Of a DNA stretch of 64,000 nucleotides, positions 1 through 64,000 are shown in pieces. Numbering within the stretch: the stretch's first letter is position 1; the number at the start of each line of letters is the position of its first letter. The stretch spans positions 9,176,001-9,240,000 of the forward strand of contig OZ024758.1 of assembly GCA_964016885.1 (NCBI GenBank), in the 5' to 3' direction. Position numbers and translations under genes: made by a program. This DNA is from Eledone cirrhosa. Lineage: Eukaryota. The notes under the pieces were generated by a model. It saw only the letters and a program-made list of their open reading frames with translations. It searched no databases and had not been told where the DNA came from.

Positions 1-70
1 GTCGATAAAATAAAGTACCAGTAATGTACTGGGTAATTGCTGGCCTTGTGCCAAAAGTAGAAACAATTAT
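1..70 (+). mobile_element. 3' end of tRNA-derived SINE (family B)
   Basis: GTCGATAAAATAAAGTACCAGT...GCTGGCCTTGTGCCAAAAGTAGAAACAATTAT is near-identical to the 3' parts of the full copies at 37621, 54241 and 55056. Confidence 0.85.
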
Positions 71-249
71 TTTCAGTTAATCATACTCAAGAGGGTTATC
101 AATTTTATTTGTTTGTAATTTTCTTAATTTTCTATGTGCAGGCTTGAAATTTTGTCAGATGTTTAAATATCAATCAATATTCTACAATTATATAATTTTA
201 CCTGATTTTTTGGGGTCAAATTTAACTTTTATGGGCAGGTGAAATTAAT

Positions 250-620
250 TAATAGGGGCATTTGAAGTATCAACGAAGTGCAAATACTGGTTTAATTTTA
301 AATACATTGTTTTCAGCATAATACTTGATATACAAGAATCACTAAACCTTATATTAGTGTTCCAGTAATTCCAGTCTTGGAAATTGTTTTATACAAAACA
401 TAATATTTACGGTAAAAAATGCTTGCATTTCCACAGCATCTGTCGGTCGCCAAACAGATCGGGTTTTCCTCGATTTGAAACCCGTTGGGCATATCGATTA
501 ATTTCTTTTGCCACAACTTCGAACAAAGTTTGTGGTAAAAACAAAAAGAAATAATCCAGTGCTTTAACATCAGGAGCTAATGTGTGTTGTGGACAGGTTG
601 GTTTCTGGTAGGATGATTAT
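250..620 (-). mobile_element. piggyBac-type transposase relic (N-terminal part, frameshifted)
   Basis: Manual minus-strand translation across frameshifts gives ALDYFFLFLPQTLFEVVAKEINRYAQ...TDAVEMQAFFTVNIMFCIKQFP...YWNT...QYLHFVD. This matches the piggyBac/PGBD pattern PLDYF.LF...ETNRYA...EMKAF...YWS...LHF.D. Confidence 0.7.
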
Positions 621-2147
621 ACAAAACACAAAATAGATATTAAGTAATAAATCACAATTTGACAATCCAATATCTTATCCAACAGTCTACACAGTTGACT
701 ATTATCTATATATTATTCACATTGAGAAGGATTCAATATTTATTTAACATCCGCTATTGCTGTTGGCAAGGGTTGAACAAGAGGTCAGACCTCAGATGGA
801 TCAGGAATATATGTTATTGTGAGACCAGTACCAGGATGGTTGTCATGTCTGAAGAGTCCTTTGACTAAATTCCTTCCATGATTACAATCAAACAGTTAAA
901 ATTAGAAGCAGGATTAAAAAACTAGAGACTAATCTTCCAAGAGGTTCAGTTAATTTCAAATAAAAAAGTTAAATACTAAATTTAATTGCTGCTTTGAAAA
1001 ATATGATCTGACAAAACTACTTAAGAACATCAAGATAATAAACACAAATTAAGGAAAAAGAAATTTGATAAGGCAGTGTAAGAGACTAAGAAACATGCAA
1101 AAAGAATCTTTGAAATATGAGTAACTGTTGGAAAAAGCTAGAATTCAGTTAAAACTGATGACATTAATTTGGAGTACTATAGCAGAACTTATGTAAGAAA
1201 ACCAAGAAACTGTCCAGTAACAAAACCATGACCTAAGGTACAGTTATAACAATCTAAAGGATTCATTAATCCATAAAGACAATTGGTATCAGAATTATTC
1301 TTATTGGTGGTGCATTGCTCAACTGAGCATATTTTTTGCATTCTTTTCTTTTATCCATTTTCTGACCACATTCCTAACAAGACTTACACATTGAAATCAC
1401 ATACCTCATATGATATTTCAGATCAAGATTTGAAATTTACACTCTAACCAGTGTGAATGCAGAACACTTCAATAAATGATTTTAGTAAAGTAATTTAAAA
1501 CTTGTCAGACACCTGGAATAAAGTTAAAATTATACATATGGTAAATTTATAAATTACTTATCACAAAATAATTTTTCTCTTGTGTTAATATGTATAGTCA
1601 ATTTCACCTATCATTTTAAATACTTTCTGTTATCCAAATTTTTATATTTGTACAAGGATAATTTTTGCAAGTTTATATCTTGAGAGAAGTATAACTGAAT
1701 GTTCACCTTATAGCTTACCACTCGGCCATGTAATAAGGATGGAACCTTTTGTCAGACAAGCAGTATGTTGTTTTGTCTCGTAGCATAACAAAATGGTTGT
1801 TGCAAGGTTTGGCATAACCCATATTTCTGATGAGATTTTTGAAAATAAAATATTCTGAGGTAAAATTATGATGGGCATTTCAATTTAAACAAGCATCTTA
1901 AAACGGGGTTGGGGTGGGGGTGTTCTGTACCATGAAACTCGAGGCAGTTTGGTATCAAAATCGTTAAAGAATGTGGTTAGTAGTTTACACCAGCATATTA
2001 CGTCATTTTCAACATCGTCCATTTATATAGGACCAACAACGTCGAGACTTCAACAAAAAAGATTAAAAAATATTATGGCACACACTAACTTAGAATGTCC
2101 TAATATGAGGTTGCAGCTCATACATGGTATTTTAATGATAGAGGCCC

Positions 2148-2839
2148 TTTTTCACCCACTTATCCCTGGGAGTCATGGGGGGGGGGGACGACTGAGTCCG
2201 CAAACACTCCTTCCAGTGAGTCCTGTCAGAAGCAACTGTCTAACTGATCCAGCTGGATCCCCAAGCATGACCAGCTAAGCTCATGGATGTTATCCAACCA
2301 TCCTGCTCGGGGTCCACCCCTGGGTTTCTTGCTGGTTGGTTTGCTCGTAAAATACGTCCAGTGATTCTTTCCCCAAGACATTCTAACCACATGCCCATAG
2401 TATCGGAGCTGTGATCTCTCAATTCGCAGAAGTAGCAGCACTTGATCAAGTAACGTTACCCCAAAGACTCTTTGGAGGAATCCCATTTCGGCCACTTGTA
2501 TTTGCGATCATATTCTTTTGGTCATTACCCAAGATTCATGACCATAGGTAAGGGTTGGCATGAAAACCGAATTGAAGATAGCGAGTTTGGCTTTTACGCC
2601 TACCTCCCTTCTGATTATTGAATACTGCATGGCTGGAATGAAAATCAGTGCTGCGAAAACTGAGACACCCTCTCAATGAAGACTGCAGTGCACTCTACAT
2701 GTGAATGGAGTTCCACTGAAGCAGGTAGAAAAGTTCAAGTATCTTTGGGCCGTGTTCATGAGTGATGGAAGGCAGGTGGCTGAATTAAGTGCAAGAATTG
2801 CAAAAGCTGGTGCAGGAATGCGTCAGCTCCAGCATTCAG
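2148..2839 (-). mobile_element. RTE LINE 3' fragment with inverted 5' segment
   Basis: Minus strand 2148-2627 reads IRREVGVKAKLAIFNSVFMPTLTYGHESWVM...RSQLRYYGHVVRM...KPRG. Plus strand 2626-2843 encodes the preceding RT segment AGMKISAAKTE...QVEKFKYL...RIAKAGAGMRQLQHS. Flanked by 15-bp TSD TAATGA(T/A)AGAGGCCC at 2133-2147 and 2840-2854. Confidence 0.85.
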
Positions 2840-4234
2840 TAATGAAAGAGGCCCACAATTTTTTAAATCTAAAGATGGAATGAAGTAGTTGCCTAATAGT
2901 TATTTATAGTAAAAACTAAACCAAGAATAACCATAAGAACTGAGCTGCTTCTATTAGCCTATGACAACAGTCTGAAGATTAGAAAATATGTCACACTGAA
3001 ATTGTACTCTTAGCTATCTTAAACAGAGTGCACAATACAAAGGCATTTTGACTTAATCTAAGACTACCCCAACTTACAGGCAGCAGAAGTCATTGAAAGG
3101 TCATTAAGTGTCATTAGCCTTGGTCAAGTGTTCACAGTGAAATAGGTGGTAGTGATATCATTAGAGTCTGAAACAGTATAAATAATCAGAATACTAATTC
3201 CGGCCAGTTAATCTGCTCCCATATATGGAAATGACCAACTAGCCTTTACAATAGAACTATAAACTACTTACTCTAATTTTAGTTACTTGGGCATTAAGTA
3301 TGACTACTCAAGTAGACAGTATTTAGATATAAGCAGTACTAAGACAGAAAAAATATTCTTTAAAAGTTGCCAAAATTCTATTAAAATAAACATGTCACAT
3401 TGTTTTAAGATCAGCAGCTAGGTTCAATTGTGAAGCAGTTTTAATTGATAACATGGTTATGTATCAATTAATTAATAGGCAATCTAACTAACATAAGTGA
3501 TGCCAACTTGTAGAGTTTTGATACAAGTGATGTGATGCAATTCCTTATGCAAGCTATGGTTTCTTTCTAAGGCAATTATAATGCAGAAACAAAAGGATTT
3601 TGTATTGTTTGGCTAAAGTTCAATCTCACGATTAAAAATAAAATGAAAGCACAACAGAAAACTGGTTTGAAAAGATTCAATCAATATATGTCAGCCTTAG
3701 TGATAAAACTTAACAAGCATCCTTCACATGTGATGATCATCTGAAAGGTTCAGACAGGGTTAATAATAAACAATAGCTTGACATGCAATTATGAGTGCTT
3801 GCTGACATTAAAACAATAAGCATGTTAAAGGAACCTGCAAAAGCAAAAGATAGTCAAATCAAGTTTGATCTATTTCAACAGAGGAATCTAATCTGCAATG
3901 ATACATAGAAGAAGCCATACAAAGTAAACAATGAAATTCTTTTAATATCTGCTTCCAGGTTTACTTGGTTGGGTGAATCTGCAATGCAGCATCTGTAATG
4001 TCTAATCTTTTAACATCCACTTGCTCTGCTAACAAGTGTAAATATGTCATCATGGGACTTGGTTCTCTAACAAGAAGTTTTCCCCAGCAATCAATGACTT
4101 GCAAATCAAACTTGTACCTCCAACACTCATTGGCTAATATCCGATATCCAGCCACATTTCTAATCTGGCTGCTATTAAAGCAAACTTTAATTACTGTGCA
4201 ATACATGAACACTGGATCTATACTCCTCAAAATA

Positions 4235-4474
4235 CAGTGGAACCTCAGTACACAAACTTAAATTTTTCTTGAAGGCCTTTTGTCACCCAAATTGTTTGTA
4301 AACCGAAACTATTTTTCCTATACAAAATGTTGAGAGAGAATGTGCGTGAAAGACCTTAGTAACTAACTACATAGCAAGTGACACTTTCCTGATACGCCGA
4401 GCTTGTTGCCAATTGTTGTTGATGGATTGCATGTTCATAACTCAAGACACTGTTTGTCAATTGAGGTTCCACTG
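4235..4474. mobile_element. Tc1/mariner (Tigger/pogo-like) MITE
   Basis: Perfect 13-bp TIRs CAGTGGAACCTCA / TGAGGTTCCACTG, with TA on both sides (4233-4234, 4475-4476). Confidence 0.85.
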
Positions 4475-4532
4475 TAATTACATTTCAAAAGTTAACTAAA
4501 TACAGGTACCCTTTTAGTGATACATGAGTGGA

Positions 4533-4672
4533 TGCAGCATGGCTGAGTGGTTGGGAGGTTCACTTTGCAATCGTTAAGTCCTGAGTTCAATCCCACTGCG
4601 TGGCCTGTTGGGCATCATTTACTATAAACCTTGGGTATGACTGTGTAGAGAAGCTGTTTGGAAGTCCATATA
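4533..4672 (+). mobile_element. tRNA-derived SINE (family A) running into microsatellite
   Basis: A box TGGCTGAGTGG and B box GAGTTCAATCCC, then CACTGCGTGGC...TTGGGC core; the tail merges with the (TA/CA)n tract. Confidence 0.7.
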
Positions 4673-4683
4673 TACCAAAGACA

Positions 4684-6550
<1,867 letters not shown>

Positions 6551-8209
6551 CATCATCATCATCATCATCAGCGTTTAACGTCCGTGTTCCACGCTTGCAT
6601 GGGTTTGGACGGGGGTAGTCCCACTTGAGGCAAGAGTGATTGTCTTGCTCGCATAGGACTGTCTGGCAGGTTTTCTACAGTTGGATGCCCTTCCTAACAC
6701 CAACCACATTTACAGTGTGGGTCTGGGAGGTTTTTACCGTGTTGCCTACACGGCCACATTACAGCGTGGACTGTGTGTTTTTTTGTCGTGACACCTACAC
6801 GATCTCATTTGTTTCGGCCTCGATGGCGCGGCACCAACATAACTTTACATAGAACGGGGTGGTGTGGATCGGGTGGGGGTGGTGGGACGGGGTGTATTTG
6901 TTAGAGATGCCTACTGGCTGGAGTAGGTTTTACTATATATTTAGGTAAGGCGGGTCTTCTCTGTTACTGAGTACCGCCAAAGGTCTCGGTCCAGTGACAT
7001 TGTCTTGGAGAGGTGTAAGTGTGTGATGTCGGAGTTTATCAGCTCGTCCCAGGTTTTTCTAGGTCTGCCTATTCCGTGACTACCGTCTATCTTTATTGCC
7101 CTGCACTTTGTTATACAGCTATCGACTTTCATGCGCATCACGTGTCCATACCAACGTAGCCTTCTCTCGAGTAAACAACATCTGATCCCTCTTATCTCTA
7201 ATTTATTCCTTAGTTCGTTTATGCTTTGCCGTTCACGTATATTACTGTTACACATCCAGCGGAGCATGCAAGCTTCGTTCCTCTCTAGTCTGCGTATATC
7301 CTCTGCACACAATGCCCAGGTCTCACTGCCATGCAGCATTGCTGTTCGTATGCAGGCATCGTACAACCTGCCTTTCATTTTTAGTGAGAACCCTTTAGCA
7401 GCTAATAGTGGTATAAGCTCTCTGAACTTTTTCCAACCAGTTCTGACTCTAGCTACAGTACTTTCAGAGCACCCTCCCCCACTGCTGATTTTATCGCCCA
7501 GGTAACGGAAGCTGTCCACTATTTCTATAGAACCCTCTGCGCAATTGAAAGAGCTAGTAGTTTGTGGGCACTTGCTGCTACTTATTGCACCAGAGCACCG
7601 GCCACATGTAAAATCTATGTTCTTAGTTAGCCTACCTGTGATCCCACTACATCTTTTATGCACCCATACTTTGCATTTAGGACATAAAATGGAGTTTCTA
7701 CCTACGCCTTTCCTACACACCGAGCACGACCATTTCCCAGAAGGGACCGCCGCCTTGTTTTCTTTCCTACAAACTAGTACTTTGGTCTTAGCCAGGTTAA
7801 TTTTAAGTCCTTTTGACTCTAGGCCGTGCTTCCATGTTTGGAATTTCTTCTCTAGCTCGGCCATTGATTCCGCTATGAGTGTCAGGTCGTCTGCGTATAG
7901 GAGTTCCCATGGGCAGCCTGTCTTGAACTCCTCTGTTATGGCCTGAAGGGCAATAATAAATAGTAGTGGACTGAGAACAGAGCCCTGATGGACGCCGACT
8001 TTTACGCTAAACTCTTCACTATATTCGTTGTTAATTCTAACCTTGCTGACTGTTTCTTTATACATGGCTTGTATAGCCCTCACAAGCCATTCGTCAACGC
8101 CTAGTTTTCTAAGAGCCCACCAGATAATGGAGCGGGGGACTCTGTCGAAGGCTTTCTCCAAGTCGACAAAAGCTAAGTAGAGGGGTTTACCTTAGCTAGG
8201 TACTTCTCT
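6551..8209 (-). mobile_element. 5'-truncated RTE LINE (RT with internal PHD-like finger, 3' UTR, (TGA)n tail)
   Basis: ORF 6941-8161 contains DLEKAFDRVPR, GVHQGSVLSPLLF, LLYADD (7886-7897), FRYLG, RRLRWYGHVMRM and GRPRKTW. A 1-bp frameshift lies in [15 protein letters not shown]. (CAT)n tail at 6551-6569 on +. Confidence 0.95.
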
Positions 8210-13126
<4,917 letters not shown>

Positions 13127-13326
13127 NNNNNNNNNNNNNNNNNNNNNNNNNNNNNNNNNNNNNNNNNNNNNNNNNNNNNNNNNNNNNNNNNNNNNNNNNN
13201 NNNNNNNNNNNNNNNNNNNNNNNNNNNNNNNNNNNNNNNNNNNNNNNNNNNNNNNNNNNNNNNNNNNNNNNNNNNNNNNNNNNNNNNNNNNNNNNNNNNN
13301 NNNNNNNNNNNNNNNNNNNNNNNNNN
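13127..13326. other. assembly gap (200 N)
   Basis: Run of N; the round length suggests a scaffolding spacer rather than a measured gap. Confidence 0.97.
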
Positions 13327-13659
13327 TAACCAAGATGATATTTACCAAAAAGAAGAACAAGTCAACATCATTGGATATCATCAGGGTTGCAGGTGTTATA
13401 TCAGAGTTTTCCTTCTCCTAGAATTCTACCTTGACTAAGGCTAAGGGGTCATCTCTCCCGGTGATTTTGGATGGCCATTGACTCTTAAGAGCTCCTTTGA
13501 CCTTTGACAGGTTTTGTTTTTAGTCCTGCAGGATGTCCAAAGTCACCCTCCTCACCAAGAAACCTTGGTGGGGTTGCCAGTTTAGTCGCCAACGACCCGA
13601 CCATGAGACAGGTTGTACTGGGATACATGTTACCAGTAGCACCAACTGGTGACCTGACA
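13327..13659 (-). mobile_element. probable RTE LINE 5' UTR
   Basis: Homologous to 28405-28770 (+). Contains TAGGAGAAGGAAAACTCTGA, a motif I recognise from RTE/BovB 5' UTRs. Confidence 0.6.
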
Positions 13660-20335
<6,676 letters not shown>

Positions 20336-20340
20336 TATAT

Positions 20341-21725
20341 ACTTATACATAAGTATATATACATATACATAAGTATATATACATATACATAAGTATATAT
20401 ACATATACATAAGTATATATACATATACATAAGTATATATACATATACATAAGTATATATACATATACATAAGTATATATACATATACACAAGTATATAT
20501 ACATATACACAAGTATATATACATATACACAAGTATATATACATATACACAAGTATATATACATATACACAAGTATATATACATATACACAAGTATATAT
20601 ACATATACACAAGTATATATACATATACACAAGTATATATACATATACACAAGTATATATACATATACACAAGTATATATACATATACACAAGTATATAT
20701 ACATATACACAAGTATATACATATACACAAGTATATACATACGTATATATACACACAAGTATATATGTGTATATACACACAAGTATATATGTGTATATAC
20801 ACACAAGTATATATGTGTATATACACACAAGTATATATGTGTATATACACACAAGTATATATGTGTATATACACACAAGTATATATGTGTATATACACAC
20901 AAGTATATATGTGTATATACACACAAGTATATATGTGTATATACACACGTATATATACGTATATACACACAAGTATATATGTGTATATACACACGTATAT
21001 ATACGCAAGTATATATGTGTATATACACGTATATATACACAAGTATATATGTGTATATACACGTATATATACACAAGTATATATGTGTATATACACGTAT
21101 ATATACACAAGTATATATGTGTATATACACGTATATATACACAAGTATATATGTGTATATACACGTATATATACACAAGTATATATGTTTATATACACGT
21201 ATATATACACAAGTATATATGTGTATATACACGTATATATACACAAGTATATATGTGTATATACACGTATATATACACAAGTATATATGTGTATATACAC
21301 GTATATATACACAAGTATATATGTGTATATACACGTATATATACGTATATACACGTATATATACACAAGTATATATGTGTATATACACGTATATATACAC
21401 AAGTATATATGTGTATATACACGTATATATACACAAGTATATATGTGTATATACACGTATATATACACAAGTATATATGTGTATATACACGTATATATAC
21501 ACAAGTATATATGTGTATATACACGTATATATACACAAGTATATGTGTGTATATACACGTATATATACACAAGTATATGTGTGTATATACACGTATATAT
21601 ACACAAGTATATGTGTGTATATACACGTATATATACACAAGTATATGTGTGTTTATACACGTATATATACACAAGTATATGTGTGTTTATACACGTATAT
21701 ATACACAAGTATATGTGTATATACA
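20341..21725. repeat. three successive minisatellites (20, 24, 34 bp units)
   Basis: AAGTATATATACATATACA(T/C) at about 20341-20720; AAGTATATATGTGTATATACACAC at about 20750-20950; ACACAAGTATATATGTGTATATACACGTATATAT at about 21000-21720. Confidence 0.95.
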
Positions 21726-21751
21726 TACGTATATGTGAGTATATACGTACG

Positions 21752-21793
<42 letters not shown>

Positions 21794-24700
21794 TACACTA
21801 TATATATATATATACACATATATATATATCTAGATACACATATATATATATATATATATACACATATATATATATATATATGTGTATATATATATATATA
21901 TATAAGCACTACAATTAAATAACAAATAAAGGATGGCAATACCAGTTGGCTGAAATTTATAAAAGAAATAAAAGATGCAGAAGTACATAATTTAGAGAAG
22001 AACTATTCCAGTATTTGTCTTCAACAAACCCAAATAAACTTTTAGCTACATGCTGCAGTAAGAGATTTGCTTCATTTTCTTATACATATTTCTGAAGCAA
22101 TTTACAGCACACCATATCTATCGCATGAAAGTTGAAAAACAGTAACACTTGTGCATAAGTCTCTGAAATATGTAATTGAAAAGAATAAAAGAATTGTCAT
22201 ATCCTTCTAAATCTTCACACTACATCAATGCTGTTAAGTCAATGACAACATTAGAAATGTTAACTCTGTGACACGATCTGAATAAGTGAAACTGTAGAAG
22301 AAAACGAAAAGAATAAAAAATCAATAAATAAATAAATAAATAAATAAAAAAAAAATCAAGGCACCAGTTCTGCGTTACTCTTGCAAACTATATATTCTAT
22401 TCTCATATATAATATACTGGCTCGGAAATATATCTTTCTTAGAGCTATTTTGTTGTAAGAGACTATTTTGAGTTCCTAACTCAATATATACCTTTGATAG
22501 ATTAGGTTATATAGCAGAGATTACAGCTCTTTTGGAAAATACCCACTGAGTGACGAACCAATAGAGTAATGAATGATTAAGCAATTCTAATAACATAAAA
22601 GTGCAACGTATAAGTGAGGGGGTGTAGCTACATTTTTATAGCAAGCAAAACAATGCTTATAACATTGGATGTAAAGGGTGATATACACAAGATTCCTAAC
22701 TGAAATTCTTAATTTTGTGAAAGAAAACAAACCCAGTGGCAAATGTTAGCAACACAAAGAAAAGGGAGACAATTTCAAAAAATTAAGTATTAATCCCTCA
22801 CGTTAATTTACATGCTATTGAACAACAATGAAATTTACAGCTAATACCTATGTAGGTGTGTAGCTCGCTTCCTACGGGGTTACATTACAGGGCTCTTTGG
22901 TATTTTAATGAGGAGCCTTAGTTCTAACATGAAAATAAACATCTATCAAGGGCCTGAAGAGGCTTGAGATTTACGGCAAAAATCTTGAGGCAATTTTAAT
23001 CCAGTCATGTTTATGCAGAAGAAACTGTATTTGATAACGATAATCATTGGTAGATCTCCCAAATAACGACTAAAGGTTACATGTATAAAACCTTAAGATG
23101 GTTGTTAAAGAAAACGAATAGCCAGTGCCGATGTCAAGTTGTAGTTATTAATGAAATATTTTATCGACATCTTACGAAAGATACTGGTAATCGGTGAAGA
23201 AATGAACAACAAACGCATGTTGTGTGCGCGCAAGCGCGTGTTGTATGTGCAGCAATAAACTACTTCAGTTATCGACAATTGATACTTAAACTATGCAAAT
23301 TATGTTCTTGTAAATTGACGTATTACTAAGTACTGGAGTTTAAGAGTTAAGATTTGACTGAGACTGAGTATGTGTAAACCGGCAACGAGGTATAAGAATA
23401 ACTAAATCTAGGTCCCCCTCAAGTAGTATCTATATAAAGTGATTACCAGAGCATAATTATACGTTTAAAGTGTTGAAATCTAACCAACAGAAACCTGTTG
23501 AAACTATATAATATATTACTGGCGGTAAATAAACAAACAAACTATATTAACCAAGCAAATTTTAAATTATGGCTATGCCTGGTAATGATTCTATAATAGT
23601 AAGTCAGTAAAATAAAATATGAAGTTACAAGCAGTTCTATTACATCTGGACAATTGAAGTATTGTGAACGCAAATTTTTTTTTTTATTCACTAAAAAGTA
23701 TTCCTAAAAGTACACATAATCGTCGGATAGGAAACAACAGCAATCGTTTCTCTCCGTACACAGTAAAAATTAAAATTCAAAATTATAGTTTAATCATATC
23801 AAAACATTTTGTTAAATAATTGTAATAGGATCAACAAAAATAGATTTTGACGTCAGTTGTAGCTAAAGAAGCAAATAAGAAGAGGGGGGAGGGGGGATTC
23901 CGAAATTGTAAATTTTTTTTTATTATTATTGTAAAATGTTACGAAGAAACATTGGAGAAATCAAATATCTTCCTATTGTGAAGGACTAAAAAAAAAAACA
24001 ATTGGAAAAAAATTTGAAATATTTCATTCAGCCACCAAACGTTATATTATGAATTTCGACCTCATGACCTGGCGTTTAGGGTTTCATTAAACACTCAAAC
24101 CTATCAACCGTATAAGAGGTTTCAATAGCCTAATCTTTGGGCAGTTTCCAGTGTAGCAACGGTAAACAAAATACATCGAGACATTTTCGATAAAGATATT
24201 TTTATACACGATTTTACATACGGAAAAAAAAAAAGAAAAAAGAAAAAGAAAAAAAATGGAGAAAATGTTCGAGTGATTAATAATTGTACGATGAAATTCA
24301 GATGGATTGTAAAAAAAATGGACAAAATTAAAGCTAGTTAATATGCGAAAGTCGCAATTTAGTGCGAATGGAGATCAAGAAGTGAATATTATACGAGATG
24401 AGTAAGAAAAATGTATGTAATAACGGAGCAAGCCGGTGGTAGTGAGTGAATCAACCAAGGCTTTACTGTTAGTTGTTAACCATTGTAGATGGATACAGAA
24501 ATATTAGATAGATATATAATGCAGGCAAGCGAGAGACATGTTCAACAACCATTTTGGTGAAGGAAGAAGCTATCGCTTCTTTAACATTACAGAACCATAC
24601 ACACGTTCATACCGCTCCTATCTTATTACAGTAATGACACATTTGATATATCATCGGAACCAAACTCAATGTTGAGAATAATTCTAGCCCCTTCTATAAG

Positions 24701-25839
24701 TAAATTAAATAAAAAATAAAGTGTAATATAGAAAAGCCAAAGAATAAAGATACTTCAAAATTTAATAACACTCCTACAATTTCTCGTAATCCATCGTCAA
24801 ATTATAACATCTGCTGTTAGACATCGACCAAAATGTTAACCAATGTTACTTCCAACTTCATGTTTAAAAAAAAAAAGACTAACACAAATATATTTTTATA
24901 TATATATATAAATAAATATATATATATATATATATATAGTTGTAAATAATATGCATGTAAAAAGAGAAAAATAGCAGTAAGCAGATGAAAGGCAAAATAT
25001 TCTGGTTGAATAACACACAACGAAAGTCAATAAGAATTTATTGGATCACATCGTATTGTAAAATACTGTAATTAATGTAAAGAGGGTAAAACCTATATAA
25101 ATACATTTTGATTATATATAAGAAATAACAAACAAAATCAAGGATGGATATAAAGAAAGCGAAAATATGAAAAATGTAGGGAGAGGGGGAGATAAATTAA
25201 AAAAATTAGAACGAAAAGGGAAGTAAGAAATGAGCGAAGGAACAACATACTTTAGTTATAAATTTAATTAAATTAGCAGAGAATATAAAATTCTAGAAAA
25301 TAATAATGAAGGAGGAGAAAAAAAAAAAAAACGAAATGTTACATGTGGATTAAATTGAAAAATAAAGAGAGGAAAAAGAGTAAAACAGTCGAGTTGGTGA
25401 ATATTGCTATGTCATTTCAGATAACATTATCGTTTTAAAAGAGGGAATGTGACCAAGAAAAGGCAGTTAAGCGAGATTTACGAAGCAAGCAAATGCAGAG
25501 GAAAGGTACAGAAATACCTTCAAAAGAACGTAGAAACTTAGTGAAAAAAACAAAACAAAACAAAGCGAAACAAAAAAAATCTAACTAAAATGAATATTTA
25601 ACGCTGGCCTGCTTGGTTTTTTAACTTTACAGAATATTTGACGCCGATATATTTCCCTCTAGATTTACAGAAGGATGGGGGGGAGGCTGATTAATACGAC
25701 TTAAGAAGCCACTGTAATATTAATATAACTGGTTTTGTTGTAATACAAAAGAAAAGGTGTGGTGTTAAAGAGGGGAAATAAATAAATAAGACAGTAATAT
25801 CAAACAAGTGAATGTGTGAAAAAACGAGGAATTCATTAC

Positions 25840-25866
25840 CTTTTGCAACCTTCTCGTGGCTGCCAT
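25840..25866 (-). CDS. UBE2L3: first coding exon of ubiquitin-conjugating enzyme E2 L3 (UbcH7-type)
   Basis: Minus strand AAC ATG GCA GCC ACG AGA AGG TTG CAA AAG|GTAATG = MAATRRLQK plus a phase-0 donor. Matches the UBE2L3 N-terminus MAASRRLMK, which as I recall also ends exon 1 in human. Good Kozak context; lies in a repeat-poor island. Only 9 codons are visible. Confidence 0.78.
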
Positions 25867-26010
25867 GTTCGTTTTCGTTCAAGTATGTGTGTAAGCGTGC
25901 TTAATGCTGTCTAGCTAACGGCTCGTAGCTTAGATAAGATAAGATAACTCCGCCTTGCTAGCAGACAGTACATCCACAGAATGGGTTAATTCCTGATTTG
26001 AAACAGGACT
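25867..26010 (-). promoter_or_regulatory. putative 5' UTR/core promoter of UBE2L3
   Basis: Unique, locally CpG-containing sequence just upstream of the ATG, with GC-box-like GGCGGAG and tandem GATAA repeats; TSS not determinable. Confidence 0.4.
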
Positions 26011-26103
26011 CTGGAAGTTATTGACTAGATGATTTTCATACAATCTAAAGCCAGATGAAAAAATCTTATTAGCATTTATTTATAGTTGTTAGTAGTGAAA
26101 CTG

Positions 26104-26168
26104 ATGGTGGTAGTAGTAGTAGTAGTAATAGTAGTAGTAATAATAGTGGTAGTAGTAGTAGTAGTATA
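26104..26168. repeat. (TAG/TAA)n microsatellite
   Basis: Direct reading. Confidence 0.9.
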
Positions 26169-27649
26169 GAAGCTTCAAGCTTTCTTCATATTTTCATTAA
26201 AATTTAAACTATAAAATAATTAATATTTTATTATTTATTATCTAGAATAAAATGTATATTAAAATTATTTTTAAAAAAACATTCCTGTCGTTAATATATT
26301 TAAAATAACAATAAGCAATTTTCTAAGTAGGCAATGAAGTATGGAATTTCAGTTGAGTCATAATTTTACGTGAGCAAACACGTGTGTATGTAGGCTAGGT
26401 GCTGGAGATAATTTTAGTTTCTATATTAGATAGATAGATAACTGCATTGAAATATAGCCAGGTATTTCGTCTTTAATTCATTTAGATATAATTATTGCCT
26501 CAATGATTAACTTTCCGAATAGTTTGCCATTTTGAATGATTTGTAACACGAATTTGGTAAATGATAAAGCAAGGGATTTGACTCTTAACGTCGTCGTGTT
26601 ATTTTAGCTGTAATTTATAAATATTTTACAAATATTTAATGTTATGTGACGAAATATTTACTTCGAATACAAACTCACGCAACTTCGAATATTGTATTAT
26701 AACACAACATGGATTCCATACTTTATAACATCTCACTTTTCTGCCGTTGGCTGACAAAAAGACAGCACTAAATACAATAATCTGAGTAGAAACTAAATAG
26801 ACTCATTTATTTCCCTCTTCTTCAGATAAGACAATTCCATAGATTTAAATGCAGAGGATTGTTTTACTAAGATCATTTACTAACAAAAAAATGAGCTGGT
26901 AACTAGATCTTTCTAGGTATGATATAACGACGAGCGCTTTTTTTTTTTTTCGAATTCAGGGTACCAACGAAAGTGAAAGTGTTCACCTTGTGTTATTTAA
27001 GTCAGTTACCATTTGTAACTCACTTACTTTTCGTCAGGAAAACACATTTACTTTCATAGGCCCCCAGAAAGGAACTAAAACGCACCAAAATACAAAAAGA
27101 AGAATGCAAAATATAATTTGCTTGTTCAAATTCTAATGAACATACCAAGAAGAATGTATATTTATGAGGATAGATAAGATTGATTTTTTTTTTTTCTTCA
27201 GTAAAGGTATAGTTTAAAATTAAGTGTAGTGAAAATGAAACCAACGATAATAGGGATTGTAAAAAAAAAAAATAACTTGGTTTTCCTGAAACAAATATAA
27301 TTGGTTTTAGCATGACCCCTTCCCCCATTTTTGAATACATAAACTTGGATTTGATCATACCTCCCTCATTTTTTTTTTCATATATAAATATCTACTCTTT
27401 TATTCTCGTACTGATTTCAGGCGTTAGATTGGGATTTAGTCGGGTATATCCACCCCACCTTTTTTAAAGTCTGGTACTTATTTAATTGTTGAAAGTATAT
27501 TTACATATAATGTAAACTTGACTGGCTAGTATTAATTTGCGGTAGCACTAATACAAAGTGATTCAGAATAAAGGCCTAATTAGTATGTATGTGTGTTAAT
27601 TTTCAGTTCATTTTTGACCAGATTACGAAGAAAAGGAAATTGTTGTCAT

Positions 27650-28390
27650 CCTTGGAATCATAAGAATGTTTTACAGGTTTTGAAGGTTCCAGATATTGCA
27701 GCCATTTGTAGTTTATGAATTAAGGAGCTACATTCTTTCTCCACAAATCCAAATGCAGTTTACTTTGGTCCATGTGGGTTGGTATATAACCTGTAGCTCC
27801 AATAATAATGGGTATGAAGGTAAACGTGTATCTAGGATACTGGATCTGCAAACTCCTCATCAATGATCCATAGCTATCCCTCTTCTCTTGCATTTTTCTT
27901 AGCTCAATGACATCATGCGGGTAGTTGACTTCTACAACAGAAGATGTTTTTAATGTGTGGTTTCAAACAACAATACCAGGCCAGTTGTGTCTTAATTTGG
28001 TAGTGGTTTTTATTTTTAGGTTCCACTAGCATTCCTTTGAGCCATCAGTCTCAATATATACCTCCCTATCTGATTTGATTTTTGTTTTCCATAATGTATT
28101 CCAGATTGTTCTAACTATCACATCATTCCTCATGGGGAGATATTGGAGAAAGGATATTCTTTCACAGTTGCCAAAAATGTTGCTAACATCTTTGGTCAAG
28201 ATGTTTTTGTCAACTGATGACCTTCCTCTTTTGTGCAGTAGGTACTTGGTGGGGAATTGCTAATCCTGGATTGTATGGAAGCATCCTCCAAGGTCAGATT
28301 GTTTTAGTATGGTTTATTCCCTCTATGGTCTCTGTTTTTGTCTCAAATGCTCATCTACAACCTTCTCTGTGTATTGGTACATTTTTTTGT
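27650..28390 (-). mobile_element. R4/Dong-like restriction-endonuclease non-LTR retrotransposon, degenerate C-terminus
   Basis: Manual translation: AIQD*QFPTKY...WNLKIKTTTKLRHNWPGIVV...VVEVNYPHD...QEKRDSYGSL...FIPIIIGATGYIP...KLQMAAISGTFKTCKTFL. Fits the HNRPD..E..D...K..Y..PIIIGALG pattern of these endonucleases. Confidence 0.75.
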
Positions 28391-28404
28391 TAATGTATGT
28401 ATGT

Positions 28405-28770
28405 ATGGTCAGGTCACTCTCGAGTGCTAGTGGTAACATGTAACTCAGTACAACCTGTCTCATGGTCGGGTCGTCGGCAACTAAACCGGCAACCCCACCA
28501 AGCTTGCTTGGTGAGGAGGGTGATATTTGGACACCTTGTGGGATGAAATACAAGGCCCGGCAATGGGCAGAGGAACTCGGCAGAGTCAATGGCCATCCAA
28601 ATAGCACTTTTCTTCCATTTTTTTTTTTACCTGGACATGAAAGGCCTCCAGTTGTCACAACACCTTTCTAAGAGAAGGAAACTCTGAAAAAAAAAACCTG
28701 TGGCTTTAGAAGCATCCGATGATGTTGACCAGTTCTCCTTTTCGGGTAGTATTTTCGATGCTCAGAGAGT
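28405..28770 (+). mobile_element. probable RTE LINE 5' UTR (second copy)
   Basis: Homologous to 13327-13659; starts directly after (ATGT)n; GAGAAGGAAACTCTGA at about 28673. Confidence 0.6.
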
Positions 28771-29067
28771 GGGATTGGTCGAGTGCAAGGCTTTTCCCCA
28801 CTTAAAAAACCTTCAAAGCAAAGTTTTACACAATTTTCATTATTATTTATAGTAATTGTTCTGGTTTTGGACACACACATTTCATATATATAGTAGTGTG
28901 TGTGTATGTGTGTAAATATGTGTATATAGATATTTGTATGCAAATATATATATATATAAACATAATGAAAAAATATATGTATATATAGAGAGAAAAAGCC
29001 ATGTATCATATAAGAAACACAGTATATTGTATATATACCAAATACATATTCCATAGAATATATATAC

Positions 29068-29606
29068 ATGTTACATGGCAGTGAGACCTGGGCGCTGTGT
29101 GTAGAAGACTTGCGTAGATTAGAAAGAAACGAAGCTTGCATGCTCCGATGGATGTGTAATAGTAATATACGCGAACGGCAAAGCATAAATGAATTGAGTG
29201 AGAGACTGGGCATAAGTGGAATCAAATGCTGTGTGCAGGAGAGGAGGATGCGTTGGTATGGACATGTGATGCGTATGAAGTATGACAGCTGCATAAAAAG
29301 GTGCAGAGCACTAAAAGTTGATGGAAGCCAGGAGTGGGGGGACCCCAAAAAACCTGGGATGAGGTGATAAAAACTGATCTTGCCCAATTGCACCTCTCAA
29401 TGGCGATGACACAGGACCATGACCTCTAGTGTTACGCAGTAATACAGAAGACCCGACTTCCCACAGGAACAAGTCTAAGCTGAAGCATATAGACAATATG
29501 CCCCCATCCCCTCCCACTGTAAAGTGGTCATGTAGGTGTCACAACAAAAAGCACCCAGTCCACACTGTAAAGTGGAAGAATGGACATAAAACGGTGATGA
29601 TGATGA
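29068..29606 (+). mobile_element. RTE LINE 3' fragment (same family as 6551-8209)
   Basis: MLHGSETWALCVEDLRRLERNEACMLRWMCNSNIRERQSINEL...RMRWYGHVMRMK; ends in (GAT)n. Confidence 0.9.
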
Positions 29607-29949
29607 TATCTTTTTCATTATGTTTATGATATGGCACTAGTTAATGTCTATTGAACTTGCTTATGGAGAAACACAAAATTCTAACATATTCGATATGTTT
29701 TGATTCATTCTGTGTATATATATATAACATGATCATCACCGTTTTATGTCCATTCTTCCACGCTAGCATGGGTTAGACAAGTTGTCCTGTTGTGGGCAGT
29801 GCCAGGTAGGGTGACCTTGTCTTGCTCATACAGGAACTGATTTTTGGCTTGATTTCTACAGAAATTTTCTTATTAGAGTTGGGAAGGAATCCCAGGGTGT
29901 TGGTCTGTTTCTAAATGCACCAAAGATGAAGTACATGTATGGTATACAC

Positions 29950-30900
29950 AGGCATGTGTGCGTATGTGTGGAATGCACTGAACAGTTTACACGACTTATA
30001 CATTCCTTATATGATGACATGGAAGCCTGGGTTTGTGTCAATGGTGAACTCCTAGAATATTTCTCAACATATTTCTCTTTAACATCCATTGATTCCTTGC
30101 TGCCTCAAAAATATCTACTGCACTGATACCTGATTATTTTGATGCAGACAACTGAGCTCTTGTTAGTCACATGGAAGAAGAGCTTCAACTTCTGATGTAT
30201 TGCTTCTCAGCAGCATGTGATGAGTTTGGGGTGACAATTAGCCTGAAAAGCACTGGTGATATACTAACCTGCTCCTGGAAAGCTACATACTCTACCATCC
30301 ATCTCTGCCAAAGAGAAATTTTTGGTAAGCTGGAGAAGTTCCTGCAGTCAAGCATCAGCGTACACAAGAAAGTTGAAGTGTATCAAACATGTGTGCTTAC
30401 AGCCTCGTAAGGAGGTGAGAAATGAACAACATACCGTTGGCATATCCAACACATTTCCATCAGCAATGTTTGTGTTCCATTCTCGAGATCTTGTGGAGGT
30501 CTCATACACCAGATGCAGATGTATTGCAGTGGGCTAATCTGCTAAACATCAAGTCCACGATCATGAAACAATGTCACCATTGGTCAGGTCACACATTAAG
30601 CCTAGTAGACTCTGAAAACAACCAATGTATGGAGAGATGTTGCAAAGCGAATGCTTGCAGTGCAAGCTACATAAGTGCTTTAAAGACTACCTGAAGGATA
30701 TTCTGGAAAAGGCCAAATTCAACACCAAAACATGGGAAAATCTCGCAACAGACAGACAGAGACCTCTCGTGAAATCTGATTACTACCAGTATTAAGGAAT
30801 ATGAACAAAAGCAGAGGATCACCTATGCTGAAGGGAAGTGAGCAGCTAAGTATATGGAGGAGGATAATCCGCTGCCGGGGGTTTGAAAGAGACTCTTACC
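29950..30900 (+). mobile_element. degenerate RTE/BovB-like RT fragment
   Basis: FTRLIHSLYDDMEAWVCVNGE, EEELQLLMYCFSAACDEFGVTISLK, KVEVYQTCVL, FHQQCLCSIL...WSGH across several frames. Confidence 0.8.
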
Positions 30901-31419
30901 TGTGAGGTGTATGCTACTAAGCCATAGCAAAAGTTATACTAATGAAAATAATACCTATGAGTACCCCACACAGCATGATTTGACATCCATACCAAAGTGT
31001 ATCACTTTGCTGGTCAGCTCATATAACACCACAAAGCATGTCCCATCAATGAAACTCAAGCAGGTGGGAAAATTACCTGCTTACTTTGTGATATGACATG
31101 TAAGTCCTTCATGATTGGTTTGATGAGACATTCAAGGTGACAGCAACATTAATAACACATTTTTGTCAATATCTATCTTTTGTAAGGTGTAGTCATACTC
31201 AGATGCAAATTGATTTCCACCATATATTGCTACACCAGCAAGTTTCTGTGTGCGTTTACCTTTATCTATATATGTGGTGCATTAGTATGTACTCTGGCAA
31301 CTTCTCAGCTTTCATATGTCCTTACCTATCTATATATTTGCTTGTTGTGTGCCTATGCAATCATGTTATATTCCTATGTTGTTATATATATATGGGGTTG
31401 TTACGATTCTATTCCTGCT

Positions 31420-31740
31420 TTCTATTGAGGGTGGGCTTAGTTTCTATTACATAGGTGCCTTCCTTAATCTGACTGAGCATTGTGCCATCCTTGTATGTGA
31501 ATATGTTTTTCATCTTCATAGAGCTACCATGTTCCAGTTGGTAGAGTACTGGTAGTGCTCCTTCATCGTTTTTCTACACTACAAGCTGTTTCTCTTATGT
31601 ACATTGTGGTAGTGTTTCTACAGTGTCCCTCTTTGCATCTTATTCTGTATACCACATTTTTAGTTTTACAACTTATCTGTGAGCTTACATTACAGACTAC
31701 ACAATTTTTTATTAGAACAGGGTTTTTTTTTCTTAAAAAT
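31420..31740 (-). mobile_element. Penelope-like GIY-YIG endonuclease relic
   Basis: ISCKTKNVVYRIRCKEGHC...MYIRET matches the Penelope C.S.NVVY.I.C..C...YIGET motif. Confidence 0.75.
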
Positions 31741-31811
31741 TCTTCAGAGGTAGCCAGTATGTATTGGTCAAGAGAGAAAGAGTAATTGAAGAGACACAAA
31801 CTGCTCTATCA

Positions 31812-31880
31812 GACAGCAGCAGCACCAGCAACAGTACAGTAGTAGTAGTAGCAGTAGCAGCAGAAGCAGCAGCAGCAATA
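31812..31880. repeat. (CAG/TAG)n microsatellite
   Basis: Direct reading. Confidence 0.85.
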
Positions 31881-32204
31881 GCTGGAGTAACAGACATAAG
31901 CATAGAGTTGTAGATTCAAATGGTGCATTTATTTCAAATTTTAATTAACTAAATTTAAATCTAAGCTGATCTATAACCACACTTCAGTGTAGTGTTGTTA
32001 CAGGTTCATTACATTTTTAAAAAAATGCTTGATATTCAAAAGAGTACAAGAATGAACAAGAGAGATATTTTTCATCCTTTGTCCATTGTTCAAGAAGTGA
32101 ATATAAATGTATTTGTATTTGGAGAGTCATTTATTAGAACTGTTTTAAAAGTGAGGTACAGTAGTTATATTAAAAACTTTCAGAAGAGACATAGTGGTTT
32201 ATTT

Positions 32205-33040
32205 TAACATAATCTCTCCAGTTTCTGTTGAGCAGTGCTGGCAAGATCTTCAAGTGCATTCTTTTGGATAGGCTACTAATACTAGCAGAGGATGTTCTTC
32301 CTGAATCTTAATGTAGATTTTAACCCTCCAGGGTCAATGTTGACATGATTTTCTGTGCATGATAAATTCAGGAGAAAAACAGAACAACAGCAATTACAAA
32401 TGTTTATTTTCTTTGGACTTATAAAAGACCATTAACACTGGTCAACAATAGGAACCACCTTAGCTTGTTTTGGTTACCCTCAACAATGTGTCTCTCTTGT
32501 TTGCTCCTTACATGATGGCACGTGTGGAAATGTCTGTTATCCAGGTACTTATCAGACCCTTACATAATTACTGGTGAATTGAAGCAAGGTTGTGCATTGG
32601 CACCCAAACTATTTACTTTATATCTCATTGCTATGATCAATGAGTTACCTCCTGATACCCCTAATGTAAATATTTATATGTTAGATGGTGGGTTGTTCAT
32701 TCTCTCCTGTTTCCACTCCAAGACAAAATCTATCGTCAACAGGATGTAGGGGTTACAGTATACACTTGACAATGTAACACTGACAATCAGTGAAGCTGAT
32801 CTTCAAAGGATGGTAAACCTATACACAGAAGCATATCAGTGCTTTGGAATGTAAGTAAATGCAGACAAGACAAAGATTCTAATCCAGTCAAGACGTGAAT
32901 AAACCATACCAGATGTTGATGACCATTTAGGAGGCCATTTAGAGGAAACTGTTGACCAATTTTCCTGTCTGGGTTCCATCTAGTCAAATGAAGATGTGAA
33001 AAAGATATCAATAATAGGGTTAAGGCTGACTACAATTTTT
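32205..33040 (+). mobile_element. degenerate RTE/BovB-like RT fragment
   Basis: LLSSAGKIFKCILLDRL...AEDVLPES, DMIFCA, GELKQGCALAPKLFTLY, with many stops and frameshifts. Confidence 0.8.
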
Positions 33041-33440
33041 TCCTTTCGTTTTTCTTTTCTCATCCTTGTCTTCTTTCACTTGATTTACCTCTTCACCAAT
33101 ATTCTTCCAGTGACCAACAAAGTTAAATTCTGCTGGGGTAGCCAGTACATATTGGTTATACATATTGGTACACGTTACATATTGGTACACAATGTCAAAA
33201 TATAACAAAATATAATTTTAAAAAAGGAGCATCCTATGCGAAGGGGCATCCAATAGGCTGGCAAATATGGCATATTGTTATTAATAATTTAGTGTTAAAA
33301 AATATAAATTGCCACGAAATAGTCCATAAAAAAATTTGATTTACGATTCCGTTAATATGCGGTGGTTTCAATGAACAATTATTAGTAAGGTTCTAAGGAA
33401 AATTCCGCAAATAACTAGAACCACGAATGTCGGGGATACA

Positions 33441-33636
33441 CTGTATACTCAAATATAAGCCAAGGAATATGTGACCAAAACATTGATGGTAAAATGGGGG
33501 GGGGGGGGGGGGCTTATATACACCATCTAAACAATATATTGATTAATTACCTCAGCTTATAAATGGAGTTTGGATTTTTGCCCATTTATTAGACATAAAA
33601 TAGAGGGTGGGGTGGCTTATATTCGAGTATATACAG
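33441..33636. mobile_element. Tc1/mariner (pogo/Tc2-like) MITE
   Basis: Imperfect TIRs CTGTATACTCAAATATAAGCC / GGCTTATATTCGAGTATATACAG, followed by TA. Confidence 0.7.
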
Positions 33637-33919
33637 TAAATAAAATAAAAATTTTATGTTTGAATAATATGTAGACACCTGACTTCACTGGTTCCATATA
33701 TGCATGGAAAATGGACATTAAATGGTGATGATGATGATAATTCAAAGGAGTACAAGAATGAACAAGAGAGATATTTTTATTCTTTGTCCATTGTTCAAGG
33801 ACTAAATTAAATGTATTTGCATTTGGGAGAGGCATTTATTAGAACAGTCTTAGAAGTGAGATACAGTACTTTTATTTTTTCTTGACTTTCTATAAATATA
33901 GATAAACACAGTGGGATTT

Positions 33920-34095
33920 TTATATTATATATATATATATATACATGCATAAATATATATATATACATACATGCATAAATATATATATATATATACATGC
34001 ATAAATATATATATATACATACATGCATAAATATATATATATATATATATATACATGCATAAATATATATATACATACACACACATATATATAAA
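33920..34095. repeat. TA-rich minisatellite (ATACATGCATAAATATATAT)
   Basis: About 5 copies of CATGCATAAAT separated by (TA)n. Confidence 0.85.
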
Positions 34096-34429
34096 TACAT
34101 CAACATCATCCTCATCATCATCGTTTAATATCCATATTCCATGCTAGCTATATATGTATATATTGTGTGTAAGTTTCAGTCAGTTAACAGGAATCACTCT
34201 TCGTTTGATTTTCTCAAATCTTTACCAGACACAATTCTTTCTTTATCAACAAACTAACCATTACTAGAAGCAAATAATAATTCATTTATTTACTTTACTA
34301 GAAGCAACAAGTAAATTAGTAAATTTTCTTTTCTTACACCACAATATAACCAAAGGAGGTTTTTAAGAATTAATTAACCACAACAAACAATATTCTTGCT
34401 TAATCAACTTTTTTCATTTTATTAATTAT

Positions 34430-34730
34430 TTGGATTTGAAATCCCAAATCAATTTATTATTTAAATCTTGGAAATACAAAAATAACGGAGAAAATAGAAA
34501 GTCTTAATGGTCAGGATAAATACAGTTTTCAGGACCTTCTGGGCAAAGGTGGTTTTGGGATTGTCTATAGTGGTTCTCGTAGAAGAGATAATTAACTGGT
34601 TGCTATCAAAGTAATTCAAAGAAGAAAGGTGATTGACTGGGCCCAACTGAATGGAATCCCAGTAAGAAATTATTCTGTTGAAGTAAGTAGCCGGAATTCC
34701 TGGTGTAGTTCGTGTGTTGGGCTGGTTTCA
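34430..34730 (+). pseudogene. PIM: Pim serine/threonine kinase pseudogene fragment (kinase N-lobe)
   Basis: From 34500: SLNGQDKYSFQDLLGKGGFGIVYSGSRRRDN*LVAIKVIQRRKVIDWAQLNGIPV(fs)EIILLK*VAGIPGVVRVLGWF. Aligns to Pim1 [25 protein letters not shown]...[30 protein letters not shown]. Two stops (first at 34593) and one frameshift. Confidence 0.88.
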
Positions 34731-34734
34731 TACA

Positions 34735-35745
34735 AACAATTGTTTTTAGATTAGTTGTAGGCAATAGACTGCTGATAGTTATCTCTACCTATGCTCCCCA
34801 AATAGGCCTAGGTAAAGAAGAGAAGGACTGCTTTTATGAGCAACTTCTAGAGACAACCATAATGACAGAGGACAGAGTTATACTAGCAGGGGACTTCAAT
34901 GGTCATGTTGGACAGCTCCAAGATGGATACACTATGGTACATGGTGGTCATGGTTATGGCTCAAGAAATGAAAAAAAGAGTGAGGCTTCTTGAATTTTGT
35001 GATGCAAGTGAACCATTTGCAACACTAACTTCAAGAAACCTACCAACCACCTAATAACCTACCAATCAGGCGAGCACATATGCCAGATTGACTTCTTGCT
35101 AGTTAGGCAACGAGACAGACAGATGGTTTCAAATACTGAGGCATACCCTGGGGAAGATTGTACCCACTAACATAGGTTAGTCCTTAGTGACATCTCAATA
35201 AGCAAGAGACAGAATGAGATGCACAGGAAGGTGTGGAAGCTAAAAGACCTTTCACTAAAATATAAATTCAGGAAAGCCCTTCAAGATGTGTATGACGAGA
35301 AAGAAGACGAATTAGAATAATATGACATAGATGATAACTGGAATTTCTTACGTGACAACTTACTGCAGGCTAATGAAGAGACTTGTGGCTGGAGCAGGGC
35401 TCCAACCAGACAGAGGATGACCTGGTGGTGGAACAGCACGGTAGATAGAGTCATTAAAGACAAAAGACTAGCATGGAAGGCTTGGAAAAATGGTGGGAGA
35501 AGAGACCAATACTCAGCCGCTAAAAGAGAGGCTAGACATCAGGTACACTTAGCATGCAGGGAGGCCGAGAGTAGGAGGTTTGCCAATGTTCTGTGATGAG
35601 AAGATCAGAGGCATGCAGTGTGCCGCATAACAAAGCAGTGTGTCAGTGTAAATCAGGATGTTGTTGGAGATAAGTAAGTCTAAAATGATGCTGGTGCTTA
35701 GAAAAAGGAGGCCTGGAAATGTCATTATGAGAGACTGATGAATGT
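34735..35745 (+). mobile_element. RTE LINE fragment: APE endonuclease and linker
   Basis: VISTYAPQIGL...ILAGDFNGHVG...HGGHGYGSRN...CNTNFKKP...QIDFLL...TWWWN...AWKCHYERL; stops present. Confidence 0.9.
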
Positions 35746-37397
35746 CTACCTTACTGCACAAATTGGAGACCATGAGAGGGAGGGGTACCTCGCGAACTGG
35801 GATGCAAAAGATCCATGTTGGCTTACGCCGACGACGTCACCATGGTGGTGTTGAACACCAAACACGTCCAGATGCTCGGCACCACTCTCAATCTCAAGGA
35901 ATACGAAGCAAAGATAAACCAGGAAAAGTCGATAGGCTTGCAACTCGGCACCTGGAGAGGCAAGTCCATGCCGTCCAACAGCGTCGTGGGGCACTGGATG
36001 GAAGGACCGGTTAAATTGCTCGGGGTCTGGTTCGGTCCGGTCTTCCAGATGGAGAAAAACTGGAGCGAGGTGATGAGCAGGGTGGCTTCTCTCACCCAGA
36101 AATGGGCTGAGAGGAGGCTGTCTCTGAAAGGTCGGGTGGAGTTGGCGAATGCGTACATCGCGTCCGTCATCTGCTACCGCCTGACCGTCGTACCTTGCCC
36201 CCGTCCAACTCTGACCAAAATAGAGGGCCTTCTCTTTCACTTTTTGTGGAAGGGACATGCTCCCATGGTCAAACGATCCATCTGCTGTCAGCACCCATTG
36301 CGTGGAGGACTGGGCATGCCGTGGCTGATGATGCGCTGAGGCTGCGACATCTCTGGTGCTTCCTTGATAGTGAACAGGTATGGTCACTGCTTGCCAGATG
36401 TGGTCTCCATGATGGAGTTGCAGTCCTGGATCAAGCGCTTGGGAGCTGGAATGTCTCCTAGCACTCACCACGCTCTACCAGCTGGCACTGGTATCGGTGG
36501 AACAACCACCTCAGCGTTCTATAGAGGGCTAGTGGAGGGGAAGAGCAACAACGTTCTCGGGGAAACCCTGGGCGTTGAAGACGATCAGCTGTTCGCTCTC
36601 TTTGAGAGAACTTTCATCCTGGGGCCTATGGAGAACTTCCAGAAATCCCTAGCCTGGCAGTACTTCCAGGGGGCGTTGCCGGTTCAGGATAAGCTTTACA
36701 GGCATAGAGGTGCTGTCAGCCGAACGTGTCGAAGATGCACGCAGGGTGACGAAACCATCCTGCACGCACTCGTTCAGTGACCGAGAATTGCTGAATTGTG
36801 GGGCTATGTCGAACAGTTGCTGTCGCGTGTAGGACGGATCCGGTTATCGACTGAGTCCATTGTGCAGATAGCCCCACCATCCTCCATTAAAGAGGAGGAA
36901 GGGAAGGCAGTCTTCATCTGCCTGGTGGCCATGATGAAAGAGATTGTGTGGTGGACAAGGTTGAAAGGATTGAAGACGGACACTTTCCTCTCCGGCCAAT
37001 CCCTGATTAACTTTTTCAAGTTTCACTTGAAGAGGAAAATCAGGGTGGGGAGGCAAGTGCCGTCTTCTAGTAAGTTTGTAGAAAGGTGGGTGAAAGTGGC
37101 GAGTCTGGTCTGAGTGAACGGGCCCGCTCTGAGTATGTTCCTGTAGACTGAGGAGTGGGAAAACTGAGAGAGGGTGTTTGTCCTGGTGGTCAGGGTGGCT
37201 GTGGTCTTTTGTGTGGTTTTCGCCACGAGGATCCTTGGGGAATTTTTGTTGTTTGAATTTAAAAAAAATTTGTTTTTGCACATTTCTATAACCTTTTTAC
37301 ATGGCCAAAACCCCCTTTGTACCATCCTGTACCATCTGTAATGTTTTTCTTCATGTTAGCCCTTGTGGCCAATAAAGAAACCATTATTATTATTATT
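35746..37397 (+). mobile_element. 5'-truncated Tx1/L1-clade LINE (RT, CCHC knuckle, 3' tail)
   Basis: AYADDVT, KLLGVWFG, WAERRLSLKGR, GGLGMP, CRRC..ETILHALVQ(C>stop)P; AATAAA at 37371 then (ATT)n; markedly higher GC than the flanks. Confidence 0.9.
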
Positions 37398-37398
37398 A

Positions 37399-37580
37399 GG
37401 GCAGTGGATTGGCAGAATTAGTAGAGCATTGGACAACATGCTTAGTGGCACAGAGTTACGACCATTTACGTTCTGAGTTCAAATCCTGCCGATGTTAGTT
37501 TTGCTTTTCATCCTGACTGAGGTCAATTTAATCGACTTTCTCCTCAAATGCTGGTCTTGTGCCTATAGTAGAAACAATTA
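37399..37580 (+). mobile_element. tRNA-derived SINE (family B), internally deleted
   Basis: TGGCAGAATTAG A box, GAGTTCAAATCC B box, GTAGAAACAATTATT tail. Confidence 0.85.
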
Positions 37581-37620
37581 TTATAATTATCATCATCGTC
37601 ATCATTATTAAGTTGTCAAG

Positions 37621-37803
37621 CGGTGAATTGGCAGTATCGGTAGAGGGTTGGACGCCATGCTTTCCAGCATAGTTACGTCCCTTTACGATCTGAGTTCAAA
37701 TCCCGCCGAGGTTGACTTTGCCTTTCATCCTTACGGGGTCGAGAAAATAAAGTACCAGTGATGCACTGGGTAATTGCTGGCCTTGTGCCAAATAGTAGAA
37801 ACA
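37621..37803 (+). mobile_element. tRNA-derived SINE (family B) with TSD
   Basis: A/B boxes; perfect 17-bp TSD ATTATTAAGTTGTCAAG at 37604-37620 and 37804-37820. Confidence 0.93.
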
Positions 37804-38442
37804 ATTATTAAGTTGTCAAGCCTTTGGGTTATTTATCAATTTCCGCCAACAACAGTTGGATATTGAAAGATTAAAATGAAAACGACTGTTCTTTCTTTTG
37901 CTAGAATCTGAAGAAAACTTAGAAAATTAGAAGTTTCAGCTCTCTGAGGCATTTGAAATAAATATATATAGTAAAATACTTTATAGTGGTGAATAATTGA
38001 AATGGTAATAATCTAAATATAAAGGGATGTAACAAATTAAATTATATCCATTTACATGTTCAGTTAACTTTGATTGTTATGTCTTTAAGGTTGGTAGAAC
38101 TGTCAGTAATGTAGCTACAAAATATTTGGTTTTGGTGCCTTATTGTATTAAAAGAAAAACCTACTAGAACAATTTCCATTTTGTAAAGGGACATTATCCT
38201 CCCTAATATTAGAATATTAGAGTTCTTTCCCTTGAATTAAACCTTTGACGATTTCTGTTATTTCCGATAATACATCCCAACAATATATTTGCTAAATATT
38301 TAGTTATATTTCAATTAGTATTTATTCGAACGAACTCTTGAAACTCTGTCAGATCTCTAGTACCCATGATTGTATTATATTTCAGAATCAACAGTTCTTT
38401 TGTTCAATATTTAAGAAGGCCTCTGCTTTATTCGTTTATTCA

Positions 38443-38632
38443 ATAATTGTTTCTACGTTAGGCACAAGGCCAGTAAATTACCCAGTGTATTACTGGTACT
38501 TTATTTTATCGACCCCGTAAGGATGAAAGGCAAAGTTAACCTCGGCGGGATTTGAACTCAGAATAGCAAGGGCCGTAACTCTATGCGTCAAAGCATGGCG
38601 TCCGACTCTCTACCAATACTGCCAATTCACCG
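38443..38632 (-). mobile_element. tRNA-derived SINE (family B)
   Basis: Reverse complement of the family B sequence. Confidence 0.9.
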
Positions 38633-38942
38633 ATGCATAAAATCTGTGATGGTGAATCAATTACGGGGAAAGGGATATTGTTTTAAATTTCAAGTTCTTA
38701 AGTGTCTCAAAAGATTGACATCTCACATAGGAAGTTTCTGTAATCTAGATTAAATCTACAATATGCTACCACACTTTCATGTATTATGGTCTAGTAACTC
38801 CCAATAGAGTCGTATTGAAATACGGCGTTTCTTGGACATATTAAGCCTGGGGAAGCTCATCCCTCTCCAGGCCTGAGTATAGCATATATATATATATAAA
38901 TAATAAAAAGGACGATTCGTTATGTCTTCATTACGTTTATTG

Positions 38943-39012
38943 AATAGAGACGTGCGTTTCGTTATTGATCAGCTCAAGGTTCGATCTGTATCCATCTCGT
39001 CGGACTTCTGTT
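38943..39012 (-). ncRNA. degenerate hammerhead ribozyme-like motif
   Basis: Minus strand CCGACGA-G...C-GAAACGCACGUC followed by AAUAAA; core has U4>C and stem I is weak. Confidence 0.4.
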
Positions 39013-39371
39013 ATGGTAATGATAGAATGAATCCCTAACCCTAACGATGATGATGATAATGATGATGATGATATCTGTAGTTAAGTAGTATGTCTGTGCA
39101 GGTCAAAAGTTTGCTTTGTAACTATGTCGGTTTTTGATTTGATTCCAATGTGTAGCACCTCTAGCCTCAAGTTTACCAATGCCTTGTGATGAAATTTTGT
39201 GGATGAAAACTGCACAGAAACCCATTGTACACATCTCTCTCTCAATATAAATATATATATAGAGAGAGAGGCTTATATAGAAAGGGCTTCTACAGGACTC
39301 ACTCTACACATGTATTGAGTACCTTCTTTATTGCGGTTACCCCTGACTCAACTCGAGATCAACACACACAC

Positions 39372-39526
39372 ATATTCATGTTATTAAGGCGAAATAGTGA
39401 GTCTTGCTACTCTGGAGTTTCGTGTGTTTATCACAGCAAGAACTATTCTTATCTGATGACCCTGTGATAAACAGGCAAAACTCCAGAGTAGCAAGACTCA
39501 TTATTTAGCCTTAATAACATGAATAT
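39372..39526. mobile_element. palindromic mini-element with degenerate hammerhead
   Basis: About 63-bp inverted arms. Plus strand CUGAUGA(39453)-CCCUGU-GAUAA-ACAGGC-AAAA-CUCCAGAG-UA; the opposite arm retains CGAAACUCCAGAGUA. Confidence 0.7.
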
Positions 39527-40675
39527 TTAAACTCTACTTCGTCAACTACATACAGATATATATATATATATGAAGTATAAATCGAAGTTATAGCTGCAGT
39601 ATAAATAAATTGATATAGATATATATCAACAGCAGCACTAACATAGCGTGGTTCATAATAGAGGCATATATGAAACCATATACAATATGTTTATATATAA
39701 TATAACCCATGCAAGCGTGGAAGATGGACATTAAACGATGATGATGAATGATGATGATAATAAGCATACATGAATCTCGCTGTGGGTATTTTAAGTTGTA
39801 ATCATTTCACAGCTACCTCAGCATGTGTGTGTATATTTTAATGATGTATATCAGCAAATAATGTAAACATCAACGAGAGAACAGATTGTAGAAATTATAT
39901 GATCAGGTTTGCTATTGACTAAATCTGTTGTGAAAGCACGTGGCTTAGTGGTTATAGAATTGGATTCGCAATAGTGAGATTGCGATTTCAATTCCCAGAC
40001 GGAGCGATATATTATGTCCTTGAGTTGCGATCAGTAGATAGTATCAGCAATGGAAAGACCAATGGAAACATTGTTTATTTAGTCAGATTTGACAAGATTC
40101 ACTGCACGGAAACGAGGTTTGGTAAAATAAAAAAACATGTTTAGATCTTTAAGAAAGAATGTGATGTGTTGCACTATGCTGACGCTCTTAGGTTAAACCT
40201 GAGAAGTTGATTCAAGTAAATATATCTTTCCTTTACAAACATCATTCTTGTGTTTACTTGAAAGAAACCAGTGAAGTATAGTGTGCTGAAAGTGGTTGAG
40301 AGATAATATAATGTACTGAAAGGCTTTGAGCAATTCTGTGGATGGGGCAAGGCCTGAGTGGTTGATGTGGTAGTATAATGGACAGAGCTATATAAGCAGG
40401 TCTTGAAGTAAAGAAAGAAAAGTTAACATCAAAGTACAAAGTGCATGCATGTGTATGTGTATATGCATGTGTATGGTGTGTGTGTATGTGTGTGCACGTG
40501 TGTGTGTGTAAGTGTGTTCATATGTCTGTGTTCATGTGTGTGTATTTGTATATGCATGCATGTGTATATGTTTTATTTTTGTGAATGTTTATTTTATGCT
40601 GAAAAATGTTGATATATTCAATATACACTTAAGAAAACTTAGAAAATTAGAAGTTTCAGCTCTCTGAAGCATTTG

Positions 40676-40857
40676 ACCTAACCCTAACCCCTGACCCCTA
40701 ACCCTAATCCCTGACCCCTAACCCTGACCACTGACCACTAACCCTAACTCCTGACCCCGACCCCTGACCCCTGACCCCTAACCCCTGACCCTGACCCCTA
40801 GCCCTGACCCCTGACCCCTAACCCTGACCCCTGATTCCTAACCCTAACCCTAACTCT
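40676..40857. repeat. telomere-like (CCCTAA/CCCTGA)n array
   Basis: Mixed 6-7 bp units ACCCTA/ACCCCTG. Confidence 0.9.
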
Positions 40858-41443
40858 AGAGTAGAGATATTTACAGATTTCTTTGATGAGAGAAAATGAA
40901 GGCATAAAGCATTTTGAATTGTATGTTTGTGTATTGAACCAGGATGTCATTATAATACTAGTGTATGTATTGTCAGTGGTAGGAAGAAGAAAAATACATA
41001 AGTTGAATGAGAAACGAGAAGATTAGTAACAAAAAAACCCTCCCAAATACTGGACTCAAGTGGAAGAAATAGAGGATCCAGTTCAGTTTAAGCATAGTTA
41101 AGTTAAAAAGAAAATAAACAGCAGATCTATTAGAAATAGATGCTTATATACTAGACGTATTGAGCTATGTAGGTCATAACCTAGTATTTGTTCATTTGAT
41201 CAGGTTGTTATTGTTTTATCCACTATAGTATCTTATTGTTGCAATTGAGCTCCCAGCTATACCCACACAAAGCTGACATATCTATAATCAAAGGTATTCC
41301 TGCCTTGAGATTCCCATCTGTTTTATGAACATAGTATAACTAGGACTACGTTTTCCAATGTGTCCTGCTTTATTTAAGATGATAGGATGTGATATGAAGG
41401 AAATTTGGCTGCTATTTCTAGCAGGTCGAGCGACCACATAGAA

Positions 41444-41666
41444 CAGCAATTCCCAACCTAGTGATAGTATTAGTGGGAGTCTCGGTGAGCTAAGCCCACA
41501 ATTTTGTGTACTTTTATATAAACATAATATACTTACACTACTCTAAATATAACCGATTTCACTATTTTGATTGCTATTCTTATCTGGGAGGGGGAATAAG
41601 TGCAAGGTGAAGAGAATTCCCTTAAATAAAAGGGGTCCTTAGTAGTGAAAAGATTGGGCACCCTTG
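41444..41666. mobile_element. hAT-like MITE nested in another repeat
   Basis: Degenerate TIRs CAGCAATTCCCAACCT / AGATTGGGCACCCTTG. The host repeat (about 41190-41700) recurs inverted at about 54700-54900. Confidence 0.55.
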
Positions 41667-41724
41667 ATTTAGAGGCTTCCCGTTTTCACTGTTATTTAAC
41701 TAATGACTGTTATAGAGATATCAC

Positions 41725-41835
41725 ACACACCACCACCGCCGTCTCCGCCACCACCTCACCACCACCACCACTGCCGCCGCCGTCATTACCACCACCACCA
41801 CCACCACCACCATCACTACCGCCGCCACCACCACC
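41725..41835. repeat. (CCA/CCG)n microsatellite
   Basis: Direct reading. Confidence 0.9.
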
Positions 41836-41942
41836 TAAACAAAACAATAAGACCAGCTGGACTAAGGAGAGTATTTGGTATCTACTGTTGGTGAGCTTCA
41901 GCTTTCCTATCTCAAGTGTCAATAAAATATGGACTAGTATTT

Positions 41943-41965
41943 GTGGGTGTGGGTGTGGTGGGGGT

Positions 41966-42063
<98 letters not shown>
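41943..42063. repeat. (GT)n microsatellite
   Basis: Direct reading. Confidence 0.95.
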
Positions 42064-42064
<1 letters not shown>

Positions 42065-43107
42065 TCATCACCATTATCATACATCTAAAAACCTTTTTCC
42101 TCCATGCTTGCATAGGTTGGCTATTTGTACCATTCCTTCATCATTTCTAGGGTTCAGCATTTTGAGTGTGTTATCACATCAACACATCATCATCATCATC
42201 ATTTCATCATTTTATGTGCATTTTTCCTTGCTGTCATAACAATAAGTCAGCACTCAATTGGAGCTTTACAGGGTGTACTAGGTACATTTAATTGTGGTAC
42301 AAGCACAAGAGAGGTTGTTATGCCCTTGATGTGACTGACAAGTCCTCTCAACTCATTTTGGTATGCTTTCTATGTTTGGATGTTCTTCCTAAAACCAACC
42401 ACTTTACAGAGTGTACTGGGTGCATCTTATCATGGAACCAGCTCTAGAGAGATTGTTAGGTCATTGAAGAGCCTTTTCTACTCTATGCTGTTATTTGTTG
42501 GATGTCTTCACAGAGAGTACCATACAATTTTATAGTGGGACCAACGCAATTATAGTGGCATCAATACTGGAGAGGTCGGAGGTCACACTGTTTTAAGGGA
42601 AATGTATTTGAGAGTGAGAATAAAAGGGCTGGTGAAGATAGAACAGAGATGTATGATAAGTGTGGGGTTAAACAGAGTGTGAAGGAAAAGAAAGGAGTAA
42701 CATAGGAGAGAGTACAGTAATGATGGCAATAAAGAGGGGAGAGATCAAGTATACAGTTGTAATCTTTCATATACATCACATGTCGATATCAGCACAGTCT
42801 TCTCTCTTGGACACTACATCTGATTCTTCTTATACCTAGTTTTTCTTTCAGCTCATTAAAGTTACATCGTTCTTGCACACTAAGGTTACGCATCCACTAG
42901 TGTATACTTGCTCAATTTCTTTCTAGATTTTGCAGATCCTTTGAAATCAAGGCCATCATGGCTGAGGTCCAATGATTTATGAAATTTGAGGCCCTTCTCA
43001 AAAAAATTTGTGTAAAAAATGTTTTTAATAATTTAATAATTATACATGATTATTATTTTTTATATTAATTTTAATGATAAAGAATATAATATAATATATA
43101 TGTGTGT

Positions 43108-43400
43108 ATCATCATCATCATCATTTTATGTCCGCTTTTCCCTGCTTGGAAGAGTGGGACGGGTCCTATTCAGCACAGCATCTCTCCACTTGTCACGGTC
43201 CTTCGCCATCTCCTCCGTGAGCTTCAGTGATCTGAGGTCAGCTCTCACCTCCTCCGCCCATGTTTTTCGTGGTCTCCCTCTACAGTGTCTTCCTTCTATT
43301 GGGATTTCTTGGCATTTGTTTACCCAGTGGTCATCCTCCATGCGCATCACATGTCCATACCATCTCAGTCTTCTCTCTCGCACACCACAACTTATCCCTC
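43108..43400 (-). mobile_element. RTE LINE 3' end
   Basis: RERRLRWYGHVMRMEDDHWVNKC...RGRPRKTW...DRDKWR; (TGA)n tail. Confidence 0.9.
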
Positions 43401-43432
43401 TTATACACAGTATAAGATATATATATATGTGA

Positions 43433-43815
43433 AAATGAAAAGTGAAATGAAAGGCAGAGTGTATGATGCGTGTATACGAACAGCAATGTTACATGGTAGT
43501 GAGACCTGGGCGCTGTCTGTAGAAGACTTGCGCAGATTAGAAAGAAACGAAGCTTGCATGCTCTGATCGCCCTGCACTTTTTTATACAGCTGTCGTCTTT
43601 CATGCACATCACATGACCATACCAACGTAATCTCCTCTCAATTAAACAGCATCTGATCCCTTTTATTCCTAATTTCTAACTTAGTTTGTTTATGTTTTGA
43701 CGTTCGGGTATATTACTATTACACATCCAACAGAGCATGCTTCATTCCTTACCAATCTGCGCAGGTCCTCCGCACACAATGCCCATGTCTCACTGCCATG
43801 TAATATTGCTGTGTG
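43433..43815. mobile_element. two RTE fragments joined in inverted orientation
   Basis: 43433-43567 (+) KGRVYDACIRTAMLHGSETWALSVEDLRRLERNEACML; 43568-43815 (-) TAILHGSETWALCAEDLRRL...RLRWYGHVMCMKDDSCIKKCRA. Confidence 0.85.
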
Positions 43816-43967
43816 TATATATATATATATATATGTACACATTGTTATACTTTGGGAGGGTCATGTTGTCAATAAAAAATATACCCGCACCTGTTGGTTT
43901 TCACTTCAATTTATTATAAATTTCCGGTTGATTGGTTGGTTCGATAACCGGAAGGTTGTTTATATAT

Positions 43968-44013
43968 TGTCAAAGCTCTTTCATCACACATTCTGTGATC
44001 TCCTCAGTGACTA
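43968..44013 (-). ncRNA. minimal type I hammerhead ribozyme motif (near intact)
   Basis: GUCA-CUGAGGA-G-AUCACA-GAAUG-UGUGAU-GAAA-GAGC-UU-UGAC; stems I and II pair, and the C before GAAA is missing. Confidence 0.7.
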
Positions 44014-45734
44014 GGTTTTTATTTTGTGTGTCTCTCCTTTGTTCTGTCCTACAAGATGGTGTAGGACAGAACAAAGGAAGCCTCAGTGGGTGTGTGGCCT
44101 TAAGCTATAGCTTATTTACTTATAGGTAAGTTCAGCACTGAAAGACTTGCAGCATTGCAGTTTGCACACAAGCATTATACAATCTACATTTTACTCTGAG
44201 CGAAAAACCCCTACTTGTCAGTCGAGGTAATAGTTCCCTGAATTAGGCCAACTCATTCTTATTTTAAGTATGTTTCAGTACACCCACCTTTGCTGCAGAT
44301 TAGGTCACCTAGGTAACAAAAACTGTCAATAACCTGTAATAAACTGCAGATCAATTACACTTACATACACATGGACACGTTTGTATATAAGCTATTATGT
44401 ATGAAATCATTATCTATATACTGATTGTATATATTTATATCTGTTGCTTTGGTGATATAATACACCAGTCATTACATTGCTTATACTTTGGTTCTGGTAT
44501 TTGATATATTTTATAAAAGATAATAAGGATAATAATATTGAACATTATCAGTTGGTATTAGCAGCAGACACCAGATTTAATTTTATAGAAATGATTAAAT
44601 TATGGACTACAGTGATTCTTATCTAAGACCAACTTGATAATTATGAAGTATAGTTTTCAACAAGTTGCAGATGATAGAAAAAGTAAAGTCCTTTAGATAT
44701 GAATAAATACATCTTTATATATTTTGAGACAGAACCTAAAGCATAGAGCCAAACACTATTACATAAACAAAAGATGTCATATATATTATGACATTGTCTA
44801 TAACCTATGAAAACATATATTGATTGGGTATTAGTCAACCAGCTTAGATGTTAACAGTGTGATGCAGATCCTATTCTTTACCCTGTGTGTGTACTCATAC
44901 TGCATCCTGTCCTTGTGTTGTGTTCGTGACTAAAACGTTTAGCTTTAGACAGATGAGTCCATTAGCTCTAAGTACTGTAGATGGTATAACCCACCATTGT
45001 AAACTGTAACAGTATTGTAGAATTGATAAGGTTTTTGTTGTTGTTCTTGAATTACAATTCTGAGTTTAATTCCTTCCAAGTGGAAAACACTCTACTTGTG
45101 GTGATATCTGAGTGCAAGAGCTTTATCTGTTTACTTCAGTGATATAAACCCGAGATAAGCATTCGTCCCAAAGGAAGAGGAAAGGATATAACCTATAGAA
45201 AATATTAGTTTAGATATTTAGGTGTGGCTGCAACCAAAAAAAAACAACAACTATATCCTCATAAATATTAAAAAAACCAGCTGACAAAGCTGGTCATAAA
45301 TCATAAGTGATGAATTTTTTGTTGGTTTACAGTGATCTCTTCATCCATGAGAATTACCCATGATAAACTGGTTTCTTACACAGTTATTACAACCATAGAA
45401 ATAAAAATATCAAGTGTTAGCTTAATGGACATGGAAACTCTTGAAAGGATTACACATGGAGACTAACATGTACATAAATATATAACTATAGATTGACAAG
45501 CAGATAGAGGTAGGCAGATATTTATATATGTATAACAATAGCCTTAACAACTATTTACAAATAAGAGAAAATTAGCCTCTAACCCATGAGCTGCAACTGA
45601 AAAAATATTGATGAAGCCCAACATATTGATGAGACAAGAAGAAGTAAAGAGAATGTGGAAGAGAATATACAAACGTTAATAAAAGTATTTTTTGTTTACT
45701 TGGAAGTTAAATCCTAAAAGGACAAACACAACAG

Positions 45735-45845
45735 AGAGGAAGAGAGAGGGAGGGGGTGGGGGAAATAGAGAGGGACAGTGAGAGAGGGGGTAAGGGAAAG
45801 AGAGAGGGGAGAGAGAGAGGGAGAGAGAGAAGAAGAAAGACAGAA
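45735..45845. repeat. purine-rich (GA)n-like tract
   Basis: Direct reading. Confidence 0.8.
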
Positions 45846-45933
45846 AAATGTGGAGGTGTAAGATAAAACATCAATTTGAAAAGAATCACACAATCGTTAT
45901 ATATTATGTATCGATCTCTTGAGACACACACAC

Positions 45934-45934
<1 letters not shown>

Positions 45935-46017
<83 letters not shown>

Positions 46018-46282
46018 CAATATGACCCTCCCCAAATATAAAAATATATGTATATTTATATATATATATATATATATGTATATGTGTGTGTGTGTATATG
46101 TGTGTGTATATATGTGTGTGTGTATATATATGTGTGTGTATATATATATGTGTGTGTATATATATATGTATATGTGTATATATATATGTGTGTGTGTATA
46201 TATATATGTGTGTGTATATATATATATGTATATATATATGTGTGTGTGTGTATATATGTGTGTGTATATATATATGTATATA

Positions 46283-46342
<60 letters not shown>
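45935..46342. repeat. (TA)n/(TG)n microsatellite with a short unique insert
   Basis: Direct reading; insert at about 46016-46045. Confidence 0.9.
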
Positions 46343-46344
<2 letters not shown>

Positions 46345-46376
46345 TTATTCCGGGTTCAATCAGCAGAGTATAAATG

Positions 46377-46453
46377 TTTAATATAGAAAAGCTTCCTCAT
46401 GATTTCTCACGAATGAAACAGTTCTAGTCCTGTAGAAGCTTTTCTATATTAAA
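46377..46453 (+). ncRNA. type I hammerhead ribozyme motif with one core substitution
   Basis: Perfect 19-bp stem I (46377-46395 / 46435-46453) encloses CUCAUGA-UUUC-UCAC-GAAU-GAAA-CAG-UUCUAGUC-CUG-UA. Confidence 0.7.
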
Positions 46454-46489
46454 TATATATATATATATATATATATATTCCGTTTACCA

Positions 46490-46532
<43 letters not shown>

Positions 46533-46629
46533 ACTAAATGTTAATAAGGTTCATTGATTACTCAATGAATATAGTTTTTTTTACAATAGATTCAAAGCAC
46601 TCAACAATGAAGTTTTCTGGAGTTATTAG

Positions 46630-46735
46630 TATTATTCAAAATATTAATAAATGAAGACGTTCACATAATCAAAATATAATAAAACATATATTTTGATTAT
46701 GTGAACGTCTTCATTTATTAATATTTTGAATAATA
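46630..46735. repeat. near-perfect palindrome (about 48-bp arms)
   Basis: TATTATTCAAAATATTAATAAATGAAGACGTTCACATAATCAAAATATA / reverse complement, with a short spacer. Confidence 0.9.
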
Positions 46736-47090
46736 TATAATAATAATAATAATGAAATTATTGTATACAGTGCTCAGGTGCACTACAACTCATCAAAGGT
46801 GCATGTATAGTACATAGAATAATGTACAAATGTCAGGAAAATGAACAGTGTATGAGTCATGATATAATAATAACAATAATGAAATATTGTGTACAGTGCC
46901 CAGGTGCACCACAGCTCATCAAAAAAGTGCATGTACAGTACATAGGGCAATGCACAAACATCAGTAAAATGAACAGTGCACGAGTCATGATACACACATG
47001 TGTGCATGTGTATGGAAGGGGTACATCAAGTGTAGTTTTGGCGTATTTCGGGAAGCATGAGTGTCTTAAAGGATGCAGTGTCTCGGCCTA
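46736..47090 (-). mobile_element. LINE (CR1/L2-like) 3' end with tandemly duplicated terminus
   Basis: Minus strand RDTASFKTLMLPEIRQNYT* followed by UTR; about 115-bp duplication (46750-46865 / 46878-46990), each ending in (ATT)n on the minus strand. Confidence 0.55.
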
Positions 47091-47220
47091 TATATGCAGA
47101 AGTTCTATTTAAATTGTTGGGATACAACAAGCAAATATTTTTATAGCTGATATAAAGCACTCAACAAATTATTGGAGTAAAAATACGATATATTAACAAA
47201 TGGAAACTATATTTATAAAA

Positions 47221-47300
47221 CCATATTCATTTCATTATACATATTTCAAGGACACCAAGTTAAATTATGGTGTGCTTTCATCAGATAAAATATAATATAG
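47221..47300 (-). ncRNA. minimal type I hammerhead ribozyme
   Basis: CUAUAUUAUAUUUUAU-CUGAUGA-AAGCACACCA-loop-UGGUGUCCUU-GAAA-UAUGUA-UA-AUGAAAUGAAUAUGG. Same family as 59708/59899; lies inside the inverted repeat 47185-47390. Confidence 0.8.
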
Positions 47301-47515
47301 AGCAGTTTTATAAATAAATATTGACATACCCTTAAAGAATGAAATAAATATGGTTTTATAAATATAGTTTCCATTTGTTAATATATCGTATATATATATA
47401 GTTTCAGAAGATCCTGTTTACAGTGAAAGCAGAAATTCTTTGCTAAAACTTAAATCTGTACTAATTATAAATAAATAATATATATATATATATATAATTT
47501 ATTTATTTATTTATA

Positions 47516-47945
47516 TATTAGTAGAGATTTATATATATATTAGTAGAGATTTATATATATATTAGTACAGATTTATATATATATTAGTACAAATTTATAT
47601 ATATATTAGTACAGATTTATATATATATATTAGTACAGATTTATATATATATATATTAGTACAGATTTATATATATATTAGTACAGATTTATATATATAT
47701 ATTAGTACAGATTTTTATATATATATTAGTACAAATTTATATATATATTAGTACAGATTTATATATATATATTAGTACAAATTTATATATATATTAGTAC
47801 AGATTTATATATATATATTAGTACAGATTTATATATATATATTAGTACAAATTTATATATATATTAGTACAGATTTATATATATATATTAGTACAGATTT
47901 ATATATATATATTAGTACAGATTTATATATATATATTAGTACAGA

Positions 47946-47950
<5 letters not shown>
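47516..47950. repeat. ATTAGTACAGATTT(AT)n minisatellite (about 22-28 bp)
   Basis: About 18 copies with a variable TA spacer; an inverted single copy lies at about 47452-47466. Confidence 0.93.
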
Positions 47951-47991
<41 letters not shown>

Positions 47992-48193
47992 GATTGGTGC
48001 TCTGAAATAGCGATGTATATACGAGTGTATGTATAGTATATTTGGCAATATACCGTATGTTTAATTAAAAACATTTTGAAGACTAAACGCTATCGGTTTT
48101 AAAGTAGTGACTATGTCACTTACTTCTTTTCGTCGAAAGAAGGGAGAGAAGCTGACAGTCTGTTTCACGCTGTTGGCGATCATCAGAGCCACG

Positions 48194-48237
<44 letters not shown>

Positions 48238-48260
48238 ATGTAATAAACAACATAAGGCAA

Positions 48261-48326
48261 TTATTCCATTTACCAGTGGTTTCTTAAAAGCAAAAGGTTT
48301 TGCTTTCAATCCTCAGAATGAAAAAA
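48261..48326 (-). ncRNA. minimal type I hammerhead ribozyme (intact core, GUA site)
   Basis: UUUCAUU-CUGAGGA-UUGAAAGCAAA-ACCU-UUUGCUUUUAA-GAAA-CCACUGG-UA-AAUGGAA; 11-bp stem II, stem III ACCA/UGGU. Confidence 0.85.
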
Positions 48327-48411
48327 TCCTGGTTTGTTTATTGAAGTTGGATCTTAAAAAACCTTTTTTAAAAACCTTTTTTAAGATCCAATTTCAATAA
48401 ACAAACCAGGA

Positions 48412-48477
48412 TTTTTTCATTCTGAGGATTGAAAGCAAAACCTTTTGCTTTTAAGAAACCACTGATAAATGGAATAA
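48412..48477 (+). ncRNA. minimal type I hammerhead ribozyme (mirror copy)
   Basis: CUGAGGA at 48422, GAAA at 48455; one G>A in stem III gives an AUA site. Right arm of the 48231-48507 palindrome. Confidence 0.8.
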
Positions 48478-48599
48478 TTGCCTTATGTTGTTTATTACAT
48501 AATAATAATTAAGCTCTGTTGCTTACATAGAGCACTCTTTTTTCCTGGACTTTTCCGACGGAATTACTTCATTCACACATATATATATATATATATATA

Positions 48600-48909
48600 T
48601 ATAACAAAGAAGGTGAGGTAAGATACCAGGTGGACCATAATGCACCAGAGTACTCAATACTTAGGGTAGTAGAGTGGGTAATGGGAAAAGAGTTAGGACC
48701 CCGACGGGTGAGCTCCGACTGTTTCGACAGCTAGATCTAAACTGTTCAGATCAAGCTGTCGAAATGGCCGAAGCTCAGCTGTCGGGGTCTTGACTCTTTT
48801 TCTATATATATATATATATATATATACACAGACACAAACACACATACGCATATACACATATACTTATACATGTATATAAATATGTGCATGTGTTTGAGAC
48901 TGTACGTAG

Positions 48910-48988
<79 letters not shown>

Positions 48989-49182
48989 AGAAAGTATGAC
49001 CCCGACGGCAGAGCTCAAGCCGTTTTGATGGCTATTTCTGGAATCCAGAAATAGCCGTCGAAACGGCTTGAGCTCTGCCGTCGGTGTTAAACATTTTCCT
49101 ATTACCCACTCTACTACCCTAAGTATTGAGTACTCTGGTGTGTTATGGTCCATCTGGTTCCTTACCGCAACTCCTTTGTTAT
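48600..49182. mobile_element. two inverted copies of a TA-embedded mini-element, each with a fold-back and half-hammerhead
   Basis: 48602-48797 and 48990-49182 are inverted homologues. Internal palindromes at about 48693-48793 and 49001-49084 carry CGAAACGGC-loop-GCCGUC. Confidence 0.7.
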
Positions 49183-49197
49183 ATATATATACTTGAC

Positions 49198-49234
<37 letters not shown>

Positions 49235-49759
49235 GTACAGTTTGTGACTGTACGTATATATGTGACTGTACGTATATATATATATATATATATATATACG
49301 TACAGTCACAAACAGAAGCACATGCATAGTAGACAGCATAAAGAGGATAGAGTGAATAAGTAAACCGATTTGAATAAAACCTGTTTTGTATGTCACATTG
49401 TATGCTGAGTGTTCTTGAAAGGTGTTCTAGTCATGAATATTTCATATTTATACATATCAACGACTACACTGAGGTGTGATTAGGCATTTATTAGTCATAT
49501 GACTTTCTACTTTAACTGGATTGTTACTTGGCGGGTAATTTTAACCCTTTAGTTACTGTTTTTAACCGGTAATGTTATATTTGTAGAACAATTATAATTT
49601 TAATTCTTTTCAAATCTTTGGTATTTCTACAAAATAATAAGATGAATGCTAATTTTGAAAATAGAAACAAAGTGTTACACTATTTTTTCTATTAATAACA
49701 TATATTTCTGGTAAATATATAATTGAGGAGGTTTATTTAATCTTATATTAAGTTTAATC

Positions 49760-50910
49760 TTATGGAGCAGTGGAAAACTGCCAGTGTCATTCCTCTGTTT
49801 AAAAAGGGTGACCGCACGTCGCCTGTCAACTATTGTCCAGTCAGACTTACTAGCTGCATTGCCAAACTGATGGAATCCTGTGTCAGAGAAACACTTTGGA
49901 ACTTCTGAAATTCTCACAGTCTTATCTGGCCCTCGCAATTTGGATTTTTCCTTGAAGACATCACCCGGATCACTGATGGCAGCTCATGGGTTGATGTTGT
50001 TTACTTTGCAAAAGCTTTCAATTCTGTGCCTCACAAAAGACTTATGGCAAAACTCTCTGCAATGGGTGTGAGAGATGATCTTTTTAACTGGTTGAAGTCT
50101 TTCATTCTCCGTCGAAGAGAGGTAGTCACGGTTCTAGGACAGCATTCCTTACCATATGAGATGTCATCTGGTGTACCACAGGGATCTGTTCTTGGTCCCC
50201 TTTTGTTTGTGGCATATATTAATGACATAGGTGCCAACTTAAAGAATGCCACAGTACTGAAATATGCAGAAGACATCAAGCTGTACCTTGAGATAAAAAG
50301 GACAGATCCTGAACACTATAGATCTTTCCTGCAATCAGACCTGGACACAATGCAGCAATGGATCACGGACTGGCAACTCAAGTTGGTTGTAGACAAGTGT
50401 ACCACCAATAATTTTTTTAGGAAAAACCCAGTGTCCATATACTCCCTCCCCAACACTAATATCAAGAAGTCTTCTTGTGAATGTGACCTGGGCATTACTG
50501 TCAGCAGCAATTTGCATTGGACGAAGCACATCTCTAAAATTGTCAAGAAGGCCGAAGGTGTCTTAGCATCACTCAGCAAGGCATTTGTCAGCCATTCTCC
50601 AGCTATCTATTTAAAGTAGTATATAGCTATGGTGCAACCACACTTAGAATTTGCATCACCAGCCTGGAACCCTTATCTTGCTCAGAACATTGATCTCCTG
50701 GAAACTGTTCAGAGACGTTCAGCCAAGCGAATACCCTCCATCAGGCATCTACCATACTCTGAACACCTTGCTTCCCTGGGCATGGATACACTGAAGCTCC
50801 AACGTCTAGGCAACTGCCTTGGTAAATACCCACAAAATTATTAACCATCTTGCTAACAACAACCCTGAGCAACTTTTTGATTTCCATGTGTCTAACACAC
50901 GTGGGCATGC
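49760..50910 (+). mobile_element. CR1/L2-like LINE RT fragment
   Basis: VPHKRLMAKL, SGVPQGSVLGPLLFVAYIND, YAEDIKL, DLGITVSSNLHWTKHI, VQPHLEFASPAWNPY, LETVQRR; stop at 50617. Confidence 0.92.
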
Positions 50911-51254
50911 CAATATTATAGTTACATACATTAATGTTCCAAACTATACCAGATAAATTCTATTGTGGCCTGTCAGTAGCATAGTTCACATAATCAAATA
51001 GGACTCGGAAGTATCCTGGAGTAGTGAAATTGGATATTAGACATGGGTTCTGTAAGCCATGGGGAAGGCTGCCCATCTAAGAGAGCAGTCACACCAAATA
51101 AATAAGAGTGCACAGGGTAGACATAGGCTCCATGGGTTATAGCAAAGGCAACTTGTTTAAGAGAACAGACATGTTGATAAAAACTGATATGGGGTAGAAA
51201 GGATCCTTAAGTTCCCTTTGATAGCAGGGAAAATGGATATTAAAGGATATTAAA

Positions 51255-51357
51255 TGGTGGTGATGATGATGATGATGGTGGAGGTAGTAATGGTGGTGGT
51301 GGTGGTGGTGGTGGTGGTGAGGGTGATGATGATGAGGATGATGATGGTGATGATGAG
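51255..51357. repeat. (GGT/GAT)n microsatellite
   Basis: Direct reading. Confidence 0.9.
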
Positions 51358-51939
51358 TAGAGGTTGAATATAAATTTTGAGTCAATAAGCCAACCTCCTC
51401 CCCAGTTGCAAAGAAGTGAAAACCTAAGGTATATCTACATGTTGTGATGTCTACATCTATCTCCAATGTGCAGCTTTCTCTATCTTCGTAGTCTTATTAG
51501 ATATGCTAGCAATGAACAGTTTGCCCTTCAGTTGCTTATTATCCCAGACATATTTCTCATTTAGTAATCTTTCATAATGACTCTTACATGCCTCATTTTT
51601 TTAAGTGTGTCAGTATGAAACGTTTTGCCTTGCTATTTGGAATACCACACACTCCTCATTCTCAACAAATAGAGGATTAGGAAGATTCCACCATTTAGCT
51701 TCTTTTTTTAGCTAAATAAATAATTTAAATAATGTCCAGAGTGAATACAGTTATGTTTAATGTGTTCAATGCTGAGAAAGAAAGATTTTTTGTTAAGTAA
51801 GAAAATGAGGGATACAGTAAAGATAATATTTTAGGGAAATTAACAAAGGAGATTTTAAATTAAAGGAGTTGGCATCTGTAGTAGAAGTAGTAGTAGTAGT
51901 AGCAACAGCAGTTGTAGTAGTAGTAGTAGTTGTTGTTCG

Positions 51940-52435
51940 TCTTCTTCTTCTCACACTTATTCCTGAGAGGGTCATGGAGCAGAGTCCTCAAACGCTCCTT
52001 CCATTGGGTCCTGTCAGACGCAACCGTCTCCAATTGATCTGGCTGGATCTCCAAGTGAGACCAGCCGAGCTCATGGTTGTTATCCAGCCATCTTGCTTTG
52101 GGTCTACCCATAAAATCTGTCCAGTGATTCTTTCCTGAGATATTCTAACAGCATGCCTGTAATATCAATTTGGAGAAGTAACGGCTCTACTTGAATTGAC
52201 TCTCTGATCGCCAAGCTACACATTCTACTGAGTAATGTTACTTCAAAGACCCTTCAGGGTAACCTCATTTTGGTCGCTTGCATTTGTGATTGTATTCTGT
52301 TGGTTATAACCCAAGATTCATGACCATAGGCAAGGGTTGGCATGAATACTGAATTGAAGATAGTGAGTTTGGTTTTTACACCTACCTCCCTTCTGATGAC
52401 CAAATGCTGAAGCTGGCGCATTACTGAACCAATTC
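51940..52435 (-). mobile_element. RTE LINE 3' fragment (same family as 2148-2839), uninverted
   Basis: SVMRQLQHLVIRREVGVKTKL...MPTLAYGHESWV...GRPKARWLD...DRTQWK; abuts (TAG/TTG)n at 51878-51940. Confidence 0.88.
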
Positions 52436-54240
52436 CTGAAATTTTTGTTGTTGCAATAAAATTTACATTGTGATGCGATGCATATGTCAGGATTCTTCTT
52501 TCTTCTTTAGTTCCTTTTGCTTCCTATGGAGCATCGGGCAATGATAAGTCTCCATTGTGTATAGTTAAAAGGCCTGCTCCCAGGTCAGGCTCATATCTGC
52601 TAGAACTTCCTTCACAGATGTCAACCAAGTCATGATGAGTCTGCCTTCAGTCATGGGTATTAGGGTATGTAAAAGTTGTTGTACAGAAACTCTCAGGAGA
52701 GCTTGACAGCAGAAGGTCTTCAGAGTAGACCCCCCCCCCCCTCATCCTCAAGCAAATGTTTCAGGTTTTTAACTTCAGGAGGATGTAGATGTTTAAAAGA
52801 CATGCTGGGATGTTTGGCTTTCAATAAAAAAGAGAGGGTTATAAGTTAAAGATAGATCAATAAAATTTTTATCTAATATTATTTTACAACCATATTTAAC
52901 ACTTTTAGTGTTTTTATTAAGAAGTAAAAATAAAGATAAAGCCAAACAAATGATAAATTCTCTTACTGCTTGCCATAAGGAATCCAGTGGTTTTCATAGT
53001 CTTGTTGTTTACAATAGTTATAAATGTGTATGTTGTACATCTGTTGGTTCTGATGTCTACTGCTCCAGTTGTTTTGATCAACAGAACAGCCTGCTTGTGA
53101 AATTAATGTGCAAGTGATTGAACATTGCACAGATATGTGTACTCTTAACATAGTTCTCAAGGAGATTCAGTGTGAACATCATAACCATGTGTCTTCACAA
53201 TAGTTATAAATAAGGGAAAGAAAACACTATTAAACTATACAACAGTCCTTAGCAATATAAATTTTGGTCTCTGCTGTAAACCTTTGTTCCCTAGTATCTT
53301 CTTGTGATTAGAATGTCAGATGGAATGCTTTGTGGTATTCATTTGGGCTTTCAGTACATTGAGTTCAAAACTTGTTAAGATCAACTTTGCTTTTCATCCA
53401 TTCAAAGTTAATAAGAAACCATCAGTCCAGTATTGGGGTCAATTCTTCTTCTTTATCTGTTGCTTACTTTCCTTCTCTCTTCCCTGGAAGAAACCAGCTG
53501 TGATCAGACCTGGAGAGGAGATTGGTTCCCCCAGATTTAAAATCTCCAAAACACACTGTACATCACTACAAGACCCCTATGATTCCAACAGGAGTTATGA
53601 GTCCACATAGACATGTATCTTCTAGTGAGACATCAGTATTCTATGAAAAGTAGGAAGTATAGAGAGCATTTACTAAGTATTGTCAGGGTCATTTAGCTGA
53701 GTATACTCTATAAACTCTCTGAACTGATAGCGCATACTGTAGTAAAGATAACCAAAACTCTGTTGGTTTAATCACAATGGAAAAATTAGGCTTATAAGTT
53801 GTTTGACCAGATGGCTTCTTTTCACATAAGAGAAATATTCTCATGACATTCCTTAAGAAGCTAGATCTTTGTGAAAACATGATTTTATCAGCTTTTCATT
53901 AACTTTGAGAGGAGTGGCAATATTTTAGTAGATAAAGTGTTAGCTTTATACAGCTGAAACAGTATGAGTTCATATCCCATCATTGTCATAAATTTTCTTT
54001 GTATCGAGATAGCTAAGTGAATCAACTTTATCTACCTTTTATGGATTGGCAGTATCAGTAGAGCATGAGATTCGACTTTCCCCTCCATCAAAATTATTGC
54101 CTATATAAAGAAATATTATATTGTTCATCAAACTTTTCATTTAGTAGTGTTCATACAGTTTTTTTTTTTTCTGTGGGTGGGTATTGAGAATTAATATATC
54201 GACTGCTGAGTCAGAAATACATTGATTATATTGAAAAAAG

Positions 54241-54418
54241 AGCGTTGGATTGGCAGTACTGGTAGAGGGTTGAACGCCATGCTTTCCAGCATAGAGTTAC
54301 GGCCCTTTACGGTTTGAGTTCAAATCTCGCTGGGGTTAACTTTCATCCTTACGGGGTCGATAAAATAAAACACGAGTGTACTGGGATAATTGCTGGCCTT
54401 GTGCCAAAAGTAGAAACA
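54241..54418 (+). mobile_element. tRNA-derived SINE (family B) with TSD
   Basis: A/B boxes; ATTATATTGAAAAAA repeated on both sides. Confidence 0.9.
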
Positions 54419-55055
54419 ATTATATTGAAAAAACCCACAAAAAACAAAACATATTCGCTCATGTGTCGTATTCCTTAGTTATTTTAAAGATAAGTTGTTA
54501 CATAAAACAACGAGGCTTTTAAATGAAGTAAAATAGGTACAAATCCTACTTCAGTGTGAAGTAAATAACATCATGTTGGATAGTCAAATATCAGAATCTC
54601 CATAAATATGCAACCCATGCTATTATAGAGAAGTGGATTTAAAAAATATTAACTTAACCACCCTCCTTAGAAATATGTTGATATATTGACCTTACAATGA
54701 AACCACTACATGGACGCTTGACCGGCTAGAAATAACAGCCAAATTCCCTTCAACTCACACCTTAGCATTTTGAAAAAAAAAGGAATGACATACAGCAGAA
54801 GGTGTTCCCCAAAACATTGTCTGATAATAAAATAGGATAATCATGGTTGGAATGCTTTAACCATAAAATTGCTTCATTCTAGCTGATCTGAGACTAAAGC
54901 AATTATATACATAGGATTGTATGAAGCTGGTCTTATTTCAGATATGAACTACTTGAAACAATGCAATGTCTAAGTGTCAAATTCTGTTATGCTACATACA
55001 CAATAAACGAAACATCCTGTTAGAATAGTAAAACATATTAGCTTTTACTATCTTG

Positions 55056-55238
55056 TGGATTGGCAGTATCGGTAGAGGGTCGGACGCCATGCTTTCCAGC
55101 ATAGTTACGTCCCTTTACGGTCTGAGTTCAAATCCCGCCGAGGTTGACTTTGCCTTTCATCCTTACGGGGTCGATAAAATAAAGTACCAGTAATGCACTG
55201 GGTAATTGCTGGCCCTGTGCCTAAAGTAGAAACAATTA
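55056..55238 (+). mobile_element. tRNA-derived SINE (family B)
   Basis: Near-identical to 37621-37803. Confidence 0.92.
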
Positions 55239-55342
55239 TGTTATAGTGTAAGTGAGGGCAGTTGTAATCACGAAGTTGACTGTGCAGTCGAATTCCCTGC
55301 AAAACTACTGTCTAGGAAAAGGCTGTTTTTGTCTTGTCATAA

Positions 55343-55462
55343 CCTGGTAAGGATGAAAGGCAAAGTTAACATCGACGGGATTTGAACTCAGACCGTAAAG
55401 GGACGTAACTATGCTGGAAAGCAGGCGTCCGACCCTCTACCGATACTGCCAATTAACCGCCC
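55343..55462 (-). mobile_element. 3'-truncated SINE (family B) with TSD
   Basis: Head only; 14-bp TSD TTGTCTTGTCATAA at 55329-55342 and 55463-55476. Confidence 0.88.
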
Positions 55463-55966
55463 TTGTCTTGTCATAATGGTGAATATCTTTATCTCCCGAG
55501 AAAGCCCACGACAGAAAGGCACTACATCTTAAAAAGAAAGCAAAGGAGAACACTTCATCCATTCAAGGTCGATAAAAAAAGTACCAGTCAAGTAGTGGGT
55601 CGATTCTTCCTCTATAACTTCCCCTTTCTCACTTACATTCTCTGGAAAAAATCTGCTGTATTCAGACCTGGAGAAGATTGGGCTCTGCCAGGTTTTAAAA
55701 TGCCCGAGAAACTCTGTATGTCACTACGGTGTCCCTACGACACTATCGTGAGTTACTGGACCATACCATACATTTAATACTGTTTAAATTAACTCTGATT
55801 AAATAAGATTTTAGACGTGAAAGGCTGCTGTATCATTTTCAGTGCTTTGGTAAGTTAGCGGTGCTTTCTATAATTCCATTCTCATGACTATACATAAATT
55901 GGGTAAAATTATAGATGAACACCCCTCTCCAAGCCACAATACACCACACCACACCCCTCCAAGCCA

Positions 55967-56845
55967 CGGGTAAAATTATAGATGAACACCCCTCTCGATT
56001 TCAGTGGAAAATAAGTATTTTTTCTTGCTTTTTTTCGTTTCGTGTGCTATCTACTATCCGCAAAGGACCCCCCCCCCCCCCCGGAAAACGGGGCTGGGTG
56101 GGGTGGTGGTGAATGGAGGTAGGGACCCTCGGATTCCCCGTCCCTCCACTCATGTGTTATCAACGAATCTGACCGGAACGACTGGCTTTGAAGAAAAAGG
56201 AGGGAGAAAGAGGAAAAGAACCTCGGAGTTTCGAAGATCTACACCCTCTCGCGTTTGGTGGGAAATAGTTTTTTCATGTTTATTTTTCACGTGTTATCAA
56301 CGAATCTAACCTTAACCCCTAAGGGCCTTTTTTCAGCGGGGTACCAGGAGACATGCCCCCCCCCTTTTTTTTTCAAACTTTTATGTTTTATTTATTTGAT
56401 ATAATAAATTCTTTTTAAGCTTATTCTTTTATATCTGAACTTCATTTGAATTTATAAAATTTAATTAGCGTAAAATTTTACTTATGTGATAGGGTCCGGG
56501 AAACGCAACATAAGCAATACTAACATGCTCCTTTAAGAATCAACAAATCACATTTTTAGGGTAAACGAGGCCCCTTCTAACCCCTAAACTTAACCCTATA
56601 CCCAAATCTAATTGTAACTCTAACCGCTTCCAACATTTACCATGAGGTACGGTTAAATAAAAAACGAATAATATAATATACGAAAAGAAAAAAATGATAA
56701 AGAAAACTCCGTGAGGGAGGGGGGGGGGGTCCGTTTTCCGGTGGAAAAAGTCTTTTGTTCAGAGCTCAGATTAGTACATAAAAAAAAAAGAGAGAAAAAA
56801 AATGATGTCACCACTGAAATCGAGAAGGGATGTTCTATAATACCG
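55967..56845. mobile_element. non-autonomous TIR element with internal CCCTAA-like repeats
   Basis: Imperfect TIRs ATTATAGATGAACACCCCTCTCGATTTCAGTGG / CCACTGAAATCGAGAAGGGATGTTCTATAAT; the left end is tandemly duplicated at 55901-55929. Confidence 0.65.
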
Positions 56846-58699
56846 TAATTTGTAATTTTATTTTATTTTTACTAATTCGTCAGTTTTTATTTATTCCATT
56901 TTATACATATAAACCCAATTTATATATGTATAATAAATATGAAATATTGAAAAGAAACAAATCAATAGAAATCAATCAAAAAAAAAGAAAGTAGCATTGT
57001 AAAAGACTATAAATGGGGTAGGGGTGGGGGTAAGGGTTATTAAGCAACGGAAGAAAGGGGGAAGGGAATGAGATGACAGACGTTCCCGTTTCTTGAATGG
57101 TACTTCACTCTATCCAACTAGAAGAATAAAAGGGTAAAGTTAACTTTGGTAAGATTTGAACTCAGAACAAACAGTCATAACTAAATACCACAAGTCATTT
57201 TGTCCGACGTTCTCACGATTCTACCAATCCATGACCATGACTACTGCCGTAACACTACAATGACTTGACGTAATTTTTAAGGAGTGGAAATCATCAGATT
57301 AATTACCATCGTTTAGTTTGTTTGATAGGACTGTTCGTTCCTATTCAGTTTTCTCAAGCATTGCATTTATCTGATTCACTTAGTCGCTCGGTTGCTGAAA
57401 TAAGTGGAGAAGGGCGAGAGACTTGTCATGTTTGACGCCGACAGCTATCTAGCTTCATAAAATTTAAGTTGATTTCCAAAACGATTTATGCAGCAGTTTC
57501 TAGAGTTGAATTAGTAAAACAGTAAATATTTTGTTGTAATTTACACCTTATATACAGGCAGTGTGCATCGTTGAAAACACAAGGTACTTAAGAATAGATT
57601 TAAAGTAAAATATGTGGGTACATGCCTCACTGGATGTGTAAATGACAAAAGTGTACTGAGGGAAAAATTGAGTATAAAAGGAATTGATGAATATAGAAAT
57701 GTTTGAGTTTGTATGTGTGGAAATGTGATATGTAAGGAGTGTGAAAGTACCAAGCGCTTGAAGTGAATGAAATCTGTGTGAAAGGAAGACCGAAGAAGAC
57801 ACTGGGTGAAGTTGCGAAACAGAGGAATTATAGAATATTAATAAATGTCTGAGTAAAGTTTGTTTGTGTAGATAAGTGAACAAACAAAAATAAAACAGTT
57901 AAGATTGCTTACCAAAGTATTTTTCTCAACATGGTTCTTGTAGGTGTCAGTAATAATCCAACAAGAGGGATCAGATTATAGTCTCCAGGTGGAAGATATT
58001 GGAGTAATAATATTTTCAAAAGTAGAAGAAAAACAACCACTAGGCGTGAAGTATAGAAAAAAGTGAAGAATTTTATCAAAAGTTCATTCTCTAACATATG
58101 TTTCAATACAATATAAGTCTACATAGTGCTGGTTTTATATTGATATAATTATTATGCCCATTCACTAGCAATACATTAAGTATTGCATTTCTTCAGAAAG
58201 ATTTCAAAGTACGAAGTAAGTTTGTCACATCTTGCAGTAAAGATATTTCTACTGCTATCCACTCTGAATAAAAGGCAACTGGACTAAGAGGAGAGGTAGA
58301 AAAGATATATATAATTTTGTCAAATTGTTAAGTGTCACTCTTCGAGAACACCTGATGCGGTTTTTAAAATGACACTGGATTTTATTTAAATTTGAGGTGT
58401 TTGTGTCAAGTCAGTGTTTCTTATTTCTCCTTATTCATTGATAATCTCTGGACTAAATATAATAATAATACTTAAAATCATAACTGTATCATATATTTCC
58501 ACACAGGAGGCCACAAAATTAAGTTACATACCTTTTGTGGTAGACATGGGCACCATATGCTGCAAGTAAGGAAACCCGACTAGAAGAACATTCACTCCAA
58601 ATAAATAGGATTGCATGTGGAGTGGACAAGGACTCTGTGACCCATAGAGAAGGCAGCCCAGCTCGGAGAGCAGTCACACTGAATAAATAAGACTGCATG

Positions 58700-59100
58700 G
58701 GGTAGACATGAGCTCTATAAGCCATAGAGATGGCAGCATGATATTAAAGCTCTAGTGCTGGTGGCTTGATGAAATGCACATAGTTTATGTTGTAAACTGG
58801 TTGGTGATGGATAGACAAAATAATTGAGGTAGTTAGAATAAAAGATAGAATTATCAAGCTCAGAATAGCCATAGGTGATAGAATGACAGCAGTTATCTTT
58901 ACAAATGCACCACAATCAGGGCTAAATAAAGAACAAAAAACTGATTCTGAGGGCCTCTTAGAGACAAATTTAATAGATAGAGGGGCCTTATCATTCTGGT
59001 GGGTAACTTCAATGGGTACATTGGGCAGCACCAAGATGGCTATAGTGAGGTACATGGTGATTATGGATATAGTACAAGAAATGAAGAAGGATCAAGTCTC
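58700..59100 (+). mobile_element. degenerate RTE APE endonuclease fragment
   Basis: DRIIKLRIAIG...NAPQSGL...NFNGYIGQHQDGYSEVHGDYGYSTRNEEG. Confidence 0.75.
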
Positions 59101-59557
59101 CTAGAATATACATACATTATCATCATCATCATCATCACCATTTAACATCCATTTTTACATGCTAGCAAGATTTAGATAACTTGTCCCGTTGTGAGACAAT
59201 TCCAATCAGATAACTGTGTCTTGCTAATACAGAACGTTTCTAATGCCAATCACACATTGTAAACTGGGTGCTTTTTATCGTAGAAGCAAAATGACCACTT
59301 TACAGTGTGGACTGGGCGCTTTTTGTAGTGTCACCAAACAATCACTTTTCAATTTACCATCTAAATTAAGGAACTAAATCAAATAGCATTTACAAAGTGC
59401 TGAGGAAATAGATTTATAAAATGCAAGATGCTCAAGTGTCTCTAATAATGGTAATAATTGTTTCTACATTTAGCACAAGGCCAGCAATTTGAAGGAAAGG
59501 GAAAAGTTGATTAAATCGACCCCAGTGCATTACTGGTGCTTTATTTTATCAAGCCTC

Positions 59558-59592
<35 letters not shown>

Positions 59593-59707
59593 TTATATTT
59601 AATTTGTTGGGATACAAGCAAATATTTTTATAACTGATATAAAGCACTCAACACATTTTTGGAGTAAAAATACAATATATTAATAAATGGAAACTATATT
59701 TATAAAA

Positions 59708-59787
59708 CCATATTTATTTCATTATACATATTTCAAGGACACCAAAGCAAATTATGGTGCGCTTTCATCAGATAAAATATAATATAG
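59708..59787 (-). ncRNA. minimal type I hammerhead ribozyme
   Basis: Reverse complement of the 59899-59978 motif (TCATCAG at 59765-59771); left arm of the palindrome 59671-60015. Confidence 0.82.
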
Positions 59788-59898
59788 ATCAGTTTTATAA
59801 ACAAATATTGACATAATACCCTTAAAAGAATGCGACCATGTCTGTTGGAAGCTCCGGATTCTTTTAAGGGTATGTCAATATTTGTTTATAAAACTGAT

Positions 59899-59978
59899 CT
59901 ATATTATATTTTATCTGATGAAAGCGTACCATAATTTGCTTTGGTGTCCTTGAAATATGTATAATGAAATAAATATGG
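59899..59978 (+). ncRNA. minimal type I hammerhead ribozyme
   Basis: 15-bp stem I with one bulge, CUGAUGA at 59915, stem II AAG..UACCA/UGGUG..CUU, GAAA at 59952, self-complementary stem III AUAUGUAU; predicted cut after A59963. Confidence 0.82.
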
Positions 59979-60490
59979 TTTTATAAATATAGTTTCCATT
60001 TATTAATATATTGTATATATATATATATATATATATAAGAAAATAAGTTTTTTCTTATATCCTGCACAGGTAAAAATATAGGAAAAAGAAGTTGAAAATG
60101 CAATTGGAGTCTTTAAGAAGATTTATTTACAATAACTTTACTGGTTTCGTAGTTTTATGATTTTAAAAAGTCTGAGATGGAGAGATGTGTGACTATGGAA
60201 TGATGTGTCTTGCATTGGAGAGGTTGGGGAATTTCTTTCTGGTTTATACCAAAAACGTGATTCAGATTGCTATCTGTTTAAAGTACAATTTGGTTGGTTG
60301 TGGATGCTCCGTGATAAGGAATTAAATTTTGTTATAATTTTTACACCAAAAATTAGGAGTGCCATGGTTTAGTGACCATGGCTAGTAACAATCCCAACAT
60401 ATCAAATGTAGAGTAATTTTATTTGTGTGTGTGTGTAGAAATAGTTGTTTTTGTTTCCTCCTATGTTTGAATATGACGAGTAAAAATAAT

Positions 60491-61030
60491 TATTTCTACA
60501 TTAGGCACAAGGCCAGCAATTATTCCAGTGTATTACTGGTACTTTATTTTATCGACCCCGTAAGGATGAAAGGTAAAGTTAACCTCGGCGGGATTTCAAC
60601 TCAGAATGGCAAGGGCCGTAACTCTATGCGTCAAAGCATGGCGTCCGACCCTCTACCAATACTACCAATCCACCGCCCTGACGAGTAAAAATAATAATAA
60701 TGATTTCTACTATAGGCACAAGGCCAGTAATTTTTTTTTTTTGGGGGGGGCGAGTGGATTACATTGACCCCAGTACATTACCGGTACTTTATTTTATCGA
60801 CCCCATAAGGATGAAAAACAAAGTTAACTCAGACCGTAAAGGGCCGTACACTATGCTCCAAAGCATGGTGTCTGATGCTCTGCTGACACTGCCAATCCAA
60901 TAATGGTGTCTGATTTAGGCACAAGGCCAATAATTTTGGCAGCAGGGGAAAGTCGATTAAATTGACTTCAGTGTATTACTGGTACTTTATCGACCCCTGT
61001 ATGGATGATAGGCAAAGTGAACCTCGGCAG
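60491..61030 (-). mobile_element. cluster of three family B SINEs
   Basis: 60491-60678 with 17-bp TSD TGACGAGTAAAAATAAT (60474-60490, 60679-60695); further copies at about 60700-60900 and 60905-61030. Confidence 0.88.
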
Positions 61031-61459
61031 GATGGAGACTGGAAACAATGATCAAACTCTGTGGAAGGAGTTGTATATGATGGGAAAGTACATTTTGGAA
61101 TAGCCCAAAGAAATATAGAAAGGTTAAAAAGGGATGTAAAAAAGGGCTTGAAAGTGATATTGCCAGGATGTGTGGGAAAGCAAGGAGAGCTGACAGGTAA
61201 TGAGTGTGGGAGAGCTTGTCTCCACATAGCAGGATTAAAGCGTCACAAAAGGAGCCATGTAAAAAGGGCTGATCCAGATTACATTGGTAAAGTCAATCAA
61301 TCAGCAGGAGGACTGAGGCGGCACATGAAAGTATTTGACAATCAGCAATTGATTCTTGTTGCCAAAAGCCATGTCTGTAACATCTATGCCAGGGAATGGA
61401 GGATTCTTTCTGGCCTAAAAAATCACATCTGTGCTATACACATGCAGAAGCATGTTTGA
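61030..61459 (+). mobile_element. LINE (RTE/BovB-like) C-terminus with degenerate C2H2 fingers
   Basis: ECGRACLHIAGLKRHKRSH, SAGGLRRHMKV, HVCNIY...SGLKNH follow a degenerate RT C-terminal tail; no TGEKP linkers. Confidence 0.55.
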
Positions 61460-61629
61460 AAATTTAACCCTTTAGCATTCACATTACTCTATATATACTA
61501 TTATATTTTCATGGTAATAAGAGTCCAATGGTCATTGGGCATTTTGACCCTCAACCGTAACACCCTCTTGCTGGTGGGTCAGCAGTGGTGGCCAAATTAC
61601 TGCCCATTTTCACCTCCTGACTTCCAGCT

Positions 61630-62010
61630 TATCTCCTCTCTCCTGCTTCAAAGCCAAAAAGACGCCCTTTCTGCTCCTTCCTCCATTCTGTAAACTGTAT
61701 TCTTCTCTCTTCCAGTCATTCAATGGCAGTGAACATCTCCATACTGAGTGAGCTGGGAACCTCCTGCAGCCCACCTCGACTGGAAATAGCCATGACTGCC
61801 AAACTTTCTCCCAAAATTCCAGCACAAGTTCTTGATATTTAGCACTCTTTGACTCTAAGGCGTTGCTGCACTCTTCTTCCAATTGGACTGTGAGTTCAAT
61901 TAGAACCAACTTTGTTATCCTTTCAGACGAAAGTACTACATCTGGCCCCAGGGATGTTTGAACAACCTGGGGGTAATTGCAACCTACCTCCCAGATCAAC
62001 CCATGATTGG
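61630..62010 (-). mobile_element. Hero-like restriction-endonuclease non-LTR retrotransposon fragment
   Basis: TSLGPDVVLSS...LVLIELTVQLEE...KSAKYQEL...WQSWLFPVEVGCRRFPAHSVW...AERASFWL. Confidence 0.8.
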
Positions 62011-62242
62011 GCCATATATATGTATACATACACACATATCTATCTATATATATACATGTATATACACACACACACATCTATCTATATATTATATGTATGT
62101 ATACATGTGTGTGTGTGTGTATTATACATATATATGCATTGTTTCTGTAGAGTAACAGAGTATAAACACGAGTTGGTGGTGAAAAAGAAATTGATAAAAG
62201 CGAAAATAATTGTTATATAGTCAAAGGGTTGGTAGATACTGT

Positions 62243-62244
<2 letters not shown>

Positions 62245-62278
<34 letters not shown>
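62245..62278. repeat. (GA)n microsatellite
   Basis: Direct reading. Confidence 0.95.
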
Positions 62279-62280
<2 letters not shown>

Positions 62281-63355
62281 GCCCGTGAAAACAAAATAAC
62301 TTTCTATTTTCAAAACTGTCAAAAATAAAGTAACAAAGAGAAATATATATTCAGAATACAGAGAGAAAATAATAAAAAAATATTTAAATCTACTTGCTAT
62401 GTACTTTTACGAACCCAAGCAAGGTGGTTAAAAAAGATTCTATCAAAGGACACCATTAACTCTTCAGTTTTACAGGAATATATATTTATATATATATATT
62501 TTTTTTACTAGCAATTGAAAATTAATATATGTTCGAAATCTCATTATTTCGTAATTTACTTTTTTTTTAAAAATTAAAATAGATTTTGAAGTTTGAAAGT
62601 GACTGTGACGAGAAAGGTTGACAAGTGTAGAAGGAAAGTAGAGGAAATAAATAGTGGGAGTGGATGGATTCAGGGCTTTACAAAACTAGCTTTAACGTTT
62701 TACGATTGATTATCTGTAATACAATAAATAAAATAAAGTTAAATTTTCCATATAGTTTTTCGTTATAATTTCTCAAACTTTCGCCGGCTCCTCATAGTAG
62801 CTACTTCGAAAGTAAAATGGGAGGAAAAAAAAAAAGTGATTTTGCTTTTCCAAAACTAAGAAAAATATATTAATTTTCTCTCTATCTTTTTTCTTATTAG
62901 AAAAAAAATAAGTTAACGAAGGCGATATAATAAAAACACGGAAATTGGAAAAAATAATAGAACTTTTTTGTAAGTTGACACGAATGTTTTAGTTAACGAT
63001 TTGAAAGAAAGAAAGAGAAAAATTGCTATAAAAGGATGTCGGCTAATGTCGCATGTTTGGTATGCCCATATATAGTAGTTGTTGGCATTGACTCGTGACT
63101 CACTACTACTGGTTAGATTTCTACAAACTGACAGGTTGCCCCTTTACAACTAGGTCGAGATCAGAAATATATTTTATAATATTTATTTTATTTGTCTTAA
63201 CACTTTGGATACTAAAAAGCGATTTTTCTTTCTCGTCTCTACTGATGTTATAGCAGAAGTAACTTTAAAAAAAAAATATTCAATTAGTCTCCATCTAATC
63301 TAGTAAGGTGTCTGCTCTCACCTCCTGCTGCTACTATATCCTGTCCAGGCTGTAC

Positions 63356-63393
63356 TATATAAAGAGTAGCCTTTTCTCCTGCTTAAATCATTT
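63356..63393 (+). promoter_or_regulatory. TATA box and Inr of the cofilin gene
   Basis: TATATAAAG at 63356-63364 and TCATTT at 63388-63393, about 32 nt apart and about 45 nt before the ATG. Confidence 0.65.
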
Positions 63394-63435
63394 CCCCCGT
63401 CTTCTTCGTTGACTTCTGTTCGCAATAATCTAAAT

Positions 63436-63728
63436 ATGACGTCAGGAATTTCCGTGTCCAAGGCTGCTATTGAAATGTTTCAATTTATAAAATCAAGCAA
63501 AAAAATGCGGTATGCTATATTTAATGTATCTCCTTGTGAAGCTGAAATTATTCCAGGTGACTCTGTTCCTAAACCTGATAAATTAGACCTCAGCTTAGAT
63601 GCTGTGAAGAAAGAATGGACAGAGTTTTGTACACAGCTTCCCTTAGATGGCAGCTGCTATGCAGTATATGACATGAGTTTCCAAAAACATGAAGGATCAC
63701 GGAGAGATAAACTTATTTTAGTTACTTG
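63436..63728 (+). CDS. ADF/cofilin family protein, first coding exon (partial gene)
   Basis: MTSGISVS...KKMRYAIF...WTEFCTQLP...CYAVYD...RDKLILVTW; Ser3 retained; donor TG|GTAAGT splits the Trp codon. Confidence 0.92.
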
Positions 63729-63943
63729 GTAAGTTTTAAAATTTTCTCGTCAGTTTGAAATTCTTCTCAGATTCTTTCGCAGTTCTTTTCTCTTTTAAAG
63801 GGATTATTAAAGTGGCCTATTTGAAAACTTATTACTTCTAAACTTACTTTACGGACATTTAATATTTAATAAATAAACTTATACCCGACTATTAATATCT
63901 TCGCTTTTAATCATTGAATATTTAACAGTTTTCTAAACACACA

Positions 63944-64000
<57 letters not shown>

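Follow-up and report, generated by a model that had tools for sequence, protein, structure and literature searches.

The window, by which we mean the whole 64,000-nucleotide stretch of Eledone cirrhosa DNA analysed here, carries a decayed end of a Penelope-like element (PLE) and a series of short insertions with hammerhead ribozyme (HHR) motifs, which we assign to families A to H and J (Table 1). The initial annotation listed eight complete or near-complete type I motifs and three half or weak ones; all lie where they had been placed, and all belong to multi-copy families. The motifs at 47405(+) (family J) and 48186(-) (family F) had been overlooked. The motif at 39453(+) is present and degenerate, having lost G12. 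That at 46377(+) is also present, but its core is mutated (CTCATGA), and the 20-bp "stem I" seen there is mostly the inverted arm, the true family stem I being 6 bp. The motif at 48412(+), in the long-tail arm of family B, has a mismatch in stem III. The half or weak motif noted at 38943 is a copy, now decayed, of family H, which has a long stem II; other loci of this family include inverted pairs, and its core is fuller in L324, L160, and L028 (L numbers denote collected loci). The half motifs at 48700 and 49060 are each the 3' half of a full U3-A8 hammerhead. The family E stub has a short fold-back at its 5' junction. A further descriptor match at 58196(-) has no good second copy among the collected loci and no TA flank, and was set aside as a chance match.

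Table 1. Penelope-like and hammerhead-bearing features of the window
Positions	Strand	Feature	Details
31554..31712	-	Neptune-type PLE GIY-YIG end (by motifs), decayed	relative of family E parent; 74% DNA identity
38886..39035	-	Family H stub, long-stem-II hammerhead, decayed	internal deletion; (TA)n end; ~12 other matching loci
39270..39355	+	Family C fragment plus short inverted piece	core gone; 82% to family C reference
39372..39540	+	Family D palindrome	left arm (-) begins in stem II; right arm (+) C3 39453
43841..44077	-	Family E stub, end of Neptune-type PLE (by motifs)	C3 44007; predicted cleavage site 43973
46344..46453	+	Family C insertion	mutated core at 46396, in sense arm; other arm inverted, long-tail
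47090..47391	-	Family A insertion	C3 47284 in long-tail arm (-); short stub in sense orientation
47399..47473	+	Family J stub	hammerhead-like, A at core position 4; starts at family 5' boundary
47986..48194	-	Family F stub	intact hammerhead; C3 48186; GUC site 48154
48231..48579	.	Family B palindrome	short-end arm (-), intact HHR, C3 48316; long-tail arm (+), C3 48422
48604..48804	.	Family G subfamily 1 palindrome	two U3-A8 hammerhead 3' halves, joined in loop II
48987..49180	.	Family G subfamily 2 palindrome	pair of 3' halves meeting at initiator-like site, loop II
59591..60004	.	Family A palindrome, flanked by two (TA)n tracts	long-tail (-) C3 59771; short-end (+) C3 59915

The arms of the family A palindrome at 59591..60004 are 98% complementary. 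Contigs of two DNA runs covering 59200-60400 both contain family A, with loose ends running into TA near the short 3' end, and none represents an empty-site allele.

The motifs are far more frequent than chance predicts. With our own descriptor, six motifs in the window score at least 8, against a mean of 0.33 and a maximum of 2 in 40 local dinucleotide shuffles; with a wider descriptor six score at least 10, against 0.3 in 20 shuffles. Across 39 regions of the same genome (385,939 bases), chosen independently of content, 26 motifs score at least 12, against 0.1 after shuffling, so that the observed frequency lies more than 100-fold above the dinucleotide-shuffled control. A (TA)5 or longer tract lies within 250 nt downstream of 24 of these 26 motifs, compared with 15.6% of background positions, which bears out the proposed targeting of TA. 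The core CUGANGA (or its U3-A8 covariant), GAAA, and UH, together with three stems and an open stem I, was found, and stem III is self-complementary, as had been stated. In 15 variants of the A superfamily, collected by homology, 92.6% of cells are paired and both sides have changed in nine pairs; none of 500 shuffles reached this pairing level or covariation score, in a control that sequences can beat through relatedness. Taken singly, the motifs give weak folding z-scores, from +0.1 to -1.5. No match in the whole window reaches an Rfam gathering score, and two sub-regions contain no Rfam hammerhead at E<=10; among the 150 matches listed, of 747 in an E-value scan of the window, most fall in microsatellites. 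Another family in the same genome yields 18 Rfam Hammerhead_1 matches at gathering score among 74 scored candidates. The excess over shuffles and the covarying stems confirm the motifs as real type I hammerheads of many families, with self-cleavage predicted, and extrapolation from the 386-kb sample indicates that the genome likely holds ~2x10^5 intact motifs.

Copy numbers differ widely among families. Family G is the most abundant, with at least 35,821 exact 30-mer matches (control 0). The figures for other families are 5,595 exact 36-mers for A (control 0), 3,164 candidates for E, and 1,719 exact 32-mers by pattern search for B (control 0). Family D has 74 exact 36-mer copies of its intact form and 1,627 first-look candidates, and J has 57 BLAST matches among the collected loci.

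The insertions had been described as non-autonomous elements with a Penelope connection. The connection holds, but the non-autonomy fails for six families: in other copies A, B, C, E, G, and J continue upstream into ORFs with reverse transcriptase (RT) and GIY-YIG domains. In these parents one HHR shortly precedes the ORF and another closes the 3' UTR. Family C flanks ORFs of 735 or more aa, present in 14 of 20 extended loci, and the order HHR-ORF-HHR is seen in L072, L074, and L077. Among loci chosen as widely spaced pairs, family A lies downstream of ORFs in seven of nine (L273-L278 and L281 contain parents with Hydra-type ORFs, and L274 has direct repeats) and family B in five of eight (714-aa ORF in L271, direct repeats in L267). 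Parent ORFs of family G are found in L240, L248, L249, L260/L283, and L282, family J adjoins a Hydra-type ORF in four loci (L029, L073, L206, and L225), and in seven loci an ORF ends 190-270 nt upstream of the family E motif. None of 50 instances of family D has a parent ORF, and for family H we found no convincing one (one weak case in ten).

The parents of A, B, C, and G are Hydra-clade PLEs, as assigned by protein motifs rather than by a tree. Each has a single ORF with RT and C-terminal GIY-YIG domains (the N-terminus of the G parent was not recovered), a CxCx5C linker, and CxxC and CxH around conserved E and N, with CCHH absent. The A, B, and C parents carry DKT, together with RWK in B and RWR/MWR variants in C and A. 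All four have a canonical HHR in the pseudo-LTR and (TA)n insertion. The distance from HHR to HHR is 4.1-5.0 kb in L274, L267, L072, and L077, longer than the "generally short (<3 kb)" elements of Craig 2021, where size is a descriptive and not a diagnostic trait. A "Neptune" label for these four families was dropped against the published Hydra definition. By ORF similarity, the family J parent is assigned as a fifth Hydra-clade family. Pfam gave no RT or GIY-YIG match in the four Hydra-type ORFs scanned, and they are identified by motifs and by homologues with PF26215, a few of which also have PF01541 or PF00078. Family E is, by its motifs, the end of a Neptune-type PLE: the ORF of L280 has a CX2-5CxxC linker, CCHH, and GIY-YIG at its C-terminus, with Pfam RVT_1 and GIY-YIG matches that are weak and below cut-off. 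Its parent may alternatively be Nematis. The GIY-YIG relic that had been noted near 31420 is real (31566-31682; 59% aa identity, E 5e-9 by tblastn to the 834-aa ORF of L280), but it is Neptune-type, and most motifs come from parents of a different clade.

In each family the 3' end lies at one of two alternative places shortly past the cleavage site (+53 and +146 nt in A, +20 and +130 nt in G), and their pairing is not random. Of 112 inverted pairs, 95 join a short to a long end, 16 are short plus short, and one is long plus long, where independent choice of ends predicts ~21 long-plus-long pairs. The palindrome junctions vary copy by copy, so the palindromes were newly formed at each insertion. 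The short arms end at a family-specific initiator-like A, and only 17 of 255 short arms in five families extend more than 3 nt beyond this A(+1), a position picked after inspection of the junctions. An extra G precedes A(+1) in 28 of the 41 arms ending there, compared with 43 of 185 other ends (Fisher p 1e-7), and the effect holds with one arm per locus (worst p 6e-5) and with any single family dropped. Some of the extra Gs can also be read as microhomology with the partner arm, for example in L245, L367, and L118. In J, D, A, and G the 5' boundary is a sharp one, and the G excess falls at that single offset only; family B has no clean single 5' boundary. A fixed stop at A and an extra G together suggest run-off copies of a capped RNA. 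By eye, neither G nor D has a downstream promoter element at +28 to +32. A 3' splice site as the 5' boundary is not favoured, since arms often retain AG and share no common upstream exon. As a test for cleavage in vivo, the tail-bearing copies of A (20), B (17), and C (30) were examined for 5' ends accumulating at the cleavage site, and no such accumulation was found. Six C fragments that start at or within 3 nt of this site represent one capture event inside family B.

Family G has a full U3-A8 hammerhead whose MFE structure is a three-way junction, and its 5' boundary falls inside the ribozyme. The 5' half of the core is kept in 12 of 124 arms, and the ~90% that lack it could not self-cleave. 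Family F is the only proven ORF-less retrozyme, with a 314-nt unit (head-to-tail period 314-316 nt, within the 150-450 bp expected) and a type I HHR. Its 5' ends are dispersed (0 to -276). A PLE ORF end lies upstream in one of 65 instances and is not contiguous with the unit. Among 60 copies a single one, L351, is a dimer with two ribozymes, the others being partial tandems, and this dimer crosses the previous cleavage site, as none of 60 upstream-scored arms does. Family F shares the (TA)n target, the two 3' ends, and inverted arms (36 of 60), and it likely borrows the same PLE enzyme. Its sister family in L225 has a U3-A8 core, a C3-G8 to U3-A8 swap between sister families.

We consider it probable that the units are hammerhead-bearing PLE ends that arose by nicking of (TA)n tracts and reverse transcription of only the front of the element's own capped RNA. 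The transcription start, the cap, and ribozyme cleavage are what we infer from the genomic copies. The PLE protein would nick a (TA)n tract and, by analogy with an in vitro result from the anole, the two sides of the cut target would prime at separate internal start sites. Each cDNA would end by run-off where transcription begins, in many cases with an extra G copied from the cap, and the two cDNAs would then be joined head to head into a palindrome. Long copies with ORFs would require read-through RNA. The ribozyme would be a passenger, not required for stub formation, and would cut read-through or tandem RNA, as a dimer in most families.

The same PLE ends could instead have been shortened by random 5' truncation, or by hairpin self-priming and fold-back, possibly on an antisense template, rather than by run-off at a capped start. 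We regard this as unlikely, although the part of Arkhipova 2013 drawn on here attributes head-to-head palindromes to antisense-template self-priming, many junctions have microhomology or adjoin quasi-palindromes (such as stem I or the extended stem II hairpin of G), and the 5' ends of family F show that dispersed truncation does happen. The sharp boundaries in J, D, A, and G and a G excess confined to one offset argue against it, and the boundary in G lies beyond the 3' strand of stem II, not at the stem base. One arm is tailed and its partner is not, so the two are not simple fold-back copies of each other. We give still less weight to the idea that every family is a separate non-autonomous mini-retroelement (retrozyme), self-cleaving and spreading as a small unit of its own. 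This description holds for F, with its ORF-less head-to-tail unit, dimer, and sister family, the D parent is missing from all 50 instances, and short stubs far outnumber ORF-bearing copies, as the G arms illustrate. It is at odds with the straight continuation of six families into PLE ORFs, with junctions that change at each copy, and with the loss of the 5' core half from most G arms. That the palindromes are MITE-like DNA transposons inserting at TA, with an incidental hammerhead look, would fit the inverted arms, TA flanks, high copy number, and missing Rfam match, but this very improbable reading is refuted by ORF linkage and covariation, and it also conflicts with unequal 3' ends and variable junctions in place of fixed, equal terminal inverted repeats, with the C3-G8/U3-A8 swap, and with the excess over shuffles.

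Returning to run-off copying of capped RNA, the stubs may form a genomic record of a protein dimer priming the two ends of a cut (TA)n tract at two different internal sites, with cDNAs that reach the cap, and the G promoter may lie inside the ribozyme; this fuller version is tentative. A G promoter starting inside the ribozyme would give element mRNA with half a hammerhead, and only read-through RNA would self-cut.

The kind of element is already known, even from octopus. The initial annotation had known of no description of such elements from cephalopods, but Hydra-1_Obim of Octopus bimaculoides, with a canonical HHR and (TA)n preference, is in the supplement of Craig 2021 (PMC8557442), and 235 Rfam Hammerhead_1 matches have been reported from the giant squid. 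The parents described here share with published Hydra PLEs (PMC8557442) a C-terminal GIY-YIG, DKT, RWK-like, CxCx5C, and CxxC/CxH motifs, a canonical HHR near the 3' end, and (TA)n targets, and the ORF of family B looks, by eye, like the Hydra-1_Obim protein as printed. That paper also describes an inverted truncated copy plus tail at one element end, and Penelope-13_HM resembles our insertions in having a 5' copy in inverse orientation, with both strands carrying an HHR. The published elements are mostly <3 kb and few, whereas here there are several young families with 4-5 kb between ribozymes, 3' UTRs that are long and rich in repeats, and stub numbers per family in the thousands to tens of thousands, and the HHR sequences are unlike that listed for Hydra-1_Obim. 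In metazoan PLEs, minimal hammerheads (Cervera and de la Pena 2014, PMC4209133) likewise comprise many families per genome, with palindromic stem III, opposite-strand pairs 100-700 bp apart, a U3-A8 core variant, and attribution to truncated PLEs. The counts given there are ~2,000-9,000 per genome, far below our estimate, and family G differs in its long monomer-type stem III and 50-nt stem II region, as does J in its A4.

For Poseidon of Anolis carolinensis, the parts of Frangieh et al. 2024 (PMC11167929) drawn on here report two internal RT start sites, extension of both target strands, and an HHR that insertion in vitro does not require. AT-rich targets and an optional tail that ends a short way beyond the HHR recur here, in a different clade and with tails of ~20-125 nt, and nicking and extension of both target strands from such internal start sites are proposed here as well; those parts describe no rule of short-plus-long pairing and, among genomic copies, no fixed 5' boundary with a cap-like G. 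Family F resembles the non-LTR retrozymes of animals (Cervera and de la Pena 2020, PMC7229834; Li, Clavereau and Pollet 2026 preprint) in its ORF-less 314-nt unit, type I HHR, head-to-tail arrangement, and proposed PLE origin. It differs in forming dispersed insertions of one or two units, not long arrays, and in carrying the PLE insertion signature in the unit itself. In the literature searched we found no precedent for ~2x10^5 intact motifs in a genome, for the pairing of short and long inverted arms, for stubs that stop at a fixed initiator-like A, often with an extra G, or for a boundary inside a U3-A8 ribozyme as in family G.

The pairing rule and the fixed, cap-like 5' boundary bear on how PLEs produce inverted tailed insertions and on the role of their hammerheads, and they directly predict outcomes of CAGE and of the in vitro assay already in use. 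The insertion scars of family F tie an ORF-less retrozyme to PLE machinery beyond sequence similarity, and support the hypothesis of the Li, Clavereau and Pollet 2026 preprint in an invertebrate. If the proposed mechanism is right, PLE hammerheads would gain a defined job, the clipping of read-through and tandem transcripts, and this would be the richest hammerhead genome in the literature found. The motifs missed by Rfam, many of them in near-perfect palindromes, are unannotated ribozyme variants (U3-A8, A4, and long stem II). The lineage is noted for heavy A-to-I editing, and the motif palindromes would, if transcribed, be a large source of double-stranded RNA.

The hammerhead ribozyme (HHR) motifs of the window are real and abundant, and they are the hammerhead-bearing ends of Hydra-clade and Neptune-type Penelope-like retrotransposons (PLEs), plus one retrozyme. 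Screening with a type I hammerhead descriptor found six motifs at a score of at least 8 versus 0.33 on average across 40 local dinucleotide shuffles, an excess that also stands with a wider descriptor (6 versus 0.3). Every site named in the initial annotation belongs to a multi-copy family, several window copies are damaged, and two families had been overlooked (see table). Rfam scans of the window recognised none of the hammerhead motifs, and the folds of single motifs showed no advantage over those of shuffles (z +0.1 to -1.5). The Hammerhead_1 cut-off was passed by another family of the same genome (18 matches among 74 scored). Family H1 (L001-L010), which passes this cut-off, shares the palindrome-plus-TA pattern, and its 3-kb loci contained no parent ORF. 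Within 2.2 kb (window 47090-49300), six insertions of hammerhead families (A, J, F, B, G, and G) follow one another with TA between each, a layout that fits recurrent insertion into TA tracts. The LINE-type fragments and the SINE-like repeat are ordinary repeat content.

Hammerhead families and other features of the window
Feature	Position	Strand	Remark
Family H	38943		initial annotation
Family D	39453		initial annotation; G12 lost
Family E	43968		initial annotation
Family C	46377		initial annotation; core mutated at 46396
Family A	47221, 59708, 59899		initial annotation
Family B	48261, 48412		initial annotation; stem III mismatch at 48422
Family G	48700, 49060		initial annotation
Family F	48186	-	overlooked initially
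Family J	47405	+	overlooked initially
Cofilin/ADF gene exon	63370-63729	+	Pfam PF00241, E 6e-9
Degenerate telomere-like CCCTAA/CCCTGA repeats	40677-40850; 39033-39045		inside contig
Other LINE-type RT element fragments	49909-50616, 35776-37113, 29014-29367		RVT_1 E 2e-20 at 49909
Frequent ~190-bp SINE-like repeat	38442-38632, 60485-60675		

Starting from a protein fragment next to a copy of family A, the search reached a young family of RT and GIY-YIG ORFs (150 scored matches, 91-100% identity). One element ORF has an Octopus vulgaris protein as its best named match (64% identity), which makes an octopod host likely. The family C ribozyme flanks the young-family ORFs in 14 of 20 extended loci, and L072, L074, and L077 share the order inverted HHR, sense HHR, ORF, long 3' UTR, sense HHR. 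ORFs also lie upstream of A in 7/9 and of B in 5/8 loci, all selected as widely spaced pairs, upstream of G in L240, L248, L249, L260/L283, and L282, upstream of E in seven loci, and alongside J in four. Penelope ORFs sharing the same ends were thus found for A, B, C, E, G, and J, and the earlier label of non-autonomous mini-elements is wrong for these families and right for the ORF-less family F. Family D had no parent (ORF-bearing copy) in 50 instances, and family H no convincing one, with one weak candidate among 10 instances.

Between them, the A, B, C, and G parents share 36-54% identity, and they bear DKT, RWK (or a variant of it), CxCx5C, CxxC, and CxH; by the motif definition of Craig et al. 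2021 (PMC8557442), they class as Hydra-clade PLEs. The E parent, with a Neptune-type linker, a CCHH motif, and weak RVT_1 and GIY-YIG matches, classes by motifs as a Neptune-type PLE. The Penelope GIY-YIG relic reported near 31420 is present (31566-31682) and groups with this E parent. The family B 3' UTR (L177, L187, L188, L192, and L272) holds a captured family C piece starting at about the C cleavage site; the capture happened once, in an ancestor, and cleaved RNA may have been its template. In two arrays, at a family J end with TA (window 47466-47988) and at a family E end without TA (L156:1711-2314), the final ~24 nt of a PLE end are repeated 20-25 times. These arrays likely arose by slippage, although telomerase-like repeated re-priming at the RT start site may also account for them.

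Covariation is clear in the A superfamily, where 92.6% of cells are paired among 15 homology-collected variants and nine pairs are altered on both sides; 0/500 shuffles, a control that related sequences can beat, matched the pairing level or covariation score. Stem III is self-complementary in 7/7 families checked, as initially described, and forms a strong monomer hairpin only in family G. In family J (window 47399-47473; L049, L029, L206, and L221), core position 4 is A, not U, in essentially all copies seen, and the cleavage position is U. J may represent a naturally occurring variant of the core, or else a dead ribozyme that continues to be amplified. Family B parents (L267, L268, L269, L270, and L271) carry a second, diverged hammerhead ~0.4 kb past the stop codon and 1.0-1.8 kb ahead of the terminal one, with G at the cleavage position in L267 and L271.

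Exact pattern counts across the 3.0-Gb genome were 5,595 for A, 1,719 for B, 35,821 for G, and 74 for D, and family F gave 74 matches with one mismatch allowed; every reversed-pattern control returned 0. A sample of 39 regions, placed at round coordinates along large contigs and totalling 385,939 bases, held 26 motifs at a score of at least 12 versus 0.1 in 20 shuffles, which extrapolates to ~2.0x10^5 motifs genome-wide (bootstrap 1.0-3.2x10^5), half motifs left out. As the initial annotation had proposed, TA flanks are enriched: a (TA)5+ tract lies within 250 nt downstream of 24/26 sample motifs versus 15.6% of background positions. Motifs of the collected loci formed 29 clusters at 85% identity, 14 of them with at least two members. 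With other descriptors, published counts are 126,247 for axolotl, >6,000 for coral and ~5,000 for mussel (PMC7229834), ~9,000 for Xenopus (PMC4209133), and 235 for giant squid (PMC6962438). The family C parent 3' UTR is a 1-3 kb mixed TA/TG repeat (L053-L070; window 46026-46343), and this element may carry some of the long TA/TG arrays of this genome. The window also contains a 13.7-kb TA-rich array (8212-21904).

Family F is a head-to-tail 314-nt unit without an ORF. Among 60 copies, inverted arms occur in 36; the majority of copies terminate in TA, in either of two end zones, and the L351 copy is a dimer with two ribozymes. Its sister family in L225 has a U3-A8 core in place of C3-G8. Three head-to-tail family D units (L130-L132, G000:C2:310208868-310209291), spaced at 173 bp with flanking DNA included, likely reflect local duplication and not a retrozyme array.

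Past the cleavage site, where the sequence is the 5' leader of the ORF, every family has two alternative 3' ends. Among 112 inverted pairs of short arms (nearer 3' end) and long arms (farther 3' end), 95 are short+long, 16 short+short, and one long+long, versus ~21 long+long expected under independent choice. Palindrome junctions differ copy by copy, and the palindromes were therefore not copied as units. An 11-nt motif common to the otherwise unrelated C, D, and G tails lies between the short and long 3' ends (window 39313-39323 and 49124-49134) and is a candidate signal for protein binding or for the start of RT.

In families J, D, C, A, and G (354 arms, 99 long and 255 short), a family-specific boundary A is overrun by more than 3 nt in only 17/255 short arms; family B has no single 5' boundary. 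The context of this A in G, D, and J, T-T/C-A-G-T, resembles an initiator. An internal promoter with an initiator is described for D. virilis Penelope (PMC2377424). A G precedes the boundary A in 28/41 arms ending there versus 43/185 at other ends (p 1e-7), with +1 sites picked after inspection of junctions, some extra Gs explicable as microhomology with the partner arm, and part of the A and D loci drawn from queries favouring particular junctions. The template base at this position is T or C, and the excess is confined to that single offset and holds with one arm per locus and with any family dropped. The family G boundary falls in loop II; the ends of 99/112 short arms lie no more than 7 nt from it, and the 5' core is kept in only 12/124 arms.

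These stubs, short HHR-bearing PLE ends in (TA)n, likely form by two-site priming, cap run-off, and head-to-head joining. The PLE protein would nick and then extend both target strands, as the anole element does in vitro, where RT also starts inside the RNA at two sites (PMC11167929). One internal start site would serve each target end; both cDNAs would extend to the RNA cap, run off there, and be joined head to head. Promoter-driven family G mRNA would lack half of the ribozyme, and cutting would be possible only in read-through RNA. The cleavage sites of A, B, and C showed no accumulation of 5' ends, in line with the in vitro result that mainly uncut RNA serves as template (PMC11167929). The main rival, drawn from PMC3846280, is truncation and self-priming at hairpins.

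Cervera and de la Pena 2014 (PMC4209133) had already described many HHR families per genome, the U3-A8 variant, and pairs on opposite strands 100-700 bp apart, which they attributed to truncated PLEs. Inverted copies, a one-ended tail, and HHR-carrying Hydra elements in (TA)n were described by Craig 2021 (PMC8557442). The supplement of the latter lists Hydra-1_Obim of Octopus bimaculoides, an element that prefers (TA)n and has a canonical HHR, and the claim of novelty for cephalopods therefore falls. Two cephalopod repeat papers name Penelope elements and, in their available portions, never ribozymes, and the preprint of Li, Clavereau and Pollet 2026 proposes, mainly from vertebrate data, that retrozymes derive from PLEs. 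In a literature with thin coverage of subscription journals, we found no reports of this copy number or the short+long rule, of a cap-like G at PLE stub ends, or of a promoter inside a PLE hammerhead. What these families add to the known PLE hammerheads is mechanistic and testable.

Follow-up and report, generated by a model that had tools for sequence, protein, structure and literature searches.

The palindrome and its setting

The window, that is, the whole 64,000-nucleotide stretch of the Eledone cirrhosa genome analysed here, contains an inverted repeat with arms at 48231-48368 and 48370-48507 (138 nt each, 97% complementary), flanked on both sides by TA repeats that differ in sequence between left and right. 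Each arm carries a hammerhead motif, with a gap of 105 bp between the two (Table 1). The palindrome with arms of about 130 bp that had been picked out in an earlier sequence-only reading is thus real. Outside the centre, the arms are mismatched at two pairs of positions only, 48273/48465 and 48346/48392, in agreement with the count of about two differences given in that reading; the centre is untidy besides, with mismatches at 48362/48376 and 48363/48375 plus the middle base, 48369. Two changes in 128 bp amount to a divergence of 1.6% (exact 95% range 0.2-5.6%), as expected of the young event that had been proposed. Given that the family base at 48346/48392 is A, and that the right arm has a T seen at 4 other sites, whereas the C of the left arm occurs nowhere else, it is likely that both arms acquired one change each once inserted. 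The right arm continues as a tail before the TA repeat; the left arm lacks a tail, and its terminus coincides with that of the tail-less arms elsewhere in the family. The orientation of the right arm relative to the open reading frame (ORF) of the element was taken from three long copies (L031, L032 and L064).

Table 1. Features of the palindrome, in window positions
Feature	Positions	Strand	Basis
(TA)n target microsatellite, left part	48195-48230		Sequence; (TA)n at the termini of family copies
Left arm: element 3' end (pLTR), inverted, 5'-truncated and without a tail	48231-48361	-	96% to the natural full unit of L066, positions 4056-4184
Type I hammerhead, family-standard sequence; C3 at 48316, scissile GUA ending at 48271 (N17)	48261-48326	-	Sequence, folding
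Junction: asymmetric centre of A/T runs in which an A-run/CC/T-run motif is repeated; unique to the window insertion	48362-48376		Centres of other copies differ
Right arm: element 3' end, on the ORF strand of long copies	48377-48507	+	95% to L066 unit, positions 4056-4253 including the tail
Type I hammerhead with G16.2>A at 48465; C3 at 48422, N17 at 48467	48412-48477	+	Sequence, family alleles
One-sided 66-bp tail; in tandem copies runs into the 5' UTR of the next ORF	48508-48573	+	L066 comparison, pair survey
(CA)/(TA)n target microsatellite, right part	48574-48603		Sequence

The window also holds a second head-to-head hammerhead pair, at 59590-60016, which belongs to another family of high copy number (CUGAUGA core and palindromic helix III; 452 genome candidates) and has a tail of ~85 bp on one arm, TA flanks and one mismatch outside the centre. 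Another CUGAUGA-core family copy lies at 47090-47391, with a minus-strand hammerhead at 47284, a tail and a very short inverted stub. To the left of the palindrome, a 22-24-bp AT-rich minisatellite (47451-47987) precedes part of a further repeat with a very high copy number (48030-48180); to the right, at 48592-49191, an inverted element sits between TA repeats, with arms of 109 bp (87%) and, after each arm, a long internal hairpin (48686-48800 and 48984-49102). Further palindromes and inverted pairs are found at 46623-46743, 39372-39526, 37404-38632 and 54238-55464. A reverse transcriptase fragment (49909-50619; RVT_1, E 2e-20) and a zf-RVT fragment (36340-36780) are LINE-like and unrelated to the ORF of the element described below. 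Finally, a frame at 63370-63732 matching Cofilin_ADF (E 6e-9) is likely a host exon, and a long tract of low complexity and extreme GC skew, which includes a gap of 200 N at 13127-13326, occupies positions 4500-22000.

The repeat family and its coding element

Searching the 3.0-Gb genome with the arm sequence returned 285 candidates, the best of the 40 that were scored being 96-100% identical. The 46-nt motif spanning C3 to N17 occurs in 1,502 exact copies across the genome, as against none for the same pattern read backwards, an abundance far above chance. Among the first 100 matches listed, all on one contig (C1), neighbours within 10 kb were arranged head to head in 25 cases, tail to tail in 1 and directly in 2, so that half of these matches (50 of 100) sit in 25 head-to-head pairs; this sample, chosen by an intact-motif pattern on a single contig, favours young copies. 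Gaps between the paired motifs range from 24 to 8,590 bp, and 10 of the 25 are no longer than 102 bp, compared with 105 bp at the window palindrome. Scaling these 10 per 100 to 1,502 copies, about 150 equally tight palindromes (range 74-265) are expected genome-wide. In addition, we found 33 still shorter palindromes with arms starting around the scissile bond.

The layout of the pairs is uniform in one respect and variable in others. One arm with a tail faces one without a tail in all 25 pairs, exactly as in the window. In every pair that could be typed (17 of 17; the remaining 8 of the 25 could not be), the two arms belong to the same subfamily, and at two other loci rare alleles are common to both arms, which suggests that both arms of a pair derive from one source. 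The relative length of the arms varies: the tail-less arm is the longer one at L063, L070 and L097, the tail arm at L069, L093 and L094, and the other 19 of 25 pairs are near-symmetric or of unclear order. Palindrome lengths form a continuum, from less than 60 bp to more than 8 kb, with several of the short copies near-equal in length. The centres and junctions are different at every locus, with none shared among the 6 loci compared; they are sited at native micro-palindromes or within the T-run that lies upstream of the hammerhead (the latter in 5 of 10 short pairs), and small duplications are frequent in them. One locus, L062, displays a double structure in which two tail-bearing arms face each other, each with its own tiny fold-back.

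In the longer pairs and in tandems, an ORF is located upstream of the hammerhead arm on the same strand. Of the 88 matches listed in a protein search, at 85-100% identity, 16 were stop-free at 714 codons. A 714-codon frame at L064 (3187-5331) contains the reverse transcriptase motifs QFDIVDFYPS and YRDD and a C-terminal endonuclease motif, VVYE..YVG. The family ORF further carries RWK at 41, DKT at 118, a CxCx5C linker (CSCRKPDEC) at 559, a CxxC (CSLC) at 662 and a CxH (CPH) near 693, and CX2-5CxxC is absent. Pfam searches with the family ORFs gave no match at E 0.01, with one spurious match at E 0.11, and a sequence search of the PDB returned a chance spectrin match only; in the Atlas feature search, the nearest clusters carry HTH_animal, GIY-YIG and RVT_1 (scores 0.96-0.99). 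The combination of an ORF for a reverse transcriptase with a C-terminal GIY-YIG endonuclease (in long copies, not in the window), tandem and inverted pLTRs, a one-sided tail and a hammerhead within the pLTR is that of EN+ Penelope-like elements (PLEs). Section 11 of PMC8557442 lists, for the Hydra clade of these elements, RWK, DKT, CxCx5C, no CX2-5CxxC, terminal CxxC/CxH and (TA)n targets, all of which are found here, the GIY-YIG core being free of CCHH cysteines and the CxxC and CxH lying near E and N. Thus, as judged by motifs and the Atlas feature search rather than by a tree, the family is likely a Hydra-clade PLE.

The window retains only the end of this element. Its match to the natural unit at L066, 4,253 bases long, is confined to the final 200 bases, and a tblastn comparison of the ORF with the window recovered no ORF remnant. 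In the tandem copy L066, the hammerhead is followed by the tail, the 5' UTR and then the ATG, 227 nt past N17 and the scissile bond; a tandem pLTR arrangement is present in both L032 and L066, and the tandems of the family are 1-4 kb pieces of the ORF-bearing element. In long copies, including L064 (5777-5875), the 3' UTR holds a second, decayed hammerhead region (~81% identical), in which the core is altered and position 17 is G; this region lies within ~2 kb of mixed microsatellites that move along with the element.

The hammerhead and its predicted folding

The minus-strand motif has, as described in the sequence-only reading, an intact core (CUGAGGA...GAAA), an 11-bp stem II with one G-U pair, closed by an ACCU loop, and a GUA site; helix III consists of ACC/GGU around ACU, and stem I of 7 bp with 2 more beyond a mismatch. 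The type I core (C3-U4-G5-A6-N7-G8-A9, G12-A13-A14, A15.1-U16.1 and H17) is present in both copies, and the plus-strand motif indeed bears the one G>A in stem III reported earlier, namely, G16.2>A. This change appears to be ordinary decay at background level, because 30 family copies have a base other than G at 16.2, 17 of them A. At gathering thresholds, Rfam yielded no match in the window. The pair closing stem II is U10.1-A11.1, not G10.1-C11.1, at the window and in all 1,502 exact copies; a U10.1-A11.1 closing pair probably reduces hammerhead activity. The G10.1-C11.1 pair is termed highly conserved in hammerheads in PMC4209133, and we found no cleavage-rate data for U10.1-A11.1 hammerheads in the literature looked up.

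According to folding predictions, the hammerhead fold of the intact minus copy, taken as a 74-nt monomer, lies 3.1 kcal/mol above the minimum, and its helix III, a weak palindromic element formed by a self-complementary 9-mer, is paired with a probability of ~0.10. When two intact copies are cofolded, the double hammerhead is the minimum-energy structure (P = 0.77), compared with P 0.00-0.01 for the variant/variant and intact/variant combinations; helix III of the plus (G16.2>A) copy has P 0.00 as monomer and as dimer. For the full palindrome, either strand is predicted to adopt a hairpin of ~-200 kcal/mol, leaving stem II with a probability of 0.000. On these models, the intact motif would fold well only as a dimer, and the full hairpin would abolish both folds. 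The view that the long hairpin competes with the catalytic fold is thereby upheld for read-through transcripts; the companion statement, that transcription from either direction yields a ribozyme, fails on the plus strand, which would give the damaged copy, predicted to be unfolded as monomer and dimer alike. Nor is there support for ranking this locus as the best candidate for an active ribozyme: its intact arm is letter for letter the motif of the 1,502-copy family, and the non-canonical 10.1-11.1 pair and the low predicted pairing of helix III in the monomer further weaken the case.

As a genomic proxy for cleavage, we looked for a pile-up of arms whose 5' end falls precisely at the scissile bond, counting by eye. 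Such arms made up 11-14 of 75 matches (one that was checked is a variant copy), as against 4 of 30 at control position -9 and 3 of 26 at +4, a 2-3-fold excess (one-sided P 0.04-0.008). A third control, +7, which was picked afterwards since it looked common and which drew on a wider subfamily set, gave 19 among the first 100 listed of 166. In the 33 very short palindromes, ~6 of 66 arms start at the scissile bond, compared with ~9 at +7 and 7 at -5. With no distinct signal and no excess over the +7 control, the pile-up was rejected as evidence of cleavage in vivo.

For metazoan PLE hammerheads, PMC4209133 and PMC6765202 describe a dimer model, with low activity even as dimers, which agrees with the cofolding of two intact copies, and the hammerhead of the element studied in PMC11167929 cuts only with the protein. 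The motif described here is predicted to be the element's own pLTR ribozyme, working weakly, as a dimer or with the protein of the element, on tandem transcripts and not at the window stump.

Origin of the palindrome and its published counterparts

We consider it very probable that the palindrome arose when a high-copy Penelope-like retroelement inserted, in 5'-truncated form, into a TA microsatellite. The 3' end with its 66-bp tail faces, head to head, a copy that is inverted and has no tail, and the halves likely derive from two short cDNAs of a single insertion. In the scenario that we propose, the endonuclease would nick both strands within (TA)n, and reverse transcription would start at two RNA sites ~66 nt apart, 40 and ~106 nt downstream of the scissile bond. 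The reverse transcriptase would then pass through the uncleaved hammerhead and halt in the T-run ~45 nt upstream of the core, whereupon the two cDNA ends would be joined with a few untidy A/T letters; each arm would subsequently acquire one point change. Read-through of the locus would give a long hairpin in which both motifs are switched off and which might be edited or diced as a by-product. In vitro work on a Penelope-like protein has shown that it cleaves and extends both strands, that the tail corresponds to the interval separating two reverse transcription start sites, and that the template is mainly uncleaved RNA (PMC11167929).

The pairs appear to be explained best by the end-to-end joining of two cDNAs that were primed separately, because the fold-back of a tail-bearing cDNA cannot yield the longer tail-less arm observed at L063, L070 and L097; alternatively, unequal arms could result from later deletions. 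For the near-symmetric short copies with junctions on native micro-palindromes, snap-back self-priming, proposed in PMC3846280, fits equally well.

Under the insertion scenario, the palindrome needs no purpose, given that it is the routine insertion layout of PLEs (25 of 25 sampled pairs; PMC8557442, PMC3846280, PMC4209133), and the self-silencing architecture suggested in the sequence-only reading finds no support. That the locus is a selected regulatory device, kept since the hairpin switches the ribozyme off or feeds small RNAs or ADAR, is very improbable. Such a device would suit the predicted complete dominance of the hairpin, and heavy A-to-I editing affects both palindromic repeats and the Penelope elements of lizards, with a very high hyper-editing signal in octopus (PMC5625713). 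However, many loci repeat this layout with centres that differ, the G>A change is at background level, some 150 copies as tight as this one are expected, and no promoter or host exon was identified adjoining the palindrome. What is plausible is a passive role as a putative dsRNA/ADAR substrate, arising as a by-product if the locus is transcribed; on A-to-I editing of inverted cephalopod Penelope copies, only general papers were found. Among the sequencing runs listed as containing the sequence, none was of RNA, which speaks neither for nor against expression. A more far-reaching possibility, which we regard as unlikely, is that of a young Hydra-clade family with intact ORFs and a U10.1-A11.1 hammerhead cutting as a dimer in vivo, whose two-ended insertion has spread some 150 near-perfect hairpins of 100-300 bp over the genome; these, when read through by host transcription, would turn dsRNA silencing and A-to-I editing against the family itself. 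If so, the insertion chemistry of the element would build its own brake.

Long palindromes are a recognised assembly hazard, and among the listed contigs and reads of 4 public runs aligned to 48000-48590 (at most 3 samples from 2 studies, possibly including the assembly's own sample), none spans the locus. Nevertheless, an assembly or read fold-back artefact is unlikely, indeed extremely so, because the flanks are distinct, the tail is one-sided and each arm has a private change; moreover, the centre is asymmetric, the one-tail asymmetry is repeated in all 25 sampled pairs, and further head-to-head junctions of the family, such as 48325 to 48413 at depth 61, are present in contigs and a few raw reads of the public runs. 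It is extremely improbable that a non-autonomous foldback element, MITE-like or retrozyme, moves here as a palindromic unit: several short copies are near-equal in length and 5 of 10 break in the same T-run, but every centre differs, with no common junction among the 6 loci compared, lengths are continuous, and the unit is not a tandem retrozyme array, its arms being the 3' end of an ORF-bearing element.

Thus, the locus is likely a recent, ORF-less stump of a likely Hydra-clade PLE in the textbook inverted layout and, as one stump among many, matters little by itself. The family, by contrast, with its intact-looking ORFs, more than 1,500 near-identical ends and clear one-tail pairs, is a large natural data set for the unsettled mechanism of PLE insertion, i.e., two primed cDNAs versus snap-back, and makes it possible to test if any cleavage is achieved by a hammerhead that combines U10.1-A11.1 with a palindromic helix III.

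The layout seen in the window has already been published for PLEs. PMC8557442 describes an inverted 5'-truncated copy beside the 5' end with a 30-40-bp tail at one end, PMC3846280 inverted pLTRs with a tail and palindromic junctions, and PMC4209133 hammerhead pairs on opposite strands, 100-700 bp apart. Like the EN+ PLE insertions with inverted pLTRs (PMC8557442, Fig. 2 legend; PMC3846280), the locus combines an inverted 5'-truncated copy, a tail on one arm and a palindromic junction; unlike in those insertions, both copies are cut to ~130 bp and the ORF is gone. A preprint (10.64898/2026.07.22.740005) ties animal retrozymes to pLTRs; a non-LTR retrozyme, with tandem short repeats and a hammerhead per unit, was rejected for this locus, which is a head-to-head pair.

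The remaining comparisons concern the element and its ribozyme. In the Hydra clade of C-terminal EN+ PLEs, as presented in PMC8557442, elements are mostly shorter than 3 kb and tails span 30-40 bp, whereas the unit described here is ~4.25 kb, owing to a microsatellite-filled 3' UTR, and the tail is 66 bp; the clade includes a cephalopod member, Hydra-1_Obim (2,507 bp, (TA)n; supplement sheet 'Hydra'). The Poseidon element PAc of the green anole (PMC11167929) similarly has a tail bounded by two 3' ends, a hammerhead inside the pLTR and AT-rich targets, but its ORF starts inside the hammerhead, unlike the downstream ATG of our tandem copies. With the minimal, PLE-type type I hammerheads of metazoans (PMC4209133; PMC6765202), the motif shares a long stem II, a small palindromic helix III, a predicted dimer and opposite-strand pairs; it departs from them in having no extra base between 9 and 10.1, the U10.1-A11.1 pair and a stem II of 11 rather than 6-8 bp.

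Follow-up and report, generated by a model that had tools for sequence, protein, structure and literature searches.

Remnants of Penelope-like elements (PLEs) with hammerhead ribozymes are already known as a class, and thousands of them occur in many animal genomes. In PLE inserts, a 5'-truncated copy in inverted orientation is often present and one end has a 30-40 bp tail, as described in PMC8557442, and their insertion is biased to microsatellites, including (TA)n (PMC8557442; PMC8969392). Head-to-head inverted pseudo-LTRs (pLTRs) are reported from rotifer PLEs, where palindromes at the junctions were read as a sign of self-priming (PMC3846280); the formation of such inverted pLTRs is treated as unresolved in both PMC8557442 and PMC3846280. 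The minimal hammerheads of metazoan PLEs have a palindromic helix III and a long helix II, and opposite-strand hammerhead pairs 100-700 bp apart have been ascribed to truncated PLEs (PMC4209133). According to PMC11167929, a purified PLE protein nicks AT-rich DNA on both strands and extends both, with two internal start sites of reverse transcription delimiting the tail. The role of the hammerhead itself is described as unclear (PMC8557442), and cleavage was reported to be dispensable in the one in vitro PLE system (PMC11167929).

Here we analyse two loci, A (59591-60016) and B (47101-47391), both situated in one 64-kb stretch of DNA (the whole of which is referred to as the window) and sharing a common unit of about 250 nt. 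We consider it likely that they are independent, heavily 5'-truncated inserts of one endonuclease-bearing PLE family, of which only the hammerhead-bearing pLTR region was copied.

Architecture of the two inserts

The main parts of the two loci are as follows.

59559..59590, no strand: (TA)n target, left flank of locus A
59591..59669, minus strand: one-sided tail of locus A, about 79 nt, the 3' extension of long arm A1
59670..59831, minus strand: left arm A1 of locus A, in the ribozyme sense
59832..59857: spacer of locus A, 26 nt, 62% GC, at the head-to-head junction, present in a single copy
59858..60016, plus strand: right, short arm A2 of locus A
60014..60037: (TA)n target, right flank of locus A
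47101..47182, minus strand: one-sided tail of locus B, about 82 nt
47101..47341, minus strand: long arm B1 of locus B, including the tail and one full hammerhead
47338..47341: 4-nt microhomology of locus B, common to the 5' ends of B1 and B2 and spanning the homologous cut position
47338..47391, plus strand: short arm B2 of locus B, comprising sequence from the cut site onward only, then (TA)n

Comparison of the window with itself aligned 59579-59832 with 47089-47341 at 90.7% identity over 257 columns (E 2e-98), in full agreement with the preliminary description, which had recognized one and the same unit at both places; its account of the unit is also accurate, except that the ribozyme lies on the minus strand of the unit as quoted there. 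Read in the ribozyme sense, each locus consists of two copies placed head to head. The inverted arms of locus A (59670-59831 and 59858-60016) extend over about 160 bp around the 26-nt spacer and hold two hammerheads, so that the second full ribozyme noted previously is indeed present, in an arm slightly longer than the 155 bp or so then given. At locus B the inverted arms (47183-47236 and 47338-47391) are 54 bp long with one mismatch, and there is one hammerhead; this accords with the earlier figure of about 53 bp restricted to sequence downstream of the cut, the arm starting one base 5' of the predicted cut. It was likewise correctly seen that the inverted arms stop at the same point, as the outer ends of the short arms A2 and B2 fall on the same homologous base and are followed by (TA)n. 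The long arms A1 and B1 have an extra tail of about 80 nt before the flank, and the left flank of locus B is a short TA run only. Arms of the same locus differ by two events in 159 columns at A, by one in 52 at B and by five in 65 at locus E (see below), these being substitutions and an indel. Sister arms agree within each locus, B2 having the two diagnostic bases of B1 and A2 the loop II of A1.

The 26-nt spacer of locus A, which might code for the final residues of a parent ORF, provides, in either orientation, a 13-residue open stretch ending in F-F-stop that may resemble the C-termini of Neptune elements. The published alignment of PLE endonucleases, as given in PMC8557442, ends at a conserved Asn. 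About 40-50 nt upstream of the core, the head-to-head junctions of locus A (59822-59860) and of the unrelated locus D (48355-48385) both adjoin a Phe-stop reading; this is possibly the end of a parent ORF, or possibly only T/A-rich palindromic sequence. A complementarity between the tail and the 5' flank that had been spotted by eye was dropped, the two changes of locus B in this region not being compensatory.

The hammerhead motif

The predicted ribozymes and the matches of a 23-letter hammerhead pattern are located as follows.

59708..59787, minus strand: type I hammerhead A1, core from 59771, predicted cut between 59723 and 59722
59899..59978, plus strand: type I hammerhead A2, core from 59915, predicted cut between 59963 and 59964
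47221..47300, minus strand: type I hammerhead B1, core from 47284, predicted cut between 47236 and 47235
47262-47284, minus strand; 59749-59771, minus strand; 59915-59937, plus strand: matches of the 23-letter pattern

These three matches of the 23-letter pattern in the window compare with 0.01 expected from 100 shuffles, and a type I descriptor, composed after the motifs had been seen, has four matches in the window as opposed to a single match in 200 block shuffles. The conserved core (C3-A9, G12-A14, A15.1-U16.1 and H17) is identical in A1, A2 and B1, all of which have a stem II of 10 positions (nine pairs and one C-C mismatch) with a loop II of 10 nt, a self-complementary helix III of 8 nt that includes two G-U pairs, AUA as the cleavage triplet, and a stem I of 15 bp, extendable to about 26 bp, in which there is one bulge. 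The folded domain is more stable than most shuffled versions (z -2.7 and -3.0; 4 of 500 shuffles as stable), with z values of -1.8 and -2.5 for slightly different ends of the domain. Closing helix III in the monomer is predicted to cost 2.9 kcal/mol relative to the open form, as expected for the dimer-type motifs of PLEs (PMC4209133), and the helix III duplex between two RNAs is predicted to be weak (-2.2 kcal/mol).

None of the Rfam hammerhead families matched at the gathering score anywhere in the window, and at E<=10 no hammerhead was present among the 14 matches in 59400-60200 or the 102 matches in 46400-49400, the matches in these regions being generic hairpin models below the gathering score. 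The hammerhead call thus relies on the core motif together with the stems. The putative ribozyme is classed as a type I hammerhead of the dimer type, whose expected place of action is the parent RNA. The genomic copy at locus A is probably inert, because the transcript is predicted to pair its two cores with each other, the read-through fold being one long hairpin in which 59915 pairs with 59771.

Related structures nearby

Four further loci of the window are relevant to the comparison.

46533..46743: locus F, a diverged relative of A and B without a hammerhead core; arms 46623-46678 and 46687-46743, tail to about 46533
48231..48579: locus D, an unrelated hammerhead family; cores at 48316 (minus strand, intact) and 48422 (plus strand, a helix III pair broken)
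39372..39556: locus E, a third family; decayed hammerhead, tail about 30 nt
47990..48194, minus strand: locus C, a lone hammerhead-like unit, core at 48186, without an inverted arm

At locus F the arms are 57 bp long, the tail measures about 90 nt, and the end of the short arm is aligned with that of the short arms of A and B; F has a local score of 45 against A/B, compared with 42 for the best of 2000 shuffles and 36 for the best of 731 other windows, and its orientation was set by this homology. The two hammerheads of locus D, with a 12-bp stem II and a GUA triplet, are placed head to head 106 bp apart between (TA)n on both sides, with a 72-nt tail (48508-48579); apart from the junction its arms mismatch at two positions, and at one of these a helix III pair is broken. 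At locus E the arms are 65 bp long with five mismatches, the long arm having the first half of the core only, while the second half is intact only in the short arm. Locus C, with a GUC triplet, a palindromic helix III and a U-U combination as the first pair of stem II, sits between (TA)n runs directly beside D.

All five inverted structures examined (A, B, D, E and F), which lie within 21 kb and represent three unrelated families, are arranged head to head and have a one-sided tail and simple-repeat flanks; D, E and F were picked from the window self-comparison, and the inverted structures at 48592-49191 and 44035-44078, without a hammerhead core, are excluded from this count of five out of five. 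Searching the window with a profile of A1, B1 and F, and with D, E, C and G each as a single query sequence, revealed no further copies beyond these loci, and an exact-pattern scan of prokaryotic genome contigs found no copy of the element.

Loci F, B, C and D and a pair of hairpins cluster within 2.7 kb of TA-rich DNA (46500-49200), which suggests a shared insertion hotspot. The hairpin units, at 48604-48800 and 48984-49178, are related sequences of about 190 nt in inverted orientation, each flanked by (TA)n and without a hammerhead core, with long internal hairpins that differ in sequence. A small near-perfect palindrome with arms of about 20 bp and without a TA flank is found at 44035-44078.

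Affinity of the element

A type I hammerhead inside a terminal repeat, as in PLEs, is present at A and B; the inverted, 5'-truncated head-to-head copy typical of PLE inserts is found at these two loci and at D, E and F. TA or related simple repeats occur at both insert ends, which is consistent with the bias of PLE insertion to AT-rich or microsatellite DNA. No target-site duplication could be read at the inserts. A Pfam scan of 150 of the 370 candidate reading frames of the window did not find a PLE ORF or a GIY-YIG domain; it returned non-LTR-type reverse transcriptase (RT) fragments, a cofilin domain and two sub-cutoff matches. PLEs of the endonuclease-bearing (EN+) kind code for a telomerase-like RT together with a GIY-YIG endonuclease, and their full-length copies form a direct partial tandem, pLTR-ORF-pLTR. 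Membership of A and B in PLEs, being deduced from structure with no parent ORF found, is thus best described as probable.

The closest counterparts are the EN+ PLEs (the clades Penelope/Poseidon, Neptune and Nematis), which, as described in PMC8557442 and PMC3846280, likewise have a head-to-head truncated copy, a tail at one end, a simple-repeat target, microhomology or a palindrome at the junction and a hammerhead within the repeat. They differ from the inserts at A and B in that the latter are all pLTR without an ORF and have a tail of about 80 nt rather than 30-40 nt (PMC8557442); among the tails in the window (A 79, B 82, D 72, F about 90 and E about 30 nt), only that of E fits the typical range. 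A canonical hammerhead together with the (TA)n bias would agree more closely with Neptune than with Naiad, since canonical hammerheads are described as absent from the latter (PMC8557442). Two short terms taken from the element are absent from the supplement of PMC8557442, where line breaks could hide a match.

The ribozymes agree with the PLE minimal type I hammerheads of PMC4209133 in topology, the intact core, the long helix II, the small palindromic helix III and the dispersed copies, and the opposite-strand pairs at A (144 bp apart) and D (106 bp) fall within the 100-700 bp reported there. In contrast, the PLE consensus in that paper has G10.1-C11.1 and a bulge after A9 (a consensus of >80%, with exceptions listed), whereas the motifs described here have A10.1-U11.1 and no bulge; the same A-U pair without a bulge occurs in a PLE-linked shrimp motif (Figure S3 of PMC4209133). 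Stem I also differs, being 4-5 bp in the published PLE hammerheads (PMC4209133) but 15 bp, and extendable, in ours. The Anolis Poseidon element PAc resembles A and B in having two 3' end points downstream of the hammerhead that define the tail, and in its AT-rich target; its ORF begins inside the hammerhead (PMC11167929), whereas no long ORF begins there at our loci.

Other features of the window

A dispersed repeat family of about 190 bp, SINE-like in distribution, is represented at 1-73, 37400-37810, 38442-38632, 54240-54430, 55055-55460, 59443-59560 and 60485-61030, and a fragment of it borders locus A on the left. Fragments of non-LTR retrotransposons occur at 6944-8191 (RT followed by a PHD finger), 29014-29400, 43129-43800, 35776-37110 and 49909-50616; the RT frame has 46-74% identity to diverse sequences, including ones from marine animals. 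A frame with a cofilin/ADF domain (E 6e-9) is located at 63370-63729, for which no candidate was found among proteins of 54-174 residues. A degenerate (TA)n/(CA)n tract of 13.7 kb spans 8212-21904 and includes a gap of 200 Ns (13127-13326).

Origin of the head-to-head arrangement

The proposal that the palindrome is part of the insertion mechanism is supported by the identical polarity and one-sided tail of all five structures across three unrelated families, and it matches the published structure of PLE insertions (PMC8557442, PMC3846280). By analogy with PLE biochemistry, a GIY-YIG/RT protein would nick AT-rich DNA, here (TA)n, and reverse transcription would be primed inside the element RNA, between 50 and 135 nt 3' of where the ribozyme cuts. 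The sequence shows two fixed 3' end points, separated by about 80 nt, from which a short arm and a long arm with the tail would result. The cDNA would stop after 55-270 nt and its 3' end would anneal via 3-4 nt of microhomology, most simply by fold-back, priming an inverted arm and giving a head-to-head repeat with the second arm nested in the first. The annealing point indeed varies, if arms of 160, 54 and 57 bp are read in this way, and the junctions have 3-4 nt of microhomology at B and a short common word at A. In B and E, the two loci with unambiguous orientation, the 5'-longer arm is the tail-bearing one, which agrees with the prediction of fold-back, even though nesting in two of two oriented loci has a probability of 0.25 by chance. 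We favour fold-back of one cDNA over priming from two RNAs.

The latter scenario would involve the same class of elements, but with two RNAs in one dimeric complex. Each would prime on its own strand of the target, the two RT start sites being used, and the 3' ends of the cDNAs would be joined by microhomology. The arms would then have natural RNA ends as their 5' ends, namely a fixed boundary upstream in A2 and B1, and the ribozyme cut in B2 and in the long arm of F, and the palindromic helix III would pair both RNAs and allow cleavage. We regard this course of events as possible, if somewhat unlikely. It is favoured by the start of B2 within the 4 nt spanning the predicted cut. A and F have a 13-nt block in common, which is as far from the cut site in A as from the unique 5' end of F's long arm, namely 33 nt. 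The upstream end of an arm also coincides between A (59831/59858) and B (47341). Moreover, the purified PLE protein, a predicted dimer, extends both strands (PMC11167929), and dimeric cleavage has been reported for PLE hammerheads (review PMC6765202). On the other hand, of the only two occurrences of B's junction word in the arm, one is at the cut site, and microhomology alone hence predicts this landing site; the 4-nt microhomology explains the start of the short arm of B equally well as cleavage in vivo. Two of the 11 arm ends fall near a cut, which has P 0.055-0.09 under a uniform model (0.3-0.4 for B alone) with arms that are not independent, and the cut position in F is an estimate, this locus having no core and a gapped alignment there. 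Arms of one locus never come from different subfamilies, and the weak helix III duplex predicted above also speaks against paired templates. The Anolis element, by the account in PMC11167929, inserted without needing cleavage and no RNA reads ended at the cut site, whereas one, possibly two, of the arm ends in our loci do. A more specific form of the same idea, namely that B2 and the long arm of F are cDNA of an RNA already cut in vivo, joined head to head to cDNA of a second, uncut RNA in the same integration complex with helix III pairing the templates, is a tentative suggestion from these arm ends that we think rather doubtful. No earlier report of arms as copies of pre-cut RNA was found in the literature searched, the coverage of which was incomplete.

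Three further explanations depart from a truncated PLE or from insertion as the source of the palindrome. A short non-autonomous element (a solo pLTR or a monomer resembling a retrozyme, some 240-270 nt long) that has a fixed 5' end of its own and depends on a PLE protein for mobilisation in trans would account for the 5' boundary common to A and B and for units without an ORF, and animal retrozymes, with many monomers among them, have been argued to derive from PLE pLTRs (bioRxiv 10.64898/2026.07.22.740005). The non-LTR retrozymes of animals are indeed similar in being non-coding, AT-rich and on a 150-400 nt scale, with a type I hammerhead, but they are described as head-to-tail tandem repeats (PMC7229834; bioRxiv 10.64898/2026.07.22.740005), as opposed to the head-to-head pairs found here, and no head-to-tail tandem of the unit exists in the window. 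In addition, the GC-rich 26 nt at locus A extend past the supposed boundary and are open in one frame to TAA, which fits a longer parent, and junctions near the 5' end of the pLTR are also reported in full PLEs (PMC3846280); we therefore consider such an element an unlikely source. A MITE with a TA target duplication and a hammerhead-like motif arisen by chance might be suspected from the short inverted repeats, TA flanks and absence of an ORF, yet the inverted arms are not terminal (79-82 nt of unpaired tail at one end) and are of unequal extent on the inner side (160 bp at A, 54 bp at B), and the motif passes a structural descriptor of near-zero background; the asymmetry of the ends already contradicts this interpretation, to which we attach next to no credence. 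The long unstable (TA)n tracts and the 200-N gap in the window could also raise suspicion of an assembly artefact (fold-back chimeric reads) or of an inversion after insertion beside unstable (TA)n. This is nevertheless very improbable in view of the differences between the arms of A, B and E given above. Moreover, the short arms of A and B terminate on their outer side at one homologous base, with which the corresponding end in F is aligned, and five of five loci have the same polarity.

Is the RNA fold constrained?

The probable PLE inserts A and B also allow a comparison of substitutions in the core, stems and loops, as the preliminary description had proposed. Run on A1 and B1, with difference events counted by hand from the alignment (244 columns), it gave 17 events, comprising none in the 13 core positions, two in stems I and II, three in loop II and 12 in the flanks. 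The core is hence unchanged, as had been stated, but the differences do not concentrate in the stem II loop: 12 of the 17 are in the flanks, and the three adjacent substitutions in the 10 nt of loop II represent an excess only when taken as independent (Fisher P 0.025), not when counted as one event (P 0.48). The unchanged core was rejected as evidence of constraint, zero changes in 13 nt at this divergence having P 0.39. A comparison of the ribozyme without loop II with the flanks gives P 0.15 on events; a per-column test (P 0.013-0.023), inflated by gap columns and by a misaligned start, was rejected.

More favourable is the observation that all seven A1/B1 substitutions in the 118-nt folded domain are tolerated by the fold, being located in loops or exchanging A-U and G-U pairs (P 0.004-0.03 as independent changes, 0.02-0.13 with loop II counted once); across three domain choices and both reference copies P ranges from 0.004 to 0.23, the latter value being that for the narrowest domain. 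No two-sided compensatory change was seen between A1 and B1. With the core uninformative and no compensatory pair, the earlier claim that the RNA fold is constrained is suggestive only, the tolerated substitutions being the part that speaks for it. As the arms are nearly identical within a locus (1-2 events at A and B) and differ by about 7% between the loci, most of what separates A from B probably reflects divergence between source elements, at a stage open to selection.

Implications for the role of PLE hammerheads

The value of loci A and B and their relatives lies in providing a test set for the role of the PLE hammerhead. Within 200-430 bp, short head-to-head inserts of this kind preserve the two RNA 5' ends as well as the two sites at which RT started. 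If the 5' ends turned out to pile up at the cut site, this would be genomic evidence of cleavage in vivo, favouring two templates. With five such structures in 21 kb, a microsatellite-rich genome of this kind would offer junctions in sufficient number for a direct test of PLE hammerhead function.
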